A stretch of 64,000 nucleotides of DNA, from positions 177,506 through 241,505 of the forward strand of contig WRCC01000001.1 of the NCBI GenBank assembly GCA_009784235.1, given 5' to 3'. This document shows, in pieces, positions 1 to 64,000 of the stretch; the stretch's first letter is position 1, and each line of letters begins with the position of its first letter. Source of the DNA: Alphaproteobacteria bacterium. GTDB taxonomy: Bacteria > Pseudomonadota > Alphaproteobacteria > Rs-D84. The notes beneath the pieces were generated by a model. The model ran no database searches. It had not been told where the DNA came from and saw only the letters and a list, made by a program, of their open reading frames with translations. The position numbers and the translations under genes were made by a program.

Positions 1-1
1 C

Positions 2-115
2 GGATGCAAATGCAAAAGCAATAAATGCCATGGCGCTGGTAATAACAACAAGCTGGCCGCTGCGATGACGGTTGGAATGATTACAGGTGGCGTAATTTAT
101 GCCCTTGCGAAATAG
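2..115 (+). CDS. 3' end of an upstream hydrophobic protein (partial, reading frame ends TAG at 113-115)
   Basis: Open frame from window edge translating to ...AAAMTVGMITGGVIYALAK*; hydrophobic C-terminus. No start in window. Confidence 0.2.
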   Translation, partial: GCKCKSNKCHGAGNNNKLAAAMTVGMITGGVIYALAK

Positions 116-141
116 ATTTAATGCCGTAAAATTAAAAAACT

Positions 142-696
142 GTGGAACAATTCGACGACATTTATTTGATAAAGGAAATCCAAGGTGGTAATCGCGGTGC
201 GTTCGCCGCCTTGGTGTCCAGGCATTCGGAATATTTCTTTGCAATCGCATATCGATTTACAAATAACCGCGAAACAGCCGAAGACATATTGCAGATCGCG
301 TTTTTGAAACTGTGGGAAAAACCGTACAAGTTTGACTGTGATGGTGCGGCTGGATTTAAAACTTGGTTCGCGCGATGCGTTGTGAATCTGTGCCTTGACG
401 ACCGCCGGGCGCGCCGCCCAATAACAAATATCGACGATTTGGAAATTGCGGATAACCGCGCGGGTGCATTTGACACACTGGAAAAACATCGCACGGTTCT
501 GGCGCTGGGCAATGCAATTAAAAAGCTTTCTGCGTCGCAACAGACCGCAATAAACTTGGGTATTATTAACGAAATGAAATACAGCGAAGTCGCAAATATA
601 ATGAAAAAATCCGAAGGTGCGGTCAAGGTTTTAATTAATCGCGCCAAAGAACAATTAAAAATTACTATGGAAAGGCAAGGCTATGGAATGGAATAA
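142..696 (+). CDS. ECF (sigma-24 type) RNA polymerase sigma factor
   Basis: 184-aa ORF; region-2-like segment (FAIAYRFTNNRETAEDILQIAFLKLWE) and region-4 helix-turn-helix (LSASQQTAINLGIINEMKYSEVANIMKKSEGAVKVLINRAK) typical of sigma-70 ECF subfamily. Confidence 0.8.
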   Translation: MEQFDDIYLIKEIQGGNRGAFAALVSRHSEYFFAIAYRFTNNRETAEDILQIAFLKLWEKPYKFDCDGAAGFKTWFARCVVNLCLDDRRARRPITNIDDLEIADNRAGAFDTLEKHRTVLALGNAIKKLSASQQTAINLGIINEMKYSEVANIMKKSEGAVKVLINRAKEQLKITMERQGYGME

Positions 697-937
697 AAAT
701 ATCCCAACAATGTCCACCGATTTTTGTAATCGAGTAGTTGATGCATCGCGCAATATCAAACAATGCCGACCGTTTTCCATACGCGCTCTGTGGTCACGTG
801 CTGGTGCGATACTGCCTATGCAGCCGCATTGGGCAATTGCAATGATGGCCGCAGTATTCGTCATCGGGCTAACTGCGGGTATGGAATCATACGATTTTGT
901 TTATTCCGCCGACATCACAGAATTAATGGAAATATAA
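683..937 (+). CDS. putative anti-sigma factor (small single-pass membrane protein)
   Basis: 84 aa, overlaps the sigma factor stop; one predicted TM helix (WAIAMMAAVFVIGLTAG). Call rests on position after an ECF sigma gene only. Confidence 0.35.
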   Translation: MEWNKNIPTMSTDFCNRVVDASRNIKQCRPFSIRALWSRAGAILPMQPHWAIAMMAAVFVIGLTAGMESYDFVYSADITELMEI

Positions 938-953
938 AAAAAAGGAGATTAAA

Positions 954-1358
954 ATGCCCAAAAAAATGAAAATAATTTTAACAATATCGCTATTGCTGAA
1001 TGCTTTGCTGATTGGATTATTCGCTGGAAATATTATTGGCAGCCAGCGGCACCAACGGCCCGGTCCGATGGCAATGTCAGAATTCCGCGAAATACGCAAT
1101 GATATGCGTGAAAATGTTGCATTGGAACGCGCACGATTGGCCGATATTATGAAAGCCAAAGAATTTAACCAGGTTGAATTCGATGCCCAGCTGGAAAAAT
1201 TTACAGATGCACAATGTGATTTCAACCGCGAATTCATGATAAAATTTAATGACAGAATGCAAAATCTACCGGTTGCAGAACGCGCAGAAATCATCGACAG
1301 AACAATGTCACGCAAACCACGCAAAGGTCCAAACAAGGGACCGCGCAAGGCTAATTGA
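954..1358 (+). CDS. periplasmic helical protein, possibly a Spy/CpxP-like envelope-stress protein
   Basis: 134 aa, N-terminal signal/TM segment, charged helical body, basic C-terminal tail; third gene of the sigma/anti-sigma module. No clear named motif. Confidence 0.35.
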   Translation: MPKKMKIILTISLLLNALLIGLFAGNIIGSQRHQRPGPMAMSEFREIRNDMRENVALERARLADIMKAKEFNQVEFDAQLEKFTDAQCDFNREFMIKFNDRMQNLPVAERAEIIDRTMSRKPRKGPNKGPRKAN

Positions 1359-1389
1359 CCATTCGTGCTGAATATGATACAATGGGGCG

Positions 1390-1761
1390 GTGAAATATCT
1401 GTCCCAATTTTTATTATTGATGGTGTTTGTAGTTGCCGGTGAATTTGTTCATGCAATTGTGCCGCTGCCCGTGCCGGCCAGTATCTGGGGATTGATTTTG
1501 CTGCTGGGCGCGTTGTGGACGCGTGTTATAAAATTATCGCAAATCGAAGATGTTGCGAATTTCTTTTTAATTATTATTCCGGTTTTATTCGTTGTGCCCG
1601 CGGTCGGCGTATTGGAAATATTTGGCGATATCGCATATGTTTGGCCCGCTATGTTGCTTGTTATAATACTTACTTATTTTGCTGCAATGGTATCAACCGG
1701 CTGGTTGGCTGAATTTATGATTTGGTGGAAAGACAGAAAACAAAAGGCACGCAAAAAATGA
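1390..1761 (+). CDS. lrgA: CidA/LrgA family holin-like protein
   Basis: 123 aa, four hydrophobic segments; stop overlaps (ATGA) the start of the lrgB-like gene. Confidence 0.7.
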   Translation: MKYLSQFLLLMVFVVAGEFVHAIVPLPVPASIWGLILLLGALWTRVIKLSQIEDVANFFLIIIPVLFVVPAVGVLEIFGDIAYVWPAMLLVIILTYFAAMVSTGWLAEFMIWWKDRKQKARKK

Positions 1762-2453
1762 CCGAAATTTTCGCATCTTCGATATATTTCGGATTGGCGT
1801 TGTCAATTGGCATATATGTTATGGCTGTGTTTGTTAACAAAAGATGGAATGTTGCGATAACGACGCCATTATTGCTGACCACAATTGGAATTATTGCGGT
1901 TCTGTTGCTGTTTGATATTCCGTACGCGAATTATCAAAATGGTGCAAAATATTTATATTATTTTCTGGTACCGGCAACAGTATGTTTCGCAGTACCGATG
2001 TATAAACAAATTAATATGCTGGGTAAATATAAGTGGGCGATTGTTGCGTCGCTGGTTTTTGGATGTGCGGTTTCGATTGCGACTGTGGCCCTGCTCTGTT
2101 GGGCCTTTGGCCTGAGCGATATTATCCGAAATTCACTGGCGTCGGTATCGGTCACAACCGCAATCGCAATTGGAATTACCAAAGAACTGGGCGGAATTGC
2201 CGCAATTACAGTATTTGCGGTTATAATCACCGGCATACTTGGAAACGCAATTGGGAAACAAGTGTGTTCAATACTCGGCCTGCGCAATCCAGTTGCACGT
2301 GGTTTGGCCATTGGAAATTCATCTCATGCAATGGGTACTGCGAAAGCACTTGAAATGGGCTCAATCGAAGGCGCAACCAGCAGTCTGGCCATTGTTATAT
2401 CCGGCCTGGCCACCGCCATCCTTGCCCCACTGATATTGTGGTTGTTTGGGTAG
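1758..2453 (+). CDS. lrgB: LrgB/CidB family membrane protein
   Basis: Polytopic membrane protein. The conserved LrgB C-terminal region reads GLAIGNSSHAMGTAKALEMG...LAIVISGLATAIL. Start set at the internal ATG giving a 4-nt overlap with lrgA. Confidence 0.75.
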   Translation: MTEIFASSIYFGLALSIGIYVMAVFVNKRWNVAITTPLLLTTIGIIAVLLLFDIPYANYQNGAKYLYYFLVPATVCFAVPMYKQINMLGKYKWAIVASLVFGCAVSIATVALLCWAFGLSDIIRNSLASVSVTTAIAIGITKELGGIAAITVFAVIITGILGNAIGKQVCSILGLRNPVARGLAIGNSSHAMGTAKALEMGSIEGATSSLAIVISGLATAILAPLILWLFG

Positions 2454-2462
2454 GTTAGTATT

Positions 2463-3044
2463 TTAATCAGCAATTCTTTCGGAATAACATTTTTGCAAAA
2501 ATGCGGCTAATATGGCTGAATCATCAGCGAATTTGTTATAATGAGCATCAAATAGTTTTTTATCATCGACGGATGACTTATTTACAGTTTTTTGCATTAC
2601 TTCAATCAAGCCCTTTAAGCTATTTTGAACATTTCCGATTATTGAATCTAAATCTTTCGCTTTATTACCAAATAAAACTCGCCCTTTTTCTCTAGCAAGC
2701 ATTAAATAATTGGCCTGGTTAAGACATCCAGTAATAAATTCATGTTTAAGTTTTTCAATATCTTTAAAATCACCACTAAGATTGAAACTAAACACTTTAC
2801 GGAGAAGTTCCATTAACTGAAAATAATTTTCTTTTATGAATTTTTCTTTTTCAAATTCAATTTGTTTTTCTTGTCGCCATAACTGCCCGAAAGCAAAAAT
2901 ACCCGCTGCCATAGGTAACGCAAAATCAGTTATGAATTTTGTTTTATTATAATAAAAAGCCAAAGCTGAGACACAAACAACCAGTATTAACGAAATCCAA
3001 AAACAAAGAGCAAAAAACCATTTAATAGAAATAATTTTTTTCAT
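2463..3044 (-). CDS. hypothetical membrane-anchored protein (AT-rich islet)
   Basis: 193 aa, two N-terminal TM helices then a helical charged domain. Local GC is much lower than the flanking sequence. Confidence 0.45.
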   Translation of the reverse strand: MKKIISIKWFFALCFWISLILVVCVSALAFYYNKTKFITDFALPMAAGIFAFGQLWRQEKQIEFEKEKFIKENYFQLMELLRKVFSFNLSGDFKDIEKLKHEFITGCLNQANYLMLAREKGRVLFGNKAKDLDSIIGNVQNSLKGLIEVMQKTVNKSSVDDKKLFDAHYNKFADDSAILAAFLQKCYSERIAD

Positions 3045-3046
3045 TC

Positions 3047-3592
3047 CTATCCTTTATGCAATTTCTTGGTTAAATTATTTTGAACATCAAATTTATAACC
3101 AGAACTAGTGAAAATTCTAATTTTCAAATTACTTAAATTATTTTTACCAAATGGTTTTGGAGTTATTGGGAACCAAATAGAACTTCGTGGTGGAATGACT
3201 AAATTAGCACCTGGTTGTGCAAAATAATCTCTTCCATTATCAGGATGTTCAAAATCATAATCTTTATCCGTTGGCCACCATCTGAATAAAAGCTCATGAT
3301 AATCTGAAGTGGAATAATCATCAGTTCCAAGATAGACAGGATGGTTTGACTTGTTATCTATGGCTAACCGAATTCCCTTTTTATAATAATAAATTTTTGC
3401 TTCCAATTTATCTTTATGTTCGTAAGGAAATACATTCAAAATCGTAACACCACAAGTTCCGATAGCGGTTAAGGCAGTCACCAGGAATATTCCAAAATTA
3501 TCTTTGTTGCCATAACATAACTGAAAAACTGCGGCAATCACTATCAAAGCAATTAAAAGAACGAAAAACATGAATAGTGTTTTATTTCTCAT
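3047..3592 (-). CDS. hypothetical membrane-anchored protein (AT-rich islet)
   Basis: 181 aa; N-terminal TM helices plus an aromatic-rich C-terminal domain. A 2-nt gap separates it from the previous ORF; ends 20 nt from tRNA-Arg. Confidence 0.45.
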
Positions 3593-3611
3593 ATTGGCCC
3601 CAAAACAACAC

Positions 3612-3688
3612 TGGCACGCCCGGCAGGATTCGAACCTGCGACCTGCGGATTAGAAATCCGATGCTCTATCCGGCTGAGCTACGGGCGC
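3612..3688 (-). tRNA. tRNA-Arg (anticodon TCT), CCA encoded
   Basis: Reverse complement folds as a cloverleaf: acceptor GCGCCCG/CGGGCGT, D-arm GCTC/GAGC, anticodon loop TTTCTAA, T-arm GCAGG-TTCGAAT-CCTGC, discriminator G, CCA. Confidence 0.9.
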
Positions 3689-3794
3689 GTGGGCGGATTA
3701 TATCGTGTGGCGGTCTGATTTGCAATTCATTTTTGATTGTTATCCTTATACTTGATTTTTGTGTATTTTTATCTATAATTGTGTTGCTGCGAAT

Positions 3795-4087
3795 GCAGAG
3801 ATGATGCTGAATGCTCTATGAAATAGGTCTTTTGGACTGGGGGGCGGTACCCCACAGCTCCACCACTTGGGGCTGACATAGTTTCGACAGGGATTGAAAG
3901 ATAGAGAGTGTATCCAGCGTTGCTGCTGTGAAAGGCTGAAACAAAATGAATGCGAATGACAACATCCGCGTTAACTATGCAATGGCCGCTTAATTGCGCC
4001 GAATGCAAGAGCCAATAGGTAATTGCATTCATGCCACATAGTTGGGGCTTTCCCGTGCGCCTGGCACCAGAAGCACGGGATTTTTTA
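3795..4087 (+). ncRNA. ssrA: tmRNA (ssrA), circularly permuted two-piece form. Acceptor piece ends at CCA at 3865. Coding piece starts GGGGCTGA at 3869. Tag reading frame is 3952-3993. The RNA is followed by a rho-independent terminator.
   Basis: Sequence ...GGAC-TGGGG-GGCGGTA-CCCCA-CAGCTCC-A-CCA at 3834-3865 matches the tmRNA 3' T-arm and acceptor layout. It is followed 3 nt later by GGGGCTGACATAGTTTCGACAGGG, the conserved tmRNA 5' end. The tag ORF GCGAATGACAACATCCGCGTTAACTATGCAATGGCCGCTTAA encodes ANDNIRVNYAMAA*. Terminator stem is CCCGTGC/GCACGGG (4052-4079) plus T-run. 3'-before-5' order is the alphaproteobacterial two-piece arrangement. Confidence 0.8.
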
Positions 4088-4127
4088 TCTACTTGCAATC
4101 GGTGAAAATTTCACTATATTTATCGCT

Positions 4128-5882
4128 ATGAAACACTATATATTACCACTTCGCAATCTTGTATTCCAACCTGGGATAACCGTGCCTATTTTTATGGATA
4201 ATCCGGTGTCCATTGCGGCACTGGAATCTGCCAAAGAATCCGGAAAAATTATTCTGGTTGCACAGAAAGTTACAAATTATCCAACACGGATAAACGATTT
4301 GTACGACGTCGGCACCATTGCTGATTTGATGCAGTTGCTGACCATGCCGGATGGCACAATTCACGTTATGTTGCAAACACGTGCGGCTGTGCGCCTTTCC
4401 GATATTACTGCGACAGATGGAATGTTTATGGCGGACGCGACGGAATTGCCGTTCTTTGATGATTCTGATGCTGAATATGTGGTCGCGTTACGTGACCGGG
4501 TTGCGGAAAAATTGCAATTTGCAATGAAGTCAAAGCGTATGAATATGTTGAAGCTGGGCGCGATTGCGAATTCTTATTCTGTTGCAGCATTTATCGATGC
4601 GGTTATTCAAATGACGGATATGGACCCCGAATCCGCGAATCAAATTTTATGCATGCGCAACTATGCTGAAAAATTGACTGCATTGTTGGAACAGGTCAGT
4701 TTAATGGCCGAAATGACGAAAATCGATGACTCTATTAACAAGCGTATAAACCAACAAATGGAACGTGGAAAACGCGAAGTATATCTGTCGGAAAAATTGC
4801 GCGCGCTGCAACGTGAAATGGGCGAAGATGCCGAAGAACTGGATACATTGGCATTCAAGAAAAAAATCAAAGATGCGAATTTGCCAAAAGATGCCGAAGA
4901 CAAAGCGCTGGGCGAATGGAAGCGTATGAACAATCTGTCGCCTATGTCGAATGAAGGCGCGATGTTAAAAACTTACCTTGATGAAATTTTGGCGATGCCG
5001 TGGCATAAATCAGACAAAACTGCGATTGATTTGGCGGCCGCGCGCAAAGAATTGGACCGCGAACATTCTGGTATGAATGGTGTGAAAGAACGCATCTTGG
5101 AACATTTGGCCGTGATGAAAAAAACCGGAAATATGCGTGGGACTATTTTATGTTTGGTCGGCGCGCCGGGCGTTGGAAAAACCAGCTTGGGCCAATCTGT
5201 TGCGGCCGCACTTGGACGGAAATACCAACGCATATCACTGGGCGGCGTATCGGACGAAGCACATTTTCGTGGACATCGCAAGACATACATTGGGGCCCAA
5301 CCGGGCCGCATTATGGATGCACTGAAACGCGCTGGTGCCAATAATCCGGTTATCGTTCTGGACGAAATTGATAAAATGGGACGCGATTATCGCGGCGACC
5401 CGGAACATGCTTTGTTGGAAGTTTTGGATCCGGAACAAAATAAAACTTTTCGCGACCATTATCTGGAAGTCGATTTTGATTTGTCGAATGTATTATTTAT
5501 CGCGACGGCGAATTCGGTTAACATGTCTGCAGCATTAAAAGACCGCATGGAAATTATCGAAATGCCGGGTTACGCGGAAGACGAAAAAGTTGAAATTGCG
5601 CGCAATCATTTGTTGCGTCGTGCAGCCGCGGATACCGGATGGATGCTGGAAAACATTTTGATTTCTGATGATTCAATACGTCATATAATTCGTAAATATA
5701 CCGCCGAAGACGGTGTGCGTCAATTGCGTCGTGAAATCACGGCTGTACTGCGCCGCACTTTGCTGGATATCGACGGTGCGGACATTCCAACGGAATTTAC
5801 GACCGACAAAATAGATACGGCATTATCAAAACGCAAGACAATTAACGGCGCGAAAAAAATCGGTTTCGGCGCGCGGGTGTAA
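4128..5882 (+). CDS. lon: Lon-like ATP-dependent protease with N-terminal and AAA+ domains only; proteolytic domain absent (truncated or pseudogene)
   Basis: Lon N-domain (LPLRNLVFQPGITVPIF) and Walker A/B of the Lon AAA+ module (GAPGVGKTS, VIVLDEIDK, sensor region) are present. The ORF stops (…KKIGFGARV*) exactly where the Ser-Lys protease domain should begin. Downstream 340 nt are AT-rich and non-Lon. The track ORF started upstream at a TTG inside the ssrA terminator; start reassigned to ATG 4128. Confidence 0.7.
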   Translation: MKHYILPLRNLVFQPGITVPIFMDNPVSIAALESAKESGKIILVAQKVTNYPTRINDLYDVGTIADLMQLLTMPDGTIHVMLQTRAAVRLSDITATDGMFMADATELPFFDDSDAEYVVALRDRVAEKLQFAMKSKRMNMLKLGAIANSYSVAAFIDAVIQMTDMDPESANQILCMRNYAEKLTALLEQVSLMAEMTKIDDSINKRINQQMERGKREVYLSEKLRALQREMGEDAEELDTLAFKKKIKDANLPKDAEDKALGEWKRMNNLSPMSNEGAMLKTYLDEILAMPWHKSDKTAIDLAAARKELDREHSGMNGVKERILEHLAVMKKTGNMRGTILCLVGAPGVGKTSLGQSVAAALGRKYQRISLGGVSDEAHFRGHRKTYIGAQPGRIMDALKRAGANNPVIVLDEIDKMGRDYRGDPEHALLEVLDPEQNKTFRDHYLEVDFDLSNVLFIATANSVNMSAALKDRMEIIEMPGYAEDEKVEIARNHLLRRAAADTGWMLENILISDDSIRHIIRKYTAEDGVRQLRREITAVLRRTLLDIDGADIPTEFTTDKIDTALSKRKTINGAKKIGFGARV

Positions 5883-5894
5883 AGGATATAAAAA

Positions 5895-6224
5895 ATGAAC
5901 TTGTTTCAAAAACGTAAAATCCGATATAATCTGTTTAAACGAATAACCACCTTTTCCAACGTTATGGTTGTTGAGCCGCGCGGCAATAATACTGGTTTTA
6001 CATATTTTAATAAATATTTAATATCTGCTGGACTATCAAATGTAGAGTTGATAATTGGAAAAACATCCACACCTGGACTGTGTTTTCCATCATATTATAT
6101 AACTGTACCATCTGGAGGTAAGCCCGATGAATTATCGGAATCTGTTAAACAATTAAAGTGGTCAGAGAACGAAAAATTGGCAAAAAAGCTTTTTCGCTTT
6201 TACAATAATAAAATTAAAACATGA
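5895..6224 (+). CDS. hypothetical small protein in AT-rich filler after truncated lon (possibly not a real gene)
   Basis: 109-aa ORF, very AT-rich, no recognisable domain; occupies the space where the Lon protease domain is missing. Confidence 0.2.
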   Translation: MNLFQKRKIRYNLFKRITTFSNVMVVEPRGNNTGFTYFNKYLISAGLSNVELIIGKTSTPGLCFPSYYITVPSGGKPDELSESVKQLKWSENEKLAKKLFRFYNNKIKT

Positions 6225-6802
6225 TTTTGATAATCGATGCTTCATCGCCGGGGATTCGTTTAGCATTACAGGTTGTATGCTGTTCTGTCATTCCGGCGAA
6301 GGCCGGACCGCCCATACAAAAATCGATCGAAACAGATAAACAATCGACCGCCCTGCCCATTGAAGTTGAATTTTTTTTAACCGAAAATGGCGTTACATTT
6401 CGCGATTTAATGGCGATTGGAATTGTCGTTGGACCGGGCAGTTTTACTGGGATTCGATTGGGTATTGCTTATGCAAAAGGTTTATCAATTGGATTGGGCG
6501 TGCCGGTTGTTCCGGTGAATGCGTTTGAAATTTATTTGGAACGCACCCCGGATGCTTTTGTTGCAATTGATTCAGGACGCGGTGATTTTTTTGTCGGTGC
6601 ACATGATTTAGTGCCAATGATTATGTCGATTGATGAGGTCGAAACGCAGCAGATGAAATACTCGTCGACTATCGGACATAAACCGTTTGATTTGACTGAT
6701 GCCCTGCCCGTCATTACGCGTAAATTATCCGGTGAAATTGAACCTGTGATACCATTATATATACGACCACATTATGCTGAAACAAATTGCAAATCTTCAT
6801 AA
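6221..6802 (+). CDS. tsaB: tRNA threonylcarbamoyladenosine biosynthesis protein TsaB (YeaZ-like)
   Basis: N-terminal MILIIDASS plus GPGSFTGIRLGIAYAKG motif of the inactive Kae1 paralogue; followed by rimI as is typical. Confidence 0.75.
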   Translation: MILIIDASSPGIRLALQVVCCSVIPAKAGPPIQKSIETDKQSTALPIEVEFFLTENGVTFRDLMAIGIVVGPGSFTGIRLGIAYAKGLSIGLGVPVVPVNAFEIYLERTPDAFVAIDSGRGDFFVGAHDLVPMIMSIDEVETQQMKYSSTIGHKPFDLTDALPVITRKLSGEIEPVIPLYIRPHYAETNCKSS

Positions 6803-7181
6803 ATTATGTTTCCCGAATAAGCCATGGAACGCGGATGAATTTGCATCGCTGCAAAAATCCGGATGTGAAATTTTGGCCAGTGATAATGGATTTATTGTTT
6901 TTCGTTGCGCTGCGGATGAATGCGAAATAATTACAATTGGGGTTGCGCCATATGCGCGTGGCACAGGCGTCGCCAGTACATTATTGCACTTGATGGAAAA
7001 TGATTTAAAAAATAAAAATATTAAAAAGATATTTCTGGAAGCTGCGGATGACAATCAACCTGCCCGTGCCTTGTATAAAAAACATGGATACAAGCAAATC
7101 GGCGTGCGGCCAAAATATTACGACGACATTGATGCGATTGTGATGGAAAAGATTTTATCCAACGAATTCCAAAACGCGTGA
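6774..7181 (+). CDS. rimI: ribosomal-protein-alanine N-acetyltransferase (GNAT)
   Basis: 135 aa; GNAT acetyl-CoA site RGTGVASTLL and the KHGY motif; overlaps tsaB 3' end. Confidence 0.7.
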   Translation: MLKQIANLHKLCFPNKPWNADEFASLQKSGCEILASDNGFIVFRCAADECEIITIGVAPYARGTGVASTLLHLMENDLKNKNIKKIFLEAADDNQPARALYKKHGYKQIGVRPKYYDDIDAIVMEKILSNEFQNA

Positions 7182-8435
7182 ATCGAAAATAATATCGCGT
7201 GGGCGCAGTGGTGATGCAATATGTATATCGGCCGCGGTGCGTGTGCGCGACAGCGCGACATAAGTCTGTCCGTGCGCAAATGCGCCGCGCGAAATATCCA
7301 ATACAACGGCATCCAGCGTTTTGCCTTGGGCTTTATGAATTGTCATTGCATACCCAAGTGCCAGCGGAAATTGTTTATAGCTGCCCGTTTCATTTTCCGT
7401 AATCTTTTGTGTCGCGTCGTCCGTCGCATATTCCATCTTTTGCCATTTGTCGCGTTTAACTGTGACAATATCGCGCGTCCGGTTGGTCAGGCGTACGCGA
7501 ATTTCGTCCGCGCCCAGGTGTTCAACAACCCCCATCGAACCATTATACCAATCGCTGCGGTCGGAATTTTTTACAAACACGACCAAAGCGCCGACTTTGA
7601 GCGTTAAATTTATCGGCGCGGGTGCATCTTTGTCGTTAAAATTTCCGGATGTTTCGCCTGTGTATATCATTTCCGGTGCATTGATTTGTGCCAACCTGTC
7701 CGCATTGATTTTATCAGCGACTGCACGGAATGGCGTAATAATTACTGCATTTTCGCGGCGCGCAGTATCATTGATTTTTAATCCATTAAAATAATCCAAT
7801 GCCGCCGTAACATTTTCGCCGCTGCGCAAATCAGTCAAGCGACGCAATAAACCATCGTCGCTTTGACGATATACCATGTCGAAATCTGCACGCCGGAAAT
7901 CTGCACGTTTATACGCATGCGCATCAAAAAAATATGAATTCGGCCGACCATACGCATCGCTGTACAATTGTTCCGCGTCGCGTGTAATTACCGGCGGCAA
8001 TTGGAACAGATCGCCGATTGCAACGACTTGTAATCCGCCGAATGGTAAATTATTTCGCCGTGCACCGCGCGCTAAAATATCCATCGCATCCAATATATCC
8101 GGCGATACCATTGATATTTCATCGATGACCAGTATGTCAGCGGCGGATAAAACATTCCGTGACTTGGATTTTAATTTTAATAATTCCGGATGGACGAAAT
8201 CACGCGGTGCGATTTGAAACATAGAATGGATTGTCTGACCGCCGATATTCAGTGCCGATACTGCGGTTGGACATGCACAGATTATACGTTTCTTGCTGGC
8301 CGACTTTAAATAATTGATGAATGTAGATTTTCCGGTTCCCGCTTGGCCCAGTATCAGTATATTATTAGCGCCGGATTCAATCGCGTTGAATGCGCGCAGC
8401 TGGGATTCGTTTAAGATGTACGGGAACTCGGACAT
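7155..8435 (-). CDS. Pif1/RecD-family 5'-3' DNA helicase
   Basis: Walker A GQAGTGKST, motif II VIDEISMV, GDLFQLPPV motif; 426 aa. Confidence 0.7.
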   Translation of the reverse strand: MSEFPYILNESQLRAFNAIESGANNILILGQAGTGKSTFINYLKSASKKRIICACPTAVSALNIGGQTIHSMFQIAPRDFVHPELLKLKSKSRNVLSAADILVIDEISMVSPDILDAMDILARGARRNNLPFGGLQVVAIGDLFQLPPVITRDAEQLYSDAYGRPNSYFFDAHAYKRADFRRADFDMVYRQSDDGLLRRLTDLRSGENVTAALDYFNGLKINDTARRENAVIITPFRAVADKINADRLAQINAPEMIYTGETSGNFNDKDAPAPINLTLKVGALVVFVKNSDRSDWYNGSMGVVEHLGADEIRVRLTNRTRDIVTVKRDKWQKMEYATDDATQKITENETGSYKQFPLALGYAMTIHKAQGKTLDAVVLDISRGAFAHGQTYVALSRTRTAADIHIASPLRPRDIIFDSRVLEFVG

Positions 8436-8566
8436 AATCTGGCCGCGACATTACACATTTTTTCAAAAAAATGCAATCAAAAACCAGGTTCGCCCAGTTT
8501 TGTTTTATTTTCAACCACTTGGAATATGCGATAAAAGTAAAAAAATCCCGAACATATAATTTCCAC

Positions 8567-8594
8567 TTGAAATACAATCAAAATAATATATAAT
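8567..8594 (+). promoter_or_regulatory. sigma-70-like promoter for the tRNA pair
   Basis: TTGAAA (8567-8572), 16-nt spacer, TATAAT (8589-8594), 18 nt upstream of the tRNA start. Confidence 0.4.
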
Positions 8595-8612
8595 ACCGCG
8601 GCACATACGTCT

Positions 8613-8689
8613 GGGTTGGTAGCTCAGTTGGTTAGAGCGGAGCGCTCATAACGCTTTGGTCGGGGGTTCGAGTCCCTCCCAACCCACCA
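8613..8689 (+). tRNA. tRNA with anticodon CAT, elongator type (Met or lysidine-modified Ile2). G1:C72, so not initiator.
   Basis: Cloverleaf: GGGTTGG acceptor, anticodon loop CTCATAA, T-arm GGGGG-TTCGAGT-CCCTC, CCA encoded. Variable-loop and anticodon-stem sequence (CGCTTTGGTC) resemble tRNA-Ile2(LAU). Confidence 0.85.
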
Positions 8690-8713
8690 TCCTGACTTAT
8701 GAATACCTTTTTT

Positions 8714-8789
8714 GGGGTCATAGCTCAGTTGGTAGAGCACCTGCTTTGCAAGCAGGGGGTCGTCAGTTCGAGTCTGATTGGCTCCACCA
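8714..8789 (+). tRNA. tRNA-Ala (anticodon TGC), CCA encoded
   Basis: G3:U70 identity pair, anticodon loop TTTGCAA, T-arm GTCAG-TTCGAGT-CTGAT. Confidence 0.9.
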
Positions 8790-8810
8790 AAATTTTTATA
8801 TCAGAATAGG

Positions 8811-8869
8811 AAAAAATCCGCTTGCTTTGCCAGGCGGTTTTTTTATATCATATAGGAATAAAGGAAGGG
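8811..8869 (+). repeat. conserved 5' leader of giant protein gene 1 (hairpin, -10-like TATCAT, RBS AAGGAAGG); copy 1 of 2
   Basis: AAAAAATCCGCTTGCTTTGCCAGGCGGTTTTTTTATATCATATAGGAATAAAGGAAGGGATGTTG is nearly identical to 12624-12681 upstream of gene 2. Confidence 0.7.
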
Positions 8870-11800
8870 ATGTTGATACAAACCCCACGATTTCTGCGAT
8901 TTATCGCGGCCGCTATGTTTATTGCAGTGCTTGCCGTCGCTGGACCATCGCCTTCTTTTGCAGCAACGGGTCAATTTGATTGTTCAAAATGCTATAATGC
9001 GTGTAATGTGTCAACCCATGCGCTTTGCAGTACAAACACGAATGCTAATAATGTAATATGTGCCGGCACGAACGCAACATCAGGGTGCCGAAAATGTGGT
9101 GCCTGCGCATCTGGATTTGCCGCCGCCGCCAACGACGCCACGACCTGCGTCGCGGCATCCAATACTGTTATTACTTTGAACAAAGCCGGCGGTACCGGCA
9201 CGATTCTGGGCGCGACCGGCACGACCAACGCATCTTTGACATGTACAGGGCAAACTTGCGCGCTGCCGGCCGTATCCGGCGTAACACGCGCGAATTCTGC
9301 GTTGGCGGCGAATCCATATTGGTGTACGCAAACAAATGGCGGCGGAACGTGTTACAGCGGCGGAACGAACGTCACACTGGCGGCGAATACCACACTGTAT
9401 CTTCGATGGACGTGTAATACGAATTTTGGGGCTAATGATAATGCTTGCGTATCGAATCGTTCCATTACTTTGAACAAGGCCGGCGGAACCGGAACTATTG
9501 CCGGAACCGGCGTGGGGGCCAATACCACTACGGCCAATGCGACGTTAACATGCGTCGGAAATTTCTGTACTTTGCCGACCGTATCCGCAACCGACGTGAC
9601 CCGTGCGAATTCTGCTATCGCTGCGAATCCTTATTGGTGCACCCAGGCAATTTCCGGCGGAACTTGTTATAATGCCGGTTCGACCCAGACTTTTACAGCG
9701 GCGACAACATTGCACCTGCGGTGGGTGTGCAATTCCGGATTCGGTCCGAACGGCAGCGTTAATTCCTGTGTTGCACACAGAACCATAACACTGAACAAGG
9801 CGGGTGGTTCGGGTGTGATTACTGCGACCGGCGTTGCCACACAAACCGCGACGGCGAATGCATCCCTGACCTGTAATGGTAATGATTGTACATTACCGAC
9901 GATAACCAGCAGCACAAATAACATGACGCGTGCGAATTCCGCGCTTGGCGCGAATCCGTATTGGTGCACTGCGGCGAATGGTGGCGGCACATGCCACAAT
10001 GGCGGCGCGACCGTTACATTTACTGCCGCGACCACGCTGCATTTCAAATGGGCTTGTAATAGTGGCTTTGATGCCGATGGAAACAATTGTGTTGCGATTC
10101 CAACTGATACAACTATCACTTTGAACAAAGCGGGCGGTTCGGGTGCGATTACCGGTACAGGCGTTACTGCGGGCAATACTGGATTAATTGATGCAACATT
10201 AACCTGCAGCGGCACCAGCTGTACTTTGCCGACCGTATCCGGATTAACACGTGCTGATTCCACGCTTGGCGCACAGCCATATTGGTGTACCGCTGCAAAC
10301 GGTGGCGGAACTTGCTATAATGGCGGTTCAGCACAGACATTTGCATCAAATACCACCCTGCATTTAAAATGGGTCTGCGATTCTGGGTTTGAAGCCAGCG
10401 GAAACACATGCGTGGTACCATGTAACGCAAGCGCGACATGTCCCGCCGGATGGTCCGGCACATTTAACGAATGTACGGATAATACGAATAAGACCGGATG
10501 TACGCGCAGCTGTACACCGAATAACAGTGTTCCAAATGCCACGGCGACCAGCTGTCCGGCCGGTACGCAAGCATTCGCAACGCCAACAGTATGCAGCACA
10601 TCATGCGTTGCCACGGCATGCGACGCCGGATTTGATTTAGTTGGCGGCGCATGCGTCAATAATACACCAACATGCAGCACGACCGCCGCATGCCCTGCCG
10701 GATGGAACGGAACATTTAATCAATGTGATGATGATATATATAAAACTGGGTGCACACGCCCATGCACACCGAATAATCCGGTCAGTAATGCTGCAACAAC
10801 GTCTTGTCCGGTCGGGGTTCAGATTTTTGAACTGCCAGATGTTTGCAGCACAACGTGTATTGCAACATCATGTACAACCGGTACATTGACAGCGGGCTTT
10901 TGTGGAAATGTGGTAACTAATATGCTCGTGACACTTAATAAAGCTGGCGGCTCGGGCAGTTTAACGATTCAACCGCGCGGTGGCGGAACAATTGCAGCCA
11001 ATTCCGCGACAACAAATGCAGTGCTAACTTGCTATTCGTGGCAATGTACATTGCCCAGTATTGTGCCATTGACCCGTACAAATTTCAGTCCTATATGGGG
11101 GCGGTATCGTGACTCGACAGCATTCTCTGGAAACCATGCTTTGGGAAGCACCACAGCATCTTTACCCGGTGCTGCACCTGTAGATTTCAGGTCTGTATAT
11201 GGTTGGTGGTGCACACAAACGCATGGCCGTGGAACATGCTATCGTGTAGACAGTCCGAACGGTACGAATTTTAACTTTATGGCGAACACAACTCTTTATG
11301 CTGCCTGGGCGCCAGCCGGGATTGGTTCGTTGACCGGAACCGTAGGAGTAACAGCTAATGGTACTTGGCAAGCCTTGACCGCAAATAATTGGAGTCCGGC
11401 AGAAGTTATGATTATGAACGGTTGGCTGCATTTTCCACATGATCGATATACTTGCCCAAATGCATTTGATGGAAGTATTATTTCGCTTAACAGCCCAGCT
11501 ACTGGTCTTTTGATGGGATTCCCACAAACAGATTTTCGTTCATGTGCATCCGCGCCCGTGACATTGTCAGAGTGCGGTACGGACGCATTCAGGGCCAGAT
11601 ATTTTACGGGTGTCTTTGCAGGTACCCCAACTCTGAGTATTAATGGTTTTAGCGTTAATTATATGAATCAAGGCGGCCAGACACAAAACACAGGTTGGGC
11701 ATGGGGTGGTGGCAATCTTGCGCCAAGCCCAGGGCATTATTTTCAAGGTGTTTGGACGACAGAACCGGTGTGTCCACCGGTTGGTGATGGATACTGGGGA

Positions 11801-12601
11801 CCGAATTCTGAACATGGTCGGACGCAATGTCCGGATGGTTTCCGCGATGGCCCCGGTGTTGTGAATCAAAATGCGTGTGTTAAAAATTGTCCAAACCAAC
11901 CAATAACAAATGGTACATTGGTTGCCGTGTCATCCACTGTCACATTCGGTGCATCGCCAAATACGTGTTCGTTTACTGCACAGTGCGATACAGGTTACCA
12001 TGCCGAAGGGTTGACTTGCGTTCTGTCATGCAACCCGAATGCAACATGTCCAGCCGGATGGACCGGGACATTTAACGAATGTACAGATGATACGAACAAG
12101 ACCGGATGTACACGTGCATGTACACCAAACAATTCTGTGCCGAATTCTGCGACTACAAATTGCCCGGCTGGAACAAATACTTTTGCGGCGCCGGATGTTT
12201 GCAGCACGACTTGTACGGCTGCAATATGCGCAACAAATTATTATCTGAACGCCGGCGCATGTAATGCGTGCGATAACGCGCCAACAGATGCAACATATAC
12301 GGGCGGCGGCACTGGTCCGACCAGTAATTGTCCTTGGACTTGCAATTCTGGATTTACCCAAACCGTAACCGGACAATGTGCCCAGATTTGCGCTGCTGGA
12401 TTCAGTACATTGCGAATTGGTAATGTTGTAATTCCATTATATGCTACAAAACAAACCACCCCAGCAATTCACGTTCAATCTGGTACAGGTATATGTTATG
12501 GCAGCTTGGACACAGGTACCCGAACAGATGCGGTAAATGTTGATTTCAATGGAGCTTTGTATAATTCAATCGAATCATTCAGGGGTGGCGCAAGCCCATA
12601 A
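8870..12601 (+). CDS. giant secreted/surface Cys-rich repeat protein, paralogue 1
   Basis: Signal peptide MLIQTPRFLRFIAAAMFIAVLAVAG. Five ~100-aa repeats (ITLNKAGG[ST]G...TRANSA...NPYWCT...GGGTCY...TLHL[RK]W.C). Three Cys-rich modules CPAGW.GTFN.C.D.T.KTGCTR.CTP.N shared with gene 2. W/G-rich C-terminal domain. Start reassigned to ATG 8870 with RBS. Confidence 0.8.
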   Translation: MLIQTPRFLRFIAAAMFIAVLAVAGPSPSFAATGQFDCSKCYNACNVSTHALCSTNTNANNVICAGTNATSGCRKCGACASGFAAAANDATTCVAASNTVITLNKAGGTGTILGATGTTNASLTCTGQTCALPAVSGVTRANSALAANPYWCTQTNGGGTCYSGGTNVTLAANTTLYLRWTCNTNFGANDNACVSNRSITLNKAGGTGTIAGTGVGANTTTANATLTCVGNFCTLPTVSATDVTRANSAIAANPYWCTQAISGGTCYNAGSTQTFTAATTLHLRWVCNSGFGPNGSVNSCVAHRTITLNKAGGSGVITATGVATQTATANASLTCNGNDCTLPTITSSTNNMTRANSALGANPYWCTAANGGGTCHNGGATVTFTAATTLHFKWACNSGFDADGNNCVAIPTDTTITLNKAGGSGAITGTGVTAGNTGLIDATLTCSGTSCTLPTVSGLTRADSTLGAQPYWCTAANGGGTCYNGGSAQTFASNTTLHLKWVCDSGFEASGNTCVVPCNASATCPAGWSGTFNECTDNTNKTGCTRSCTPNNSVPNATATSCPAGTQAFATPTVCSTSCVATACDAGFDLVGGACVNNTPTCSTTAACPAGWNGTFNQCDDDIYKTGCTRPCTPNNPVSNAATTSCPVGVQIFELPDVCSTTCIATSCTTGTLTAGFCGNVVTNMLVTLNKAGGSGSLTIQPRGGGTIAANSATTNAVLTCYSWQCTLPSIVPLTRTNFSPIWGRYRDSTAFSGNHALGSTTASLPGAAPVDFRSVYGWWCTQTHGRGTCYRVDSPNGTNFNFMANTTLYAAWAPAGIGSLTGTVGVTANGTWQALTANNWSPAEVMIMNGWLHFPHDRYTCPNAFDGSIISLNSPATGLLMGFPQTDFRSCASAPVTLSECGTDAFRARYFTGVFAGTPTLSINGFSVNYMNQGGQTQNTGWAWGGGNLAPSPGHYFQGVWTTEPVCPPVGDGYWGPNSEHGRTQCPDGFRDGPGVVNQNACVKNCPNQPITNGTLVAVSSTVTFGASPNTCSFTAQCDTGYHAEGLTCVLSCNPNATCPAGWTGTFNECTDDTNKTGCTRACTPNNSVPNSATTNCPAGTNTFAAPDVCSTTCTAAICATNYYLNAGACNACDNAPTDATYTGGGTGPTSNCPWTCNSGFTQTVTGQCAQICAAGFSTLRIGNVVIPLYATKQTTPAIHVQSGTGICYGSLDTGTRTDAVNVDFNGALYNSIESFRGGASP

Positions 12602-12623
12602 AAATTAATTTGAACAATTAATT

Positions 12624-12681
12624 AAAAATCCGCTTGCGTTGCAATGCGGTTTTTTAATATCATGTAGTAACAAAGGAAGGA
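12624..12681 (+). repeat. conserved 5' leader of giant protein gene 2; copy 2 of 2
   Basis: AAAAATCCGCTTGCGTTGCAATGCGGTTTTTTAATATCATGTAGTAACAAAGGAAGGAATGTTG; same architecture as 8811-8869. Confidence 0.7.
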
Positions 12682-15600
12682 ATGTTGGTTAAATCACCCA
12701 GATTTCTGCGTTTTATGCTGTTCGCAGTATTTATTGCGATTGGTTCTGTTGCACATGGCGCCACCAGTGAAATGTACAATTGTACCAGATGTTATACGGC
12801 ATGTACTGCTGGGTCGCTTTGTGTGAATGAAATAGCCACTGGCTGTGCCGGTACTGGCGCGACGGGTACATGCAACAAATGTCCGACGGTTGTTGCATGT
12901 TCTGCGCATGAATGGGGAACCCCCGGCAGCTGTACTGCTTGCACTGCTGGACAATGGCCGAATGCCGGAAACACCGGATGTCAAAATTGTGGTGCCGGGT
13001 GGTGGTGTAATGGTACAGCGCGTGAACAATGCCCCGTCAATTGGCGAAGCAACACAGCTGGGAACACCACATCTCAGAGTCAGTGCGCACGAAGCTGTAC
13101 GACCGGCGACATATTAAATTCAGCAACCGTAAGCGGCACCGTTGCTTGTGCACCAAACGGTGCAAACTGTACTGACGGCACGAAGAGCTGTACTGTAACT
13201 ACTTGCGCCAATGGATTTTATCGAACAAATTCAAACACTACATGTACGGCATGCACCAACGTTCCAGCGGGCGCAACCCCGGGTGCCGGAACCGGCCCGA
13301 CCAGCAACTGTACATGGACGCGCACATGCGCTGCGGGTACTTATTGGAATAATACGACCAGGGATTGCCAGCCGTGCCCAGCAGACAGCTATTGCCCCAG
13401 CAATACCAATGTCAGCAATACAACGTCTTCTGACCAGGGCAGAACACTTTGCACGGATGGATGGCGTAATGGAACTGCGACCGGAAATACGGCGCAAAAC
13501 CAATGCGTGCGGAACTGCAGCGAACAAACAATCGCGAATGGAAAATTGGTGCCGGTCAACACGACAGTCAATCATCCGGCCAACTGTTCATTCACCACAA
13601 CCTGTGATTCCGGATTTACGGCCAGTGGTGATACATGCGTTGCCGCGTGCAGTACAACCGCCACTTGCCCAGCCGGATGGATCGGAACATTTAATGAATG
13701 TACCGATAATACGAATAAAACGGGATGCACCCGGGCGTGTACCCCCACCAATACTGTTCCGAATGCATCCGCGACAAGCTGTCCGGCCGGAACCGCAACA
13801 TTTGCCGCACCGACCGTGTGCAGCACGTCTTGTACAGCCACGTCTTGTGACGCAGATTTCTTTCTGATGCTTGGCGCGTGCCCGGAATGCCCAGATGGCG
13901 GGAATTCGCCAGCTGGCTCGACATCTCACTTTGCATGCAATATTTCCACCGAATGCGTGCTGGACAGCGTGCGCGACCCGAATGCGACCGCTGAAACTTG
14001 CACTGATGGCACCAATATTTGTAATTGGAGTATTGCTGATAATGGTTATACCGTTTGCACCGGATGTCTGGGTTCATCCTGTACATCGACATCCTGTGAA
14101 CCTGGATTTTATTTAAATTCTGGCAAATGCGCGACATGCCCCGCGGGCAAAATTTGCACCGGCGGAACAAATCCGCCCGAAGATTGTCCGGCCGGTTCGT
14201 CGCCGAATGCCGCACAAACGGCTTGCGTAATCACCAGTTGTCCGGCCGGCCAATATTTGGATGCGGGTGCTTGCGTAACATGCACGGCGGGATATTTCTG
14301 CGATGCTACTGGGCGCACCGCGTGTCCAGATTCCGGAACATCCATTGCGGGCGCGGAAAGTGTGTCTGATTGCTATAAAATATGTCCGGCTTGGACCGCC
14401 AGCAACACTGTGCCGACTGGCTGTTTGCGAATTGATAATTATCAGTTATCGGTACCATGGTCGGTCGCGTTGGATAGATATGAAACATGTACATTTACGC
14501 CAATTGAATTGCCAGGATACGACCCAATTCCAGCGACCGGAAATGTAACGAATCCAGAATGTGAATTGCATATATATAACATTGAATACCATCCGAACGG
14601 CGGTACTGGTGGGATGGCTGTCACCAGCTTTACCATTGAAGACCTGCCTATTACACTGGGGTCCCCGACACGCGATAATTATGAATTCTTGGGTTGGTTC
14701 ATTGATTCTGGGTTCAGTGGTTCGGCACAAAGCGCAATCCCAGCGCCGCCTGTATTTGAATACACCGACCAAGTATTCTATGCTAAATGGACTTGCGCAG
14801 TAAATAATTATCGCGATGGCACATCATGTTTGCCATGTCCAAACGGTGGTACATCTGCGGGTGGTGAAATCGGTGTTGGTTCGTGCAGCAAATCAGGACT
14901 GGATTGTAATGACGGCACAGGCGGCACCGGAAAACAGACGTGCGATTGGAACGCTGCGACCAGTGCGTATGACCTGAATTGTACAGCTTGCGTGATATCT
15001 GCATGTCCGGCGGGCAAATATTTAACCGGCGGCACATGTGAAGATTGTACCGCGGGATATTTCTGTGACGGCGAAGAACGCGTTGCATGTCCAGATGGCG
15101 GAACATCATCGGTTGGTTCAACGACCGCCGCAGCGTGTTATAAAACTTGCCCGGCATGGACGGCCAGCAACGCAATCCCGGATGGATGCCTTCGCATTGA
15201 TAATTATCAAACAACCGTTTCTTATTCGATCGGATTGGGCGCCTATGCAACATGTACATTTACACCCGTTGAACTGCCTGGATACGACCCAATTCCAGCA
15301 ACCGGAAATGTAACGAATCCAGAATGTCACTTGCATATATATAACATCGAATTTCATTTGAATGGTGGAACTGGTGCATCAACACTGCCGTTCTCTATAT
15401 TGGATTTGCCGTTCTCATTGCCCACATCACCGGCTGTATCGCGCGCGAATTCAGATTTCCTTGGCTGGTTTGATAATGCTGCACTGACCGGTACTGCAAT
15501 CGCGACAATTCCATCCATCGGATTTGATTACAGCGATAAAGATTTCTATGCGAAATGGACTTGTTCTGAAAATGCTTATCTGAACGCTGGTGTTTGCAGC

Positions 15601-18540
15601 GCATGCCCAGGCGGCGGGTTCAGCGTCGGCGGCGATATTGGATTAGCACAATGTCAGCGCAGCGAACCATGCTATGACGGTGGTGGCGTTGGAAACTGGA
15701 TTTGCAGTCACACGTCCGGAACAACATACGACACCAATTGTGGACCAGTCTGCGAAATGACCGGATGCCCGGGCGGATATTATCTGGACAGCGGTACTTG
15801 CGTAATTTGCGAAGCGGGTAATTCATGTAAAGACAATGATAAAACGCCGTGTCCCGCAAACACATATTGTCCAACCGGTTCAATCGACCCCGCGCCGTGT
15901 CCGGGCGGCGGATTTGCACCCGCAGAATCGCACGACATAACGCAATGCTATTTGAATTGTCCGGCTGGTTCATTGCCATCCAACTGTGCGACCATTACAA
16001 ACGTCAACATGACCGTAAATCATACCGGCACGATGTATGCGACATGTTTGTATAATGTCACTGCAGATACTGGATTTACTGTAATTGGCAACGGCACCGC
16101 AACGCCAAGTTGCCAGCCGACTGGATACAACATCATATACAACGAAAATGGCGGAACATTGGGCGCGGGTACACCCGTTTCATTTAATGTGACCACCCTG
16201 CCCGTGACTTTGGTTGATGCGACGCGTGAATATTCTGAATTCATGGGTTGGTTTGATAATATGGCATTAACCGGCACGCGTATATTGAACATTCCAACCG
16301 GCACAACGGGCGATCAAGAATTCTGGGCCAGATGGACCTGCGCAGCTGGATATTACGCGCCTTCGCCAAACGCATGTGTCGAAGTAGATATCGGATATTA
16401 TTCGCCCGCCGGGAATTCCAATCGATATGCATGCCCGGCCGGATTCACAACAACAATCCGAATTGGTACTGATATACGTGCTTGTTACATGGACGAAGAA
16501 GCATCCGCAATTGATGCAAATTGCGATGGTGGACGTCGGCGTACTACACCGGGATTAACCACCGCAGGACCGACCGTTTGCGATGCGAACAATACATGTA
16601 CTTATGCATCCCAGCCAACGATTATGAACCCAACATATTCTGTGACACCGGGAACATCCATTACCGCACGCATCGGACATTATTTCGGCGGTGCGGGATT
16701 ATTGGCCGGTCCATCGATTTGCCCAGATGTGACCAGTGGATGGTTCAGTCCGGCGTTGACCGCCGATCGTACGCAGTGCCCGGCCGGATATGATGGTTCC
16801 GAGCCACCACGCGGCGCAAATACTGATTGCTGGATGAATTGCCCGGCAAAAAGCGGTCTAACTAACGTAACCTCTGTCATGCCTATAAATGAACGCGAAT
16901 TCTGGAACGGAACCACATTTGACACTTGTCTTTACGGTATTATGTGCAATCCAGGATATGCGCCAATCGGCGATGGCACTGCAAACCCAGCTTGCGAATT
17001 ATGCCCTAGCGGATATTACTGTGACGGTACCGGCTCTTATCAATGTCCCGAAGGATACAGAGACGGCGGCAGAGCAAAATCTATAACCGAATGTATGCAA
17101 ATTTGTGAAGATTATGTAATGGACCATGGTGTATTGGTCGCGACCGGAAATGTTTATTACGACAATGAATGTGAATATTCGTTGCATTGCGAATCTGGAT
17201 ATAAACGCGTTAATGGCCCAGGCGTGCCCGCAGCATGCGCATTGTGCGAACCAGGCGAATATTGTCCCGGTGGAACAGGCGGCGGTACTGCGTGCCCGGG
17301 CGGTGGAACATCGGATGCCGGTGCAGAGTCCGTGTCTGATTGCTATAAAATCGTGCCATGCCCGATTGCAAATGGAACCGGCGAACGCGTGTGCTATCAC
17401 ACATCTGGCACGACTTACAGCACGGATTGTGGTGTATGCACACTGACTGGGTGCGATACTGGATGGTTCCCCAACGGCAACGTATGCGGTGGATGTCCAG
17501 CGGGCAGCTATTGTGACGAGCATGGCATACATACTTGCCCAGACGGCGGAACAACCGAAATCGGCGCAACGTTAATTACCCAATGCTTTAAACTGTGTGC
17601 AAAACCCGCCGGAAATAATGGAACATTGACGATAACGCCAACGGCCGATTATCGGAATTATTGGAATGGTTCATCATACGCAGAATGTTCATTCGCAATG
17701 ACTTGCCGCAATGGATATACGCTGCGCAATAATAATTCGCCCGCACCGATGTGTGAAATTAGTTGCCAAGGCGCGTTTCATCCGTCACCGGATGGCGAAC
17801 GGTGCGAAGCAAACGTGCGTACGTGCACAATCGGCGCGTTGTCCGGATACCAAGAATGGATTGACGGCGAATGGACGGTCTGTAATGTTCAAGAATGCCC
17901 ACCAGACCAGGAAAAAGTCGGCGGCGCGTGCCAACCATGTAACCGCGAAAACGCAATAACATACAAAACAACCGGCAATTGCCAAGTTGCAACTTGCGCC
18001 AAAGGATTCCACCCCAGCGGCACAAAATGTAATCCGGATGTTATACCATGCGCACTGGCCAATACTGAAATCGCGGAAATGCGCTGGACCGGAACGACTT
18101 ATGGCCCGTGCACACCTGTGCGATGCCATCCTGGGTTCCACATTGCATCCAACGCGTGCATATCGAACGAACGAACCTGTACAGTCGAAAACGGCACTGG
18201 AACACAAACATGGTCTGGCGGCGCTTGGGGCGAATGCGTTGCGACATCTTGCAACCCAGGATGGACAAACGACCGCTTTGAAACAAATGAACATGCAAAG
18301 CAATGTGGTGCTTGCCGAAATAAATTCGGCGTATTCGGCGAAGTTGTGGCGACAAACTTTATAACAGAATGCCGGATTGCGTCATGCTTGCACCAAGGCG
18401 AATTGTACAACCTGGAAAATAACGAATGTGTACCGATTTGTGACCCGAATGGTCGCGATGATGAAACCGGCGCAATGATTTGGAATCGTACAACCAATAA
18501 ATGTGAACGGACATGTAACCCGGGATATATTATGTGGTAA
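12682..18540 (+). CDS. giant secreted/surface Cys-rich repeat protein, paralogue 2
   Basis: 1952 aa; homologous signal peptide (MLVKSPRFLRF...). Furin/GCC-like CxxCxxGxYC repeats. CPAGWIGTFNECTDNTNKTGCTRACTP module shared with gene 1. Three ~170-aa modules ending in a Listeria-Bacteroides repeat-like motif (YNIEYHPNGGTG...EFLGWF...FYAKWTC). EGF/laminin-like C-terminal repeats. Confidence 0.8.
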   Translation: MLVKSPRFLRFMLFAVFIAIGSVAHGATSEMYNCTRCYTACTAGSLCVNEIATGCAGTGATGTCNKCPTVVACSAHEWGTPGSCTACTAGQWPNAGNTGCQNCGAGWWCNGTAREQCPVNWRSNTAGNTTSQSQCARSCTTGDILNSATVSGTVACAPNGANCTDGTKSCTVTTCANGFYRTNSNTTCTACTNVPAGATPGAGTGPTSNCTWTRTCAAGTYWNNTTRDCQPCPADSYCPSNTNVSNTTSSDQGRTLCTDGWRNGTATGNTAQNQCVRNCSEQTIANGKLVPVNTTVNHPANCSFTTTCDSGFTASGDTCVAACSTTATCPAGWIGTFNECTDNTNKTGCTRACTPTNTVPNASATSCPAGTATFAAPTVCSTSCTATSCDADFFLMLGACPECPDGGNSPAGSTSHFACNISTECVLDSVRDPNATAETCTDGTNICNWSIADNGYTVCTGCLGSSCTSTSCEPGFYLNSGKCATCPAGKICTGGTNPPEDCPAGSSPNAAQTACVITSCPAGQYLDAGACVTCTAGYFCDATGRTACPDSGTSIAGAESVSDCYKICPAWTASNTVPTGCLRIDNYQLSVPWSVALDRYETCTFTPIELPGYDPIPATGNVTNPECELHIYNIEYHPNGGTGGMAVTSFTIEDLPITLGSPTRDNYEFLGWFIDSGFSGSAQSAIPAPPVFEYTDQVFYAKWTCAVNNYRDGTSCLPCPNGGTSAGGEIGVGSCSKSGLDCNDGTGGTGKQTCDWNAATSAYDLNCTACVISACPAGKYLTGGTCEDCTAGYFCDGEERVACPDGGTSSVGSTTAAACYKTCPAWTASNAIPDGCLRIDNYQTTVSYSIGLGAYATCTFTPVELPGYDPIPATGNVTNPECHLHIYNIEFHLNGGTGASTLPFSILDLPFSLPTSPAVSRANSDFLGWFDNAALTGTAIATIPSIGFDYSDKDFYAKWTCSENAYLNAGVCSACPGGGFSVGGDIGLAQCQRSEPCYDGGGVGNWICSHTSGTTYDTNCGPVCEMTGCPGGYYLDSGTCVICEAGNSCKDNDKTPCPANTYCPTGSIDPAPCPGGGFAPAESHDITQCYLNCPAGSLPSNCATITNVNMTVNHTGTMYATCLYNVTADTGFTVIGNGTATPSCQPTGYNIIYNENGGTLGAGTPVSFNVTTLPVTLVDATREYSEFMGWFDNMALTGTRILNIPTGTTGDQEFWARWTCAAGYYAPSPNACVEVDIGYYSPAGNSNRYACPAGFTTTIRIGTDIRACYMDEEASAIDANCDGGRRRTTPGLTTAGPTVCDANNTCTYASQPTIMNPTYSVTPGTSITARIGHYFGGAGLLAGPSICPDVTSGWFSPALTADRTQCPAGYDGSEPPRGANTDCWMNCPAKSGLTNVTSVMPINEREFWNGTTFDTCLYGIMCNPGYAPIGDGTANPACELCPSGYYCDGTGSYQCPEGYRDGGRAKSITECMQICEDYVMDHGVLVATGNVYYDNECEYSLHCESGYKRVNGPGVPAACALCEPGEYCPGGTGGGTACPGGGTSDAGAESVSDCYKIVPCPIANGTGERVCYHTSGTTYSTDCGVCTLTGCDTGWFPNGNVCGGCPAGSYCDEHGIHTCPDGGTTEIGATLITQCFKLCAKPAGNNGTLTITPTADYRNYWNGSSYAECSFAMTCRNGYTLRNNNSPAPMCEISCQGAFHPSPDGERCEANVRTCTIGALSGYQEWIDGEWTVCNVQECPPDQEKVGGACQPCNRENAITYKTTGNCQVATCAKGFHPSGTKCNPDVIPCALANTEIAEMRWTGTTYGPCTPVRCHPGFHIASNACISNERTCTVENGTGTQTWSGGAWGECVATSCNPGWTNDRFETNEHAKQCGACRNKFGVFGEVVATNFITECRIASCLHQGELYNLENNECVPICDPNGRDDETGAMIWNRTTNKCERTCNPGYIMW

Positions 18541-18568
18541 AAAAACGCCCCGATGGGGCGTTTTTTTT
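18541..18568 (+). terminator. rho-independent terminator, bidirectional (serves giant gene 2 and convergent rnpB)
   Basis: AAAAACGCCCCGATGGGGCGTTTTTTTT hairpin with flanking A and T runs. Confidence 0.75.
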
Positions 18569-18886
18569 AGACAAACTATAAGCCGGATTCTGTGGCGCGT
18601 GTTGACACGCCGGCCATAATCAATCTGCGTTTCGCGTTACCGCGAACGTCAAGCCGCCTACCCGCCAACTCTGGCGCGGGACGCGCCTGGGTCGTTTCCG
18701 ACCCGGGTTGGCCTATTTGGCGTTGCATCACATAGAGATTGCCCGTTTCATCCACCGCTTTCCGTGGTTCGTTTCTGTTGCTCTGATCGTCGGGTTACCC
18801 CGCGCGGCCGTTAACCGCTATGCCGTCCCGTGATGTCCGGACTTTCCTCGGCTCGCTTGCGCGGCCGCTATGGCCCGTTTGTCTGG
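18569..18886 (-). ncRNA. rnpB: RNase P RNA (rnpB), bacterial type A
   Basis: On the minus strand: GAGGAAAGTCCGG (P4 5' strand), GGTAACCCGACGATCAGAGCAACAGAAAC, CGCCAAATAGGCC, ACAGAATCCGGCTTAT (P4 3' strand) in the canonical order. P1 pairs CAGACAAAC with GTTTGTCTG. The 320-nt region is GC-rich and ORF-free in the six-frame track. Confidence 0.85.
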
Positions 18887-18921
18887 GTTATATATAATGG
18901 ATTTTTGGGAAATTGCAATAT

Positions 18922-19173
18922 TTAATTCGCGCCCTGCTTTTTGGCAGATTCAAGCGCGACCAGCAGCGCAGTTTTCGCAATTTCGCGGATTTTTGGGGCA
19001 AATGCGCGCATATTCATTTGGTCTGCAACCGCATTGCCAAATGTCGTTGCGATATAATCAATTTGGGTTGGCGCAATCACATGAACTTTGGATGTAATTT
19101 GTTCGGGTGTCAGCCGAACCGTTTTATCAATATTTTTTTGTGTTCTGTCCATTGAATTTTGCCTTTGCCGCAC
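18922..19173 (-). CDS. hypothetical small protein
   Basis: 83-aa ORF between rnpB and secA; plausible helical protein, no recognisable motif; overlapping plus-strand ORF looks like noise. Confidence 0.3.
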   Translation of the reverse strand: MRQRQNSMDRTQKNIDKTVRLTPEQITSKVHVIAPTQIDYIATTFGNAVADQMNMRAFAPKIREIAKTALLVALESAKKQGAN

Positions 19174-19261
19174 TATAACATTTTACGGAAAGGATTGCAA
19201 ATTTATTGACTTTATGCGGTTAATTTTGTATATCTCTCATCTGACGAAAAAGGATTTATTT

Positions 19262-21928
19262 ATGTTGATGAAAATTGTGCGCAAAGTTGTTGGTAATGCA
19301 AATGACCGGATTGTTAAATCTTATGATAAAACTGTGTCGTTGATTAATGACTTGGAACAAAGATATCACGCCATGACAGATGAACAATTGCGCGGCGTGA
19401 CCGCGGAACTGCGCGCGAAATTGGCCGATGGTGCATCTGAAAAATCAATCCTGGGCGACGCATTTGCCGCAGTTCGCGCAGCATCCATTCGCACCACCGG
19501 CATGCGACATTTCAATGTCCAGATGATTGGCGGTATGGTTCTGAACAACGGCCAGATTTGCGAAATGAAAACCGGCGAAGGTAAAACACTGGTCGCAACT
19601 TTGGCGCTGTATTTAAAGGCTCTGCATGGCCGTGGTGCCCATTTGGTCACCGTTAATGACTATCTGGCCGCACGTGACGCAAAATGGATGGGCGTTATTT
19701 ACGAAGCATTGGGTATGAGCGTCGGCATTATTCAACACGAAATGACCGACGATGCGCGACGCGAAGCATATGCATGCGATATTACATACGTTACAAACTC
19801 TGAATTGGGTTTTGATTATCTGCGCGATAATATGAAATTTTCCAAAGAACAACAGGTTCTGCGTCCGTTTTTCTATGCCATCGTTGATGAAGTGGACAGC
19901 ATTTTAATCGACGAAGCACGTACGCCGCTGATTATATCCGGCCCGGCCGAAGATACCAGCGAACTGTACAATAAAATCGATACTATTGTTTTGCAATTGG
20001 GTGCGACCGATTGGAAAAAAGATGAAAAAGACCGCCATGTCACACTGACTGAAATCGGCACGGATACTGCGACCACTCTGTTGCGTGATGCCGGAATGCT
20101 GGTTGGCGATAACCTGTACGCGCCGGAAAATGCTGCGTTGGTTATGCATTTGCAACAATCTTTGTTGGCGCATCATTTATTCAAAAAAGAAGTCAATTAC
20201 GTTGTACGCGGCGGCGAAGTTTTAATTGTTGATGAATTCACCGGCCGCGTTATGACCGGTCGTCGTTTCAGCAAGGGATTGCACCAAGCATTGGAAGCCA
20301 AAGAGCACGTCGCAATTCAACCAGAAAATCAAACCGTATCGTCGATTTCGTATCAAAATTTGTTCCGCTTGTATCCGACATTATCGGGTATGACTGGAAC
20401 CGCAATGACCGAAGCCGCGGAATTCGAAGAAATTTATAGCCTGCGCGTTGTATCGATTCCAACGAACCGTCCCGTTGCACGTGTTGATCATCATGATGAA
20501 ATTTATCGTTCGAAATCTGAAAAATTTGCGGCGATTTTGGACGTTCTGCGCGATTGCCAAAAACGTGGCCAACCAGTCTTGGTCGGCACAGTATCGATTG
20601 AAAAATCCGAAGAACTGGCCGAAGTTGTGGAAAAAGAATTAAAAATTAAACCCGCTGTACTTAACGCAAAACATCACCAGAACGAAGCAAAAATTGTTGC
20701 CCAAGCCGGTGCACCCGGCGCGGTTACAATCGCAACAAACATGGCTGGCCGCGGAACAGATATTAAATTGGGTGGTAATGCAGAGGCATTGATTGATGAA
20801 TTAGATAAAGAATTATCAGCATCAGATTTGGATGCCCGTAAAAAAGAAATTTATGAAAAAATCGAGGCCGATAAAATCAAAGTTTTAAATGCTGGTGGAT
20901 TATACGTCATCGGTACCGAACGTCATGAATCCCGGCGCATCGATAACCAATTGCGCGGACGCAGCGGACGTCAAGGCGACCCTGGTGATTCGAAATTCTT
21001 TCTGGCGCTGGATGATGATTTGATGCGTATTTTTGGCGCAGCAAGGTTGGATGGCATGTTGGCGACACTTGGCCTGAAATCTGGCGAAGCAATCATGCAT
21101 CCGTGGATTACCAAAGCATTGGAAAAAGCGCAAAAACGCGTCGAAGCGCGATACTTTGAATCGCGTAAAGAACTGTTGAAATACGATAACGTTATGAATG
21201 AACAGCGTGTCGTTGTTTATAAACAGCGTAACGATTTGATGACGGCTGATAACCTGCGCCCATTCGCCGAAGAAATTATGAACGATGTTGTTGAACAAAT
21301 CTGCGAAATAAATATTCCAGAAAAATCACATCCGGATGCATGGAACATGACGGGCATCCATGATGCAATGCTGCGCACTTTCGGTGTGGATATTACCGAT
21401 TTGGACGATTGGAAGAAAGATGAAAACATCAGCGAGCGCAAGGCTTTTGATGGCCTGATGCGATTGGCACGCCAGCGTTATGAATATCAATTAAATCGAT
21501 ATGGTCCAGAATTGATGTTGCAAGCCGAACGTCAAACCGCGCTGCATTCATTGGATGCATCTTGGCGCAAACATTTGGCGAATATGGATTTCTTGCAGAC
21601 TGGCATTGGATTGCGCGGATATGCACAAAAAAATCCATTGTATGAATACAAACGTGAGGCGTTCGAATTATTCCGTAATATGATGTATGGATTTAAACAG
21701 ATGGCGCTGACATATATATGTCGTATGGAATTATCGCGTGAAGAAATCGATGATATGAAGCATGAACACGAACAACGCGATGCATCATTGAACGCAGCAG
21801 CAACTGCTGGTAACGGCGACTGGACACCCGGTGGTAACCTGGCGCTGGCGGACAAGCCTGCACGAAACGATATATGCGGTTGCGGCAGCGGTAAAAAATA
21901 TAAACACTGTTGTGGGAAATTGAAATAA
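19262..21928 (+). CDS. secA: preprotein translocase ATPase SecA
   Basis: Canonical N-terminus MLMKIVRKVVGNANDRIVK. DEAD motor motifs (MKTGEGKT, VDEVDSILIDEARTPLIISG). C-terminal zinc finger CGCGSGKKYKHCCG. Start moved to ATG 19262 (track ORF began at an upstream alternative start). Confidence 0.9.
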   Translation: MLMKIVRKVVGNANDRIVKSYDKTVSLINDLEQRYHAMTDEQLRGVTAELRAKLADGASEKSILGDAFAAVRAASIRTTGMRHFNVQMIGGMVLNNGQICEMKTGEGKTLVATLALYLKALHGRGAHLVTVNDYLAARDAKWMGVIYEALGMSVGIIQHEMTDDARREAYACDITYVTNSELGFDYLRDNMKFSKEQQVLRPFFYAIVDEVDSILIDEARTPLIISGPAEDTSELYNKIDTIVLQLGATDWKKDEKDRHVTLTEIGTDTATTLLRDAGMLVGDNLYAPENAALVMHLQQSLLAHHLFKKEVNYVVRGGEVLIVDEFTGRVMTGRRFSKGLHQALEAKEHVAIQPENQTVSSISYQNLFRLYPTLSGMTGTAMTEAAEFEEIYSLRVVSIPTNRPVARVDHHDEIYRSKSEKFAAILDVLRDCQKRGQPVLVGTVSIEKSEELAEVVEKELKIKPAVLNAKHHQNEAKIVAQAGAPGAVTIATNMAGRGTDIKLGGNAEALIDELDKELSASDLDARKKEIYEKIEADKIKVLNAGGLYVIGTERHESRRIDNQLRGRSGRQGDPGDSKFFLALDDDLMRIFGAARLDGMLATLGLKSGEAIMHPWITKALEKAQKRVEARYFESRKELLKYDNVMNEQRVVVYKQRNDLMTADNLRPFAEEIMNDVVEQICEINIPEKSHPDAWNMTGIHDAMLRTFGVDITDLDDWKKDENISERKAFDGLMRLARQRYEYQLNRYGPELMLQAERQTALHSLDASWRKHLANMDFLQTGIGLRGYAQKNPLYEYKREAFELFRNMMYGFKQMALTYICRMELSREEIDDMKHEHEQRDASLNAAATAGNGDWTPGGNLALADKPARNDICGCGSGKKYKHCCGKLK

Positions 21929-21956
21929 AAAATACCGGGCAATGCCTGGTATTTTT

Positions 21957-23030
21957 TTATCGTCCACATTTTTGATGCGCAGCCAGAAGTGATGCAATGA
22001 CGCCGCCCAGCTTCTTTTTTGCATAGCGTGCCCTTCTTTTTTCGTTCAATGCCTCTCTATTATTTTTCAAATACTCTGCGTTTAATTCTCTAACTCTTTC
22101 TTTATTATCTTCGCGCCATTTTATATTCTTTTGTTTTACTTTTTCCAGATTTCTTAACCGATATTGCCGCGTGCTTTCCCGGGTTTTTTCTCGGTTGTTT
22201 TCGCGATAATTTTTGGTACTTTCTTTTATTCTATCCGGATATTTTTCACGATATAGTCGCGCGCTTTCTGTTATTTTGTCTGGATTCTTTGCACGATATT
22301 TTGCAGAACTTTTTCTGAATATTTCTGGGTTTTCATTGCGGTATTTTTCCTGTTTTTCTTTTATTGTTTCCCAATTCTTTTTACGATATCGCCGTGCACT
22401 TTCTTTTACTTTGTCCGGATGATTTGCACGATATCTTGCTTCATTTTCTTTTATTTTTTCTTTGTTCTTCTCGCGATATCTTGCATTGATTTCCTTTAAC
22501 CTTTCGCGATTATTTTCACGATATCTTGCGTTGTTCGCTTTTATTCTTTCGCGGTGTTTTTCGCGATAATTTGCATCACTTTCTTTTGATTTTTCTTTAT
22601 TTATGGCACGGTGTTTTTCCATCTCGGTCAATATTTTATCCAACAGCAATTCGGATGATGGTGCTATCTCGCGTGCAAAACGATGTTTTTTATATACCCG
22701 CCTGGCGAATTTTATTATCTGTGTCACAGCAAAAGGTAACCTTTTAGACAATAACAAACAAAAATCGTCGCTTATTGTTGCATCTTCGCAAAGAATATCA
22801 TAAAAGTCGCTTTCATTTATGATGTCATCCAATGATTCAGCTGTTAAAAAATCTTTGACACTTTTTTCATATGATGAATCCAATAAAAACCATTCCAGAA
22901 ATAAATCCGATAATGATGATACATTGCTTTTGGGGAATTCTAAATCGCCAACGAATACAGCATTTTTCAAAGCGCGCAAATCTGTAAATCCGCTTTGAAA
23001 TTCAGCAAAAGTTATATCATAAATTTTCAT
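21957..23030 (-). CDS. hypothetical protein with ~14 tandem 15-aa basic repeats (consensus a.YRe.N.EkIKE..)
   Basis: ~150-aa N-terminal domain then periodic repeats (ARYRENNRERLKEIN / ARYREKNKEKIKENE / ARYRANHPDKVKESA ...) from ~22030-22620. Start set at ATG 23030 because the upstream ATG 23063 lies inside a terminator hairpin (CCGACACATGTCGG). Confidence 0.6.
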   Translation of the reverse strand: MKIYDITFAEFQSGFTDLRALKNAVFVGDLEFPKSNVSSLSDLFLEWFLLDSSYEKSVKDFLTAESLDDIINESDFYDILCEDATISDDFCLLLSKRLPFAVTQIIKFARRVYKKHRFAREIAPSSELLLDKILTEMEKHRAINKEKSKESDANYREKHRERIKANNARYRENNRERLKEINARYREKNKEKIKENEARYRANHPDKVKESARRYRKKNWETIKEKQEKYRNENPEIFRKSSAKYRAKNPDKITESARLYREKYPDRIKESTKNYRENNREKTRESTRQYRLRNLEKVKQKNIKWREDNKERVRELNAEYLKNNREALNEKRRARYAKKKLGGVIASLLAAHQKCGR

Positions 23031-23073
23031 TAACAAATCTCTTTGAATAAAAAACCGACACATGTCGGATTTT

Positions 23074-23358
23074 TTATTTTACTTTTATTTTTTTGGTCAG
23101 TTTGGCAAATGGGTTTCCAATGCAATCATCAAACCATTTTACGACCATATCGCGGTGTTCGGTATCCAATGTGCCCACGGTCATTGCCGCTGCACCGGCT
23201 GATATTATCGCCGCTGTGACGAATAAAGGAGTCGAAATTATTTCCCCGACAAATCCGGTATTACGTATCAAAGTCAAAGCAATCGCGCAATGCACCATCG
23301 CACACGGTATTGCGAAAACTGTCCAGGCCTTTGCAAAATTTACCAGATTCCTGTGTTT
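23074..23358 (-). CDS. hypothetical small membrane protein
   Basis: Hydrophobic 95-113-aa ORF (two to three TM segments); start uncertain. Confidence 0.3.
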   Translation of the reverse strand, partial: KHRNLVNFAKAWTVFAIPCAMVHCAIALTLIRNTGFVGEIISTPLFVTAAIISAGAAAMTVGTLDTEHRDMVVKWFDDCIGNPFAKLTKKIKVK

Positions 23359-23481
23359 CATTGATAACAGTATATATACCCGCGTCAATTTCGTCAAGTT
23401 ATTTTTAGAGCACAATTTTTCAACAAATTTTTCCGATTTTTATCCTTGAACGGGGGCGGTTTTATTGGTATCTGTAACGGT

Positions 23482-26400
23482 ATGAATCAGTCGTTCGTAC
23501 ATCTTCGCGTGCATTCCAAATATTCCATCGGCGAAGGGACTCTGTACATTGATGCGAATGAAAAAAAAGACCCAAATCGCCAAACAATCGTCAAATTATG
23601 CAAAAAATTCGGCATGCCGGCATGCGCAATTACTGATACTAATCTGATGTCTGGTACGGCGGAATTCTCTGACGCCCTGCCCGGTGCGGGCATCCAACCA
23701 ATCGTCGGAATTGAAATCACGCTCAACCATCATGAATCCGCGGATGCGCGGCAATTGCGCACAGAATCTTTATCACGCATTGTATTACTGGCGCAAAATC
23801 ATGATGGATTTTTGAATTTGATGGCCTTGAATTCCGCGCAATATATGCGCGCCGAAAATCAACATTTGGGCCCATATATCACATTTGCAGAATTGGCCGC
23901 GCGCAGCAATGGCGTCATATGTTTGTCCGGTGCGCATGGCGGCCCGATTGGGCGTGCAATCTTGGAAAATCAAGACAAACTGGCCGCGGATTTTGCGCAT
24001 ACGTTTCTTGATATTTTCGGCAATCGTTTTTATATGGAAATCCAGCGTCACGGGCTGGACGCGGAAATCAAGACAGAGTCGGCATTCTTGAAATTGGCGC
24101 GTGATATGAATATTCCGATTGTCGCAACGAACGATGTATGCTTTGCCGGGCCGGAAAATTACGAAGCAGAAGACGCGCTGGCCGCCGTATTGCAGCAAAC
24201 GAAAATTATCGACCCAGAACGTGTTCGCAAAAATTCACAGCAGTATTTTAAATCACCGCATGAAATGGCGGAACTCTTTTTCGATTTACCCGAAGCAGTT
24301 GAAAACACCGTGCAGATTGCGCGACGTTGTGCATTCATGGTTGATACGCGTTCGGCGCCATTATTGCCCCGGTTTGGAAATGATTTCGAAACCGAATGCA
24401 AAATGCTGCGCGATGATGCACGTGCGGGTTTGACACGCCGCATGCATGATAATAAAATTTCTGACAGCGACCAAAAAAAATATTTTGAACAATTGGAATT
24501 CGAACTGGACGTCATTATTAATATGAAATTCCCAGGGTATTTTTTAATCGTTGCAGATTATATAAATTGGTGTCGTGCAAATGATATCTTGGTCGGGCCG
24601 GGGCGCGGTTCGGGCGCGGGGTCCATCGTTTCATGGGCATTGGGCATCACTAATGTCAATCCGATGGAATACGGATTGTTGTTTGAACGTTTTATGAATC
24701 CAGACCGAATTTCCATGCCGGATTTCGACGTGGATTTCGAACCGGACCAGATTCCGCGCATAATGGATTATATTTGCGGCAAATACGGCACGGACCATGT
24801 GTGCAAAATTATTACTTTCGGTTCATTGCAGGCGCGCGGTGCGATACGCGATATTGGGCGTGTATATGGGATGCCTTATTCCAAGACCGACCGGTTTGCA
24901 AAACTGATTCCGATAGAGGCAAAAAAAATATCCGACGCGATTTCGCGGTCAAATGAAATCCAAGAAGTTTTGGACAATGATGCTGATTTGAAAAAAGTAA
25001 TCGACGTGTCAATGGAAATCGAAGGCGCGTTTCGCAATCTGGGCCAGCATGCGTGCGGCGTCGTTATCGGCGACCGACCAACGACGCAAATTGCGCCGGT
25101 TTATCGCGACCCAGGAAATGAAATGGCTTCGTGCCAATTTGATGGAAAATATTTGGAATCTGTGGGCCTGATTAAATTCGATTTCTTAGGCCTGGAAACT
25201 TTGTCTGTATTAAAATATGCCGTAAAAATGATAAAAGAAAATCATGGAAAAAATATCGATTTGGATTTCATTCCGCTGGAAGACGACAAAACATTCGACG
25301 TAATTTGGCGGTCGGCAAAAACAATCGGCGTGTTCCAATATGATGGTTCCGCATTGCCGTTTCTGCGCACGATGAAGCCGACAAAATTCGAACATATTGT
25401 CGCACTGAACGCGCTGAACCGCCCGGGACCCATGGCGTACATCCCACAGTACATCGCACGCATGCATGGCGATGAACCCGTAAAATATCCGCATCCGTTG
25501 GCCGAAGACATTCTGGGCGAAACATTTGGAATCATTGTGTATCAAGAACAGGTGATGCAATTGTCGCGCGCGCTGGCCGGATTTACGCGCGGCGAATCGG
25601 ACACACTGCGCAAGGGCATGGGTAAAAAAATCAAAGAAGTTATGGACAAGATGCGCGTCAAATTTGTTGATGGATGCGTTGTTCAAGGAACGCTTTCGCA
25701 CGACGCGGCCGAAGATATGTACGGGCAATTTGTTAAATTCGCAGAATACGCATTCAATAAATCGCACAGCGTCGCCTATTCCGTCATCGCATCGCAATGC
25801 GCGTATATCAAGGCACATTATCCGGCCGAATTCTTGGCCGCATCAATGTCCAGCAACATGGGCAATTCGGACCAATTATCGATTTTTATGGACGACGCGC
25901 GGAATAATTTTGGCATCGAAATTGTGCCGCCGGATGTTAATAATTCCGAATCTCTATTCACTGTACGCGGCGGAAAAATCATATTCGCATTGGCCGCAAT
26001 CAAAGGTGTCGGGCGTGCCGCAACCGACCAGATTGTCAGCGAGCGGCAAGCGAATGGCACATTCAAAAATATTACGGATTTTGCGAAAAGATGTGCGCCG
26101 TTTATTAACAAACGCGTATTGGAATCGTTCGCCAAAGTCGGCGCGTTCGATTCAATATCGCCAAACCGTGCACAGATTTTTATGAATACCGATTTGATAA
26201 TGAACTTTGCATCCGGGTCGAAAAATTCCGCGAATTCATTGTCGCTGTTCGAAGATACGTCAATGAATGATGTCATCGAAAACCGGCTGCAAAAAAATAT
26301 GACAAAGGTCGCGCCATGGTCGTTCGGTGAACAACTGACACACGAACATTCGGTGCTGGGATACTATATTTCCGCGCATCCGATTGACCAGTATAAAAAT

Positions 26401-26928
26401 TTAATCGCGCGCGAGCGATTAACTACATCCGTGACATTGCAGAAAAAACGCGACCGTGAAACGGTCCAGATGGCGGTCAGCGTGAATTCATTCAAGCGCC
26501 GCATGACACGCGCCGGAAAAATGATGTGCAGCATCGTCGCATCTGACAACCACGGCAATATCGACGCAGTCGCGTTCGGCGATTCCGTTCCGGCGATTGC
26601 GGGAATGCTGGCCAATGAATCTTTGGTTTTGCTTTCGGGGCGCGTCGCGACGCGTGATGATTCCATGTCGCTGTTTGTAGATAGTGTACAGCCATTGGCC
26701 AATTGGATTGCGGGCGCGGCGAAAAAATTAACGCTGGATATTTATCGCCAGGAAGTTTTGGCGGACGTCAAAAAAACCTTGGACGGATTGCGCCCAGGCA
26801 ACACGAAAATATTAATAAATATCCATGGTGAAAAATCCGTATCGCTTGCCCTGCCCAGGTCGGTCGCTTTATCCCCCACCATCGGCGCGGATATGAACGC
26901 ATTGGGTGTGAAAGCAGTTATTGAGTAA
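23482..26928 (+). CDS. dnaE: DNA polymerase III alpha subunit
   Basis: PHP domain start FVHLRVHSKYSIGEGT, polymerase core and OB-fold; ~1148 aa from ATG 23482. Confidence 0.9.
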   Translation: MNQSFVHLRVHSKYSIGEGTLYIDANEKKDPNRQTIVKLCKKFGMPACAITDTNLMSGTAEFSDALPGAGIQPIVGIEITLNHHESADARQLRTESLSRIVLLAQNHDGFLNLMALNSAQYMRAENQHLGPYITFAELAARSNGVICLSGAHGGPIGRAILENQDKLAADFAHTFLDIFGNRFYMEIQRHGLDAEIKTESAFLKLARDMNIPIVATNDVCFAGPENYEAEDALAAVLQQTKIIDPERVRKNSQQYFKSPHEMAELFFDLPEAVENTVQIARRCAFMVDTRSAPLLPRFGNDFETECKMLRDDARAGLTRRMHDNKISDSDQKKYFEQLEFELDVIINMKFPGYFLIVADYINWCRANDILVGPGRGSGAGSIVSWALGITNVNPMEYGLLFERFMNPDRISMPDFDVDFEPDQIPRIMDYICGKYGTDHVCKIITFGSLQARGAIRDIGRVYGMPYSKTDRFAKLIPIEAKKISDAISRSNEIQEVLDNDADLKKVIDVSMEIEGAFRNLGQHACGVVIGDRPTTQIAPVYRDPGNEMASCQFDGKYLESVGLIKFDFLGLETLSVLKYAVKMIKENHGKNIDLDFIPLEDDKTFDVIWRSAKTIGVFQYDGSALPFLRTMKPTKFEHIVALNALNRPGPMAYIPQYIARMHGDEPVKYPHPLAEDILGETFGIIVYQEQVMQLSRALAGFTRGESDTLRKGMGKKIKEVMDKMRVKFVDGCVVQGTLSHDAAEDMYGQFVKFAEYAFNKSHSVAYSVIASQCAYIKAHYPAEFLAASMSSNMGNSDQLSIFMDDARNNFGIEIVPPDVNNSESLFTVRGGKIIFALAAIKGVGRAATDQIVSERQANGTFKNITDFAKRCAPFINKRVLESFAKVGAFDSISPNRAQIFMNTDLIMNFASGSKNSANSLSLFEDTSMNDVIENRLQKNMTKVAPWSFGEQLTHEHSVLGYYISAHPIDQYKNLIARERLTTSVTLQKKRDRETVQMAVSVNSFKRRMTRAGKMMCSIVASDNHGNIDAVAFGDSVPAIAGMLANESLVLLSGRVATRDDSMSLFVDSVQPLANWIAGAAKKLTLDIYRQEVLADVKKTLDGLRPGNTKILINIHGEKSVSLALPRSVALSPTIGADMNALGVKAVIE

Positions 26929-26959
26929 AAAAAAGGGTGCATATTTGCACTCTTTTATT

Positions 26960-28045
26960 TTATTGACCCAACACACATTCACGGTAATCAGAAACATTAA
27001 ATTCCATCCAGCATGGCGTAGAATTCGCAGGTGCGGATGAACGTCCCAATCCAAAACGCAATTCAATGTTTGATAATTGGCGTGCGGTGCGGCACGTCGC
27101 ACCGTCGAATATCTGGCCCGTCGCACAGTGGTGGCATACGCCGGTTGCGGTCGATACGCCGGAACCGTTGCCGGTGCACGGCGCGCAAGTTTCATCGTTT
27201 GCGGATGGGAATCCCTGGCCAGCCGGGCATCGCAGCGGGGCGGCGGTTGTGGAACTGCTGCATACGGCCGGGTTTATGGGTTCGCAGTCATCATTGCCTT
27301 TGGGCTTGAAGCCTTCTTTGCAAACCAATATTTCCTTGCCGTTCGGCGCCCACCACAATGTTGCGGTTGATGTCTGGTCGGGCCAATTCCAACGTTCCGC
27401 GCGCACAATCATCTGTTGCGCAAACGCGCCGTTGCCGCTGGGCAGCCATCTGGATATCGCCAATACCATGTCGTGTTCTTCGCGCACATTTCCGCCGCAT
27501 CTGTGGTATTTGTCCCATTCAAACATCATAACTTCGTGTTCAACGGATTTTGCATTGCCGGCAGTGTTAAATTCTGCGCCGCGAAAAGCATCCCTGTTAA
27601 ATGACCGGGTATCACACGGGTCCCCGTCCCTTGGCCTTTGGCACAACCAAAAGCAACTTTGGAAATTTCCGGCCGGTTCGTAATATACGGTCCAGGCATG
27701 ACTGCGCTTTTTGTTTGCCGCCTGGATTTGAGTCGCGCAGAAATGCGCGCAATCCGCGTTCGCATCGCGTGCAATAACCATCAGCATCGCCATCTGGCTG
27801 GATTGCGTGCCGCGGTTTTTCTGGTCGTTCGGTCCCCGCGCACCGTTGTTGTTACAGTTTCCACCGTCACTCATCCCCCATGTCCCAACACAGGTATCGC
27901 CGATGCTGTGGGCTTTGCAGCTATCCATCGTTGCGCCGCCACGCCAGGCATTCCGGACGCTGTTATCCAATTTACGCCCGGCGGCATCAGCAGTCGCGAC
28001 AGTCGCGAAGATTAATGCAACAAAAAGTCCGACTTTATAAAACAT
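26960..28045 (-). CDS. secreted Cys-rich hypothetical protein (second gene of the pair)
   Basis: Signal peptide MFYKVGLFVALIFATVATADA; many paired Cys, W-rich middle, C-terminal CxxC/CHHC cluster. Start overlaps the stop of the upstream gene, suggesting translational coupling. Confidence 0.55.
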   Translation of the reverse strand: MFYKVGLFVALIFATVATADAAGRKLDNSVRNAWRGGATMDSCKAHSIGDTCVGTWGMSDGGNCNNNGARGPNDQKNRGTQSSQMAMLMVIARDANADCAHFCATQIQAANKKRSHAWTVYYEPAGNFQSCFWLCQRPRDGDPCDTRSFNRDAFRGAEFNTAGNAKSVEHEVMMFEWDKYHRCGGNVREEHDMVLAISRWLPSGNGAFAQQMIVRAERWNWPDQTSTATLWWAPNGKEILVCKEGFKPKGNDDCEPINPAVCSSSTTAAPLRCPAGQGFPSANDETCAPCTGNGSGVSTATGVCHHCATGQIFDGATCRTARQLSNIELRFGLGRSSAPANSTPCWMEFNVSDYRECVLGQ

Positions 28046-30323
28046 GGCAAATCCCATTCAGATAGTATCCGTTCAACCAACCTTCGCATCTGTTTCTGTA
28101 CCAATTTTCAGACAATACGCATTGTTGCGCCGATGCGTCCCAACGTGCGCCGGAATCTGCGGACGCGTCCGCCATAATTTCGCATTGGATGCGCGCAGAA
28201 TTTTCAACGCACACGCCCCATGCTTGCGGTCGGCCGCCGAACATTGTCGCGAATGCGGAAACTTCGCGGTCATCGCCAGACACGCGCGATGCGTCCATCC
28301 ATGCGCCGGATAATTCCGTGCATGCTTCGCCCATTTGATAATCCAAGCCTTCGTTAATATTTCGCATTATTTCGTCGATTATCGCGGATGTGCCGGCGTC
28401 CATGGCTTCGCCCGGGACCAGGCATGCAGTCTGGGCATAAGCATTCATCGCAGTACGTATTTCAACCGATGTGCGCAAACGACATCCCCATGGCCAGCCG
28501 CGCGCATCGCCGGTCGCAGCACGACAGAAATCTTGTGAATATGCTTCCATTGCCGCGCGGCATCCGGTTTGGATTCGATTGGTGTCAACCGCGTTTATAA
28601 AGCTGATTAACATTGTCGCACCGCAAGTATCTGCATTAGTAAAGCGTCCCTGGGCATCCCATGTACATGTATCACAGCGCATGCCTGGCGTGCAATACAG
28701 CGATGCACACGCGGCAACACGTTCTGCACAAACTGCCTTGGTCGCGCGGGCGGCAATTGCACCGGTTGCGACCGCAGTATCTTCGCCGAACGAATTCATC
28801 GCACCCGTTTGACGGTCGTAACATTCAGAAATGGTTGTGATACATGAATCTTTGACTTCTTGGATAAGGCGGTCTTGGGCTTGGGCGATTTCGATTATTG
28901 CTTGTTCCCTGAATGCGTTCCAGACGGCATTCGCATCATCGCGACATGAATCCAGCGCGGGTTGTGCACGATTACGACGCGCATCCAGTTCGCGCAAGAA
29001 TACTTGCGTGCCCGGTGCAGACATATTGCCCATCACTGCATTGCCGGACAGATTTAATTGGTCGCCCAGGCGGAAAAAGTTCGGTGTTAATATTGGTTCG
29101 CCCGTTGTTGGACTGACATACGAACCCGTAAAGTCCAAACAGCGACGCCATCCGGCGCCACATGCGGCATCCGACAGCATCGCCGCACGCACGTTGGTCA
29201 AGCATGCGTTGAAATCCGCCGAATTATGGTCGCGATATTCTTGCAAACGCGCCTGGCGCAACAAATTTGTAACTTCGCGCACTTTCTGCATAACCAGTTC
29301 GCGGTTCGCGTTGACTTTTTTTTCATATGCGTTGCAATCGTTCGTAATCATAATGCCATACGCGCTGCGCACCATGGTCATGGTGTTTTGGTCTTCGCAT
29401 ACCGTGCGCGTCATATCGGTGCATTGGCGGTTGACTTCGTTATAAAGCGCAACGCCTTCTAGTCCCACCATTCGGTCCGCAGATTGCATATTCGTATCTG
29501 CCCAAATATCATCCAACGCAAAACGAATATCATCACCCAGAAGTCCCAAACCGCGCGACTGGGCCGCAACGGGCGCATTACCGGATAACATGTTTGTGAT
29601 TTCATCCAATTTTCGCGATGCTTCGGAAACATCGCCGCGCTTTAATACGCGTTCGCCCGCGGTTGCGGTGTACATTGCCGTTGCTTCGGCAGCAGACAAT
29701 TCAACAACGTTTAATTCGTTATCGACAAAATCTTGCAATGCGATGCGTGCGCGGTCCAAATTGGCTTCGGTTGCGCTGAATTCTTTGAATCGGTCGGAAC
29801 ATATGCACCGGCGAAAAGTATCGTTCGCTGCGCCACAGAATTGGTCCATGCAAGTCGAAAATCCTTCGCGGCATGCAGAATATCCAGCGCCCATTCGCGA
29901 CATATCGGTAAATAATGCGGTTGGCGCGCGCGCCGCACCAGCGGCGGCACGGGAAATATTTGCAGCATCACGAACCATCGGCGTGGCGCCGCTGCGTGCG
30001 GCGGTTATGCCCGCAGGCGCGGATGATGCGGCACGCGAACGATTAATACCGGGCGCGGTTACGGGCGCAGTGGCAGCATTTCGGGCAACACGTGCTTGGG
30101 TAGTAACGGTGCGAATATTTGGAACAGTTGCTTCGATTGCGCTGCGCGCGGTTGTGGCGCGTTCGGGTGTTGCAGTGGCCGTACGCGCGGATGTTTGTGC
30201 GGAAACGGGACGCGTCGCAGCAACATCAGACCCGCCGCGCGGATTAATCGGCGGTGCAGCAAAAACGCTGGATGCGAATAAAACCGCCGTCAAAAATGGG
30301 ATAATCCGCTTCATTCTTTGCAT
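28035..30323 (-). CDS. secreted Cys-rich hypothetical protein (~760 aa) with Ala/Thr/Arg-rich low-complexity N-terminal region
   Basis: Signal peptide MQRMKRIIPFLTAVLFASSVFA; long helical Cys-paired body. Track ORF extended upstream through the palindromic element at 30378-30398; start reassigned to ATG 30323. Confidence 0.55.
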   Translation of the reverse strand: MQRMKRIIPFLTAVLFASSVFAAPPINPRGGSDVAATRPVSAQTSARTATATPERATTARSAIEATVPNIRTVTTQARVARNAATAPVTAPGINRSRAASSAPAGITAARSGATPMVRDAANISRAAAGAARAPTALFTDMSRMGAGYSACREGFSTCMDQFCGAANDTFRRCICSDRFKEFSATEANLDRARIALQDFVDNELNVVELSAAEATAMYTATAGERVLKRGDVSEASRKLDEITNMLSGNAPVAAQSRGLGLLGDDIRFALDDIWADTNMQSADRMVGLEGVALYNEVNRQCTDMTRTVCEDQNTMTMVRSAYGIMITNDCNAYEKKVNANRELVMQKVREVTNLLRQARLQEYRDHNSADFNACLTNVRAAMLSDAACGAGWRRCLDFTGSYVSPTTGEPILTPNFFRLGDQLNLSGNAVMGNMSAPGTQVFLRELDARRNRAQPALDSCRDDANAVWNAFREQAIIEIAQAQDRLIQEVKDSCITTISECYDRQTGAMNSFGEDTAVATGAIAARATKAVCAERVAACASLYCTPGMRCDTCTWDAQGRFTNADTCGATMLISFINAVDTNRIQTGCRAAMEAYSQDFCRAATGDARGWPWGCRLRTSVEIRTAMNAYAQTACLVPGEAMDAGTSAIIDEIMRNINEGLDYQMGEACTELSGAWMDASRVSGDDREVSAFATMFGGRPQAWGVCVENSARIQCEIMADASADSGARWDASAQQCVLSENWYRNRCEGWLNGYYLNGICHVL

Positions 30324-30377
30324 TGTATCAATTCTGTGAATTTTGGGCAAGAGGAAATAATAACAAACGAATAAAAT

Positions 30378-30398
30378 GGGGCGCATATTTGCGCCCCC
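30378..30398. repeat. palindromic element, short form (GGGGCGCATATTTGCGCCCCC); intergenic terminator-like
   Basis: Perfect GGGGCGCA/TGCGCCCC inverted repeat; member of the family seen at 33389, 40306, 41565, 49992, 54092, 60606. Confidence 0.8.
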
Positions 30399-30417
30399 TG
30401 CATATTTAATTTTGCAA

Positions 30418-31059
30418 TTACTCAATACAACAATTAACGGCGTTTTTTACCCAATTGCCCAGCTTGGATGTTAAACCGGTATTTGCAGATGTGGCGGCAA
30501 CAGATGCAACAGATTTTGCCGGCGCGGATTGTTTTGATTTGGCCCCGGATTTAACATCGCCGACCCAAATGTCCAAACCATGCGGTAATTTGTCTTCGAT
30601 TTTTTCGGTGCCTTTTAAATCGATAAGATTCATATTTATGCCCCAAAACAGCGAATACAATTCGTACGCTTTGTTGAACATATCGTATGCTTCTTTTTTG
30701 TCCCCGGCGCCCAGTGCTTTCGTTCCAACTTCCATCAATCGCATTGATGCGGCCAGCAAGTGTTTCGATATGCACCATACTTCGCCGCCATCATGACCAT
30801 CGCGGTCAACCACGCGTTTCATTAATTCACCGCGCATATCACGAACAATGTTAATCAGGTCATAGAATCCCGGTTTGCCCGTTTTACCGCCGCTGAAAAA
30901 GAAGTGTTCTTCCAATGAAACCAAATTCATCAGGGCAATCGTCAAATCTTGGTCGGATGACAAATCCAGCGGATTTTTTTTCTTTGCATTGTCCGCTTTT
31001 TCAATCAATTGTTCCAATGTTAATTTTTTTTCGGATTTCTTTTCGATTTTTTTTGCCAT
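30418..31059 (-). CDS. hypothetical soluble protein
   Basis: 213 aa, Lys-rich N-terminus, no signal peptide, no recognised domain; ends ...NAVNCCIE. Confidence 0.4.
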   Translation of the reverse strand: MAKKIEKKSEKKLTLEQLIEKADNAKKKNPLDLSSDQDLTIALMNLVSLEEHFFFSGGKTGKPGFYDLINIVRDMRGELMKRVVDRDGHDGGEVWCISKHLLAASMRLMEVGTKALGAGDKKEAYDMFNKAYELYSLFWGINMNLIDLKGTEKIEDKLPHGLDIWVGDVKSGAKSKQSAPAKSVASVAATSANTGLTSKLGNWVKNAVNCCIE

Positions 31060-31061
31060 GA

Positions 31062-31640
31062 TTAATGCTCCATATTTTCAACTTGTTCGATTTGTATTGT
31101 GTTCGGGCAGTCTGGTTTTGGTTTTGGCTTTATGACTTGCTGGCCGGACAGATTCAATATCGCGGCAAACAACAATGTCGCAATGGCCAACGCGCCCAAT
31201 GGCCAGATGACTTTCTGGAATTTGAACCATGATTTTCCACCGTTTTTGCGCTTTATGGTCATGTGCCATCTGGCACCGATATAGAATGCAACCGTACCAA
31301 CGATAATCCCGAACAACAGATTATCGATGCCCCACAGTGTTTCTGCGCCGAAATGAACATCGGGCAACCACCAGATAGCCGCCAGCATCGCATAATAAAT
31401 CGCAATCATCAACAGATACCAATATCCGTTTTGAACGCCCTTGCGCTTCATATAACCGGCCGTCCAGAATATAACAGACAGCATCAAGCCACCCGCCCAA
31501 ATTCCGGTAATAAAATCGTTAATGCCCAACAGCCGCATGCCTTCGAGTCCCACGCCGACGAACACAGTACATACGGGACAGACGGCATACAGGGCAGCAG
31601 GCATAAAGCACAAGGCAAGTATTGCAAATAGTTTTTTCAT
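31062..31640 (-). CDS. hypothetical polytopic membrane protein with N-proximal CPVC motif
   Basis: About five TM helices; CPVC right after the first hydrophobic segment. Start set at internal ATG 31640 (MKKLFAILAL...). Confidence 0.45.
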   Translation of the reverse strand: MKKLFAILALCFMPAALYAVCPVCTVFVGVGLEGMRLLGINDFITGIWAGGLMLSVIFWTAGYMKRKGVQNGYWYLLMIAIYYAMLAAIWWLPDVHFGAETLWGIDNLLFGIIVGTVAFYIGARWHMTIKRKNGGKSWFKFQKVIWPLGALAIATLLFAAILNLSGQQVIKPKPKPDCPNTIQIEQVENMEH

Positions 31641-31689
31641 AACTTTCCCCTTTCGTTCCGACCGAATATACATATTTTTGAATAATGCG

Positions 31690-32541
31690 TCAATGGGATA
31701 TTTTTCGAACTGCGCGAAGATGGGCGCTGCGGGCGCGTGGGTTGTGTGAAAGCTCGGCATCTGATGGCGTAAATGTCTTTAATAATTTGAATGGTGCAGC
31801 AATTGTGATGGGCAAACGTGGGTCACCAGGCGATGTCGTCCATTCGCGAAAAGTGTTTTTGACCAGTCGGTCTTCCAATGAATGAAATGTCACAATTGCG
31901 CAAATTCCATCTGGCTTTAATAATTCTGGCACTGCGGCCAACGCGGATTCGATTTCGCCCATTTCATCGTTGACCGCGATGCGAAGTGCTTGGAACACCG
32001 GCGCGATGTCTTTTGGATTATGTATTAAATCGCGCAATTCGAACGTGGTCGTGGGCAACGTGTCTTTCATAGCGCGTGCGATTGGCCCAGCTTTTTTAAC
32101 ATCACCGTAATCGGCCAAAATCCGGGCTAATTCTGCGACGGTTGAATTTTCAATCAATTCAGCGGCGGTGTGTGGCGCATTTCCCATTCGCATATCCAGT
32201 GTCGCATCAAAACGAAATGAAAATCCACGTTCCGGCGTATCAATTTGCATAGATGAAATACCCAAATCGAAAACGATTGCATCAATGATTTCTGATTTAT
32301 GATTTATGATTTCTGAAAATGGTTCGTTAATAAATTGGAATTTTCCGGGAAATTCGTTGGCCAATTTTTCTGCGATTGGTGCGACGGTCGCATCGCGGTC
32401 GAATGCAATTACGTTTGCGCCGCATTCCAAAAAAGCACGCGAATATCCGCCGGCGCCAAATGTGCAATCGACGATTGTCTTGCCATTTATATCATCAAGT
32501 GTTTGCAAAACTTCATTCAATAAAACGGGTATATGGTTCAT
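31690..32541 (-). CDS. rsmH: 16S rRNA (cytosine1402-N4)-methyltransferase RsmH (MraW)
   Basis: HIPVLLNEVL start, SAM site DCTFGAGGYS, GISSMQID motif; ATGA overlap with mtaB stop. Confidence 0.85.
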   Translation of the reverse strand: MNHIPVLLNEVLQTLDDINGKTIVDCTFGAGGYSRAFLECGANVIAFDRDATVAPIAEKLANEFPGKFQFINEPFSEIINHKSEIIDAIVFDLGISSMQIDTPERGFSFRFDATLDMRMGNAPHTAAELIENSTVAELARILADYGDVKKAGPIARAMKDTLPTTTFELRDLIHNPKDIAPVFQALRIAVNDEMGEIESALAAVPELLKPDGICAIVTFHSLEDRLVKNTFREWTTSPGDPRLPITIAAPFKLLKTFTPSDAELSHNPRARSAHLRAVRKISH

Positions 32542-33734
32542 ATTGGCGTCCCTGTGAAATACAATTCTTTGGCGGATTTGATACCGGTTAATTTTACATT
32601 CATTATTGTTCGTTCGGGAATCGGACATCCGGAAATTTTTACCGGGATGTCGTCGGGCGTGCGGCCGATATTATTTGATTCAACCAAGATTTGCGCAGTA
32701 CGCCCAATTTGCGAATTCATAAATTCGCGCATATTGGCGGCGGCAATTTCGGTTGCGATTTTAACGCGGCGCTTTGATTCTGTGCGATGCACCTGGCCCG
32801 GCATTGATGCGGCGGGTGTGCCCGGACGCGGACTGAATGGAAATGCATGCAATCGTATTGGTTTTAATTCGCGTATTAAATCACATGTTTCATTGAAATG
32901 TTCTTCTGTTTCGCCGGGAAATCCGCAGATAAGGTCCCATGAAAAAGTCACACCATTCGCGTAATTGCTTAATTCACGCACCATTTGTGTGGTATGACGA
33001 CGACCCATTTTTGCAAGTATTTCATTGCAGCCCGATTGCATTGATAAATGCATGTGCGATAACATTCGCGGGTTTTCATGCATCAAATCAACAATGCTGC
33101 GCAGCGGTACGCCCGGGTCCAATGATGATAATCGCAAGCGTTGTAAATTCGCATCATTGAACAACAGATTTTTACATAAAATTGCAATGTTTTGATAACT
33201 GGCGATGTCCACACCGGTTAAAACAATTTCACCGTATCCGTTTGCGGTTAATGCGCGTGTGGCCGCCAGAATTTGTTCATACGGAAACGATACATTTTTC
33301 CCGCGCAGAATTCGCGTAATGCAATAAGAGCACGCGTGATTGCATCCGTTTTGTATTTGGACCAGGCCCTTGGAAAGGGATGAATGTTGTAGGGGCGCAT
33401 ATTTGCGCCCCAGGGCGCGAGTACGCGCCCCTACATATTTCGTTGCATCCAGTTTATCTTTGTTATGGATGGTGGCCGCCACGCCAGGGATTTTTTCAAA
33501 ATCGCTCGGTGAATGTGTGGCGGCGCAGCCGGTTACATAAATTGGCATATCTGGGTTTTCACGGGCCAATCGTCGAACGGCTTGGCGCGATTGCTTTTCG
33601 GCTTCGGATGTCACGGCGCATGTGTTAACCACAATGCCGCGCTGGATTCCGCTGTCTGCCAACAAGCCCGCGATTTTATCCCCTTCCAGGATATTCAGGC
33701 GGCATCCAAATGGTACGGAGCGTATATTTTTCAT
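32538..33734 (-). CDS. mtaB: MiaB-family radical-SAM methylthiotransferase (MtaB-like), carrying an in-frame palindromic-element insertion
   Basis: MTTase N-domain (VNTCAVTSEAE). Radical SAM CxxxCxxC (GCNHACSYC). TRAM-like C-terminus. The linker contains 16 residues (VGARTRALGRKYAPLQ) encoded by the palindromic repeat. Confidence 0.8.
   Translation of the reverse strand: MKNIRSVPFGCRLNILEGDKIAGLLADSGIQRGIVVNTCAVTSEAEKQSRQAVRRLARENPDMPIYVTGCAATHSPSDFEKIPGVAATIHNKDKLDATKYVGARTRALGRKYAPLQHSSLSKGLVQIQNGCNHACSYCITRILRGKNVSFPYEQILAATRALTANGYGEIVLTGVDIASYQNIAILCKNLLFNDANLQRLRLSSLDPGVPLRSIVDLMHENPRMLSHMHLSMQSGCNEILAKMGRRHTTQMVRELSNYANGVTFSWDLICGFPGETEEHFNETCDLIRELKPIRLHAFPFSPRPGTPAASMPGQVHRTESKRRVKIATEIAAANMREFMNSQIGRTAQILVESNNIGRTPDDIPVKISGCPIPERTIMNVKLTGIKSAKELYFTGTPI
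33389..33436. repeat. palindromic element, composite long form, inserted in-frame within mtaB
   Basis: GTAGGGGCGCATATTTGCGCCCCAGGGCGCGAGTACGCGCCCCTACAT is 48 nt (a multiple of 3); the ORF reads through it. Confidence 0.8.
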
Positions 33735-33807
33735 TTAATTTTCTTGCTTTTGCGTAAATTATATTGCATTATAGCCGGGCTTTAATCAAATGCAAGGGGT
33801 TATGAAT

Positions 33808-34200
33808 ATGGCGCGTACAGTAAATTCCGATACATTACCATTCGTCAGCAGCCGTTATGAACTGGGCATGCTGTCGTCCCAACGCGTGCGCAATCTGAAT
33901 GGTGGCGCGGCGCCCGTAATCGAAACATACGGCGATAAACCGCCGGTTATTGCGCTGCGCGAAATTGCTTCGGGCAAATTGTCCGTTGAACAATTGCGCC
34001 ATGAATTTGTGCAATCTTATAAAACAATTCCAGTCGCAGATGAAACCGAAGGCGCGATTGAATCGAAATCCGAAGACCCATCCTTGCGCGAATTGGACGC
34101 CGAATTGGAAGACGCCATCATCGCCGAAGACGAAATGGTTGCCGAAGAACTGGAAGATGTTCTGGACGATTCCGTTATGGATTCCGGTGCCGAAGAATAA
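33808..34200 (+). CDS. rpoZ: DNA-directed RNA polymerase omega subunit with acidic C-terminal tail
   Basis: MARTVNSDTLPFVSSRYELGMLSSQRVRNL...PPVIALREIASGKLS matches the RpoZ core; Asp/Glu-rich C-terminal extension. Confidence 0.75.
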   Translation: MARTVNSDTLPFVSSRYELGMLSSQRVRNLNGGAAPVIETYGDKPPVIALREIASGKLSVEQLRHEFVQSYKTIPVADETEGAIESKSEDPSLRELDAELEDAIIAEDEMVAEELEDVLDDSVMDSGAEE

Positions 34201-34230
34201 TAATAAAAATGCCCCGTTCGGGGCATTTTT

Positions 34231-36552
34231 TTACATATAAACACACTTTGTCGGTTCGTTACATTTGTATTCATCGATTGCTGTCTGTGGCCATGATATG
34301 AAAACACATTTTGTGGGTTCATTACATTTGTATTCGTCTATTTTTGTCGCGTCGCTGGTTCTGCGTGCGCCACCGAAACTGTACCGAATACCCAATCGCC
34401 CGGATATTGCACGGAATACTTGGCCGTATTCGTATTGAGCGTCAAAATACATATATGACCGTTCGGACATGCCAACATTAAGGCCGGCTGTGACTTCCGC
34501 GCCAAATCCGGATACGTCGGATTTCATCGGCACGCCTTGAAAGTCAATTTTCGTCGCGCCGTCCCATTCGTTGTACAGACCCAGCTCTATAAACGGTCGC
34601 CACGTTGATTCACGCCCGGATGGTAAATATGTTGTTTGCAACGCAATTTTTGTTTCCACACTGCGCGTATTGCCGTATGTTATCAAGTCTGCAAAATTCG
34701 TTCTGTGGCTGTGTCGGCCACTGTGCGCAAAACGCAACTCTGCTTTTGGTTCCCATGCGAACATTGAATTTCCAGTGCGCATTTGCGCCCAGTTCGGCGC
34801 CACGCTGAACATCTGCTTGCCGCCTTCCAGGCTTGCTGTATAAAAATTCCGATTTGCGTCATATTCAACCCGATGTCCACCCGCAGTAATATTGGTCAGC
34901 GACATATTCGCCCAAAAATGACGCAGCGTCGCATCGGCAAACCATCCGGATTGACCCAACCACGTCGCATACAATCCAATTGTGGGCATACTGGTCTTGC
35001 CACTGCCGTCAAATGCGTTGGATTGTCTGATACGCTTGTCATTTGAATACTGATATCCACCCATTACGCCCAGGTACACGCGACCGTCGCCCGCAGGAAC
35101 ACGGAAATCAGCGCCGCCTTCGAACCCATACAGGTTCACGGTCGCATTGATATGTTCGTCCACTTCCATATGTCGTGCATATCCACGCGTCCAAACGCCG
35201 GGTTGTCCGGCACCGCCATCGGTGCGTAAATCGCCCAAGCGCACGCGCAGCTCGTTCATGCCGGCGCGAATCATGGCCAGATGCATCGCCGGAACGTTCG
35301 CAACTGTATTTCCGGTATCGGACATTCCAGGCCTGCCTTTTGGATTAAATGTAGTACAATTCCCAAATTCATCGCATTCGATGTCACCGGTGATACCACC
35401 ATTACCATTGACCAGGTACCAGTTATCATCATCTTTTTTAACCAGATACCAATTCAAAGGACCGGCATCCAGAACGCCTCCTTTCAGGGCAAATGTCGCA
35501 TCGCGTATGCTGGCATCCGAAGCATCTACAACCAGTACTTTGTGATTTAAAGTATTTTTAAAGCCGGTAGTGGTCATCATGCCGACAATCGTGTTTCCGG
35601 CGGACGCCGTATCCAGAATTTTCAAAACGTCCGACGAAATTCCATTGGTCTGCACAAATAAATTTGCGCCATCGGACATATAGTTGTTCAGCGTCAAAGT
35701 ATTAAACTGCGTTCCCGTGGCCGCACGCAAGCTGAGCGCAGAGCCGCCGTGCATATTCAGTGTGCCGGCCATGCTGGTGTTAAAAAATCGCAATGTCGCA
35801 CTGTCTGCCACGTCTGTGTTGCCCATAAAAAAATTATCGGAATACACATTTACCGCACCAACCATATGTTGGAAATCGCCGACATATCCGCTGTTTTGCG
35901 AATCTGCGCCGAAAACGATTGTGGACTTACCGTATTTTGACATTGTAACGGTTTCATCTTTGGAACGAATCCCGGAATTGAAATATATCGTGCCGCTGTT
36001 GCCGTTTATCGACATATCCGTGCCTGCGGCCAGATATATGTCATTAAGGCCACCGCCGTCACGATTGTTTTCAAACGATATAACCCCGCCGGTTACGGTT
36101 AACTTTATAAATTGTTCTGCATATACGGCGCCGCCCAAGCCAAGCGATTCATTATTTCGAAATATTGTGTTGTTATCAATATTGAGGTGGGAATACCCAC
36201 CGCCGCCATGACTGTTTATCGCGGCGCCGTTGTCGGTTGTGAAAAAATTAACCATCGTCAAATTATTACCAACGGAAATGCTGCGCATTGCACCCGGTGC
36301 AGTGGATTGCAGCAATCCCGAATAAATCCCACCGCCATCCAGAGTATGCTGGTTGCCAACAATGGAAAAGTGATGATTGAAATATGTTGCGTCCGCGTCT
36401 GTAAAATTTTGCGTAAATAAAGCATTGCCAGCAAGTTCTATGATGCCAACGCCGTCAAGCAGTTTCGTCCGAAAAGAATTAAAATCGGCGGCTGCATCAA
36501 ATCCGGTCGCCATGGCGGTTACAACTGCGATAATTGAAATTTTTCTGCGCAT
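34231..36552 (-). CDS. autotransporter with Pmp-like beta-helical passenger and C-terminal beta-barrel; unusual ~47-aa tail with a tandem duplication
   Basis: Signal peptide MRRKISIIAVVTAMATG. GGA[IVL]/FxxN-type repeats (GGAVYAEQF, FENN). Barrel-like C-terminal region ending ...RLGIRYSF followed by an extra tail containing IDEYKCNEPTKCV twice (30-nt direct repeat at 34240-34330). Confidence 0.65.
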   Translation of the reverse strand: MRRKISIIAVVTAMATGFDAAADFNSFRTKLLDGVGIIELAGNALFTQNFTDADATYFNHHFSIVGNQHTLDGGGIYSGLLQSTAPGAMRSISVGNNLTMVNFFTTDNGAAINSHGGGGYSHLNIDNNTIFRNNESLGLGGAVYAEQFIKLTVTGGVISFENNRDGGGLNDIYLAAGTDMSINGNSGTIYFNSGIRSKDETVTMSKYGKSTIVFGADSQNSGYVGDFQHMVGAVNVYSDNFFMGNTDVADSATLRFFNTSMAGTLNMHGGSALSLRAATGTQFNTLTLNNYMSDGANLFVQTNGISSDVLKILDTASAGNTIVGMMTTTGFKNTLNHKVLVVDASDASIRDATFALKGGVLDAGPLNWYLVKKDDDNWYLVNGNGGITGDIECDEFGNCTTFNPKGRPGMSDTGNTVANVPAMHLAMIRAGMNELRVRLGDLRTDGGAGQPGVWTRGYARHMEVDEHINATVNLYGFEGGADFRVPAGDGRVYLGVMGGYQYSNDKRIRQSNAFDGSGKTSMPTIGLYATWLGQSGWFADATLRHFWANMSLTNITAGGHRVEYDANRNFYTASLEGGKQMFSVAPNWAQMRTGNSMFAWEPKAELRFAHSGRHSHRTNFADLITYGNTRSVETKIALQTTYLPSGRESTWRPFIELGLYNEWDGATKIDFQGVPMKSDVSGFGAEVTAGLNVGMSERSYMYFDAQYEYGQVFRAISGRLGIRYSFGGARRTSDATKIDEYKCNEPTKCVFISWPQTAIDEYKCNEPTKCVYM

Positions 36553-36646
36553 GATAATCCTTTCTTGTATATCTACATAGGATATCATACCCAAGACATT
36601 TTTCCAAGCCATGAATAAAATAACAGGGGCGGATGCCCCTGTTATA

Positions 36647-39286
36647 CTAGAACTTGTACTTTAACGTCAACATTCCGGTGTTATCCGCGTAACTTTCGCG
36701 GAAACGACCGATATAGTTTGCAGATATATCAACCGAATCCATCAGCGACATCGTGACACCTGCCCCGACTTCCAATGCTGTACGGTCCAATCCGCGGCCA
36801 GCGACCGTAACCACCGAACCATTCGCCATCGTCATCGTAGCAAATACATTGCTGGTCGAAAAGTCGTATGTCATGCCAACATATGCTTCGGGACGCAGTG
36901 CCAGGTTGCGTATTTTGTAATCATACGCGGCTTTGACACCCACGATACCGGTAAAGTAATCGGCTGTACTTTCGTGCATGTATGACCCAGTCGAATCCCA
37001 GAACGCCAGATTATCGACGTTGATATAACGCGCACCGAATTGCGGTACAAGCGCCAAGTTTTTCGTCGGCATCAGTTCATATCCAGTGACTGCTTGCATT
37101 GCGAATGTGTTCACGCTGTGTTCAGAGTTTAAAATTGTTCCGCCGATATTTCTATCTTCGTCATAATTGCTGAACGTATATGATGCGATACCATTAATGA
37201 ACCATTCCATCGGTTTGTATTCTGCGTATGCAAGCACGGAATTCGATTGGATTTTGGTTTCACGCGATGTTGGTGTGACTTTTGTATTCGTATGTGCATA
37301 CCCGATACCAAGCTTTGTCGAAGTTGTCACATTACTTTCCAAACCGCCCGCGACCCCCCATGATTTTGCATCAAATCCATTTTCACCGCGCAGGCGTGCA
37401 TCGTTGGCCAATCCTTGAGCCCAGATGGATATTTCACCGCGCTTGAAATCACCGGATGCCATACCACGCGTTGCGACGCCGCCGGCGAACCGTGTGCCGA
37501 CCGCATCAAAGACTTGGACTGCATGACTGTTCGATACATGTTGGATTTTCGGTGCCGCACTGGGGCCATATCCGGATACAGCCAACAATCCAGCCGCAAC
37601 AACCGCGTCGTCATCGTGGTGCAACATATCCATTATATTATCCCACATGGCATCAAATGCCGCGTGGCCGGATTTGTCGCCACCAATCAGTCCGTTGATG
37701 ATTGCTTGCTGGTTTGCATTTGCACCAATTGCACCGGCATTCACAAACATATCGAATTGACCGTTGCCCAGATAGACCAAGTTATGTTTGCCGCCGAACG
37801 TATCGACTGAATCAAAATCGCCAACAAAGTTATCAACGTCGAACAATTGCAATCCGCGACCATAAAGTCCGCCGCCGACATTCAGAAACAAATTGTTGTT
37901 GCCGCCGGATAAATCAATCGTACCGCCTTGGATAACCGTTGTGCCGTATTTAACGACCAGGTCAACATTTGTAAATGCGATATCGCCTGTACCACTGATA
38001 CCACCGTCAAACGATACTGTGCCATTTTCAAATGCCAGCAAGCCACCGTTTTCGATATCATTCAAAATACCGCCGGCATAATTGTTTTCAAATAAAACAT
38101 CGCCAGTGAACAACATATCGCCCCAGTTATGAATTGCACCGCCGTCGCCGGATGCAGTATTGTTGCGGAATATCGCGCCGTCGCCGATTGTTACGTCCGA
38201 ACCACCATTTGCAATCGCACCGCCGACAGATGCGCTGTTACCGTCGAACAATGCATTTGCGCCGATATCTGTGTTCATGTATTCCAGATACATCGCACCG
38301 CCGGCACCAACGCCCGGTGCAACACCATTCGATTGGTTACCAATAAAGCGCGCGCCATTGCCGATAATCAAATCACCATTGCGTGCGTATATTGCACCAC
38401 CGGCATCACCGGTTGCTGTGTTGCCGCCGAACAATGCATCATCGCCGATTTCCAGTGAACCGCTGGATGAAAATATTGCGCCGCCGGCGTATGCTTCGTT
38501 CAACGAGAATTCTGCATCATCACCGATTGTAAGATCGCCGGTGTTATTTATCGCACCGCCAAATCCGAATGCGCCGGTTGCTTTGTTGCCGACAAACTTC
38601 GCACCGTTTGCAATATTCAAGAATGCAACACCGCCCCAATTTGAATTATGTATCGCGCCGCCGTTCAAACCGCGGTTGCCCGAAAACAAAGCATTGTCGC
38701 CAATATTTATTATGCCATCAAAACTGGTAATTGCGCCGCCATTTGCCAATGCAGTGTTGTTTGAAAATATCACATCATCGCCGATTTGTGTTATCGCCGC
38801 TGGGTCAAAATTATTCCATACGTAAATTGCGCCGCCGCTGGATGTTGATGTGTTGCCAGAAAATTCAACACCGTTTTCAATGTTCACATTAACGCCGTCC
38901 AGATACAGAACACCGCCGCGGCTGGCCGCAACATTATCTCTGAATTTTACGCCGTCTTTGATGGTTAATTTGCCCGAACCGACCGCGCTGTCCATATATA
39001 TCACACCACCGGATTCCAGCGATGTATTATCGTCAAATTCCAGTCCAGAGTTTATTGTTACATCTTTTCCATTGCTGGCTTCGATTGCGCCACCATGTGG
39101 GCCCGTTTGTCCGGATATTCCATCCACAATTATGACGGGTGCGCCGCCACCCACGACAATTCGTGCCGCATTTGCAGGTGCCGCCAATGACAATGACGCC
39201 ATCAACGCGCACGGCAGCGCGCATTTGCGCAAAGCAACGCGATATTGATTCGACAATTCTTTGATTGCTGTTTTTGATTGTTTCAT
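36647..39286 (-). CDS. polymorphic-membrane-protein (Pmp)-type autotransporter
   Basis: At least 12 GGA[IVL] motifs (GGAIYVW, GGAIHNS, GGAIFSS, GGAIYAR...) alternating with FxxN (FSGN, FVGN, FIGN, FDGN, FENN). C-terminal ~300-aa beta-barrel ending ...MLTLKYKF. Confidence 0.8.
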   Translation of the reverse strand: MKQSKTAIKELSNQYRVALRKCALPCALMASLSLAAPANAARIVVGGGAPVIIVDGISGQTGPHGGAIEASNGKDVTINSGLEFDDNTSLESGGVIYMDSAVGSGKLTIKDGVKFRDNVAASRGGVLYLDGVNVNIENGVEFSGNTSTSSGGAIYVWNNFDPAAITQIGDDVIFSNNTALANGGAITSFDGIINIGDNALFSGNRGLNGGAIHNSNWGGVAFLNIANGAKFVGNKATGAFGFGGAINNTGDLTIGDDAEFSLNEAYAGGAIFSSSGSLEIGDDALFGGNTATGDAGGAIYARNGDLIIGNGARFIGNQSNGVAPGVGAGGAMYLEYMNTDIGANALFDGNSASVGGAIANGGSDVTIGDGAIFRNNTASGDGGAIHNWGDMLFTGDVLFENNYAGGILNDIENGGLLAFENGTVSFDGGISGTGDIAFTNVDLVVKYGTTVIQGGTIDLSGGNNNLFLNVGGGLYGRGLQLFDVDNFVGDFDSVDTFGGKHNLVYLGNGQFDMFVNAGAIGANANQQAIINGLIGGDKSGHAAFDAMWDNIMDMLHHDDDAVVAAGLLAVSGYGPSAAPKIQHVSNSHAVQVFDAVGTRFAGGVATRGMASGDFKRGEISIWAQGLANDARLRGENGFDAKSWGVAGGLESNVTTSTKLGIGYAHTNTKVTPTSRETKIQSNSVLAYAEYKPMEWFINGIASYTFSNYDEDRNIGGTILNSEHSVNTFAMQAVTGYELMPTKNLALVPQFGARYINVDNLAFWDSTGSYMHESTADYFTGIVGVKAAYDYKIRNLALRPEAYVGMTYDFSTSNVFATMTMANGSVVTVAGRGLDRTALEVGAGVTMSLMDSVDISANYIGRFRESYADNTGMLTLKYKF

Positions 39287-39512
39287 TTTTTATCCTTTGT
39301 TGGGGGGATTGCTCGACGCCATCCTAGGAAGCAAAATGTGTAAAGTCAGTAGGTATGATTTCATCTATACAAAGACAAAAATAAAACGCGCATCCGGGGG
39401 CTTTTAATCATGAAACAATCATAATATAATTGACAAAAATGTAAATATTTCTTGACTGTGCGATTTTTTTCGGTACAATGAAGTTGTTTAACATTTAAGT
39501 CTGGGGGACAAA

Positions 39513-40280
39513 ATGTCAAAATTTAAACAAATATTTCCATATAATTGGAAATCTGCGGCACTTGTATTACTGGCGCCAATGGCCATGAATTTCATGTGCC
39601 AAAAAAATCCAAACGAAAATCGTGATTTTCCCAGTTCTTGGAAACCACAACCAAAAGAACCGGTTGTTCAAACACACCTGGACACATTGCACCGCACCGC
39701 GCGCAGCAGAATAAATAGCGTGCACGGGGGAGAGCCTTATCTTAAAGACATATGGGACAGTGGCTTTTCTGTTGCCCAGAGAGAGCTTAATCTCCAAGGC
39801 AGTCTTTCTATGCGTGACACCTGTTTAGTCGCCAACACCGTGCTATATAAGCATGAGGGGGATGTGGGGATATTCCATATACGGTATTTTACAGAAAGAA
39901 ATGTCAACAATGCTATCGTGGCGAACAAAAACTATATGGATTATTGGCAGTTAAGAGAATATGCGAAAACAGCCGCAGGAATTACAATTGATAACACAAT
40001 CGACCGATGGTCGTGGGTTACGGGACTTCGTTTTGACAAGATTCATGAATGGCTGGCCATTAACAAATTGAACGGTATCGCGTTTACAAATTGGGTGAAT
40101 ACAGAGTTTCAAAAGAAAAGACAAGAATTTATAGATGCCCAGCTTTCCGCGCCAAAAGATGACCGCGATGTTCCTATGATTGGTACATACAGAATGTCCG
40201 ATTGTACCGGACTGAAAAGATATGACGCCCCATTTCCGCTTTGGTACGAAGTAAAATCTAAAGAACGCACATCGGCGTAG
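39513..40280 (+). CDS. hypothetical secreted protein (AT-rich region)
   Basis: 255 aa, N-terminal signal-like segment, no recognised domain; local GC is low. Confidence 0.4.
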   Translation: MSKFKQIFPYNWKSAALVLLAPMAMNFMCQKNPNENRDFPSSWKPQPKEPVVQTHLDTLHRTARSRINSVHGGEPYLKDIWDSGFSVAQRELNLQGSLSMRDTCLVANTVLYKHEGDVGIFHIRYFTERNVNNAIVANKNYMDYWQLREYAKTAAGITIDNTIDRWSWVTGLRFDKIHEWLAINKLNGIAFTNWVNTEFQKKRQEFIDAQLSAPKDDRDVPMIGTYRMSDCTGLKRYDAPFPLWYEVKSKERTSA

Positions 40281-40305
40281 CATCATGCGCGACGAAAATA
40301 TACAA

Positions 40306-40328
40306 GGGGCGCAAATATGCGCCCCTAC
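40306..40328. repeat. palindromic element, short form (GGGGCGCAAATATGCGCCCCTAC); bidirectional terminator between convergent genes
   Basis: Inverted repeat GGGGCGCA/TGCGCCCC; family member. Confidence 0.8.
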
Positions 40329-40347
40329 AATTTTGTATAATTATTTA

Positions 40348-41352
40348 TTAACAACAGGCGTAACCACACGGTGGATTTTCATGGGTACAATCCATACACG
40401 TCGGCCAATCGCACGTCTCTAGTCCTTGATTCCAAACCGTGCCGTACGGGCATCGCATGCAGAATGGAAGTACTTCTGTGCCCCACCATCCGCTGTTGTA
40501 CGAACATATAATATATTCGTCACAATCAAACGGGTTTGCCATAAAGATACCCATAATATCGCCAATTCCGCCAGGATGCGGAGGGCACATGTCAACAGTA
40601 ATGGATTCTGGGTTGTGGCAAGGATTTGAAGGGAGTTCATAAATACATTGGTCACCTTCCATATAAAAATTCATAGCACATCGGGTCAGAGTACAATTAC
40701 CGCAAGGTTTTCCATCACCCGGACAGACTTGCTGGCGATGCGCACCTACTTCTATGGCGCTGCCGCATGGGAACAATCCGCGCTGGCATACGCATTTACC
40801 AAATGCTGAACTCCATTGCATACCAATGGGACACTTTTTACATGTCGCAACACCATTAACGCATTCATAATAAAAGAATCTGGATTGACATGCGCCCCAG
40901 CTGCCATCAGGTAACAATGCGGACGAGCAATTCAAAGTAGCGGGGTGCGAAAAGAATATATTTGATGCACCCGGCGGACAAGTTGGCGCGGTCGCGGCCG
41001 GGCAAGCGCCCGGCGAGGATAAGTCTATTTGCCAATCGCGGGCACAACTGGATGCTGGCGGTGTTGTGTCTGGGATGCATACGCCGTCGGATATGATGCC
41101 GCCGGGACAGCTTACAGAACATCCGCCCTGGAAATGATATGTGCCCAGATCATCTGTAAATGTTTGTGATTGTGGAACATTGCAAACCGAACCAAATTGC
41201 CAGATTAAATCCAAAGGATTCGGCGCAGTTGCAGTATTTCCAGTACTGGTATCAAAAGCAGGACAAGTTAAATTTAATGGACCAACAGCAAATGCAGACG
41301 TGACAAAGCACAGAGTACCCATCACAAACATGGATAGTATTGTTTTTTTCAT
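40348..41352 (-). CDS. secreted Cys-rich protein with C-terminal peritrophin-A (CBM14) chitin-binding domain
   Basis: Signal peptide MKKTILSMFVMGTLCFVTSAFA. C-terminal CPPHPGG...NPFDCDEYIICSYNSGWWGTEVLPFCMRCPYGTVWNQGLETCDWPTC fits the 6-Cys CBM14 consensus (C..G...P.DC..Y..C..G....C..G..FN....CDWP). Confidence 0.65.
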   Translation of the reverse strand: MKKTILSMFVMGTLCFVTSAFAVGPLNLTCPAFDTSTGNTATAPNPLDLIWQFGSVCNVPQSQTFTDDLGTYHFQGGCSVSCPGGIISDGVCIPDTTPPASSCARDWQIDLSSPGACPAATAPTCPPGASNIFFSHPATLNCSSALLPDGSWGACQSRFFYYECVNGVATCKKCPIGMQWSSAFGKCVCQRGLFPCGSAIEVGAHRQQVCPGDGKPCGNCTLTRCAMNFYMEGDQCIYELPSNPCHNPESITVDMCPPHPGGIGDIMGIFMANPFDCDEYIICSYNSGWWGTEVLPFCMRCPYGTVWNQGLETCDWPTCMDCTHENPPCGYACC

Positions 41353-41468
41353 GATCTCCCCCAGAGATATTTACCTATATTAAAACGTAAATAAAATTTT
41401 CAGTCAAGGGGTATTTATGATAATAATCGTATAAATTAAAACCGCCACATTGGCGGTTTGATTTTTTC

Positions 41469-41556
41469 TGGCGGAGATGAGGAGATTCGAACTCCTGATA
41501 CCTTGCGGTATACTCGCTTTCCAAGCGAGCGCACTAGACCACTATGCGACATCTCC
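41469..41556 (-). tRNA. tRNA-Ser (anticodon GGA), CCA encoded, long variable arm
   Basis: Reverse complement: GGAGATG acceptor, anticodon loop TTGGAAA, 12-nt variable stem-loop, T-arm CAGGAG-TTCGAAT-CTCCT. Confidence 0.9.
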
Positions 41557-41564
41557 GGAAAAAT

Positions 41565-41613
41565 GTAGGGGCGCATTGAATGCGCCCAGGTGGGCGTGCG
41601 CAGCACGCCCCTA
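41565..41613. repeat. palindromic element, composite long form, between tRNA-Ser and rplY
   Basis: GTAGGGGCGCATTGAATGCGCCCAGGTGGGCGTGCGCAGCACGCCCCTAT: two nested inverted repeats, same architecture as the mtaB and alaS copies. Confidence 0.75.
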
Positions 41614-41617
41614 TATA

Positions 41618-42286
41618 CTATTTTTTCTTTGCCGGGGCAGCAGGTTTCGCAGGCGCGGCGGCTTTGGCCGGGGCTGCTTTGCCTTTGGCTGGTGCGGCGG
41701 CTGCTTTGGTCGGTTCTTCTTCGGCCGCCAATTTACCCGCAATCGCAACAAATGCTTGTTCCGCTTGGCGCAGGCCCAATTCAACGCCCGTTGGCAATTT
41801 CAGTGCAGCACCGTGGACCACATCACCAATCGACAATTCAGTCAAATCAACCGCGATGGATTCCGGAATATCATTGACTTTGGCAACAATTGCAACTTTG
41901 CGTGTTGCAAAGTTCAATGTACCGCCCATTTTCATAGCAGGTGCGGTTTCCACGTTAATCAGTTCAATCGGAACACTGACTGATACAGGTTTCTTGACAT
42001 CAATGCGTTTAAAATCAACGTGAACCGGTGCATCCGACACCGGATGATATTGAATATCGATCAACATGGCAGATTCTGTGCCCGCCCCTGTGTCGATTTC
42101 AAAAAGTTTTGTCCGCAATCCGGGTTTCCGGATTAATTCGACCCATGATTTGGCATCGAATTCGATGGCCACCGGGTCTTTTTTGTCGCCATAAATAACG
42201 GCGGGTACTTTTTTATTATTGCGAACTGCACGTGCGGCCCCCTTGCCAGCGACGTTGCGAATTCCAGCGTTCAATTTAATAGACAT
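41618..42286 (-). CDS. rplY: 50S ribosomal protein L25, Ctc form, with Ala/Pro/Lys-rich tail
   Basis: MSIKLNAGIRNVAGKGAARAVRNNKKVPAVIYG start; C-terminal AAAPAKGKAAPAKAAAPAKPAAPAKKK tail typical of alphaproteobacterial Ctc. Confidence 0.85.
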   Translation of the reverse strand: MSIKLNAGIRNVAGKGAARAVRNNKKVPAVIYGDKKDPVAIEFDAKSWVELIRKPGLRTKLFEIDTGAGTESAMLIDIQYHPVSDAPVHVDFKRIDVKKPVSVSVPIELINVETAPAMKMGGTLNFATRKVAIVAKVNDIPESIAVDLTELSIGDVVHGAALKLPTGVELGLRQAEQAFVAIAGKLAAEEEPTKAAAAPAKGKAAPAKAAAPAKPAAPAKKK

Positions 42287-42414
42287 TTTATTTTCCTTTG
42301 GTTCCGTGACCCTCCAAGGGTGTGTCACGCGGGGCACATTATTAATCAGATTTGTGCGAAAATCAAGGAAAAATATTCTTGATAGTTTAATATACGGTTG
42401 TTATAGTCACATAT

Positions 42415-43590
42415 ATGAGAAAGGCATTTTTAATCTTTGGATTTTTATTTTTGGCGACCAGTGCAAACGCATCGTTCAAAACCAATGCGCGGTCGGCATT
42501 TTTAATTGATGCCACGTCCGGCGCAGTTATAATGGACAAAGCCGGCGATGAATTAATGCCACCGTCATCAATGCTGAAAATGATGACTTTGGCCGTTGTG
42601 TTTGATGAAATCAAAGCGGGCCGGTTGAAAATGGATGAATCGCTTAATGTGCCGGCGACCGCGGATTATAACCGGCCTGCGATGAAACCGGCCAGCAAGA
42701 TTTGCCTGGTCACCGGACAAAGATTATCCATGCGTGATGCGCTTCTGGGAACAATTGTAATGTCGGGTGGCGATGCGACGATTACATTGGCAACGCGCAT
42801 TTCTGGTGACGAAGAAAAATTTGCCGCCGCGATGAATCGGCGCGCGCGTGAAATTGGAATGCCGCGGTCGACTTTTGGAAATTCATCCGGATTGCCTCAT
42901 CCGGATAACATGATGACCAGTCGGGAACTGGCGACCCTTGCACAATATTTAATGGAAGAACACCCAGATTTATATCCATTATTCGCGACGCAGCGATTTG
43001 AATTTTCGGATTACCGGTCGGCTTGGTGCGCGGAATGGGGCCGGACGAAAACAATGAACTATAACCGGCTGTTGTTTATCATGCCGGGTGCAGACGGCTT
43101 GAAGACAGGCAGCACGCGTGATGGCGGATATGGATTGACTGCATCTGCAACGCGCGGTGGCCGACGTTTGATTGGCGTTATCAACGGATTGAAAGTTTCA
43201 AATCACGACGCATTAGCGCGCGAAATGCAAAAGCTTCTTAATTATGGATTTGATACAACGCGTAACCATAATTTCTTTGCACCGGGTGATGAAATCGCGC
43301 GCGTTCCACTATGGTACGGGCGCAAGCCAAATGTCGGTGCAACGGTTGCAAAACCATTCGCGATAACTTTGCCACGCGATGCAAATGTGTCCGCGGTACG
43401 CGTTGTCGCGCGATACAGCGAACCATTACGCGCACCGGTTCGTATCGGCGATGTAATTGGTGAAATTATCGCAACCAAAGATGGCGCCGAAATCGCGCGC
43501 ATGCCATTGGTCGCATCTGAAAAAGTCGGACGGACACGCTTTATCGGCCGCATCTGGCAGAATATAAAAATCATATTTGGGATAAAATAG
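42415..43590 (+). CDS. dacC: D-alanyl-D-alanine carboxypeptidase (PBP5/6 family)
   Basis: Signal peptide; SxxK (SSMLKMMT), SGN-like motif and KTG (LKTGST) motif; C-terminal beta-sandwich domain. Confidence 0.8.
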   Translation: MRKAFLIFGFLFLATSANASFKTNARSAFLIDATSGAVIMDKAGDELMPPSSMLKMMTLAVVFDEIKAGRLKMDESLNVPATADYNRPAMKPASKICLVTGQRLSMRDALLGTIVMSGGDATITLATRISGDEEKFAAAMNRRAREIGMPRSTFGNSSGLPHPDNMMTSRELATLAQYLMEEHPDLYPLFATQRFEFSDYRSAWCAEWGRTKTMNYNRLLFIMPGADGLKTGSTRDGGYGLTASATRGGRRLIGVINGLKVSNHDALAREMQKLLNYGFDTTRNHNFFAPGDEIARVPLWYGRKPNVGATVAKPFAITLPRDANVSAVRVVARYSEPLRAPVRIGDVIGEIIATKDGAEIARMPLVASEKVGRTRFIGRIWQNIKIIFGIK

Positions 43591-43614
43591 AGAGATTAGA
43601 AAAAGGAAATCAGG

Positions 43615-43986
43615 ATGAAAATCAGTCATAAGATATTAATACCGTTTGCAGCAATTACATTAATCGGATGTGCAAAAAAACAGCATGGCGTTATAAAACA
43701 CATTGATGTTGAAAATCATACACTGTATGTCCGCACAGATGCGGGCGAAATAAGATTTACAAATTCGGATAGTCTTAAATTTGCAAACCACGACCGAACT
43801 TTGTCAATGGTTGATTTTATATCATTTTTTGAAATCGAAGATAGAGTATCGTTCAAGAGACAACCAGTCGGCACGACAAAAGTTGTCTTCAACAACAGAT
43901 ATCCTTTTCACCGAGTAAATGATATGCGCACAGTAAGATTTGCCCGCAATCGCGCATTTGAACGCTTGCAAGAAACTGAACGATAG
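43615..43986 (+). CDS. hypothetical lipoprotein
   Basis: Lipobox LIGC at residues 16-19; 123 aa. Confidence 0.45.
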   Translation: MKISHKILIPFAAITLIGCAKKQHGVIKHIDVENHTLYVRTDAGEIRFTNSDSLKFANHDRTLSMVDFISFFEIEDRVSFKRQPVGTTKVVFNNRYPFHRVNDMRTVRFARNRAFERLQETER

Positions 43987-43988
43987 AA

Positions 43989-45008
43989 ATGGCACCGAAA
44001 AAAACAAAATCTTATAATTTCCCGGACCCAATTGCGAATGCGGAATTGGTTGGTCATTCGGATGCGCAAAATGCATTTATGGATGCGTGGCGGCGACGCG
44101 CGGAATATCCAATTCACCCAGTCTGGATTTTGTCTGGCGTACGCGGCATTGGCAAAGCGACTTTGGCATACAGGATTGCGCGGTTTGTATTCGGCGAACA
44201 AATGGCGACGGGCGGATATGATGATTCGACTGGCGATTTGTTTGCTGGTGATGCGCCGGTCGCAAACGCGGATAATTCCGATGCTGTTTTTCAAAAAATG
44301 CTGGATGGTGGGTTTGGCGATTTCTTTATAATAGATACCGCGCACAATCTTGATGCGAATGGGCGACCGAATCCAGATGTAAAAAGCATCAGCGTACATA
44401 CGCTGCGCAAAATGATTGAAAAAATGCAATTGTCATCTATGGAGGGCGGATGGCGCGTTGTAATAATTGATTCGCTGGATGAATTGTCGGTTGCGGCGCA
44501 GAATGCAATACTGAAATTGTTAGAAGAACCGCCGGCGAACACCCTATTCTTGGTTGTCGTACATTCTTTGGCAAATACTTTGCCGACAATTCGTTCGCGT
44601 GCACGTGTTGAAAAATTGCACCCGCTGACCATTTCTGAATTGCGTGATGTTGCGCGGATTTTATTGCCCGACGATGAACAAGATTTATCGCCTGCGACTT
44701 TGCGATTGGCGGCGGGTTCATTTGGCCGTATTGCGAATTTAAAGAAAAATGGCGGCGATGAATTGTACGAAGATTTATTGCGCATATGTAAAAACGACCG
44801 TGCGAACGCATCGGATATTATGACGATGGCGTCGGCAATTGCAAAGGCGCCAGAAATGAACGGCATATTATTGGACGCTGTGGCGCATTTCGGATTGGCT
44901 GACTTATATCCGACCGCGACCCAACAAATTGCAGATATAACACGTGTGCATTTGGAACCAGAAATCGCCGCATTCAGAATTATTAGCGATATACGAAAAT
45001 GTTTATAG
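43989..45008 (+). CDS. holB: DNA polymerase III delta-prime subunit
   Basis: AAA+ clamp-loader fold with degenerate Walker A (SGVRGIGKAT), SRC-like region, LLEEPP motif. Confidence 0.75.
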   Translation: MAPKKTKSYNFPDPIANAELVGHSDAQNAFMDAWRRRAEYPIHPVWILSGVRGIGKATLAYRIARFVFGEQMATGGYDDSTGDLFAGDAPVANADNSDAVFQKMLDGGFGDFFIIDTAHNLDANGRPNPDVKSISVHTLRKMIEKMQLSSMEGGWRVVIIDSLDELSVAAQNAILKLLEEPPANTLFLVVVHSLANTLPTIRSRARVEKLHPLTISELRDVARILLPDDEQDLSPATLRLAAGSFGRIANLKKNGGDELYEDLLRICKNDRANASDIMTMASAIAKAPEMNGILLDAVAHFGLADLYPTATQQIADITRVHLEPEIAAFRIISDIRKCL

Positions 45009-45880
45009 ATACCCATTGTCATTTAACCCACCGATATGTTCCAGCAGACGAAGTTTCCGGCGTGATTCATCGTGCGCGTGACGCGGGTGTTGGCGCTTTG
45101 GTTATGTCTGGTGCGGCGGTGGGCGATGCCGCAGATGCGGTCGCGCTGTGTGAAAAATATGATAATCTGTTTTGTACGGTTGGAATTCATCCGGAATATG
45201 CTATCTCCCCCTCCTTGAGGGGGAGTGGCGAGCAAGGCGAGCCGAGGGGGAGCTCCCCCAGTCGCCTGCGGCGACAGCCCCCCTCAAAGGGGGGGGGCAC
45301 AGGCACCGTGCTTGATTACACCAAATTTTTATCACATCCAAAGGTTGTTGGTGTTGGTGAAATCGGTTTGGATTTTTATTATGATAAAGAAATCGAAATA
45401 CACAACAAACAAATCGAATTCTTTCGCGCGCAGTTGAAAATTGCCGCGGATGCTGGGTTGCCAGTGGCGATTCACAGTCGTGCGGCGCGCGCGGAAACGG
45501 TTGAAATTTTATGCGATGCGGCGTATGCGAATTTGGGCGGCGGCCTTGTTCCCGGCGTGATGCATTTTCACTGTATGCCATGGGAATTTACAAAAAAATT
45601 ATTGGACCGCGGATTTTATTTTTCCGCGACTGGGATAATTACATTCAAAAATGCAGATGCCGAACGCGATGTATTTGCGCGCATACCAATCGACCGGATT
45701 GTTATCGAAACGGATGCACCGTGGTGCGCGCCGGTACCATTTCGCGGAAAAACATGCGAACCGGCGATGGTTGTTGAAACCGCACGTGCATTGGCCGAAA
45801 TCCATAGCATATCGTTACCAGAATTGGAAAATATTTTATTCGAAAATACGAAACGTTTGTACCCGAAGATGATTATTTAG
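44999..45880 (+). CDS. tatD: TatD-family metal-dependent DNase, carrying an in-frame GC-rich palindromic insertion (~34 aa)
   Basis: IDTHCHL start, GEIGLDFYYD and HSR motifs. Between GIHPEYA and VLDYTKF the protein reads ISPSLRGSGEQGEPRGSSPSRLRRQPPSKGGGTGT, encoded by nested C5/G5-type hairpins. Confidence 0.8.
   Translation: MFIDTHCHLTHRYVPADEVSGVIHRARDAGVGALVMSGAAVGDAADAVALCEKYDNLFCTVGIHPEYAISPSLRGSGEQGEPRGSSPSRLRRQPPSKGGGTGTVLDYTKFLSHPKVVGVGEIGLDFYYDKEIEIHNKQIEFFRAQLKIAADAGLPVAIHSRAARAETVEILCDAAYANLGGGLVPGVMHFHCMPWEFTKKLLDRGFYFSATGIITFKNADAERDVFARIPIDRIVIETDAPWCAPVPFRGKTCEPAMVVETARALAEIHSISLPELENILFENTKRLYPKMII
45203..45304. repeat. GC-rich palindromic insertion inside tatD (CCCCCTCCTTGAGGGGGAG ... 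GGGGGAGCTCCCCC ... CCCCCCTCAAAGGGGGGGG)
   Basis: Three hairpins of oligo-C/oligo-G arms within ~100 nt; GC content far above the gene average; in frame. Confidence 0.7.
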
Positions 45881-46125
45881 TTCACTCTGCCAGATATTTC
45901 GTCCAGTCGTCCTTGTACCAGGGCGGCGCATTCGTGAAGAACTTCTTCGACCGCATTCAGATTTTCGATTGCTTTGTCCATGTCTTTCTTGCTGTTTTTA
46001 AATGCATCTGAACATTTTTTTCTTTTTATAACAATAATTTCAGAATCACGATTTTTGGAATTTAAATTCGTTTTTTTTATCATTCCTGGATTCATTTCAA
46101 ACTCCCTTACGCTGTACATGCACAT
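45877..46125 (-). CDS. hypothetical small protein
   Basis: 82-aa ORF, helical C-terminus; no motif recognised. Confidence 0.3.
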   Translation of the reverse strand: MCMYSVREFEMNPGMIKKTNLNSKNRDSEIIVIKRKKCSDAFKNSKKDMDKAIENLNAVEEVLHECAALVQGRLDEISGRVN

Positions 46126-46211
46126 TATACGACATTGAGTTTAATTTGACAACTATTGTTTTCCGAGCCGTCGGATTGACTTTTGATGCTTTTCTGGTAT
46201 CATTTTCAATT

Positions 46212-46718
46212 ATGGCAAGACAGATAATCAAATCGGGACAGGTTGCAGAAAACCGCAAGGCGCGGTTCGAATATGCCGTGGAAGACACTATCGAAGCCGG
46301 AATTTCATTGACCGGTGCCGAAGTAAAATCCGTTCGGTATGGCCTGGTTAATATCAGTGATGCTTTTGTACAAACATCTGGCGCAACGGCGCGGCGCGGA
46401 CTGACGGCTGGTTCTGACATAAACCTGGTGCTGTCGAATATGGTTATCCAAGCTTTGCCGACTGCGAACAAAGCCGTTCCATTTAATGAACGTCGGTATC
46501 GGCAACTGTTATTGCATCGGAATCAGATTAACAGGTTGGCCGGGAAATTAAATGAAAAAGGCGCGACTATCGTGCCGTTGAAAATTTATTTTAACGCACG
46601 CGGCCGATTAAAAGTATTATTGGGCGTTGGATTTGGAAAGTCAAAAATTGATAAACGCGAAACGATTAAAAAGAGAGAGTGGGAAAAGGACAAGGCAAGA
46701 GTTCTGAAAAGAGGTTAA
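46212..46718 (+). CDS. smpB: SsrA-binding protein SmpB
   Basis: ENRKARFEYAVEDTIEAGISLTGAEVKSVR and RQLLLHRNQINRL...VPLKIYFN motifs. Start set at ATG 46212 (MARQII). An extra ~13 aa (TSGATARRGLTAGS) in a loop relative to typical SmpB. Confidence 0.8.
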   Translation: MARQIIKSGQVAENRKARFEYAVEDTIEAGISLTGAEVKSVRYGLVNISDAFVQTSGATARRGLTAGSDINLVLSNMVIQALPTANKAVPFNERRYRQLLLHRNQINRLAGKLNEKGATIVPLKIYFNARGRLKVLLGVGFGKSKIDKRETIKKREWEKDKARVLKRG

Positions 46719-46723
46719 TTAAC

Positions 46724-46755
46724 AAAAAATGCCGCGGATGCGGCATTTTTTATTT
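46724..46755. terminator. bidirectional rho-independent terminator; identical 32-nt copy also at 52124-52155
   Basis: AAAAAATGCCGCGGATGCGGCATTTTTTATTT between convergent smpB and the EF-hand gene. Confidence 0.75.
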
Positions 46756-47182
46756 AGATTTTTTCTTCATCATCTTCCGGGCATTCTTCATCTTCGTCCG
46801 GATTGATTACGTTTTCGATTTTTTGTTCCAATCTTTCGATTTTTTGTTCAAATTTGGAAATTTTCCATTCTTTCAGTTCGACTTTGGTGATGCAGCCATC
46901 GTTGTTCAGGTCAGCAGCAGCAATTTTCGCCGCCATTTTGCCACGCAATTTAGAAACGTCCAGGCATCCGTTCGCATCAAACGTAAATTGTTTTTTCCAC
47001 ATCATGTGTTTCATACAACACATTTTGCCCGCGCAAAAACCGATTGCAAATATAACAATCCACAAAACGATTTTCCAGAACCAGGATTTGCATTTGCATC
47101 CGGAATCGCATGCGCATGACATTGCTGGGGCCGGACGTGCCGCTGGGCGTACAGCTGATTTTTTATTATGTTTTTTTATCAT
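46754..47182 (-). CDS. membrane-anchored EF-hand calcium-binding protein
   Basis: N-terminal TM (IVLWIVIFAIGFCAG); canonical EF-hand loop DLNNDGCITKVE; a second degenerate loop DANGCLDVSKL; acidic C-terminus. Confidence 0.5.
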   Translation of the reverse strand: MIKKHNKKSAVRPAARPAPAMSCACDSGCKCKSWFWKIVLWIVIFAIGFCAGKMCCMKHMMWKKQFTFDANGCLDVSKLRGKMAAKIAAADLNNDGCITKVELKEWKISKFEQKIERLEQKIENVINPDEDEECPEDDEEKI

Positions 47183-47254
47183 TTCACTTCCTTTTGGTTG
47201 ACGCGCGGATTATAGGATAAAATGCGATTGCGGGCAAGGGGAAATTATTCAGTT

Positions 47255-47283
47255 AAAAAATCCGCCTTGCGGCGGATTTTTTT
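47255..47283 (-). terminator. rho-independent terminator of hupB
   Basis: AAAAAATCCGCCTTGCGGCGGATTTTTTT overlapping the hupB stop codon. Confidence 0.65.
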
Positions 47284-47554
47284 AGTTCAACGCATCTTTC
47301 AGAGCTTTGCCAGCTTTGAATTTCGGCTGGGTCGATGCTGGGATTTTTATCGCAGCGCCAGTCTGTGGGTTGCGGCCGGTGGTCGCTTTGCGTTTTGCGG
47401 TTGTGAATGTACCGAAACCGACCAAGCGAACTTCGCCTTTCTTTTTCAGAACTTTCGTAACTGTGTTGATAAACGCATCCAATGTTGCGCCGGCAACTGC
47501 TTTGGAAATATCGACTTCGTTTGCAATTGCTTCAATCAATTGTGCTTTGTTCAT
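47282..47554 (-). CDS. hupB: DNA-binding protein HU
   Basis: [11 protein letters not shown]...GFGTF...RNPQTG...IP motifs of the HU/IHF fold; 90 aa. Confidence 0.9.
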
Positions 47555-47659
47555 AGGGTTCTCCTTTTATCATGAGAGGGTTAGAGGGTTTTCGCCCCGG
47601 TTTTCTAACCGAACTTCCTTTCGGCTTGTACGAATCGTAGAGAAAATAAGGGTTATGTG

Positions 47660-48169
47660 TCAAGGGATAATTTTAGAGCGGAAAATAATCGCATCTGCAC
47701 GGACCGGACGCGAACCCGGTGTGCTTGATTCACACAGTACGAATTTACCCGGTGCGCCGCGCACGCCGACGGCGCGAAAATGGTTCGGTGTATGCAACAA
47801 AATTGTAAATATGATTGTCGCCCAAAACAGCGCTTTCCCAAGGAAAAATGGGAATTCATATTTCTTTTTATCAAATTTATCGCTGATTAAATTCTGGTAA
47901 AAAGCCCAGCCGGTTGTTACCAACAAAACCATAAAGAAAAAGAAGAAAATCATCGTCAATGCGGTGCGAAACATGACCAGTCCGCGAGCGATTTCATCGA
48001 ACACAACATCGGACGCTGGGCATACGAATAACGCGATACCAGCCACCGAATCGGGTAAATTATGAACCGCCGGCTTTATACCAATCCATTCACCCGGCGT
48101 GACACCAAATGACGCCGCGATTATAATCGCGATAACAAGAATAACAGAAAGAACAACGGTGGGTCTCAT
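47660..48169 (-). CDS. hypothetical membrane protein
   Basis: 169-aa ORF with three to four hydrophobic helices; no motif recognised; 3' extent uncertain. Confidence 0.35.
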   Translation of the reverse strand: MRPTVVLSVILVIAIIIAASFGVTPGEWIGIKPAVHNLPDSVAGIALFVCPASDVVFDEIARGLVMFRTALTMIFFFFFMVLLVTTGWAFYQNLISDKFDKKKYEFPFFLGKALFWATIIFTILLHTPNHFRAVGVRGAPGKFVLCESSTPGSRPVRADAIIFRSKIIP

Positions 48170-48246
48170 GAAGTTTATTATATCATATTTACACTTTACA
48201 CTCTATACTTTTAATTCTATAATCCGCGCACGAAAAAAGGTTAAAA

Positions 48247-49995
48247 ATGACATACAGCCAAATTAGAAAAGCGTTTCTTGACTATATGGAACAGCATGGA
48301 CATAAAATTGTACCATCGGCATCGCTGATTCCAGATGACCCAACATTATTATTTACTGTTGCCGGAATGGTTCCGTTCAAGGGCGTGTTTTTGGGCACTG
48401 AACCGGCGCCCGCGCCGCGCGTTGCAGATTCGCAGAAATGTATTCGCGCAGGCGGCAAGCATAATGATTTAGAAGATGTCGGATTCAACGGCCGGCATCA
48501 TACTTTCTTTGAAATGCTGGGTAATTGGTCTTTTGGCGATTATTTCAAGCAAGGCGCAATTGAAATGTCATGGGATTTGTTGACCAATGTTTTGAAAATT
48601 GACCCAGCGCGATTGGTTGTAACAACGCACACCAGCGACGATGAAGCAACCGAAATTTGGAAAAAATTAACCGGTAAAGATGCTATACGCCTGGGCGATA
48701 AATCAAACTGGTGGTCGGCGGGCGATGTTGGGCCATGTGGACCATCCACAGAAATATTTTATGATTACGGACCGAATGTCGCGGGCGGATTGCCCGGCAC
48801 ACCGGACGAAGATGGCGACCGATACGTCGAAATCTGGAACAATGTTTTTATGGAATTTAATCGCGATGCGGATGGCGTGTTAAGCCCATTGCCCCATAAA
48901 AATGTCGATACCGGTGCGGGATTGGAACGCTGGGCCGCAATGCTGCAAGGCGTGACCAGCAATTACGATACAGATTTATTCGTCGCATTGCGTCGCGCAG
49001 TTGGCGAAGTCACGAGTGTCACAGAAACCCCAGAAAATACCGTATCTTTTAAAATAATTTCCGACCATTTGCGCAGCGTTGGATTTGCAATCGCAGATGG
49101 CGTTGTCCCGTCGAATACGGAACGCGGATATGTCGTGCGCCGTATTTTGCGCCGCGCAATGCGTCATGGCCAGGTTTTGGGTCATCGCGGGGCGTTGTTG
49201 TCGCGTTTGTACCCTGCCCTGGTTTCACAAATGGGTGATGCGTATCCTGAATTGGCGCGTGAACAATCGCGCGTTATCGCGACGATTGAAAAAGAAGAAC
49301 GCGCGTTTGAAGACATGCTGCACAACGGCTTGAAGTTATTGGAAAAAGAAGTTCCAAATGTGACAGGCGGCACAATGGCCGGCGATGTTGCGTTCAAGCT
49401 TTATGATACATACGGATTTCCGTTGGATTTAACGCAAACGATTTTGCGCGAACGTGGAATTGATGTTGATATCGCTGGGTTTGATGCGGCAATGGCCGAA
49501 CAAAAAGAACGGTCGCGTTCATCGCAAACATTCAAAGGCGGATTGGCCGACCACGATACCGAAACAACGAAGTTGCATACGGCGACACACTTGCTGCACG
49601 CCGCTTTGCGCAAAGTTTTGGGCAATGGCGTCGAACAAAAAGGCAGCAATATAACGCCGGAACGCTTGCGATTTGATTTTTCATTCGACCGACGTGTTGA
49701 ACCAAATGAATTGGCCGAAGTTGAACGCATTGTTAATGACGCCATCGCCGCCGCAGTGCCAATTGTTTGCAATGAAATGTCTGTTGCAGATGCCAAGGCA
49801 GCGGGCGCAATTGGATTATTCGAAGACAAATATGGTGACGCGGTTATGGTATATTCTGCGGGCGATTGGTCGCGCGAAATATGCGGTGGACCACACGTTG
49901 CAAATACATCCGAAATCGGCACATTCAAAATCAAAAAAGAAGAATCCAGCGCCGCCGGAATCCGCCGAATCAAAGCAGTCGTGGGTAATTCGTAG
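48247..49995 (+). CDS. alaS: alanine--tRNA ligase, short form (catalytic, tRNA-recognition and editing domains; no C-Ala domain)
   Basis: Class II motifs (FTVAGMVPFK, GNWSFGDYFK), editing-site HxxxH (HTATHLLH) and CGGPHV, ending ...IRRIKAVVGNS*. 582 aa against ~870 typical. The TAG stop lies within a palindromic element. Confidence 0.8.
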   Translation: MTYSQIRKAFLDYMEQHGHKIVPSASLIPDDPTLLFTVAGMVPFKGVFLGTEPAPAPRVADSQKCIRAGGKHNDLEDVGFNGRHHTFFEMLGNWSFGDYFKQGAIEMSWDLLTNVLKIDPARLVVTTHTSDDEATEIWKKLTGKDAIRLGDKSNWWSAGDVGPCGPSTEIFYDYGPNVAGGLPGTPDEDGDRYVEIWNNVFMEFNRDADGVLSPLPHKNVDTGAGLERWAAMLQGVTSNYDTDLFVALRRAVGEVTSVTETPENTVSFKIISDHLRSVGFAIADGVVPSNTERGYVVRRILRRAMRHGQVLGHRGALLSRLYPALVSQMGDAYPELAREQSRVIATIEKEERAFEDMLHNGLKLLEKEVPNVTGGTMAGDVAFKLYDTYGFPLDLTQTILRERGIDVDIAGFDAAMAEQKERSRSSQTFKGGLADHDTETTKLHTATHLLHAALRKVLGNGVEQKGSNITPERLRFDFSFDRRVEPNELAEVERIVNDAIAAAVPIVCNEMSVADAKAAGAIGLFEDKYGDAVMVYSAGDWSREICGGPHVANTSEIGTFKIKKEESSAAGIRRIKAVVGNS

Positions 49996-50028
49996 GGGCC
50001 CTTGGGCGCGGTTTCCGCGCCCCTACAT
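49992..50028. repeat. palindromic element, composite form, containing the alaS stop codon
   Basis: GTAGGGGCCCTTGGGCGCGGTTTCCGCGCCCCTACAT; TAG at 49993-49995. Confidence 0.75.
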
Positions 50029-50214
50029 CTTACTGAATAAACACCTATTTGACATTTCTGTTCCGACATGCTATTCTTGACATTGAACCGCTTGTGGCGG
50101 AGATTCACTCCAAATAAATTCCCTGAATAAGTTTTCGACTATTTATTTGTTTATTCGAAATGAATTTCCCGCCGCGGGCAGATGTTAAACACGTAAAAAA
50201 GGTAAAAACATAAA

Positions 50215-52125
50215 ATGGTAAAAGTAAGAAAAAAAGACGCCGATTTAAATAAAATCGGCAACCTGCCGTTCTTGTCAAATGGCATCGAAGATGATTTTGC
50301 GGACGATATTGACGGCAAAGATGCTGCGATTGCAGCCGTGTCTGCGATTGCAAAAAAGACGAAATCAAAGAAAAGAGAAAAAGGCTCCCCGACAGCCCCT
50401 ATCAAAGAGGGTGGCACAAGCAAGGATGCCGATGACATTATGCATTTCTTTGCTATGGGCGGATTGGAACATATCGGCCAAAATATGTACGTATATAAGT
50501 ACAAAGGCAAATATCTGATTGTCGATTGCGGAATGGGATTTTTGGAACAAGACGTCGGTGGCGATGATACAAAATATTGTGATACTACTTATTTGGAAAA
50601 ACGCAAAAAAGACGTTGTCGGAATGGTCATAACCCATGGGCACGAAGACCATATCGGCGCGCTGAAATACGTTTGGCCGAAATTTAAATGTCCGATTTAC
50701 TGTACGCGTTTTGTTGCGAAAATTTTGCGTCGTACATTCGATGGAATGGAAATAGAATACAAGCCGTCTGATATCGTTGAATTCAATCATAATGGTGATG
50801 ATTTTAATGTCGCGCCGTTTGGAATTGAAACTTTTCACGTTACACACTCGATTCCCGAAGCACAAATGATTGTCATAAAAACCCCGGCTGGAAAAATATT
50901 ACACACCGGCGACTGGACATTCAATGATGCGATTCCAATCGAAGCGGATACGGATTTCCAGCGCTTGCGCGAAATTGGGTCCGACCCAAATTTGTTGGCT
51001 TGTGTTTGTGATTCGACGTCTGCTAACCGCTTGACAGTTCAAACGACCGAAGTCGAAGTGCGCGAAAGCCTGGCCGAAATTATGAAAAAAGCACCGGGCC
51101 GCGTATTGGTTTCCGGATATGGCCGTTCCATCGCGCGCATGAAAATGTTCAGTGACGCCGCACGTGCCGCCGGCCGTGTTCCCGCGATTAAAGAACGCAG
51201 CAACACGCGCCCAGTCCCATACGTCGGATTGCCAGAATTTCGTGAAATCGGAATCGAATGTGGATATTTGGCACCGGATGATTTGGCGTTCCACCGCGAT
51301 ATCAAAGATTTGCCAGCAGAAAAACAAGCAATTTATTTGACGGGTCACCAAGGTGAAAAATACGCAATGTTAACACGTTTATGTCGTGGACATGTCAAAG
51401 AAATGAAGCTGATGCCGACCGACACAGTCGTATTCAGCGCGATTATTATTCCGGGTCGCGAAGCGAATGTTTCGTTCTTGTATAATAAATTGGCGAAAAT
51501 GGGCGTTGCGATTAAGACTGTTTATGACACGCCGAACGTGCACGCGTCCGGCCATGCTGGTCGTCCGGAATACGAACGATTCTATGACATCGTGCATCCG
51601 CAGACAATTATTCCGATGCACGGCGAATACATCACCGAAATGCTGAATGCGAAAATGGCGATGGAAATCGGCGGTGCGAAGCACATGATGATTGTGCATA
51701 ACGGCGATGTTGTTGAATTGAAAAAAGACGTTGAACCAGAAATCGTCGAAAAATTCAAAGTTGGTTTTATTGTAATGGAAGGCGAAACAGAACGCATGGG
51801 TAACGACGACCCGGTCTTGAAAAACCGCAAAAAATTATCGACCGAGGGGGCTGTGTTCGTCACCCTGCCCGTTGATAAACGCGGGTATTTAAAAGATACA
51901 CCGGATGTTTCCAGTGCGGGCGTTTTTGAACATGATGAAAAGGGCCTGATTAAACGCCAAATTCAAATCGAAATTACCAAAGCGATGAAAGATTTAGGCA
52001 AGGCAGAACGCAAGAGTCAGGAAAATCTGCGCAATGCGGTTATAACGGCGGTCAAGGGTGTTATCCGTCCGATATTCGGCGACCGAAAATCACCCGCCGT
52101 CCAAGTGCACTTTGTGTATAAGTAA
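50215..52125 (+). CDS. rnj: ribonuclease J (metallo-beta-lactamase/beta-CASP) with ~75-aa N-terminal extension
   Basis: HGHEDHIG zinc motif, beta-CASP region and C-terminal domain; N-terminal 75 aa Lys/Asp-rich. Confidence 0.85.
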   Translation: MVKVRKKDADLNKIGNLPFLSNGIEDDFADDIDGKDAAIAAVSAIAKKTKSKKREKGSPTAPIKEGGTSKDADDIMHFFAMGGLEHIGQNMYVYKYKGKYLIVDCGMGFLEQDVGGDDTKYCDTTYLEKRKKDVVGMVITHGHEDHIGALKYVWPKFKCPIYCTRFVAKILRRTFDGMEIEYKPSDIVEFNHNGDDFNVAPFGIETFHVTHSIPEAQMIVIKTPAGKILHTGDWTFNDAIPIEADTDFQRLREIGSDPNLLACVCDSTSANRLTVQTTEVEVRESLAEIMKKAPGRVLVSGYGRSIARMKMFSDAARAAGRVPAIKERSNTRPVPYVGLPEFREIGIECGYLAPDDLAFHRDIKDLPAEKQAIYLTGHQGEKYAMLTRLCRGHVKEMKLMPTDTVVFSAIIIPGREANVSFLYNKLAKMGVAIKTVYDTPNVHASGHAGRPEYERFYDIVHPQTIIPMHGEYITEMLNAKMAMEIGGAKHMMIVHNGDVVELKKDVEPEIVEKFKVGFIVMEGETERMGNDDPVLKNRKKLSTEGAVFVTLPVDKRGYLKDTPDVSSAGVFEHDEKGLIKRQIQIEITKAMKDLGKAERKSQENLRNAVITAVKGVIRPIFGDRKSPAVQVHFVYK

Positions 52126-52155
52126 AAAATGCCGCGGATGCGGCATTTTTTATTT
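52124..52155. terminator. bidirectional terminator, second identical copy of AAAAAATGCCGCGGATGCGGCATTTTTTATTT
   Basis: Between convergent rnj and ackA; 32/32 identical to 46724-46755. Confidence 0.75.
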
Positions 52156-53397
52156 CAAAAAAGAATATTCCATTTCCAAGTGGTTCGGGTTGTATGTTCC
52201 ATTCGCGACGGCGATTGTGTCTTCGACAATGACCAATTCTTCGTTCGTCGGAATCATAAATACTTTGATTTTTGAATCTGGCGCGGACAAGACTGTTTCA
52301 CCACATCCCTTGAACACAAATGTTTCTGCGTTTTTCGCCGCGTCCAGTTTGATGCCCAATTCTTCCAATCCGACGGTCGCCATTTGACGGACGATATCGT
52401 CATTTTCGCCGACGCCCGCGGTGAAGACAATAGCATCAACATGACCCAGTTCCGCCATATACGCGCCGATATATTTCTTTATATTATGGGTTTCAACGTC
52501 CAAAGCCAGACGACAATTATCGTCGTGTTTTGCCATTGCTGCTTCTATATCACGATGGTCGATATAGCATTCGGACAAACCCAACATACCGGATTGCTTG
52601 TTCAGGTGGACTTGGATTTGCGCCGGCGTAATGCCAAGGCGTTCCATAACATAGAATATAATACCCGGGTCAATGTCGCCGCTGCGCGTGCTCATCGTCA
52701 AGCCGGACAATGGTGTCAAGCCCATCGTCGTGTCAACGGACCGGCCGCCACGAATTGCAGTTGCAGATGCGCCCGAACCGATATGCAGCGTAATCACGTT
52801 TATATCAGATGCCGGTTTGCCCAGCATGGCCGCCGCGCGTTTTGATACATACAAGTGCGATGTGCCATGAAATCCATAGCGGCGCACACCCAATTCACGA
52901 TACCAGGCCGCCGGCACGGGATAGCGATATGCGTAATCCGGCATTGTCTGGTGGAACGCGGTGTCAAACACGGCGACTTGTTTTGCATTCGGCAGCAATT
53001 GTTTCGCAACGACAATGCCGACCAGATTCGCCGGATTGTGCAGCGGCGCCAAGACAGACAATTCTTCGATTGCACGGATGACTTCGTCGGTAATTTCGAC
53101 GGATGACGCGAATTTGTCGCCGCCGTGAACGACGCGGTGGCCCACGGCCATGATTTCGTTCATGTCAATCGATGCTTCGCGCAGCATGAACATTACAACG
53201 TTCAACGCTTCGTTGTGGTCTTTCATCGCAGTGTCTTTGCGATTTTTCGCACCATCCGGATATTTTTGTGTAATGAAAGAATCTTCTTGGCCGATTTTTT
53301 CAACATTTCCGCCGACAACAACATTGCGCGTTTCGGAATCAAAAATCTGGTATTTCAGGGATGATGAACCACAGTTCAATGCAAGTACGTATGACAT
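52150..53397 (-). CDS. ackA: acetate kinase
   Basis: MSYVLALNCGSSSLKYQIFD N-terminus, HNPANL and FHGTSH motifs. Start set at ATG 53397 (RBS AAGGA), because the upstream ATG lies beyond a perfect hairpin. Confidence 0.85.
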   Translation of the reverse strand: MSYVLALNCGSSSLKYQIFDSETRNVVVGGNVEKIGQEDSFITQKYPDGAKNRKDTAMKDHNEALNVVMFMLREASIDMNEIMAVGHRVVHGGDKFASSVEITDEVIRAIEELSVLAPLHNPANLVGIVVAKQLLPNAKQVAVFDTAFHQTMPDYAYRYPVPAAWYRELGVRRYGFHGTSHLYVSKRAAAMLGKPASDINVITLHIGSGASATAIRGGRSVDTTMGLTPLSGLTMSTRSGDIDPGIIFYVMERLGITPAQIQVHLNKQSGMLGLSECYIDHRDIEAAMAKHDDNCRLALDVETHNIKKYIGAYMAELGHVDAIVFTAGVGENDDIVRQMATVGLEELGIKLDAAKNAETFVFKGCGETVLSAPDSKIKVFMIPTNEELVIVEDTIAVANGTYNPNHLEMEYSFLK

Positions 53398-53411
53398 GAT
53401 TATCCTTTTTG

Positions 53412-53442
53412 TTTGTGCGGCAAGCATATAAGCTTGCCGCAC
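53412..53442 (-). terminator. hairpin terminator between the Mtd-like gene and ackA
   Basis: TTGTGCGGCAAGC-ATATA-GCTTGCCGCACAA, a perfect 13-bp stem. Confidence 0.5.
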
Positions 53443-53454
53443 AAAAATCAAGCA

Positions 53455-54063
53455 CTAATACCAGATTCTGAACCGGATTTTCCAATTCGTGTTTGTGATA
53501 TTTGTTGTAATACCGCTGGTTTTATGCGAAACCCAAAAATTTTCGCCAGCGACGGCCAAGCGGGCGCGAACGCCATTTGCATCCGTGAACAAGAATGGAC
53601 GCGGGTTTGTACGATTGCCTATACCAAATGCATATACAATTTCGCCGATTTGATATCCGGCATCTGGTGTTTGGCATATTAATACCGCGTCGGCCATGGC
53701 GCGTGCGACATCAAGCCCGGGCAATTGTCCAAATATCATTTCTTGGAACGAAGTTGTCGATATGGTTGCAGATTCCATGTTCACGAAGTTCGGCAAGGCC
53801 GGTGCAGCGAATGCATATCCGGCCAGGTGGCCTGCGATACGTGCATCCAATTCTTCGTCTGATATGCCGCCACATACGCCGTCGCCACCGGCAATAATTT
53901 CCGCCAAATCAGCGGCGCGGGCCAACGGAATACCACCCAATGTCGCGCCATCATGCACGCGTACGGTCTTTGCGTCTGTATCCACAGTGATTTCACCCAT
54001 TGCACCGGTAAAGTTTGCATGTTCGGCCGCCGTCCCGCGGCGAATTTGTATTTGTCTTGTCAT
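53455..54063 (-). CDS. phage tail-fibre-like protein with Mtd (major tropism determinant) N-terminal-type domain
   Basis: N-terminus MTRQIQIRRGTAAEHANFTGAMGEITVDTDAKTVRVHDGATLGGIPLARAADL closely parallels the Bordetella phage BPP-1 Mtd N-terminus (FRGGTTAQHATFTGAAREITVDTDKNTVVVHDGATAGGFPLAR). 202 aa; no lectin-fold C-terminus. Confidence 0.55.
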   Translation of the reverse strand: MTRQIQIRRGTAAEHANFTGAMGEITVDTDAKTVRVHDGATLGGIPLARAADLAEIIAGGDGVCGGISDEELDARIAGHLAGYAFAAPALPNFVNMESATISTTSFQEMIFGQLPGLDVARAMADAVLICQTPDAGYQIGEIVYAFGIGNRTNPRPFLFTDANGVRARLAVAGENFWVSHKTSGITTNITNTNWKIRFRIWY

Positions 54064-54091
54064 ACTGATTCTCCTTTTTTGGTTAAAAAAT

Positions 54092-54114
54092 GGGGCGCAA
54101 ATATGCGCCCCTAC
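54092..54114. repeat. palindromic element, short form (GGGGCGCAAATATGCGCCCCTAC)
   Basis: Identical core to the copy at 40306. Confidence 0.8.
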
Positions 54115-54336
54115 TATGATAAAAAAACCGCCAAAAAGGCGGATGCGTACGTCGCAATTATGCCAGAAAATCGATAAAAAATCAAGCAGAATTATGTCAG
54201 AATATTAATTAATAGACAAAAATATATTTATTATAGAATATAATTAACACAAATAAATATTAAATAAAACAGTAACTCACTGAAAATAGCCATTTTTTAT
54301 AGATTGACAAAAAAATTCTGTATAAGCAATATTACC

Positions 54337-54365
54337 TTGACCCTGCAATTTTTTGTCTTTATAAT
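54337..54365 (+). promoter_or_regulatory. sigma-70-like promoter of the lipoprotein gene
   Basis: TTGACC (54337-42), 17-nt spacer, TATAAT (54360-65); RBS AGGAG before ATG 54408. Confidence 0.5.
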
Positions 54366-54407
54366 GTCATTAAGCATGATAAGCAATCTTAACGGCAGGA
54401 GTTAATC

Positions 54408-55754
54408 ATGAAAAAACAAACAAACGCTTTATTCAAATTTCGCCCTTTGGCCAGAGTTGCGCCATTTATTGCCGGGACTATGCTGTTGGCCGCTTCTTGT
54501 GGCGATAAAAACAACGACGGCCCGAATAATCCGCCGGAAATTGAAAACCCGGTAACGCCCGGAAATATTTTCACAACTTTGGATAACGCTGTGAAAACAT
54601 TGAACGGAACCAATCCTCCGGCAAAGCTGGAAATAAATCTTGGTACGAACAGATTGGAATATAATGCTAATTTGGAAAAAGCCTTTGAAAATTTGGGACG
54701 CGCAATAGATAAAGCCGAAAAAACGCAAGTATCGATTGTCGGCCTGTCGGAAATTCATACCCCACAGGGCAGAAGATTAAAAATCCCAGTATCGGTCCTG
54801 AAAGCCACCAAGCAAAACATCGTAACGCGGAGCGGTACGATTACGGGTTATGTTTTCCTGAGCGGCGGAGAAATCCAGATTACAGGCGGCATTCCATACG
54901 GCGAAATCGATGAAATTGCAGGCATTGCCACTGGGACCAGGTCAGGCTCGAATATCGCGGAAAGGGCATCGTTGGTAATAATCGACAAATCTTTGATTGA
55001 CCAGGACGGAATACAAAACCCGATAACCGACACAACTTCCCCGTTAAAACACCTTGTGTCACAGGAATATAGAATACGCATTGACACTATGTATGTGGTA
55101 ATAAATGACCTGACCGAAGGCGAAAATAGAAAAATACACTCCTTTTTCTTGGGCACAACAATGGCCAGCGATAACAAAAAAGTTGTGGGGATGAATTTTG
55201 ACCGTCTGGATATTATGACGGTCAACGACCCGTTGCTGCGCGAATTGCAAATAAACGGCGGTCCGACGGTTACCGGAAAAACGCCGCGTATTGCCGCCGA
55301 CAAAGCGCCCAGATTCCCTGAATTCCGCGGGGATGAAATTCGGTTTGACAGCGGCGGCGGAATCCAGAACCTGACATTTTCGGCCCGGGAACATAAAAAC
55401 CGCGTCCGTTTATACAGCAGAACCGATACTGTTATCGAAATAAGCAGTCAAGGTTTGGGACTTGCAGGTAATCGTTGGGTTCTTGATTACTTCAAGCTTA
55501 TGGACTTCCTTTCTTATATCGATGTTGCGCCCGGCCATAAAATAATCGTCGGTGCACCATTGCTTGTCGGTACACCGGGTTATGATATCGGCGGTGGACA
55601 GATTGTTGAAAAAAGACCCGAAGTCTATTATCCCGAATTTGCCGCCCATAATAACACTTACGAAGTTTGGAATGCCAAAGGTGGACCAAAGTTTTGGCGG
55701 GATGGCGTTACCGCTGCGCTGGAAACAGTGGCGACGGTTGGGGTGGAAAGATAG
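54408..55754 (+). CDS. hypothetical lipoprotein (448 aa)
   Basis: Lipobox LAASC; beta-rich; no motif recognised; AT-rich locus with its own promoter. Confidence 0.5.
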   Translation: MKKQTNALFKFRPLARVAPFIAGTMLLAASCGDKNNDGPNNPPEIENPVTPGNIFTTLDNAVKTLNGTNPPAKLEINLGTNRLEYNANLEKAFENLGRAIDKAEKTQVSIVGLSEIHTPQGRRLKIPVSVLKATKQNIVTRSGTITGYVFLSGGEIQITGGIPYGEIDEIAGIATGTRSGSNIAERASLVIIDKSLIDQDGIQNPITDTTSPLKHLVSQEYRIRIDTMYVVINDLTEGENRKIHSFFLGTTMASDNKKVVGMNFDRLDIMTVNDPLLRELQINGGPTVTGKTPRIAADKAPRFPEFRGDEIRFDSGGGIQNLTFSAREHKNRVRLYSRTDTVIEISSQGLGLAGNRWVLDYFKLMDFLSYIDVAPGHKIIVGAPLLVGTPGYDIGGGQIVEKRPEVYYPEFAAHNNTYEVWNAKGGPKFWRDGVTAALETVATVGVER

Positions 55755-55798
55755 AAATAAATCTGTTTGTCACATTCGGGGTACAGGAGAGAGTTTTT

Positions 55799-56557
55799 AT
55801 GACAGCTTTTAACACACATCGTCCATCGTGCGCACATTTTTTGTCCGTATTGTTCACGGTTTTTGTTATGGTTGTATTCAGTGCACAATATGCTGATGCT
55901 GCGACGACGTGTGGCCCGGGGCAGAGGTTGTCCGCCGGCACTTGCATTGATTGTGGCAATGGATTTTACAAAACTGGAACCAACGCTAATACTTCATGTA
56001 CGCAATGCCCGGATATCAACGGCAACACAACCGGCAGCGGACCATTCGGTACAACCAGACGCACCACAGCCCAATTGATAAACGAGTGCTATTTTCCCAC
56101 AACGCAAGTTTTAACCGACGCCCAGGGTACTTTTAAGTTTGAATGCGACTGCACCAACGATGGTAAATGCCAGAGCGCTCTGCTGGAACACGGGGCGCCT
56201 TGCTCGAATGGCAACCAATGCGTATCTGGATGCTGCAACAGCAATGTATGCTCTGTCGCCACTGCATGCACGGGCGGTGGCAGCAGATTACCGGATGGTT
56301 CGGATTGCGAAAGCGATGTGCAATGCAATTCAAATATTTGCTGTGGTGGGATTTGTTCGACCGTATGTGGGGATGGTTGCCCTGCGGGCTACTGTCACCC
56401 TCAAAATGAAACCTGTTGCTGTATAGTTAACCTTCCTGGATGGGGGTGTTTGCAATACGGATGTGCGCCATTTGAAAACGCTACCTGTTGCGGCGAATGG
56501 GCATGTCCGAGTGGTTTTGTGTGCGGCAGTGATTATGGCGTTTGTGATATGCCATAA
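55799..56557 (+). CDS. secreted Cys-rich protein (furin/GCC-like CxxCxxGxYK start, many CC/CxC pairs)
   Basis: Signal peptide VLFTVFVMVVFSAQYADA. N-terminal CGPGQRLSAGTCIDCGNGFYKTGTNANTSCTQCP resembles the N-terminal modules of giant gene 2. Start moved to ATG 55799. Confidence 0.5.
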   Translation: MTAFNTHRPSCAHFLSVLFTVFVMVVFSAQYADAATTCGPGQRLSAGTCIDCGNGFYKTGTNANTSCTQCPDINGNTTGSGPFGTTRRTTAQLINECYFPTTQVLTDAQGTFKFECDCTNDGKCQSALLEHGAPCSNGNQCVSGCCNSNVCSVATACTGGGSRLPDGSDCESDVQCNSNICCGGICSTVCGDGCPAGYCHPQNETCCCIVNLPGWGCLQYGCAPFENATCCGEWACPSGFVCGSDYGVCDMP

Positions 56558-56636
56558 TGATGCGCACCCCGCCTGAAAGATTGGCATAAAAACATCCCGC
56601 AAATGCGGGATGTTTTTTTATTCATGTCGCTTATCG

Positions 56637-58103
56637 TTATTTCATCATCGGAAACAGTATCACATCGCGCAAGGTTGGTTGGTCGGCAATGATGGATAAA
56701 AACCGGTCAATGCCAATGCCCAGACCGGAAATCGGCGGCATCCCGTGTTCCATGGCCGTCAAGAAATCTTCATCAACGTCAAATGACTCTTCGTCGCCGG
56801 CCTCTTTGTTCGCGGCTTGTTCATCAAAGGCTTCGCGTTGGATAATCGGGTCAACCAATTCGGAATATGCTTTGATAATTTCAGCGCCCGCAATAATTAG
56901 TTGGAATATATCGATACGGCGACCATCTGCGTCATTACGTCGCGCAAGCGGTATCAGATACGCCGGATAATTATATGTAATCGTTGGTTGGACAATTTCG
57001 TTACGGATTTTACGCTTGAACACATAATCGACAATCGCCGGCACGGAATGCAGGTCTTTCAATTCATCCGCCGGGAACATTCCCGCATTAACCAGTTGTT
57101 TCCGCAGTGCAATCGCGTCATTGAATTCCAATATATCAACGCCCAACAATTCATTCATCCGCGCGGTATAATCGATTTTTTCATAAGACGAAAAGTCCAA
57201 CGTTTGCCCTTGGTATTCAATTTGCAGCTTGCCGTGCAGCTGGGTCACAATATCTTGAATCATTGCCCATGAAAAATCGATATTATCGTTGTAATCCCAA
57301 TACGCCGCGTACCATTCCAGCATGGTGAATTCTTGCAAATGCATTGGTGACACGCCTTCGTTTCGGAAATTTTTTCCGATTTCAAATACACGGTCAAATC
57401 CGGCGGCGATAGTTTCTTTTAAAAATAATTCCGGCGCAATACGCAGGTAAAAATCATGGTCCAGTGCATTATGATGCGTGACGAATGGCCGCGCGGCCGC
57501 GCCCGATGCAATATTTTGCAATATTGGTGTTTCGACTTCGACAAAGCCATTATCATCCAAATAATCGCGAATAATGCGCAGCATTTGGAAACGCATTTTC
57601 ATTGTGCGACGTGTTTCTGGATTCGCAATAATATCCAGATAACGCTGGCGATAACGGGTATCAATATCGGTCAAGCCGTGAAATTTTTCCGGTAACGGAC
57701 GCAACGCCTTGGCCAGGATTTCGACTTCGCGCCCTTTTATTGTAATTTCGCCGGCGGTCGTTGTGTATATTTCGCCATCGATACCGATAAAATCACCCAA
57801 GTCCAAATTGGTTTTCAAAAACTTGAAATTTTCTTCACCAATATCGGCCAAAGATAATGAAAACTGAATTTCCCCATCAATGTCATAAATCCGCCCAAAC
57901 ATCAATTTGCCCAGCCAACGAAGCGCAGTAACGCGACCCGGCGCGCGAACCGCCGTGCCATCACCGGCATCACGGGCCGCGGCGATTGTATGCGTGCGGT
58001 CATATTTATCTTTCCAAACAACGCCATCGCGGATGCGGATGTTTTCGGCTTTCTGCAAGCGTGCAGTCAATTCATTTGTTGAAATTGGCATGTTGTCTGA
58101 CAT
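56637..58103 (-). CDS. lysS: lysine--tRNA ligase (class II)
   Basis: OB-fold anticodon-binding N-domain; class II motifs 1 to 3 (…FRNEG…, GLGIGIDRFLSIIAD). Confidence 0.85.
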   Translation of the reverse strand: MSDNMPISTNELTARLQKAENIRIRDGVVWKDKYDRTHTIAAARDAGDGTAVRAPGRVTALRWLGKLMFGRIYDIDGEIQFSLSLADIGEENFKFLKTNLDLGDFIGIDGEIYTTTAGEITIKGREVEILAKALRPLPEKFHGLTDIDTRYRQRYLDIIANPETRRTMKMRFQMLRIIRDYLDDNGFVEVETPILQNIASGAAARPFVTHHNALDHDFYLRIAPELFLKETIAAGFDRVFEIGKNFRNEGVSPMHLQEFTMLEWYAAYWDYNDNIDFSWAMIQDIVTQLHGKLQIEYQGQTLDFSSYEKIDYTARMNELLGVDILEFNDAIALRKQLVNAGMFPADELKDLHSVPAIVDYVFKRKIRNEIVQPTITYNYPAYLIPLARRNDADGRRIDIFQLIIAGAEIIKAYSELVDPIIQREAFDEQAANKEAGDEESFDVDEDFLTAMEHGMPPISGLGIGIDRFLSIIADQPTLRDVILFPMMK

Positions 58104-58209
58104 TCTATAATTCCTTTTATAAAAAAACGGACGCAAAACGCGCCCGCAGATTTTGTTCTGAGGCGCAATTTACATCAATTTTTTGGATTTCAAAAGCACC
58201 GATATTCCT

Positions 58210-58285
58210 TTTTGAATTCTGGTGCGAGCAAAGGGGCTCGAACCCTCGGCCTCGACCTTGGCAAGGTCGCGCTCTACCAACTGAG
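58210..58285 (-). tRNA. tRNA-Gly (anticodon GCC), CCA encoded
   Basis: Reverse complement GCGAGTATAGCTCAGTTGGTAGAGCGCGACCTTGCCAAGGTCGAGG-CCGAGGGTTCGAGCCCCTTTGCTCGCACCA. Confidence 0.9.
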
Positions 58286-58340
58286 CTATACTCGCACGTG
58301 CCAGATTTTGGCATATTATTTTTATAATTGCAAGATATTT

Positions 58341-59831
58341 TTATTTGATTTTTTTGTTGGCGATATAGGCCAGTGGCATATAGAACACACCACCAGCAGC
58401 AATAGCAACAATCAACGTGAATATTCCGGTTATCATGCCGGCAGACATTGCAACATATAATCCCACACCCATGATGGCCGACAACGCGCCGAATACGGTA
58501 ATCGCACGGGCTGTTGACGGCGCGGACTGGAACAAGTTCCGGTGGCGGCATGCACGCAACAACAGCCAGTTTTTCAAATATCCGCCGACAACCACGCCAA
58601 TTGGAACAGACAAAAATCCAACAACGGGAAACATCGCAACGAAAATCGCGGCAGAGACGCCCAGCGATATCATGCTGGTCCGAACCGGCGTTTTAACATC
58701 TTGTGATGCATATAGTGTTTTTGAATAAACTTGGCTGGTCGTCATGGCGGGCAGCGCCAGACACAATATCATTATTGCCGTTGCCGTTGCGATTGTTGAT
58801 TCATGCGTCCATGCGCCGCGTTCAAATATAAACTGCATAATTGGTGTGGCCAAAACGAACAGTCCAACCATTGACGGCAACACGAACATCATCGATTGGC
58901 GCATCACAGCGTTTTGTTGCGCATATACTGTTTCCATTTTTTTCGCGCTTATCGCGTCCGAAATACTGGTCAATAATACCGTTCCGGCCGCCAAGCCCAC
59001 GACTGCAAACGGCAATTGCACCATGCGGTCAGCATAGTACAGCCATGTTACCGCGCCGGACTGAAACGATGCGACCAATGTTCCGATTAATATATTTATT
59101 TGATAAAAACCACTGCCCACTATCGTTGTGCCCATGCGTTTGACCATGGTCTTTATACCATTTGTTATGCGTGGTCGAATAAGACGCAGACCGAACCGGC
59201 GTGCGCGAATTCGCGCCCATAAAATCGCAAACTGCACAATGCCGGAAATCATTACTGCCGCTGCCAATATATAGATTGCGGTCGCGCCAACATCAAAATA
59301 AATCGCCGCGCCCAGGCCAAGAATCATGAATATATTCGTCAAAGCGGGCATCATTGCGGCGATTGCAAATTCAGAAAAAGCATTCAGAATTGCACCCAGG
59401 AATGCTGCGCCGCAAATTAAAATCACATATCCGAACATCAGGCGGGCCAGCAATATTGTCGATTCCATCTTGCCCGGGTCGATTGCAAATCCGGGTGCAA
59501 TTGCCCAGATAATCAGTGGCATTGCAATTAGTGCGACGACCGTAATTAATAATAAAATCGCCATCAGCCATGAAAAAACATTGCTGGCAAACAGTGGTCC
59601 GCGTGGCGCGCGATTTTTATGTTCAGCGAACATCGGCACAAATACGGCAGACAATGCGCCTTCACCCAACAAGTCGCGAAATAAATTCGGCAATTTGAAC
59701 GCGGCCAGGAATATATCGGACAACCGCCCCGCCCCCAATACGGCCGCAAACAGCATATCGCGCGCAAAGCCCAGCACCCGGCTGGCCGCCGTCCATGCAC
59801 CAACTTTGAATATATGTTTTTGCAGTGACAT
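58341..59831 (-). CDS. murJ: lipid II flippase MurJ (MviN)
   Basis: N-terminal AASRVLGFARDMLFAAVLGAG...FLAAFKLPNLFRDLLGEGALSAVFVP signature; 14 TM helices. Confidence 0.85.
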   Translation of the reverse strand: MSLQKHIFKVGAWTAASRVLGFARDMLFAAVLGAGRLSDIFLAAFKLPNLFRDLLGEGALSAVFVPMFAEHKNRAPRGPLFASNVFSWLMAILLLITVVALIAMPLIIWAIAPGFAIDPGKMESTILLARLMFGYVILICGAAFLGAILNAFSEFAIAAMMPALTNIFMILGLGAAIYFDVGATAIYILAAAVMISGIVQFAILWARIRARRFGLRLIRPRITNGIKTMVKRMGTTIVGSGFYQINILIGTLVASFQSGAVTWLYYADRMVQLPFAVVGLAAGTVLLTSISDAISAKKMETVYAQQNAVMRQSMMFVLPSMVGLFVLATPIMQFIFERGAWTHESTIATATAIMILCLALPAMTTSQVYSKTLYASQDVKTPVRTSMISLGVSAAIFVAMFPVVGFLSVPIGVVVGGYLKNWLLLRACRHRNLFQSAPSTARAITVFGALSAIMGVGLYVAMSAGMITGIFTLIVAIAAGGVFYMPLAYIANKKIK

Positions 59832-59887
59832 TTTCTACTTTCTTTTTTCGATTGTCGGCATTATACTCGTCGTAAAAGGAAAATAAA

Positions 59888-60601
59888 GTGAAAAGATTTA
59901 TTGTGCTTATGTTGGCGATTGTACTGGTCGGATGCAGCGGTGATAAAATTACACCGGAACGACCGCTGGATGAAATTTATGCCAAGGCGTATGAACAGCT
60001 GGACCGGAAAAATTGGTCACGCGCAGCCGAAGAATTCCAAGCCGCGGAACGCAACCATCCCGCGTCCGTGTGGGCGCCGGATGCGCTGATTATGGCGGCG
60101 TATGCGCTGTATATGGATGATGATTTTGCGGGCGTGATTACAGTCACCGACCGATTTATGCGCTTTTTCCCAGGGCATCACGATGTCGCATACGTGCTGT
60201 ACCTGCGCGGAATGGCATATTATCGCCAAGTATCAGACGTGCGGCGCGAACCGGGCATGTCTGTGCATGCGCTGAATACTTTCACGCAATTGGTAACGCG
60301 ATTCCCGAATTCGGAATATGCGGCAAATGCGCGAAATAAAATTCTTATCCTGAAAAATTACCTGGCCGGCAAGGTTATGTATTCCGCGCGTCGTGATATG
60401 GCGCGTCAAAATTGGGCGGCGGCGATTGAACAATTACAACAAATTGTAACGGGCGCCCAGGAAACCAAAATGACACCAGAAGCCCTATTCCGCTTGACGG
60501 AAAGCTATACAGCAATCGGACTGCCTGAACAAGCACGCGGATATGCCGAAATGTTGCGTATGAATTTCCCGGACAACGAATGGACGAAGAAGTTAAAATA
60601 A
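59888..60601 (+). CDS. bamD: outer-membrane protein assembly factor BamD (TPR lipoprotein)
   Basis: Lipobox LVGCSG; TPR-like helical repeats; 237 aa. Confidence 0.75.
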   Translation: MKRFIVLMLAIVLVGCSGDKITPERPLDEIYAKAYEQLDRKNWSRAAEEFQAAERNHPASVWAPDALIMAAYALYMDDDFAGVITVTDRFMRFFPGHHDVAYVLYLRGMAYYRQVSDVRREPGMSVHALNTFTQLVTRFPNSEYAANARNKILILKNYLAGKVMYSARRDMARQNWAAAIEQLQQIVTGAQETKMTPEALFRLTESYTAIGLPEQARGYAEMLRMNFPDNEWTKKLK

Positions 60602-60605
60602 TACA

Positions 60606-60628
60606 GAGGCGCAAATATGCGCCCTTAC
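60606..60628. repeat. palindromic element, degenerate short form (GAGGCGCAAATATGCGCCCTTAC); bidirectional terminator
   Basis: Two substitutions relative to the consensus core; directly after the bamD stop. Confidence 0.65.
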
Positions 60629-61317
60629 AATTTTGAATGACAATTTATTTCCCGGTTATAAATTTCATCAATTCTTTGTGATACAGATTCTTCCAATTCA
60701 TCGCGTGTTATATTAAGTGCAAGCATTACATATCGAATGGTAAAAAGAACATCGTAAAGTTCGTCTATGATGGCCATGCGGTTTTCAGGGCCAGCACTGC
60801 CCGTGGTATCTTGGATTCGTATGTATTTTGACAATTCAATGCTCAGTTCCAGCAATTCTTCCATCGCACGATATATTTGGAATTTTGTTCCCTGTTCAAT
60901 GCCGCGTTTTTCATATTGGCGTGCCATTACCTTTGCAGCCATTATATCCAATTCCGTTTGCAAATCTTTCGTCGGAACGTAATTTTCATCGCCGAATACC
61001 CGACAATAAGTCCGCCCAATTTTCGCGGGTTTATCGACGCCATTAACAACGTAATTGGAAAAACCAATATCGTGTAATTCTGCGTCCGATATATTTAATT
61101 GATTAATCGGATGCTGCATAACAATCAAAGTATCAACCAATTCTTTGCGCAGTTTCCGAACATCTGGTTTGCCCAGATTCAGTTTGGCCAATTCAGAATG
61201 AAATTGACACATAACCTTGTTCGCGATTGCAAACTGGTCCATCCAGCCGTTTTTTGCAATCAAATCACGGGACAGTTTTTCCAGTTGGCGCGATAAATTT
61301 TCGGAAAGGTACCACAT
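60625..61317 (-). CDS. hypothetical protein, possibly an all-alpha NTP pyrophosphohydrolase (MazG-like)
   Basis: Helical protein ending ...IDELYDVLFTIRYVMLALNITRDELEESVSQRIDEI, reminiscent of the MazG/dCTPase fold. Start overlaps the stop of the upstream deaminase gene. Confidence 0.3.
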   Translation of the reverse strand: MWYLSENLSRQLEKLSRDLIAKNGWMDQFAIANKVMCQFHSELAKLNLGKPDVRKLRKELVDTLIVMQHPINQLNISDAELHDIGFSNYVVNGVDKPAKIGRTYCRVFGDENYVPTKDLQTELDIMAAKVMARQYEKRGIEQGTKFQIYRAMEELLELSIELSKYIRIQDTTGSAGPENRMAIIDELYDVLFTIRYVMLALNITRDELEESVSQRIDEIYNREINCHSKL

Positions 61318-61787
61318 TAATCTATGCCCAGTTCCGCGTGTTTTATGCCGGCTTCGTCGAACATATCGAATGAAAGTCGGACGCTGTCGCGCCAACCTGG
61401 GATATTCGCACCGGCCATGGGATTCATATAAAAGACTTCTTTGATACCGGATTGGATAATTGCACGTGCGCATTCTGTGCATGGCGGATAAGAAATATAC
61501 AATGAACATCCACGCAGTGATACGCCATATAAAGAGGCATTATATATACAATTACGTTCTGCATGTTCGATGAAATTATATTTTATCGGGCGTTCCCAGC
61601 GCGCCGCAATATCGTCATCAATACCGCGCGGAAATCCATTATATCCAGTACCACGGATTTCTTTGTCGGGACCAACCACAACCGCACCGACACGCGTACT
61701 GGGGTCTTTGGACCAAGTCGCAATCAACAGCGCCAATTCCATATACCGCCGATTCCATTTGTCTGAAAAATTGAATTGTGTATCCAT
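61317..61787 (-). CDS. deoxycytidylate (dCMP) deaminase
   Basis: Zinc ligands HAERN and PCTECA; C-terminal IIQSGIKEVFY typical of dCMP deaminase rather than TadA. Confidence 0.7.
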   Translation of the reverse strand: MDTQFNFSDKWNRRYMELALLIATWSKDPSTRVGAVVVGPDKEIRGTGYNGFPRGIDDDIAARWERPIKYNFIEHAERNCIYNASLYGVSLRGCSLYISYPPCTECARAIIQSGIKEVFYMNPMAGANIPGWRDSVRLSFDMFDEAGIKHAELGID

Positions 61788-61900
61788 ATGCGTGATTTTA
61801 CAAAGTTTCCAGAATATATCAACAAAAATAATATTGACAGAATTATGTAAATAGTGAACGATGTTATCGCAGAATGTGGGGTAATAAAAAGGAATTTGCA

Positions 61901-63265
61901 ATGGCGAAAGTGACTCTTTTGGGCGAACACTCTATAAATCCTGTTGAAATGGCATCACACGCCGGACGCGCATGTTATGAATCAGATATGCCCAGTATCG
62001 GCGACGGCAAAATGATTGATGTCAAAAATCGACTTTTTGTTCCCGGTCATCATACCACATTGGAACATGCGCCACATCATTTTACATTCGCAATGGAAGA
62101 CATTTCTATATCGACCATAACATTCGGATTTCATCTGTCCCATCCCTTTTACAATTCAGACCAACGCAGCGGGCGGTTTTCCAAAATGTATGAAAACCCG
62201 GATATGGGCGAAATTGAATCGCGTATTCATAAATATTTCCCGAATGAAAATCCGTCCGATGCATTGAAATTTATTGAATCCGGCATAAAAATTTTCCAAG
62301 CTAACAAAGATAATCTGACCGACATTGCCGCGGAAACCTTGCGTGCAGAACGTCCATTTGTTTCAGATAAATATATCGAACAAAATGCGAAAAAAATGGC
62401 CCAAGAACAATTGCGCGTATTTATTTCAACAATTGCACCGACCGCAATGGACCATACCATTAATATCGTTACATTGGCCGCGCTGTGGCGCACGGCGCAT
62501 ACGCCAGAAATGCGCGACACCGTTGCCCAGATGGTCGCAGCTGTGAGATCCAAATATCCAGAAACTGAGCACATGTTCGATAAATCTGTTGCGGCAAAAC
62601 CGGAAAATGACTGGGCACCAACTGCATATAAATTCAAGCTTGATGATGGCAAAGTCCGGACCAGCCCGGAATTAAAATTACGAAACATAGACATTTATGA
62701 CTGTATTGTTAATCCAAATGCACGGGATACAGTCGATGTTTTAAAGTTCACGCCAGAAACCATGACCAATAATCTGTCCAGCATTCGGGTTGATGCGGAA
62801 ATGTCTATCATGACAATGGGTCAAGACCAACGGCATCGCACAATTGAACGCGGCGAACCAATATTCACCGGCGATTTTTATTTGCCACCACTGTTGGCCA
62901 AAGCAGGATTGATTACACCAGCAGAAAAATTCAGAAATGATTTTTGGAATCTACCAAATCCGATGCATCTTCGCACAATGATTGCGCCATATGGAATGAT
63001 GATGCATTATGGAAAACGGATAAACTTGAACGCTTTGTTGCATGAACAGGCAAAGCGCTTGTGTTGGTGCGCTCAAGAAGAAATATACAATCTGAACATC
63101 CAGTTGATGCAACAGCTGGGCGCAAAAGGACATCATGATATAGTTACTGAAATGATGCCACATTGCGCAAAATATGGAAAATGTTGCGAAGGTGCGCGTT
63201 TTTGCGGCCGCGATATGTCGGTTTGGAAAAATGGCAACGATGGATTCAAAGTTCGTGGAATATAA
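61901..63265 (+). CDS. thyX: flavin-dependent thymidylate synthase ThyX (long form)
   Basis: N-terminal VTLLGEHSINPVEMASHAGRACYES; GHHTTLEHAPHHFTF and DQRSGRFS (ThyX RHRxxSxxxxSxR-like) motifs. Confidence 0.6.
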   Translation: MAKVTLLGEHSINPVEMASHAGRACYESDMPSIGDGKMIDVKNRLFVPGHHTTLEHAPHHFTFAMEDISISTITFGFHLSHPFYNSDQRSGRFSKMYENPDMGEIESRIHKYFPNENPSDALKFIESGIKIFQANKDNLTDIAAETLRAERPFVSDKYIEQNAKKMAQEQLRVFISTIAPTAMDHTINIVTLAALWRTAHTPEMRDTVAQMVAAVRSKYPETEHMFDKSVAAKPENDWAPTAYKFKLDDGKVRTSPELKLRNIDIYDCIVNPNARDTVDVLKFTPETMTNNLSSIRVDAEMSIMTMGQDQRHRTIERGEPIFTGDFYLPPLLAKAGLITPAEKFRNDFWNLPNPMHLRTMIAPYGMMMHYGKRINLNALLHEQAKRLCWCAQEEIYNLNIQLMQQLGAKGHHDIVTEMMPHCAKYGKCCEGARFCGRDMSVWKNGNDGFKVRGI

Positions 63266-63416
63266 AAAACGTGGCAAAAGCCACGTTTTTTAATATAAAA
63301 TAATATGTTGTTTTTCCTGTGACATACGGTTTATAGTGGCGGGGTGGGTAATTTCTATTATAATGGCCCGCGTATGGTGTCCAAAATAAACGAATGGTAA
63401 CAAAACAAAAAAAGGC

Positions 63417-64000
63417 ATGTCGATGATGAAAAACATCTATGAAATGCTGCATGACGTTTGTTCCGCGAATAAAGACAGTATTTTCTTTGTCAGACAGAAT
63501 GAAACTTATGCAGATTTATTAAACGGGGTAAAACGCCGTGCGGTATTATTGGCTTCAAGATTCAAAGTAAAAAAAGGCGATGTGGTCGCAATTCTGTCCG
63601 GTAACACGCCAGAATTCATCAAGTCTTACTTTGCGATTATATCCCAAGGTGCGAAAGTCTTGATGCTGGACACTGGGTTGTCCAAATCAGACCACGAAAA
63701 CATGATGAAGCACACCGGATGCAAATTGGCATTGGCGCAAAAAAGCTTCTTTGTCGAAAACAGCAGCGCTGTTATGTTTGATATTGAATCCTTGGATGAT
63801 ACAGACGCATCAAAATTTGTCGCGGCGGACGCAGTTCGCGAAGATATTGCGATGCTGTCGTTCACTTCTGGCTCGACCGGAAATCCAAAGATTGTCGGAC
63901 TGACACATAACAATGTCTTGTCACTGACAGAAGCAATCAAGTTCTATGACGCCGCAATGAAGCCCGGATACATGTATTACGGAATTTTGCCACTGTATCA
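63417..64000 (+). CDS. AMP-dependent synthetase/ligase (acyl-CoA ligase family), 5' partial; runs off the window
   Basis: Open frame from ATG 63417 to the window end with AMP-binding motif SFTSGSTGNPKIV; not in the ORF track because no stop lies within the window. Confidence 0.65.
   Translation, partial: MSMMKNIYEMLHDVCSANKDSIFFVRQNETYADLLNGVKRRAVLLASRFKVKKGDVVAILSGNTPEFIKSYFAIISQGAKVLMLDTGLSKSDHENMMKHTGCKLALAQKSFFVENSSAVMFDIESLDDTDASKFVAADAVREDIAMLSFTSGSTGNPKIVGLTHNNVLSLTEAIKFYDAAMKPGYMYYGILPLY

What the first reader, a model, noticed from the sequence alone, without database searches (positions are those of the whole stretch)
30378..60628. A dispersed family of GC-rich palindromic elements (GGGGCGCAAATATGCGCCCC and composite TAGGGGCGC…GCGCCCCTA forms), at least 7 copies in 64 kb
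Copies lie at 30378-30398, 33389-33436, 40306-40328, 41565-41613, 49992-50028, 54092-54114 and 60606-60628. Short forms sit between convergent or tandem genes as apparent bidirectional terminators. Longer composite forms have two nested inverted repeats flanked by TA(C/G)GGG…CCCTA. About 1 copy per 9 kb indicates a REP/RPE-like repetitive element specific to this lineage. Separately, an unrelated 32-nt terminator (AAAAAATGCCGCGGATGCGGCATTTTTTATTT) is duplicated identically at 46724 and 52124.
Basis: seen in the sequence. Interest (0 to 1): 0.6.

Follow-up and report, generated by a model that had tools for sequence, protein, structure and literature searches.

The report
GTAG-tagged REP hairpin repeat family
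The repeated GC-rich hairpins are real and belong to a well-known class of small bacterial repeats (GTAG-tagged REP elements, single and in back-to-back pairs), here in an uncultured alphaproteobacterium, with one pair sitting in frame inside a tRNA-modification gene; a new example of a known kind, not a new kind.

Summary
All seven loci exist at the stated coordinates, with 5 loci found against 0.01 expected by chance. A covariance model built only from copies in other genomes recovers exactly these loci and nothing else in the window.

The unit is 23 nt: an unpaired GTAG tag, a 7-8 bp GC stem and an A/T loop (GTAGGGGCGCATATTTGCGCCCC). The 'composite' forms are head-to-head dimers with the tags facing outwards. 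This is the published definition of GTAG-tagged REPs (Di Nocera 2013).

- The 'TA' ends are part of a one-sided GTAG tag, not a target-site duplication.
- The family is not lineage-specific. The same tagged 20-mer occurs in several apparently termite-gut alphaproteobacterial MAGs and in Rheinheimera and Arsukibacterium.
- The dimer at 33389-33434 is not intergenic. It lies in frame inside an intact mtaB gene.
- The tags at 49992 and 60628 supply stop codons.

Relatives show a filled versus empty site in tsaB and a flipped copy at one shared intergenic site.

Mobilisation by a RAYT/TnpA-REP transposase is inferred. No such gene was found in about 77 kb of this genome or in the 66 related loci screened. 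The duplicated 32-nt terminator is real and separate.

Verdict: new member of a known kind, modest interest.

The parts
30378..30401 (-). REP singleton with a degenerate tag (GCAG+G). It lies 20 nt downstream of the stop of ORF 30418..31059(-) and upstream of the next (-) gene (uni-REP).
   Evidence: 24.4 bits with the tag on the - strand; 27.6 bits without the tag on the + strand. A gene caller placed the next gene's ATG in the REP loop, but a signal peptide starts 21 codons further on.
33389..33411 (+). REP unit type A (GTAG GGGCGC ATATTT GCGCCC C). Left half of a head-to-head dimer inside mtaB.
   Evidence: 41.4 bits, E=1e-9.
33412..33434 (-). REP unit type B (GTAG GGGCGCG TACT CGCGCCC). 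Right half of the head-to-head dimer. The pair folds as one 48-nt hairpin.
   Evidence: 37.3 bits. (-40.2 kcal/mol, z=-8).
32538..33734 (-). Intact mtaB gene (398 aa) hosting the dimer. The REP encodes VGARTRALGRKYAPLQ, residues about 101-116, in the linker between the UPF0004 and radical-SAM domains.
   Evidence: The same protein is called in two independent assemblies.
40306..40328 (-). REP singleton between convergent genes 39513..40280(+) and 40348..41352(-).
   Evidence: 41.4 bits. Terminator-like on both strands.
41565..41588 (+). REP variant (loop TTGAA). Left half of a head-to-head dimer between rplY/L25 (41618..42337, -) and tRNA-Ser (41469-41556, -).
   Evidence: 28.1 bits.
41591..41614 (-). 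Diverged REP unit (tag ATAG, stem GGGCGTGC). Right half of that dimer, after a 4-nt spacer.
   Evidence: 13.7 bits, E=0.12: marginal.
49992..50001 (+). Remnant tag and stem start (GTAGGGGCCC) of a truncated left unit. TAG at 49993-49995 is the stop codon of alaS (48247..49995).
   Evidence: The alaS product is a full-length short-form AlaRS (NF002436, positions 1-593 of 595), so it is not truncated by the REP.
50003..50026 (-). REP unit, type B-like (GTAG GGGCGCGG AAA CCGCGCCC).
   Evidence: 24.2 bits, E=1e-4.
54092..54114 (-). REP singleton in the leader of the Mtd_N-domain gene 53455..54063(-), just after a canonical terminator hairpin at 54128-54142.
   Evidence: 41.4 bits. The same site in relative L060 holds the unit flipped.
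60606..60628 (-). Degenerate REP singleton (tag GTAA, one stem mismatch) between convergent bamD (59888..60601, +) and ORF 60625..(-). The tag's TAA is that ORF's stop codon.
   Evidence: (26.8 bits).
6272..6319 (+). Probable decayed head-to-head dimer remnant in frame in tsaB (GTTGTATG...CGCCCATACAA, encoding VVCCSVIPAKAGPPIQ). This is an inference.
   Evidence: Intact dimers sit at the same codon position in L026 and L071. The site is empty in L070 and in about 180-aa homologues.
46724..46755 (.). Separate feature: canonical bidirectional terminator (A6, 12-bp stem, T6) between smpB (+) and a (-) ORF. Copy 1 of an exact 32-nt duplicate.
52124..52155 (.). Copy 2 of the 32-nt terminator, between rnj (+) and ackA (-). 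The flanks are unrelated to those of copy 1.
   Evidence: Absent from the 68 loci held when checked.

Best explanation
These are GTAG-tagged REP elements (repetitive extragenic palindromes).

Anatomy:
- The unit is 23 nt: an unpaired GTAG tag followed by a short, perfect, GC-rich hairpin.
- Units occur as singletons and as head-to-head heterodimers with the tags outwards. This is the REPIN/BIME-like form, and it can fold into one long hairpin.

Most likely mechanism (inferred by analogy, not shown here):
- The units are non-autonomous elements.
- A single-copy HUH/Y1 'RAYT' (TnpA-REP) enzyme encoded elsewhere in the genome recognises them as folded single-stranded DNA. It uses the hairpin plus the GTAG tag, and it cuts and rejoins them.
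- Copies persist where a stable hairpin is harmless or useful. That means just after stop codons, where it could protect mRNA 3' ends or weakly terminate transcription.
- Occasionally copies persist inside genes. The unit has no stop codon in 5 of its 6 reading frames, and the dimer encodes about 16 residues that fit into variable loops or linkers (mtaB here; tsaB and trmB in relatives).
For: Shown directly:
- Unit anatomy and copy list.
- The tag is one-sided and linked to loop orientation: GTAG on the ATATTT side in 36/69 unique copies against 7/69 on the other side.
- Compensatory stem variants C:G to T:A and A:T to G:C.
- Stable folds of -17 kcal/mol for the unit and -40.2 kcal/mol for the dimer.
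- Head-to-head dimers with spacers of 1-8 nt in the window and in relatives.
- Clustered arrays in other genomes.
- Six of the 7 loci are intergenic or sit at a stop codon, and two tags supply stop codons.

Evidence of turnover:
- The tsaB site is empty in L070. It is filled by an A+B dimer in L026 and by a different dimer with an 8-nt spacer in L071. It is decayed in the window.
- The 23-nt unit is flipped between the window and L060 at the same intergenic site.
- A REP sits at a synteny break in L054.
- A 48-nt dimer 98% identical to the window's mtaB copy lies in a different gene of a genome only about 73% identical.

Literature match:
- Definition of GTAG REPs, head-to-head dimers, TAG stop donation and intragenic REPs: PMC3733652.
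- GTAG plus hairpin as the substrate of TnpA-REP, and short perfect palindromes typical of 'group 3': PMC8266576.
Against: - No RAYT/Y1 transposase was found in the window or in the first 66 loci.
- None appears in the Pfam-annotated flanks of the same genome.
- RAYTs are usually single-copy, so this absence is weak evidence, but the link remains untested.
- The whole-genome copy number is unknown, because the genome is not in the searchable collection.
- In mtaB the REP-coded 16 residues replace the linker rather than lengthen it (19 aa against 16-25 in relatives). A simple insertion does not predict that.
- REP sequences are far better conserved than their flanks at orthologous sites. This could reflect selection or gene conversion rather than recent transposition.
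- The stem-pairing statistics are inflated. My regex required six palindromic outer pairs.
Confidence: 0.7

Rival explanations
1. The elements spread and are kept uniform without a dedicated transposase. Possible routes are gene conversion or recombination between copies, or an unknown enzyme. This is what is proposed for CGTC-tagged REPs and the Rickettsia palindromic elements.
For: - No RAYT in any accessible sequence.
- Length-neutral replacement of the mtaB linker.
- Different dimers occupy the very same tsaB codon site in three genomes.
- Near-perfect REP sequence within flanks that are 25-40% diverged.
- CGTC REPs are reported to lack a transposase.
Against: - The conserved one-sided GTAG tag is the recognition and guide motif of TnpA-REP in every studied case.
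- Gene conversion alone does not explain new sites in unrelated genes, or the flip at a shared site.
Confidence: 0.15
2. They are simply intrinsic, bidirectional transcription terminators or other RNA hairpins. Selection keeps them at 3' ends, and they are not mobile DNA.
For: - Copies at 40306 (both strands) and at 30378, 41569, 54092 and 60607 (- strand) pass a loose hairpin-plus-T-rich-tail scan.
- Five loci lie within 25 nt of a stop codon.
- The REP in front of the Mtd_N gene is kept in a relative.
Against: - Independent terminators would not share an identical 20-23 nt sequence, including the loop and an unpaired tag, across loci and across bacterial classes.
- One dimer is inside an intact essential-type gene.
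- The genome's clear terminators have a different A-run/stem/T-run design.
- The 49992 and 33389 copies lack T tails.
Confidence: 0.1
3. They are miniature inverted-repeat transposable elements that duplicate a TA target and are moved by a DDE transposase of the IS630/Tc1 type.
For: Dimers read TA-GGGGCGC...GCGCCCC-TA.
Against: - TA flanks both sides in only 3 of 65 unique copies.
- The TA is embedded in a conserved G-T-A-G.
- A 23-nt unit is too short for a MITE with terminal inverted repeats.
- The filled versus empty tsaB comparison shows no duplication.
- No DDE transposase lies nearby.
Confidence: 0.03

Closest known systems
GTAG-tagged REPs (Di Nocera, De Gregorio & Rocco 2013, PMC3733652), especially the short perfect-palindrome type handled by 'group 3' TnpA-REP (S. 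maltophilia SMAG, Marinomonas REP-Mb, Pseudomonas; PMC8266576)
   Same: - An unpaired GTAG at one end.
- A 6-9 bp GC stem and a short loop.
- Singletons plus head-to-head heterodimers 1-5 bp apart.
- Location after uni- and convergent ORFs.
- The tag donates a TAG stop.
- Occasional in-frame intragenic copies.
- The same family shared by distant taxa.
   Different: - This stem and loop combination (GGGCGC / ATATTT) could not be matched to a published family. The string GGGCGC does not occur in the paper's main text, and the figure listing the families is not held.
- The host is an uncultured, apparently termite-gut alphaproteobacterium, whereas GTAG REPs are mostly gammaproteobacterial.
- The cognate RAYT was not seen.
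REPIN-RAYT systems (Bertels & Rainey 2011, PMC3116915) and E. coli REP/BIME
   Same: Two REPs in inverted orientation that fold into one long hairpin (-40 kcal/mol). Copies are long-lived and kept at orthologous sites.
   Different: - The spacer is only 1-8 nt.
- The partners are two different REP types.
- E. coli REPs are longer with a bulged stem.
- RAYT association is untested here.
Rickettsia palindromic elements (RPE; Ogata et al. 2000/2002, from memory; RPE-4/6 are classed as CGTC REPs in PMC3733652)
   Same: - The host is an alphaproteobacterium.
- Palindromic repeats inserted in frame in housekeeping genes, including tRNA-related enzymes.
- The genes remain intact.
   Different: - RPE-1 is 100-150 bp, and RPE-4/6 carry a CGTC tag rather than GTAG.
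- There is no sequence relation.
- Here most copies are extragenic.
Rho-independent terminators
   Same: A GC-rich hairpin, often followed by a T-rich stretch, at gene ends.
   Different: The sequence is shared between loci, a tag is present, copies occur in coding sequence, and there is no flanking A-run/T-run symmetry.

Membership tests
GTAG-tagged REP | Small (20-40 bp) GC-rich palindromic stem-loop | tested here: met
   The unit is 23 nt with 7-8 bp of stem and a 4-6 nt loop. It folds at -17 kcal/mol, z=-4.5.
GTAG-tagged REP | Unpaired GTAG (or a close variant) at one end only | tested here: met
   GTAG is present in 36/69 copies on the ATATTT side against 7/69 on the other side, and on both sides in only 2. 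In the window there are 6 exact GTAG tags plus the variants GCAG, ATAG and GTAA.
GTAG-tagged REP | High copy number, dispersed through the genome | tested here: inconclusive
   There are 8 loci and 11 units in about 77 kb of this genome. The whole genome could not be scanned. Related species' representative genomes hold at most 5 exact 20-mers, and variants were not counted.
GTAG-tagged REP | Association into HH/TT dimers or clusters | tested here: met
   Three head-to-head dimers in the window. Five head-to-head dimers next to the exact 20-mer in the set analysed, one of them the window's own, plus arrays of 3-7 units in other genomes.
GTAG-tagged REP | Mostly intergenic, close to the 3' ends of uni- or convergent ORFs | tested here: met
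   Two convergent, three unidirectional or at a stop codon, one in a leader, one intragenic.
GTAG-tagged REP | A cognate RAYT/TnpA-REP gene flanked by the REPs (REPtron) | not testable with these tools
   None was found in the window, the 66 loci screened or the two annotated flanks. REPtrons can also be absent.
REPIN | Two inverted REPs forming one long hairpin, replicated as a unit | tested here: inconclusive
   The fold as one hairpin is met. A 48-nt dimer recurs at 92-98% identity in mtaB, tsaB and trmB of different genomes. Replication as a unit is not demonstrable here.
Rickettsia palindromic element (RPE) | Long (about 100-150 bp) palindromic element or a CGTC-tagged unit; Rickettsia lineage | tested here: not met
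   The unit is 23 nt, the dimer 46-48 nt, and the tag is GTAG. Only the in-frame insertion behaviour is shared.
MITE with TA target duplication | Terminal inverted repeats flanked by a duplicated TA on both sides | tested here: not met
   TA lies on both sides in 3 of 65 copies. No duplication is seen at the filled versus empty tsaB site.
Intrinsic terminator | GC hairpin immediately followed by a U-tract at the end of a transcription unit | tested here: inconclusive
   Five singleton or half units pass a loose pattern scan. The dimers at 33389 and 49992 do not. No transcript data are available.

The most novel reading that the evidence does not exclude
This apparently termite-gut alphaproteobacterial clade may be a second 'Rickettsia-like' case. 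At least two unrelated palindromic families (this GTAG REP and a CCCCCC/GGGGGG-type element) may colonise coding sequence on a large scale and get exapted. Observations behind this reading:
- REP units form part of the signal peptides (FGAQ[IL]CAPT) of orthologous secreted proteins in different species.
- Dimers recur at one codon site of tsaB.
- REP dimers sit in three tRNA-modification enzymes (MtaB, TsaB, TrmB).
- This may happen without any RAYT.
Probability: 0.25. Interest if true: 0.5.

Novelty: new member of a known kind. Interest (0 to 1): 0.3.

Why it matters
In itself this adds one more REP family to a well-described class.

Its practical value is for annotation:
- The repeats explain odd peptide stretches (VGAH.CAP, GRKYAPLQ, GAQICAPT) in predicted proteins of these MAGs.
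- They explain a mis-called start codon inside a REP loop.
- They explain stop codons donated by the tag.

The clade offers natural filled, empty and decayed series of REP insertions inside conserved genes. Such a series could be used to study how hairpin repeats enter and erode within coding sequence, and whether GTAG REPs can persist without a RAYT.

Tried and rejected
1. I searched for a RAYT by HUH/Y-motif regexes and by tblastn with an E. coli YafM sequence recalled from memory. Nothing was found in the window or the first 66 loci. The Pfam tables of the flanks show no Y1 transposase.
2. I tested the idea that the REP truncated alaS. It is rejected: the protein covers positions 1-593 of 595 of the short-form AlaRS model NF002436.
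3. I tested the idea that the REP loop ATG starts the 783-aa gene, as a gene caller had it. This is unlikely, because a classical signal peptide begins 21 codons downstream.
4. I considered 26929-26953 (GGGTGCATATTTGCAC) as an eighth copy. It is rejected: E=1.8, and it has the A-run/T-run build of a normal terminator.
5. I tested TA as a target duplication. It is rejected.
6. The Rfam scan found no known RNA family at the elements.
7. Three look-ups of window proteins failed, probably because the start codons differ from the gene calls on record.
8. The window's genome is not among the representative genomes, and only about 13 kb of extra flank could be fetched.
9. The 32-nt terminator was looked for in the 68 loci then held and found in none.


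Full report
**The observation**

- The 20-mer GGGGCGCAAATATGCGCCCC is exact at 40306 and 54092.
- Its reverse complement is exact at 30378 and 33392.
- A 2-mismatch copy is at 60606.
- That makes five loci against 0.01 expected from shuffles.
- The stem alone (GGGGCGC) is not enriched, with 15 hits against 12 expected. The signal is therefore the whole element, not base composition.

I built a covariance model from 23 units taken only from other genomes and ran it unfiltered on the window. The same genome carries one more exact copy 7.4 kb to the left of the window, and none in 5.8 kb to the right. That gives about one locus per 10 kb over 77 kb.

**The organism**

- The window carries a permuted alpha-type tmRNA and bacterial RNase P RNA, with GC of about 46%.
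- The mtaB product is identical to an NCBI protein labelled 'MAG: Alphaproteobacteria bacterium', on a 376,703-bp contig.
- It is also found in ENA ERZ27257304 and Logan SRR5215144 assemblies.
- The nearest relatives are contigs whose names suggest termite-gut metagenomes and MAGs. That origin is my inference from the names.
- L026 is syntenic with window 5040-8417 at about 73-76% nucleotide identity.

**Anatomy**

I oriented each copy by its asymmetric loop and compared the flanks of 69 unique copies from the window and 66 loci.
- GTAG lies immediately 5' of the ATATTT-oriented hairpin in 36 copies.
- GTAG lies on the opposite side in only 7, and on both sides in 2 (raw flanks).
- The unit is therefore 5'-GTAG-GGGCGCA-TATT-TGCGCCC-C-3': an unpaired tag on one side of a perfect palindrome.
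- Variants keep the pairing through double changes, C:G to T:A and A:T to G:C. My selection regex forced the six outer pairs to be palindromic, so only the innermost pair is an unbiased test.
- The 'composite' forms are two different units placed body to body with their tags outwards.
- At 33389-33434 a type A unit and a type B unit (GTAGGGGCGCGTACTCGCGCCC) are joined by a 1-nt spacer.
- At 41565-41614 two diverged units are joined by a 4-nt spacer.
- At 49992-50026 an intact unit sits next to a remnant tag.
- The first of these dimers folds as a single 48-nt hairpin of -40.2 kcal/mol.

**Comparison with what is known**

This is the published definition of GTAG-tagged REPs. The features below are all described by Di Nocera et al. 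2013 (PMC3733652):
- 20-40 bp palindromes with an unpaired GTAG at one end.
- Stems of 6-9 bp.
- Frequent 'HH' dimers with GTAG outside, sometimes only 1-5 bp apart and often heterodimers.
- Location after unidirectional and convergent ORFs.
- Tags that donate TAG stop codons.
- A minority of copies wholly inside ORFs, including tRNA-related genes.

Short perfect palindromes preceded by GTAG are the substrates of 'group 3' TnpA-REP enzymes. GTAG is required for recognition and for choosing the cleavage site (PMC8266576).

**Context in the window**

| Locus | Context |
|---|---|
| 40306 | Between convergent genes |
| 60606 | Between convergent genes. Its mutated tag GTAA gives the TAA stop of the (-) ORF |
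| 30378 | After the stop of ORF 30418..31059(-) |
| 41565 | After the stop of rplY, and in front of tRNA-Ser |
| 49992 | At the stop of alaS. GTAG at 49992-49995 contains the TAG stop of a full-length short-form AlaRS |
| 54092 | In the leader of an Mtd_N-domain gene, next to a canonical terminator |
| 33389-33434 | In frame inside an intact mtaB |

In mtaB, Pfam UPF0004 covers residues 8-85 and Radical_SAM covers 126-287, and the protein matches the TIGR01579 MtaB model. The dimer encodes VGARTRALGRKYAPLQ in the hypervariable inter-domain linker. The unit has a stop codon in only one of its six reading frames, the one that reads the tag's TAG. I verified this by reading the sequence.

Several singletons pass a loose terminator scan. 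However, the genome's obvious terminators are built differently, with an A-run, a stem and a T-run. A terminator role for the REPs is therefore possible but not shown.

**Evidence that the family turns over**

1. tsaB.
   - Most homologues are about 180 aa and lack any insert.
   - L070 is such an empty site at the DNA level.
   - L026 has an A+B dimer there that is 98% identical to the window's mtaB dimer.
   - L071 has a different dimer with an 8-nt spacer at the same codon.
   - The window itself has a decayed remnant (GTTGTATG...CGCCCATACAA).
   - Other relatives keep only the terminal '...PLQ/PIQ'.
   - No target duplication is visible.
2. At the shared intergenic site in front of the Mtd_N gene, the 23-nt unit is exactly flipped between the window and L060. 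The flanks there are only about 74% identical.
3. In L054 a REP marks the junction between segments that lie 15 kb apart in the window.
4. Relatives carry the dimer in trmB (L049, with a Methyltransf_4 hit spanning it). They also carry single units inside the signal peptides of orthologous M23-peptidase genes (L050/L032) and outer-membrane-protein genes (L059/L040).
5. One MtaB homologue (P0014) has the REP-coded 'CAPGREYAPLQ' at a different site.

**Not lineage-specific, and no TA duplication**

The same tagged 20-mer appears in REP clusters of Rheinheimera pleomorphica, Arsukibacterium ikkense and gammaproteobacterial MAGs, and in several alphaproteobacterial MAGs. The family is therefore not specific to this lineage.

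TA flanks both sides in only 3 of 65 unique copies. That removes the MITE/TA-duplication idea.

**Mechanism**

What is shown:
- The elements are oriented, tagged hairpin units.
- They occur at new sites and in new orientations between relatives.
- They are tolerated at 3' ends and in protein loops.

What is inferred:
- A RAYT/TnpA-REP moves them on single-stranded DNA.

No such gene lies in the window, in the 66 loci screened or in the annotated flanks. This says little, because RAYTs are single-copy.

Two observations fit a simple cut-and-paste or copy-in model poorly:
- The mtaB linker is not longer than in relatives without the REP.
- REP sequence stays almost perfect at orthologous sites whose flanks have diverged by 25-40%.

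Gene conversion among copies, or selection on the hairpin, may contribute.

**The 32-nt terminator**

- AAAAAATGCCGCGGATGCGGCATTTTTTATTT is exactly duplicated at 46724 and 52124.
- Both copies lie between convergent genes (smpB and a (-) ORF; rnj and ackA).
- The flanks are unrelated.
- It folds at -16.3 kcal/mol.
- It belongs to the genome's ordinary A-run/stem/T-run terminators and is unrelated to the REP family.
- It was not found in the 68 loci then held. Why two sites share it exactly is unexplained.

**Verdict**

This is a new family-level member of the known GTAG-REP class. The intragenic and stop-donating behaviour is already on record for that class.

Noticed in passing
window 45203-45307 (inside tatD-like ORF 44999..45880, +): A second, unrelated palindromic insert lies in frame in a TatD DNase gene and encodes ISPSLRGSGEQGEPRGSSPSRLRRQPPSKGGGTGT. 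It contains hairpins CTCCCCCTCCTTGAGGGGGAG and GCCCCCCTCAAAGGGGGGGGGC. Similar CCCCCC/GGGGGG hairpins occur in L049, L054, L013 and L058. The peptides DSPQGGS/TPPLGGV appear as inserts in MtaB homologues P0008, P0012, P0018 and P0047.
   Followed up: partly
loci L050 5997-6022, L032 8316-8341, L059 6847-6872, L040 1254-1280: Single REP units lie inside the predicted signal peptides (…FGAQ[IL]CAPT…) of orthologous M23-peptidase genes and outer-membrane-protein genes in different species. The hairpin is intact although the flanks have diverged.
   Followed up: partly
MtaB homologues P0006, P0008, P0012, P0014, P0016, P0018, P0047: Close MtaB relatives are 450-560 aa instead of about 400. Large low-complexity inserts sit at four recurrent positions (the linker, after GVDIAGY, before SFSWD and at the C-terminus), which suggests widespread repeat invasion of this gene in the clade.
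   Followed up: no
window 53455-54150 and L060 880-1010: A gene with a phage Mtd_N (major tropism determinant N-terminal) domain is preceded by two consecutive terminator-like hairpins, a canonical one and the REP, about 30 nt before its start codon. The arrangement is kept in a relative, which may point to a leader or attenuator.
   Followed up: partly
window 3748-4082 (+) and 46146-46718 (+): A permuted (two-piece, alpha-type) tmRNA gene and its partner smpB lie 42 kb apart. RNase P RNA is at 18563-18886 (-).
   Followed up: no
window 8822-18540 (+): Two giant ORFs (1259 and 1952 aa) are full of internal direct repeats of about 250, 140 and 50 nt. They have no convincing Pfam family, only a weak Flg_new hit.
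   Followed up: no
window 22130-22624 (inside ORF 21957..23063, -): About eleven 45-nt tandem units of 60-70% identity lie within a 368-aa ORF, making a repeat protein of 15-residue periods.
   Followed up: no
window 40348-41352 (-): A 334-aa protein carries a C-terminal CBM_14 (peritrophin-A chitin-binding) domain. To my knowledge this domain is typical of arthropods, which fits an insect-gut habitat or a horizontal acquisition.
   Followed up: no
window 34231-39286 (-): Two adjacent autotransporters (793 and 879 aa) lie directly downstream of a canonical terminator. One has pertactin/autochaperone domains and the other has Chlamydia-PMP repeats.
   Followed up: no
window 48247-49995 (+): The alanyl-tRNA synthetase is the short, roughly 590-aa form (NF002436), which lacks the C-terminal C-Ala domain of the usual 870-aa bacterial enzyme.
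   Followed up: partly
window 46724-46755 and 52124-52155: An exact 32-nt duplicate of a canonical bidirectional terminator occurs at two unrelated convergent gene pairs. The identity ends at the element's borders, and the reason for the duplication is unknown.
   Followed up: yes
L011, L018, L023, L053, L064, L066: The same 20-mer hairpin, without a GTAG tag, follows a conserved stretch 'AAGACACTAATA...TTTCTCCAATT' in Lachnospiraceae, Senegalimassilia and Bacteroidaceae contigs. This looks like one shared mobile segment in gut bacteria and is unrelated to the REP family.
   Followed up: no

What the first reader, a model, noticed from the sequence alone, without database searches (positions are those of the whole stretch)
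33389..33436. Palindromic repeat element inserted in-frame inside the essential radical-SAM gene mtaB
The 48-nt composite palindrome GTAGGGGCGCATATTTGCGCCCCAGGGCGCGAGTACGCGCCCCTACAT sits in the linker between the MTTase N-domain and the radical-SAM CxxxCxxC of a MiaB-family protein. The ORF is read straight through it (…KYVGARTRALGRKYAPLQHSS…). The same element family otherwise occurs intergenically. In-frame invasion of protein genes by selfish palindromes is the hallmark of Rickettsia palindromic elements, but this sequence family differs (GC-rich, GGGGCGC core).
Basis: seen in the sequence. Interest (0 to 1): 0.72.

Follow-up and report, generated by a model that had tools for sequence, protein, structure and literature searches.

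The report
REP doublet read through in mtaB
A 46-base pair of inverted "GTAG-type" repetitive palindromes (REPs), normally found between genes, sits in frame in the floppy linker of the tRNA-modifying enzyme MtaB in an uncultured alphaproteobacterium; this is real, but it is a further example of something already described for REPs.

Summary
At 33389-33434 two inverted 23-nt palindromes, each headed by GTAG, lie inside the intact 398-aa mtaB ORF (32538-33734, minus strand). They encode residues about 100-116, between the UPF0004 and radical-SAM domains.

One half (GTAGGGGCGCATATTTGCGCCCC) is identical to intergenic copies at 40306 and 54092 and close to those at 30375 and 60606. Further doublets lie at 41565-41614 and 49992-50026.

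The element is a GTAG-tagged REP doublet (REPIN/BIME-like), not a Rickettsia palindromic element. The same compact doublet occurs in related termite-gut metagenome contigs, both intergenically and in frame in tsaB-like and trmB genes. RAYT-like Y1 transposases with the same REP type occur in related MAGs.

None of 119 MtaB orthologues carries these residues. However, the linker is hypervariable and ours is not longer (20 aa against a median of 23), so a clean "+16 aa" insertion cannot be shown.

The MtaB linker is a recurrent landing site: other lineages carry a single REP or palindromes of roughly 150-180 nt there. AlphaFold gives low confidence only for residues 103-115.

Intragenic GTAG REPs, including dimers in tRNA-modification genes, were described by Di Nocera et al. 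2013. This is a new member of a known kind, and "essential" is an overstatement.

The parts
33389..33434 (.). 46-nt REP doublet (REPIN/BIME-like): GTAG-GGGCGCATATTTGCGCCC-C A GGGCGCGAGTACGCGCCC-CTAC, with the GTAG heads pointing outward. With the complementary flanking T (33388) and A (33435) it is 48 nt, or 16 codons.
   Evidence: Fold z-scores are -6.1 (RNA) and -6.5 (DNA). The same compact 46-nt doublet occurs in L120, L125/L134 and L142.
33389..33411 (+). REP-A: GTAGGGGCGCATATTTGCGCCCC (GTAG head, 7-bp stem, 4-nt loop)
   Evidence: 0 mismatches to the copies at 40306-40328 and 54092-54114.
33412..33434 (-). REP-B: GTAGGGGCGCGTACTCGCGCCCT as read on the minus strand. It differs from REP-A at 4 positions, including a compensatory A-T to G-C change in the stem.
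   Evidence: The same REP-B variant is paired with REP-A in L142, and close variants in L120, L125, L117 and L123.
32538..33734 (-). mtaB (MiaB-family radical-SAM methylthiotransferase), 398 aa, intact. The element encodes about Y100-Q116.
   Evidence: All 92 invariant columns are kept, including C11, C39, C70 and C131/C135/C138. AF2 gives pLDDT 88.4, with only residues 103-115 below 50.
30375..30397 (-). Intergenic single REP (head degenerate), terminator-like on the minus strand
40306..40328 (+). Intergenic single REP between convergent genes, terminator-like on both strands
41565..41614 (.). Intergenic REP doublet of variant sequence (GTAGGGGCGCATTGAATGCGCCC ... GGGCGTGCGCAGCACGCCCCTAT), next to tRNA-Ser
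49992..50026 (.). REP (partial doublet) abutting the alaS 3' end. The TAG of its GTAG head (49993-49995) is the stop codon of ORF 48247..49995.
54092..54114 (+). Intergenic single REP between divergent genes
60606..60628 (+). Intergenic degenerate REP (2 mismatches) between convergent genes

Best explanation
The element is a doublet of two inverted GTAG-headed repetitive extragenic palindromes (REPs), that is, a compact REPIN/BIME-like unit. It belongs to a REP family that is abundant in this uncultured alphaproteobacterium and its termite-gut relatives.

Inferred: such units are non-autonomous. They are spread in trans by a RAYT (TnpA-REP, an HUH/Y1 transposase), which recognises the folded single-stranded hairpin together with its GTAG head.

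Shown: one copy occupies the inter-domain linker of mtaB, immediately after the codon of the invariant Tyr100. Because the unit is 3n long and is read in the GTA-GGG frame (the G-TAG frame would stop translation), the ORF stays open. About 16 residues (VGARTRALGRKYAPLQ) now make up most of a linker that is disordered and hypervariable in the whole family, so the enzyme very probably still works.

Inferred: the insert is a tolerated neutral passenger rather than an adaptation. Unlike the intergenic copies, which sit at gene 3' ends and look like terminators, this copy has no U-tract and should not terminate transcription.
For: Family identity:
- The 23-mer is identical to intergenic copies in the same window.
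- A GTAG head is present on 50 of about 66 hairpins of this family across the window and related contigs, with a pyrimidine at position -1 in 49 of 50.
- The same 46-nt doublet is found at four loci in at least three genomes.
- REPs of the same stem and GTAG tag occur in arrays in Pantoea, Rheinheimera and others.

RAYT link:
- L100:791-1498 has NF047646 'REP-associated tyrosine transposase' as its only NCBIfam hit (E = 1e-14).
- Its homologues are named RayT by JGI.
- The RAYT loci L156-L160 each carry their own genome's REP variant in and next to the gene. L156 also holds the window's REP-A.

Derived state:
- None of 119 orthologues has the REP-coded residues.

Tolerance:
- All catalytic Cys residues and 92 invariant columns are kept.
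- In the AF2 model the only low-confidence segment is 103-115, with no secondary structure across 100-121.
- The sequence is identical in three assemblies.

Recurrence in coding DNA:
- The doublet is in frame in tsaB-like (L142) and trmB (L134/L125) genes.
- A single REP lies in the same MtaB linker in L154.
- Palindromes of roughly 150-180 nt lie in the same linker in L161 and L162.

No terminator:
- The terminator scan calls the intergenic copies but not this one.

Precedent:
- Intragenic GTAG REPs and dimers, and the flexible-linker argument, are in PMC3733652.
Against: - No RAYT gene is present in the 64-kb window, and the rest of the genome could not be read. Mobilisation by a cognate RAYT is therefore inferred from relatives.
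- No close relative with an empty site was found; the nearest orthologue is 63-65% identical.
- The linker is not longer than in orthologues: 20 residues against a median of 23. A simple additive insertion would imply an ancestral linker of about 4 residues, shorter than any observed (minimum 17). Replacement, later trimming or conversion must also be invoked.
- Translation of the insert and MtaB activity are untested.
Confidence: 0.8

Rival explanations
1. The REP doublet did not transpose into the gene. It replaced the native linker by recombination, gene conversion or template switching with another REP copy, or an older decayed copy was 'refreshed' by conversion. This would explain why the linker length did not change.
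For: - The linker is not longer than in orthologues.
- In the tsaB-like gene the L142 doublet and a different segment of nearly the same length occupy the same site in the window's orthologue, with boundaries GTA...TAC in both.
- The P0022 linker (GGKYAPV...GGTAAATATGCCCCGGTA) looks like a decayed copy at the same place.
- Each genome's intragenic REP matches that genome's own REP variant.
Against: - No donor or recipient intermediates were seen.
- The linker is hypervariable, so equal length may be coincidence followed by trimming.
- The compact doublet has the same boundaries at unrelated loci, as expected for a discrete mobile unit.
Confidence: 0.15
2. The insertion inactivated mtaB. The ORF is an intact-looking recent pseudogene, or the insert impairs the enzyme.
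For: - The perfect match of REP-A to other copies suggests a recent event.
- MtaB is dispensable in model bacteria (established knowledge, not tested here).
Against: - There are no stops or frameshifts, and all 92 invariant columns, including six cluster-binding Cys residues, are kept.
- The AF2 model is confident outside residues 103-115.
- Orthologues tolerate linkers of 17-69 residues, including other palindrome-coded inserts.
- The 4-nt start/stop overlap with rsmH is retained.
Confidence: 0.07
3. It is a Rickettsia palindromic element (RPE) or a relative.
For: It shows in-frame occurrence in housekeeping genes of a host-associated alphaproteobacterium, and the behaviour is alike.
Against: The unit is 46 nt with GTAG heads and a GGGCGC stem. 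According to PMC3733652, the short intragenic R. conorii repeats (RPE-4 and RPE-6) were found among the CGTC-tagged REPs, and RPE-1 is a longer palindrome. Rfam has no hit at the site.
Confidence: 0.02
4. The palindrome is a functional RNA or DNA signal selected within mtaB, for example a translational pause site, an mRNA-stability element or a gyrase/IHF site for the mtaB-rsmH operon.
For: - The mRNA hairpin is very stable at -36.4 kcal/mol.
- REPs are reported to act in mRNA stabilisation and to bind proteins (abstracts).
- REPs recur at conserved positions in signal-peptide coding regions of orthologous genes.
Against: - The insert is absent from all 119 orthologues.
- Other lineages carry unrelated palindromes at the same spot, which points to permissiveness rather than a specific function.
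- There is no U-tract.
Confidence: 0.05

Closest known systems
GTAG-tagged REPs, REPINs and BIMEs associated with RAYT (TnpA-REP) Y1 transposases (Nunvar 2010, PMC2817692; Di Nocera 2013, PMC3733652; Bertels 2017, PMC5581495)
   Same: - A 5' GTAG head followed by a GC-rich hairpin of about 20 nt.
- Many copies, mostly at gene 3' ends.
- Inverted doublets.
- RAYT-like genes decorated with the same REP type in related genomes.
- Intragenic single and dimeric copies already reported, including in tRNA-modification genes and in flexible linkers.
   Different: - The cognate RAYT is not seen in this window.
- The doublet is very compact (46 nt, 1-nt spacer).
- In the related contigs sampled, in-frame copies are strikingly frequent (mtaB, tsaB-like, trmB, signal peptides, the RAYT ORF itself).
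- The family has not been described in these uncultured alphaproteobacteria.
Rickettsia palindromic elements (RPE)
   Same: Selfish palindromes read through in frame in conserved genes of a host-associated alphaproteobacterium, and tolerated in surface loops or linkers.
   Different: - No sequence similarity.
- RPE-1 is a longer palindrome (PMC3733652), and the short RPE-4/6 were found among the CGTC-tagged REPs (PMC3733652).
- No dedicated transposase is known for RPEs, whereas this family has a RAYT association in relatives.
Rho-independent terminator hairpins
   Same: The intergenic copies at 40305-40326 and 30378-30397 are the top terminator-like sites in the scan.
   Different: The mtaB copy has no T/U run. 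The hairpin carries a conserved GTAG head and is repeated verbatim around the genome.
Bacterial MITEs inserted in frame (for example Correia and Nezha, reviewed in PMC3184786 and PMC10969869)
   Same: Non-autonomous palindromic DNA that occasionally extends or decorates ORFs.
   Different: MITEs are 70-300 bp with terminal inverted repeats and usually target-site duplications. This unit is 46-48 nt, built from two REPs, with no evident duplication.

Membership tests
GTAG-type REP / REPIN (RAYT-associated) | Short (20-40 nt) GC-rich imperfect palindrome able to form a hairpin | tested here: met
   23-nt units with a 7-bp stem and 4-nt loop. The doublet folds at -22.5 kcal/mol as ssDNA, z = -6.5.
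GTAG-type REP / REPIN (RAYT-associated) | Conserved GTAG tetranucleotide at one end of the palindrome | tested here: met
   Both halves of the mtaB doublet, and the copies at 40306 and 54092, carry GTAG/CTAC. 50 of about 66 hairpins in the window and related contigs are GTAG-headed, with position -1 a pyrimidine in 49 of 50.
GTAG-type REP / REPIN (RAYT-associated) | Multicopy and predominantly extragenic, near 3' ends of genes | tested here: met
   There are 7 loci in 64 kb. Six are intergenic or abut a stop codon. The whole-genome count was not obtainable.
GTAG-type REP / REPIN (RAYT-associated) | Occurrence as inverted pairs (REPIN/BIME) | tested here: met
   Doublets occur at 33389-33434, 41565-41614 and 49992-50026, and in L117, L120, L123, L125/L134 and L142.
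GTAG-type REP / REPIN (RAYT-associated) | A cognate RAYT gene in the same genome, flanked by the same REPs | not testable with these tools
In related MAG and metagenome contigs the feature is met. L100 has NF047646 as its only NCBIfam hit, E = 1e-14, at 54.6 bits, below the 80-bit cutoff. L156-L160 carry REPs in and beside the RAYT gene.
GTAG-type REP / REPIN (RAYT-associated) | Cleavage or mobilisation of the REP by the RAYT | not testable with these tools
   This needs biochemistry or population data.
Rickettsia palindromic elements (RPE) | Sequence and structure match to an RPE family (RPE-1 a longer palindrome; the short RPE-4/6 among the CGTC-tagged REPs) | tested here: not met
   The unit is 46 nt and GTAG-tagged. 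The description of RPEs is taken from PMC3733652. No direct alignment to RPE sequences was possible.
Rickettsia palindromic elements (RPE) | In-frame presence in functional protein genes | tested here: met
   mtaB is read through with all conserved residues kept. This concerns behaviour only and does not establish membership.
Intrinsic terminator | GC-rich hairpin followed by a U-tract at the end of a transcription unit | tested here: not met
   The scan does not call the mtaB copy. Downstream on the sense strand is CUACAACAUUCAUCC. The intergenic copies are called.

The most novel reading that the evidence does not exclude
In this lineage of termite-gut alphaproteobacteria, GTAG-REP doublets may not be merely extragenic passengers but a systematic decorator of coding sequence.

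They appear to land after TAY/TTY-type sites in a frame that stays open. In the sampled contigs they supply:
- linker segments in three tRNA-modification enzymes (MtaB, TsaB-like, TrmB);
- parts of signal peptides conserved between orthologues;
- stop codons, through the TAG of GTAG (alaS, rbfA, RAYT);
- segments of the variable middle of the RAYT ORF itself.

This would be a RAYT-driven equivalent of the Rickettsia RPE phenomenon, together with an undescribed REPtron architecture in which the REPs lie inside the transposase gene.
Probability: 0.25. Interest if true: 0.6.

Novelty: new member of a known kind. Interest (0 to 1): 0.36.

Why it matters
It adds a clean, assembly-replicated case of a REP doublet translated inside a conserved enzyme. 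It also identifies the MtaB inter-domain linker as a site that different palindromic elements have entered repeatedly.

For annotation, peptides such as VGA...APLQ in uncultured alphaproteobacterial proteins are repeat-derived and should not be read as functional motifs.

For mobile-element biology, the set of related contigs offers natural material to study how REP/REPIN units enter coding DNA and which frames and sites are tolerated. That set includes in-frame doublets in three tRNA-modification genes, REPs inside RAYT ORFs and stop codons donated by GTAG. The general phenomenon is already published, so the finding by itself does not open a new question.

Tried and rejected
It never reached the source genome, so a whole-genome genic/intergenic table was not possible. 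It did reveal the GTAG/CTAC tag across taxa.

2. A search for a RAYT found nothing in the window or in L115-L151:
- tblastn with E. coli YafM recalled from memory;
- an HUH...YxxNP regular expression over all six-frame ORFs, which also missed the real RAYT in L100, so the pattern was too strict;
- tblastn of the window with the L100 RAYT.

3. L115, which has two REP clusters 2 kb apart, was checked for a RAYT between them. It holds rpiA-like and serA-like genes of a gammaproteobacterium, an ordinary BIME array.

4. Showing a clean +16-aa insertion by alignment failed, because the linker is unalignable and ours is short.

5. The tsaB-like site was tried as a filled/empty comparison. The window's orthologue has a different segment of similar length at the site, and PDB TsaB alignments begin only after it. 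The result is inconclusive.

6. Rfam has no family at the element.

7. Assembly artefact was rejected, because the DNA is identical in three assemblies.

8. An ancestral palindromic linker was rejected, because the residues are absent from 119 orthologues and the DNA is identical to intergenic copies.

Full report
**1. What is there**

It consists of two 23-nt units.
- On the plus strand: GTAG-GGGCGC-ATATTT-GCGCCC-C (33389-33411).
- On the minus strand: GTAG-GGGCGC-GTACTC-GCGCCC-T (33434-33412).

The GTAG heads point outward and the hairpins are separated by one base. The second unit differs from the first at four positions, one pair of which is a compensatory A-T to G-C change in the stem.

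The 60-nt stretch folds far better than shuffled controls: RNA -36.4 kcal/mol (z = -6.1) and DNA -22.5 kcal/mol (z = -6.5).

The element lies inside ORF 32538..33734 on the minus strand, 398 aa, which reads straight through it as ...KYVGARTRALGRKYAPLQHSS....
- The protein is MtaB: TIGR01579 at 312.9 bits, UPF0004 at residues 8-85 and Radical_SAM at 126-287.
- The element therefore encodes about residues 100-116 of the inter-domain linker.
- The gene DNA is identical in two further independent assemblies, which excludes an assembly artefact.

**2. The repeat family in the window**

The 23-mer GGGGCGCAAATATGCGCCCCTAC, the reverse complement of the first unit, recurs as follows:
- exactly at 40306 and 54092;
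- with 3 mismatches at 30375;
- with 2 mismatches at 60606.

The expected number of matches is 0.00. All four copies are intergenic.

A search for the head GTAGGGGCG found two more doublets of variant sequence.
- One lies at 41565-41614, next to tRNA-Ser.
- The other lies at 49992-50026. There the TAG of GTAG is the stop codon of a 582-aa alanyl-tRNA synthetase.

The copies at 40305-40326 (both strands) and 30378-30397 are the top-scoring terminator-like sites in a consensus scan. The mtaB copy has no T-run and is not called. Rfam has no family here.

**3. What kind of repeat it is**

A GTAG head followed by a GC-rich hairpin, arranged in inverted pairs, is the signature of GTAG-tagged REPs (REPIN/BIME units) associated with RAYT Y1 transposases (PMC2817692, PMC3733652).

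A scan of representative genomes with the hairpin core returned REP arrays in Pantoea, Rheinheimera and others. These carry the same GGGGCGCA...TGCGCCCC stem and GTAG/CTAC tags.

A scan of metagenomes with the exact 20-mer returned 37 contigs, mostly from termite-gut metagenomes. Several of them are syntenic with the window at 70-83% nucleotide identity.

Across the window and these relatives:
- 50 of about 66 hairpins are GTAG-headed;
- position -1 is a pyrimidine in 49 of 50.

The compact 46-nt doublet REP-B + REP-A, with identical boundaries, occurs at four loci: the window's mtaB, L120, L125/L134 and L142. This is what is expected of a discrete mobile unit.

**4. Link to a transposase**

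The window itself has no RAYT.

In the termite-gut MAG contig L100, a 235-aa ORF has NF047646 'REP-associated tyrosine transposase' as its only NCBIfam hit.
- The hit is E = 1e-14 at 54.6 bits, below the 80-bit equivalog cutoff.
- The ORF has the HUH motif PNHVHFII and the Tyr motif YIINNP.
- Its homologues are labelled RayT by JGI.
- It is flanked by a GTAG REP whose TAG is its stop codon.
- It contains an inverted REP pair in frame. Removing that segment in silico turns the two-piece profile match into one contiguous match.

The homologous loci L156-L160 each carry, inside and beside the RAYT ORF, that genome's own REP variant. L156 also holds the window's REP-A.

Association of this REP family with RAYT-like genes is therefore shown in relatives and inferred for the source genome.

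**5. Is it an insertion?**

None of the other 119 best MtaB orthologues has the REP-coded residues. The nearest is only 63-65% identical. Together with the 23/23 identity to intergenic copies, this makes an ancestral linker untenable and the REP a derived feature.

However, the segment between the invariant Tyr100 and Ser121 is hypervariable. It is 20 residues here, against a median of 23 and a range of 17-69. The '+16 aa' picture is therefore not demonstrable. Either the native linker was largely replaced or trimmed, or conversion is involved. This is kept as a rival explanation.

The same linker is a recurrent landing site.
- P0016 (L154) has a single REP, GGGGCGCGTGGCCACGCGCCCCTAC, in frame, immediately before the same His-Ser-Ser residues.
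- P0012 (L161) and P0018 (L162) have near-perfect palindromes of roughly 150-180 nt there (linker folds of about -120 kcal/mol).
- The L162 insert begins TAC|GTAGGGGC directly after the invariant Tyr codon, as in the window (TAT|GTAGGGGCG).

**6. Consequences for the protein**

- All 92 invariant alignment columns are kept. These include the three N-domain Cys residues and the CxxxCxxC motif.
- AlphaFold2 gives mean pLDDT 88.4 and pTM 0.81.
- Its only segment below pLDDT 50 is residues 103-115, and no secondary structure is predicted across 100-121.

The insert therefore sits in a disordered surface linker, and the enzyme is most likely functional. This is inferred, not tested.

The reading frame matters. 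On the strand where GTAG is read, one frame gives TAG. The frame used here, and in the other in-frame doublets, is GTA-GGG (V-G-A...).

**7. Other coding occurrences in relatives**

- The same doublet is in frame in a TsaB-like protein (L142: DNVGAHICAPGREYAPLQKS) and in TrmB (L134/L125: DNVGAHTCAPGREYAPLQTS).
- Single REPs encode GAQ(I/L)CAPT within the predicted signal peptides of M23-peptidase and outer-membrane-like proteins, in orthologues from different contigs.
- The TAG of GTAG serves as a stop codon for alaS (window), rbfA (L120) and the L100 RAYT.

**8. Comparison with what is known, and verdict**

Di Nocera et al. 2013 (PMC3733652) already report:
- GTAG and CGTC REPs inside genes;
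- more than half of them as dimers or clusters encoding 20-30 aa;
- cases in tRNA synthetases and pseudouridine synthases;
- cases at the same site in orthologous recB genes;
- the argument that such inserts are neutral because they lie in flexible linkers.

They also place the short intragenic R. conorii repeats (RPE-4 and RPE-6) among the CGTC-tagged REPs, which are distinct from the GTAG family seen here.

The finding is therefore real and correctly read in outline, but it is a new member of a known kind. The description of mtaB as essential is not supported by established knowledge of MtaB/YqeV.

The more unusual aspects lie beyond the finding's coordinates and were only partly followed up:
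- the density of in-frame REPs in this lineage;
- REPs inside RAYT ORFs;
- the repeatedly invaded MtaB linker.

Noticed in passing
L100:791-1498(-); L156:6001-6627; L157:6001-6606; L159:6001-6594: RAYT-like Y1 transposase ORFs of termite-gut alphaproteobacterial MAGs each contain, in frame in their variable middle region, an inverted pair of their own genome's GTAG REP (peptides such as VGAHNCAP...GAQLCAPT). They also have REPs immediately upstream or overlapping the stop codon. The literature read here describes REPs only as flanking RAYT genes.
   Followed up: partly
L142:2855-3430(-), compared with window 6221-6802(+), site 6268-6310: The same 46-nt REP doublet is in frame near the N-terminus of a TsaB-like protein in a syntenic relative. 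At the same site the window's orthologue has a different segment of similar length (VVCCSVIPAKAGPPI). Its DNA starts GTAT, ends CATAC and contains the hairpin TCCGGCGAAGGCCGGA. It may be a decayed or different element.
   Followed up: partly
L134:7058-7915(-) (same as L125): TrmB (Methyltransf_4) carries the REP doublet in frame (VGAHTCAPGREYAPLQ). It also carries a second repeat-like peptide upstream (PSCGGVARSAGVV...HPVGFADTPPQEGN).
   Followed up: partly
L135:~5958-7112(+) / L048; L117:8280-9395(+); L144:6805-7584(+); L125:509-1405(-): Single REPs encode GAQ(I/L)CAPT inside the predicted signal peptides of M23-peptidase (EnvC-like) and outer-membrane-like proteins, at the same position in orthologues from different contigs.
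   Followed up: partly
window 48247-49995(+) and 49992-50026: The alanyl-tRNA synthetase is only 582 aa. It ends just after the tRNA_SAD domain, with no room for a C-terminal domain such as long AlaRS proteins have, and its stop codon is the TAG of a REP's GTAG head. A relative (L159/L160) also has a 581-aa AlaRS, so the short form seems typical of the lineage. rbfA in L120 and the RAYT in L100 also stop at a REP TAG.
   Followed up: partly
L161:4001-5410 (P0012) and L162:2050-3543 (P0018); also P0008: The MtaB linkers of other termite-gut lineages hold near-perfect palindromes of roughly 150-180 nt (linker folds about -120 kcal/mol, motifs ACTCCCCCC...GGGGGGAGT), translated in frame and giving linkers of 55-69 aa. 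This is a second, MITE-like element family invading the same site.
   Followed up: partly
L154:276-1835 (P0016): Another MtaB has a single REP of a different variant (GGGGCGCGTGGCCACGCGCCCCTAC) in frame at the same linker position, directly before the His-Ser-Ser residues shared with the window's protein.
   Followed up: partly
window 41565-41614: A variant REP doublet lies immediately beside tRNA-Ser(GGA) (41469-41556, minus strand).
   Followed up: no
window 53455-54063(-): A 202-aa ORF has an Mtd_N domain (N-terminal domain of the phage major tropism determinant, E = 5e-17). This hints at a diversity-generating-retroelement target or a phage remnant. A REP lies just upstream, at 54092.
   Followed up: no
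window 40348-41352(-): A 334-aa ORF has a CBM_14 chitin-binding peritrophin-A domain, which is mostly a eukaryotic (arthropod) domain. This is consistent with an insect-gut or insect-associated lifestyle.
   Followed up: no
window 3748-4082(+); 18563-18886(-): A permuted (two-piece) alphaproteobacterial tmRNA and a class A RNase P RNA are present. They confirm an alphaproteobacterial origin.
   Followed up: no
L001-L114 (for example L010, L015, L064, L076 in Pantoea; L007, L023, L079 in Rheinheimera; L009/L044/L077 in MAG OZ251456.1): Distant taxa carry REP arrays with the same GGGGCGCA-WWWW-TGCGCCCC hairpin and GTAG/CTAC tag. This REP stem type is either widespread or convergent across Proteobacteria.
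   Followed up: no

Follow-up and report, generated by a model that had tools for sequence, protein, structure and literature searches.

A CBM14 protein of a termite-gut alphaproteobacterium and the putative insect-type signature of its modules

The locus, the gene and the organism

The window, by which we mean the whole 64,000-nucleotide stretch of DNA that was analysed, carries a gene for a CBM14 protein in a bacterial context of L25, tRNA-Ser, PBP5 and autotransporter genes (Table 1). The ORF list gives an ATG-started reading frame of 334 amino acids on the minus strand that coincides exactly with the interval singled out in the earlier note, and this is a real gene, with a ribosome-binding site and an intrinsic terminator. 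GenBank holds its product, from an Alphaproteobacteria MAG, under the name 'carbohydrate-binding module family 14 protein'. The GC content of the gene is 47.8%, compared with 46.5% for the window. Two adhesin-type autotransporter genes with Autotransporter matches lie in the neighbourhood, while Pfam detected no Autotransporter domain in the CBM14 protein itself, which is not a type V autotransporter adhesin.

Table 1. Positions of the CBM14 gene, its parts and the neighbouring features in the window
Feature	Position	Strand	Basis
Giant Cys-rich protein gene	12682-18540		
Autotransporter gene, adhesin-type	34231-36612		Autotransporter match
Autotransporter gene, adhesin-type	36647-39286		Autotransporter match
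Convergent neighbouring gene	39513-40280		
Bidirectional intrinsic terminator hairpin AGGGGCGCAAATATGCGCCCCT	40305..40326	both strands	terminator scan
CBM14 protein gene, complete	40348..41352	-	ORF list; exact match to P0001 = GenBank MCL2538055.1
C-terminal tail, aa 323-334, THENPPCGYACC, with stop codon	40348..40386	-	sequence
CBM14 domain 2, aa 256-322	40387..40587	-	best Pfam stretch, alignment, AF2 model, Foldseek
Cys-rich linker, aa 190-255, CGNCTLTRCAMNFYMEGDQC-type unit	40588..40785	-	paralog alignment
CBM14-like domain 1, aa 117-189	40786..41004	-	second Pfam stretch
Orphan N-terminal module, aa 23-103	41044..41286	-	invariant columns in four-paralog alignment
Putative signal peptide, aa 1-22, MKKTILSMFVMGTLCFVTSAFA, cut before VG	41287..41352	-	sequence and hydropathy
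Shine-Dalgarno GGGGGAG, 6 nt 5' of ATG	41356..41362	-	read from sequence
Second terminator hairpin	41439-41459		terminator scan
tRNA-Ser	41469-41556		

Flanking palindromes and an AT-rich neighbour had been pointed out previously. The palindromes are present, one hairpin separating the window gene from the convergent gene and the other lying behind tRNA-Ser, but the terminator scan identified both as ordinary intrinsic terminators, which rules them out as mobile-element ends and leaves no mobility signal. The neighbour, at 42.7% GC, is about 4 points under the window average, a small difference that likewise gives no mobility signal. This gene was also considered as a conserved partner and rejected, since its similarity to the genes that flank the other paralogs described below is not significant.

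The N-terminus of the window protein is composed of MKK, a 16-residue hydrophobic core and AFA directly before VG, and by eye and in a hydropathy scan it appears to be a Sec/SPase-I type signal lacking a canonical lipobox. The same layout is found in all four paralogs (4/4). The earlier description of the protein as secreted is thus upheld as far as a Sec-type signal is concerned, whereas export past the periplasm would be a further, conjectural step; in a diderm cell, a Sec signal reaches only the periplasm, and neither a secretion system nor a surface anchor was found. The protein has 34 Cys, of which an odd number, 33, are left after removal of the signal.

The organism traces to gut metagenomes of Labiotermes labralis, a soil-feeding termite, via a shared host-like contig. 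The paralog P0045 is present in assembly ERZ27257297, and a contig in the same assembly (L009) matches WREZ01000214.1, from the Labiotermes labralis gut MAG Lab288P4_bin25, at 99.92% over 2,643 nt. The relatives of its SecA belong to gut Alphaproteobacteria, one of them a JAIS-series MAG.

CBM14 domains, paralogs and the N-terminal module

Searching Pfam-A with the window protein returned one family only, PF01607 CBM_14, with E=6e-9 and a score of 36.3 bits (gathering cut-off 22.1 bits), and the match spans two stretches, the better of them at aa 270-322. The earlier note had called a CBM14 domain here and had named the lack of a significant CBM14 HMM match as the result that would speak against it; the Pfam match is significant, and the predicted fold matches CBM14 structures only. 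When 36 CBM14 domains were aligned, C256, C277, C283, C301, C314 and C322 of domain 2 occupied the six conserved Cys columns, and P302, D315 and P317 occupied nearly invariant non-Cys columns. W316 sits in the conserved CDWP motif, and W307-N308 is conserved as well. Beyond the canonical six Cys, domain 2 contains C298, which belongs to a CxxC, and C319. The six-Cys pattern reported before therefore holds for the domain core but not for the string that had been quoted, residues 273-322, which begins past C1 and holds seven Cys.

An AF2 model of aa 249-334 reached a pLDDT of 78.7, although the alignment used for it consisted of CBM14 domains and the model is hence a consistency check only. With this model of domain 2, all of the top PDB matches in Foldseek (10/10) were CBM14, including Avr4, CHIT1, Der p 23 and Blo t 12, with Avr4 4z4a giving TM values of 0.62/0.71. 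Avr4 and tachycitin were also matched by domain 2 in phmmer and profile searches, and when all four paralogs were used for a profile search of the PDB, CBM14 proteins only were retrieved, such as Trichuris chitinase 6g9c, tachycitin 1dqc, Ostrinia chitinases, squid beak protein 7bwe, Avr4 4z4a, CHIT1 6so0 and Der p 23. Domain 2 is confirmed as CBM14 by the family HMM and the Cys register, and the predicted fold is consistent with this.

Domain 1 is probably a divergent CBM14, with eight Cys (C117, C125, C155, C164, C171, C174, C187 and C189) and an 18-aa insertion that contains C142. By itself it scored 13.3 bits against CBM_14 (E=0.095), which is under the cut-off, and 38.6 bits by phmmer against domain 1 of the paralog P0002. 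It aligns with domain 1 of P0002 and of P0016, whose eight-Cys pattern it shares, and those two align with cockroach and termite-gut domains.

The window protein (P0001), P0002, P0016 and P0045 are four paralogs of one genome, encoded on a single GenBank contig of 376,703 bp; the CBM_14 scores of P0002 and P0016 are 39.2 and 56.6 bits. All four have in common the orphan N-terminal module, with the consensus TCPxFDxxTGNTAxxPNPL...VCNxPxxQxFTDxLGT...C...C...GVCI. The module gave no Pfam, NCBIfam or PDB profile match, had no relatives beyond the four paralogs among 1.84 billion representatives, and no further relative was found when back-translated patterns were searched in 185,579 GTDB species genomes. 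The Cys-rich linker, which has no Pfam match, is expanded into repeats in the longer paralogs, and these repeats resemble those of the giant Cys-rich protein encoded elsewhere in the window; in BLASTP against the window ORFs, P0016 matched 12658-18537 with E=1e-6. Three further Cys are located in the C-terminal tail, where pLDDT falls below 50 over the final 10 residues, and a full-length model of the window protein built with the four paralogs was unusable (pLDDT 42.7).

Possible function and competing explanations

Chitin is the ligand of most characterised CBM14 members. On balance, we think that this termite-gut alphaproteobacterium probably exports the window protein, which would be rich in disulfides and would serve in chitin binding or in an adhesin-like way, its CBM14 modules deriving from insects. 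After Sec export the protein would be oxidised in the periplasm and might then be released or become exposed at the cell surface; the CBM14 modules would bind chitin of the hindgut cuticle, of the peritrophic matrix or of fragments from the soil diet, so that the protein may act as an adhesin or a substrate tether. The conserved N-terminal module could add a second function, possibly attachment to a surface or to a partner protein, and duplication of the insect-derived CBM14 modules would have led to the four paralogs in this genome. The odd Cys number (33) of the mature protein, the substitution of two ligand positions, the score of domain 1 below the Pfam cut-off, the divergence of the window protein's domains and a Sec signal that leads no further than the periplasm fit this model less easily.

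The alignment places P302 and W316 of domain 2 at P451 and W465 of CHIT1, and D315 and W316 at D102 and Y103 of CfAvr4, all of which have been described as chitin-binding residues (PMC6128652). The substituted ligand positions of domain 2 are T313, in place of the key Trp100 of Avr4, and T305, in place of Leu454 of CHIT1.

A nutritional role is a less likely explanation, in which dietary chitin from fungal and arthropod debris in soil is bound, and the cell or chitinolytic enzymes are tethered to it rather than to host tissue. The host feeds on soil, and in Labiotermes chitin is reported to be degraded by the host and by hindgut bacteria (PMC10018900); moreover, soil-living Nocardia, Streptomyces and Chitinophaga have CBM14, so a host surface is not needed. 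However, the window protein has no catalytic domain, chitinase genes were found beside none of the four paralogs (0/4), and it is adhesin-type autotransporters that adjoin the window gene. The dietary-chitin and adhesion models both depend on chitin binding, and the present data do not cleanly separate them.

That the target of the CBM14 folds is not chitin but some other ligand, such as pectin, another glycan or polyphenols, appears improbable. An Avr4-family fungal CBM14 protein is reported to bind de-esterified pectin (PMC8104879), the best PDB profile matches include 8in3, a '25 kDa polyphenol-binding protein' that contains CBM14, and two chitin-contact positions are substituted in domain 2, all of which would agree with such a ligand; yet domain 2 keeps the CDWP and WN motifs as well as the Pro and Trp equivalent to those of CHIT1, which argues for chitin.

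Origin of the modules and comparison with known systems

CBM14 is also present in fungi (Avr4), vertebrates (CHIT1) and molluscs. The statement of the earlier note that the domain is found almost exclusively in arthropods, nematodes and insect viruses proved to be overstated, as one narrow degenerate DNA pattern, run against bacterial genomes that represent their species, led to genuine CBM14 at 57 loci, including loci of Nocardia, Streptomyces, Chitinophaga, Flavobacterium and cyanobacteria. The presence of CBM14 in a bacterium thus does not by itself imply an arthropod host. Seven bacterial cases were published in 2015 as putative HGT, as quoted in PMC5122149.

We defined an eight-Cys 'CxxC' variant of the domain by two additional Cys, one lying three residues ahead of C4 (C-x2-C-P-x-G) and the other 5-11 residues ahead of C1. 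Both domains of the window protein fit the full pattern, domain 1 with C117 and C171 and domain 2 with C245 and C298, and both extra Cys align with domains from Blattella, Periplaneta and a termite contig. Outside this genome the variant was found in genes of cockroach, caddisfly and termite-host origin and, in bacteria, on termite-gut contigs only; among 67 bacterial CBM14 ORFs it was confined to a termite Rikenellaceae MAG. Searching 241 million JGI metagenome records with the variant pattern gave 15 contigs, of which at least 10 come from the Ga0123352-57 termite-gut series, while IMG/VR gave 0 contigs, so that a phage vector is without support.

Nearest-neighbour analysis pointed to the same hosts. 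Of the comparators, for which taxon names were available for only about 20 of 150 proteins, 2.6% are domains from Blattodea or associated with termites, yet these were the nearest neighbour of the domains of the family in 25-75% of the 500 bootstraps over columns, compared with 0.4-3% for other bacteria. Insect eight-Cys proteins are the best phmmer partners of paralog domains, at 53-61 bits for P0016 domain 2. The domains of the window protein are the most diverged of the four-paralog family: for its domain 2, Blattodea were nearest in only 22% of bootstraps, and the best single matches, at 30.0 and 29.4 bits, were a peritrophin of Aedes and a Culturomica protein from termite gut, respectively.

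On these sequence comparisons, the CBM14 modules were most probably acquired from an insect lineage, directly or via co-resident gut bacteria, which is the direction of transfer that we infer. The previous suggestion of adaptation to, or acquisition from, an arthropod is supported by the termite-gut habitat and by the nearest domains, which are of cockroach, termite-host and termite-gut-bacterial origin. More tentatively, and with somewhat more doubt than confidence, we propose that a cockroach/termite eight-Cys module moved from the host lineage into unrelated gut bacteria (Rikenellaceae and this alphaproteobacterium), where it may have been duplicated and fused to lineage-specific modules to give host-specific adhesins for the chitinous gut lining, the window protein being a diverged member.

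An old bacterial CBM14 lineage, with the extra Cys convergent and no transfer from insect to bacterium, would be compatible with the many bacterial phyla that carry CBM14, with a window domain 2 that has no clear nearest group, and with the weak trees that domains of about 55 residues give. We hold it to be rather unlikely, since non-termite bacterial domains are so seldom the nearest neighbours (0.4-3% of bootstraps) and none of those in the bacterial ORF set has the CxxC variant, since termite Rikenellaceae proteins and the termite-host-like P0139 domain 1 are 69% identical and have both extra Cys in common, and since most of the JGI contigs with the pattern come from the termite-gut project. 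An artefact, with insect DNA mis-assembled or mis-binned into a bacterial MAG, has parallels in a Bathyarchaeia MAG that contains a termite-like contig carrying a CBM14 gene and in a 48-aa 'Klebsiella' CBM14 fragment that groups with Leptinotarsa proteins, but for the window gene contamination is effectively refuted by contig context (at least 19 kb from the ends of 226-377 kb contigs, amid bacterial housekeeping genes), by gene signals (an RBS, a signal peptide and a terminator of bacterial type, a GC content like that of the host genome and 0 introns) and by independent ENA and Logan assemblies, the three other paralogs being found on another ENA contig, and one GenBank contig carrying all four.

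The CBM14 annotation is already known from GenBank, and bacterial CBM14 was described in principle in 2015; what is of value here is the termite-specific variant and where it occurs, rather than the domain as such. Persisting eukaryote-to-bacterium transfers are uncommon, and ones that plausibly aid colonisation of the donor's gut are rarer. If the modules of this family and of the termite-gut Rikenellaceae proteins are indeed host-derived and bind cuticle or matrix, they would offer a molecular handle on bacterial attachment in the flowing, moulting termite gut, a natural experiment in which an animal chitin-binding module is re-used by bacteria, and an example of gut colonisation shaped by gene transfer from a eukaryote to bacteria.

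Among characterised proteins, tachycitin (1DQC), a small disulfide-rich invertebrate chitin-binder, gave a profile match of E=5.9e-6 over CPxG...CDWP...C and the C-terminal extension, but it is a eukaryotic, single-domain antimicrobial haemocyte peptide of 73 aa. The best solved-structure match to domain 2, in sequence and in fold, is fungal Avr4 (4Z4A, 6BN0), a single-purpose chitin lectin, as the window protein would be; like the window protein it is secreted and has no enzyme domain, and the D-W/Y ligand pair is conserved between them; Avr4, however, shields its own fungal wall from plant chitinases, and has an extra N-terminal helix and Trp100, which is Thr in the window protein.

Among bacteria, the CBM14 proteins of free-living taxa, Kitasatospora and myxobacteria included, are secreted and Pfam-verified, and their PGAP product name is also that of the window protein. 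Most have a single domain, a length of 90-180 aa and the plain six-Cys pattern, and the CxxC variant occurs in none, whereas the window protein has 334 aa, two domains, the N-terminal module and extra Cys, and this small type is rarely its nearest neighbour. Another bacterial case is a 'Rickettsiales bacterium' protein of Gx481_bin12 (L044 6161-7708), which is secreted, comes from an alphaproteobacterial MAG whose name and JAIS prefix fit a termite-gut MAG series, and combines CBM14 with Ephrin_rec_like PF07699 and with Cys-rich CxxC...G-aromatic repeats as in P0016 and P0045. Its CBM14 domain is N-terminal and plain six-Cys, though, and the N-terminal module patterns were not found in that MAG. 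The Rikenellaceae MAG Lab288P3bin194, which comes from this termite gut too, encodes small membrane-anchored proteins (L017, L057 and others) that have the eight-Cys variant as well, Pfam-confirmed as CBM_14 and scoring 48 bits to P0002 domain 1 and 60 bits to P0016 domain 2. These have about 140-165 aa, a single domain and an N-terminal signal anchor, and are encoded in tandem arrays adjoining dnaG; they show 69% identity with the insect type, lack the N-terminal module and belong to a phylum other than that of the window organism.

The insect eight-Cys peritrophin-A proteins comprise PSN32382.1 and PSN39605.1 of Blattella germanica, XP_069691255.1 of Periplaneta americana and P0139 of the termite-host-like contig. 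In common with the window family they have the extra Cys, within a CPxGxxPxCP prefix and CxxCPxGLxWN, and the FFxHP...W/FF/YxC...CDWP motifs. Their genes are eukaryotic and encode 2-6 tandem domains joined by Pro/Thr-rich mucin linkers, whereas the window protein has the orphan N-terminal module and a Cys-rich, non-mucin linker, and its domains are about 30-36% identical to theirs. The window protein is therefore peritrophin-like by domain but, as the product of a bacterial gene with a non-mucin linker, lies outside the peritrophin/insect intestinal mucin class.

Gene, protein layout and domain identity

The ORF lies exactly where the earlier note had placed it and encodes a secreted-type protein, here P0001, whose mature chain has 33 of its 34 cysteines (table). 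The gene has its own ribosome-binding site and its own terminator and, from this sequence layout, would be transcribed independently. The palindromes said to flank it are present but are ordinary terminators, and the neighbour described as AT-rich is slightly richer in AT (42.7% GC vs 46.5% for the window), which is an ordinary feature.

Features of the P0001 gene (window coordinates) and of its product (aa)
Feature	Position	Strand	Detail
P0001 gene	40348..41352	minus	ORF, ATG start, 334 aa
Ribosome-binding site	6 nt upstream of start	minus	GGGGGAG, from sequence
GC-rich hairpin	40305-40326	both	Terminator score; between the P0001 gene and the convergent 39513-40280 gene
Hairpin	41439-41459		Terminator behind tRNA-Ser (41469-41556)
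Signal, Sec/SPase-I type	aa 1-22		MKK, hydrophobic core, AFA|VG; without canonical lipobox
N-terminal module	aa 23-103		Conserved
First CBM14-like domain (d1)	aa 117-189		Divergent; 18-aa insertion
Cys-rich linker	aa 190-255
Second CBM14 domain (d2)	aa 256-322		Well preserved
Tail	12 residues after d2		Ends in CC

Pfam-A recognised a single family in P0001, PF01607 CBM_14 (E=6e-9; 36.3 bits, gathering cut-off 22.1 bits), in two stretches of which the best spans aa 270-322, bearing out the CBM14 assignment of the earlier note; NCBIfam yielded no model for the protein. Taken by itself, d1 scores 13.3 bits against CBM_14, yet despite this low score it shows clear homology to the domain 1 sequences of the paralogs described below. 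In an alignment of 36 domains, C256, C277, C283, C301, C314 and C322 fall in the six canonical cysteine columns, P302, D315 and P317 in nearly invariant non-cysteine ones, and W316 belongs to the conserved CDWP motif. An AF2 model of aa 249-334 (mean pLDDT 78.7; core 84-94) was searched against the PDB with Foldseek, and the best ten matches were CBM14 structures throughout, including Avr4 4Z4A (TM 0.62/0.71) and 6BN0, CHIT1 5HBF and 6SO0, Der p 23 4ZCE and Blo t 12 2MFK; the model was computed from a CBM14 alignment, so that this match serves as a consistency check. PDB searches by sequence alone returned CBM14 proteins exclusively. Taking the HMM match, the cysteine register and the predicted fold together, we consider the CBM14 identity highly probable. 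The call is not new: GenBank entry MCL2538055.1, 'MAG: carbohydrate-binding module family 14 protein [Alphaproteobacteria bacterium]', encoded on a contig of 376,703 bp, is identical to P0001.

The earlier note had also held the domain to occur almost exclusively in arthropods, nematodes and insect viruses, which proved overstated. A degenerate DNA pattern for CPxGLx[W/F]Nx5CD, run on the species-genome collection, found 79 loci against ~17 expected by chance (an estimate from pattern information content), and 57 of the 79 encode a domain matching, at E<1e-5, a CBM14 HMM built from 153 domains of representative-search matches, mostly eukaryotic. All ten bacterial ORFs sampled for curated Pfam scored 31-62 bits (Nocardia, Chitinophaga, Flavobacterium, Streptomyces, Desmonostoc, a Polyangia MAG, a Methylococcales MAG, Culturomica, Dysgonamonadaceae and Odoribacter). 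CBM14 is thus not nearly exclusive to animals, and PGAP keeps a standing product name for bacterial CBM14 proteins. Some of the database entries are plain contamination. The 48-aa 'carbohydrate-binding module family 14 protein [Klebsiella pneumoniae]' WP_458020247.1, from a 263-bp contig, shares a 90%-identity cluster with Leptinotarsa decemlineata proteins and is almost certainly insect contamination under a RefSeq bacterial name.

A four-paralog family in a cysteine-rich setting

A profile of P0001 and its paralog P0002, run against 1.84 billion representative proteins, found the N-terminal module in two further proteins only, P0016 (527 aa, same 90% cluster as MCL2538133.1) and P0045 (466 aa, MCL2538166.1), the remaining ~290 matches being multi-CBM14 proteins. 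Back-translated patterns for the module gave no relative when run on 185,579 species-representative genomes, and Pfam and PDB searches with aa 23-103 gave none either. Since the module is confined to the four paralogs in the representative and species-genome searches, we take the architecture to be a lineage-specific invention. All four are recorded on the 376,703-bp GenBank contig; in an independent ENA assembly, P0002, P0016 and P0045 share a contig, and P0001 is on a different one.

In the longer paralogs the Cys-rich linker has grown into CxxC...G-aromatic...C repeats resembling those of the giant Cys-rich protein encoded at 12682-18540, which a P0016 repeat matches at E=1e-6. Such cysteine-rich extracellular proteins are unusual in bacteria. 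The gene at 12682-18540 (plus; 1952 aa, 8.7% Cys) adjoins a second one for a giant secreted protein, at 8822-12601 (plus; 1259 aa, 6.7% Cys), and both products have numerous C-x(2-5)-C-x2-G-aromatic-x(4-10)-C units; the larger also carries Listeria-Bacteroides repeats (PF09479), and the smaller has no Pfam match. A 296-aa ORF at 55667-56557 (plus; 12% Cys, a signal-like hydrophobic segment, no Pfam match) adds to the Cys-rich secretome. Tandem autotransporter adhesin genes, 34231-36612 and 36647-39286 (both minus), stand immediately upstream of the CBM14 locus, one of pertactin/autochaperone type and the latter with chlamydial Pmp-type repeats (TIGR01376). The two adhesin genes and the two giant proteins fit a surface-interaction repertoire, and none of these genes is kept beside P0002, P0016 or P0045. 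Directly 3' of P0016 and P0045, and not of P0001 or P0002, lies a small lipoprotein gene (L001 661-876, L005 11420-11644; 71-74 aa, lipobox LGAC/LTAC, 44-50% identical); a LuxR/LuxI quorum-sensing pair (Autoind_bind and Autoind_synth, L005 12305-13842) follows ~1 kb downstream of P0045 in the same genome.

Habitat and origin of the domains

The window's SecA shares 75-81% identity with its counterparts in uncultured gut Alphaproteobacteria, including 'Ca. Enterousia' and MAGs labelled Rickettsiales. Its ORF, 19088-21928 (plus), was called mechanically from TTG at 946 aa vs 888 aa in GenBank, the start alone differing. The best named relative is on JAISCX01, whose JAIS prefix is that of the Gx481, Mx356 and Md513 MAGs, the last from the Mastotermes gut (PMC12483993). 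A more direct trace starts from P0045, which recurs unchanged in SRR10512951 and in ENA assemblies ERZ27257295, ERZ27257297 and ERZ27257304. Contig L009, likewise part of ERZ27257297, has low GC, sparse coding and an insect-like character; it bears the two-domain CBM14 gene P0139 and matches WREZ01000214.1 of MAG Lab288P4_bin25 at 99.92% identity over 2,643 nt. That MAG comes from gut compartment P4 of Labiotermes labralis, a soil-feeding termite (PMC7886697, table). As P0045 shares an assembly with a contig matching an L. labralis MAG, we infer, from shared sequences rather than sample metadata, that the window organism lives in a termite gut. On L009 (k141_2736192, 565-3851; L089 in WREZ), a double-jelly-roll capsid-like domain (PF21738) is encoded by frameshifted ORFs beside the signal-peptide 2xCBM14 gene, and the contig looks like an endogenous viral element of the termite genome. 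It is binned in a Bathyarchaeia MAG, Lab288P4_bin25, with its CBM14 gene annotated as archaeal, and is probably host contamination there.

Besides the canonical six cysteines, the family's CBM14 domains contain two more, of which one stands three residues ahead of C4 (CxxCPxG) and the other belongs to a CPxGxxPxCP prefix. Among the best 150 representatives, this eight-cysteine 'CxxC' variant was found in the cockroaches Blattella germanica (PSN32382.1, PSN39605.1) and Periplaneta americana (XP_069691255.1), in the caddisfly Arctopsyche, in P0139 from the termite metagenome and in a few proteins without a name; among 67 bacterial CBM14 ORFs it occurred only in the termite-gut Rikenellaceae MAG Lab288P3bin194, in small membrane-anchored proteins beside dnaG whose domains are 69% identical to d1 of the termite-host-like P0139. 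These proteins, ~140-180 aa each, are encoded in tandem arrays (L057 4021-5808, L017 5871-7361, also L029, L051 and L070) on 185-351 kb contigs of a termite-gut Bacteroidota genome. As a candidate for transfer from host to bacterium, the Rikenellaceae set is stronger than the P0001 gene. A variant-specific DNA pattern hit 15 contigs among 241 million JGI metagenome records, 10 of them from the Ga0123352-57 series (Ga0123353 is Lab288P3); the hits as a whole fall into mucin-like host genes and small bacterial-type proteins. No IMG/VR contig had the pattern.

At domain level, phmmer paired P0016 d2 best with P0139 (61 bits), Rikenellaceae (60), Blattella (57) and Periplaneta (53), and P0002 d1 with Rikenellaceae (48 bits). 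The P0001 domains are more diverged, d1 matching best P0002 (38.6 bits) and P0139 (26.6), and d2 an Aedes peritrophin (30.0) and a termite-gut Culturomica protein (29.4). We compared six family domains with 877 others, 23 of them Blattodea/termite-associated, over 500 column bootstraps; these 23 contained the nearest domain in 25-75% of bootstraps, and 30 other bacterial domains in 0.4-3%. The comparisons support an insect-type origin for the family's domains. Because the variant is far more widely spread in insects, the direction was probably from insect to bacterium, either directly or via co-resident bacteria. That gut bacteria obtained CBM14 from their host and use it for colonisation is a tentative proposal that we consider somewhat less likely than not.

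Possible working and comparison with known systems

P0001 keeps the ligand-side residues P302, W307-N308 and D315-W316, equivalent to P451 and W465 of CHIT1 and D102 and Y103 of Avr4; two ligand residues of known CBM14s are replaced (T313, T305), and d1 is degenerate. P0001 would be exported by Sec, oxidised in the periplasm and then released or displayed on the cell surface, where its CBM14 modules, with chitin as ligand, would keep the cell or a partner attached to its target. Candidates for that target are the cuticle lining the hindgut, the peritrophic matrix and chitin debris taken in with soil. In Labiotermes, chitin is processed by host and bacteria alike (PMC10018900). We regard this chitin-adhesion mechanism as an evenly balanced proposition.

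Bacterial CBM14 acquired through HGT is already published; seven cases were reported as putative inter-domain transfers by Chang & Stergiopoulos 2015, as quoted in PMC5122149. What is new is the orphan N-terminal module family, the eight-cysteine variant shared with Blattodea, and the confinement of that variant, among the bacterial sequences scanned, to termite-gut contigs; our literature search found no paper on any of the three. A similar design logic appears in a 515-aa secreted protein of 'Rickettsiales bacterium' Gx481_bin12 (L044 6161-7708, minus), an alphaproteobacterial MAG placed in a termite-gut MAG series by name and accession prefix; there an N-terminal CBM14 precedes Ephrin_rec_like (PF07699) Cys-rich repeats, and the gene lies between tatC and an M23/LysM peptidase gene. 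P0001 is not of the small single-domain bacterial CBM14 type, nor is it a member of the insect peritrophins, from which it differs in having no mucin linkers and in its bacterial context; in its working, it may be likened to lectins such as Avr4 and tachycitin.
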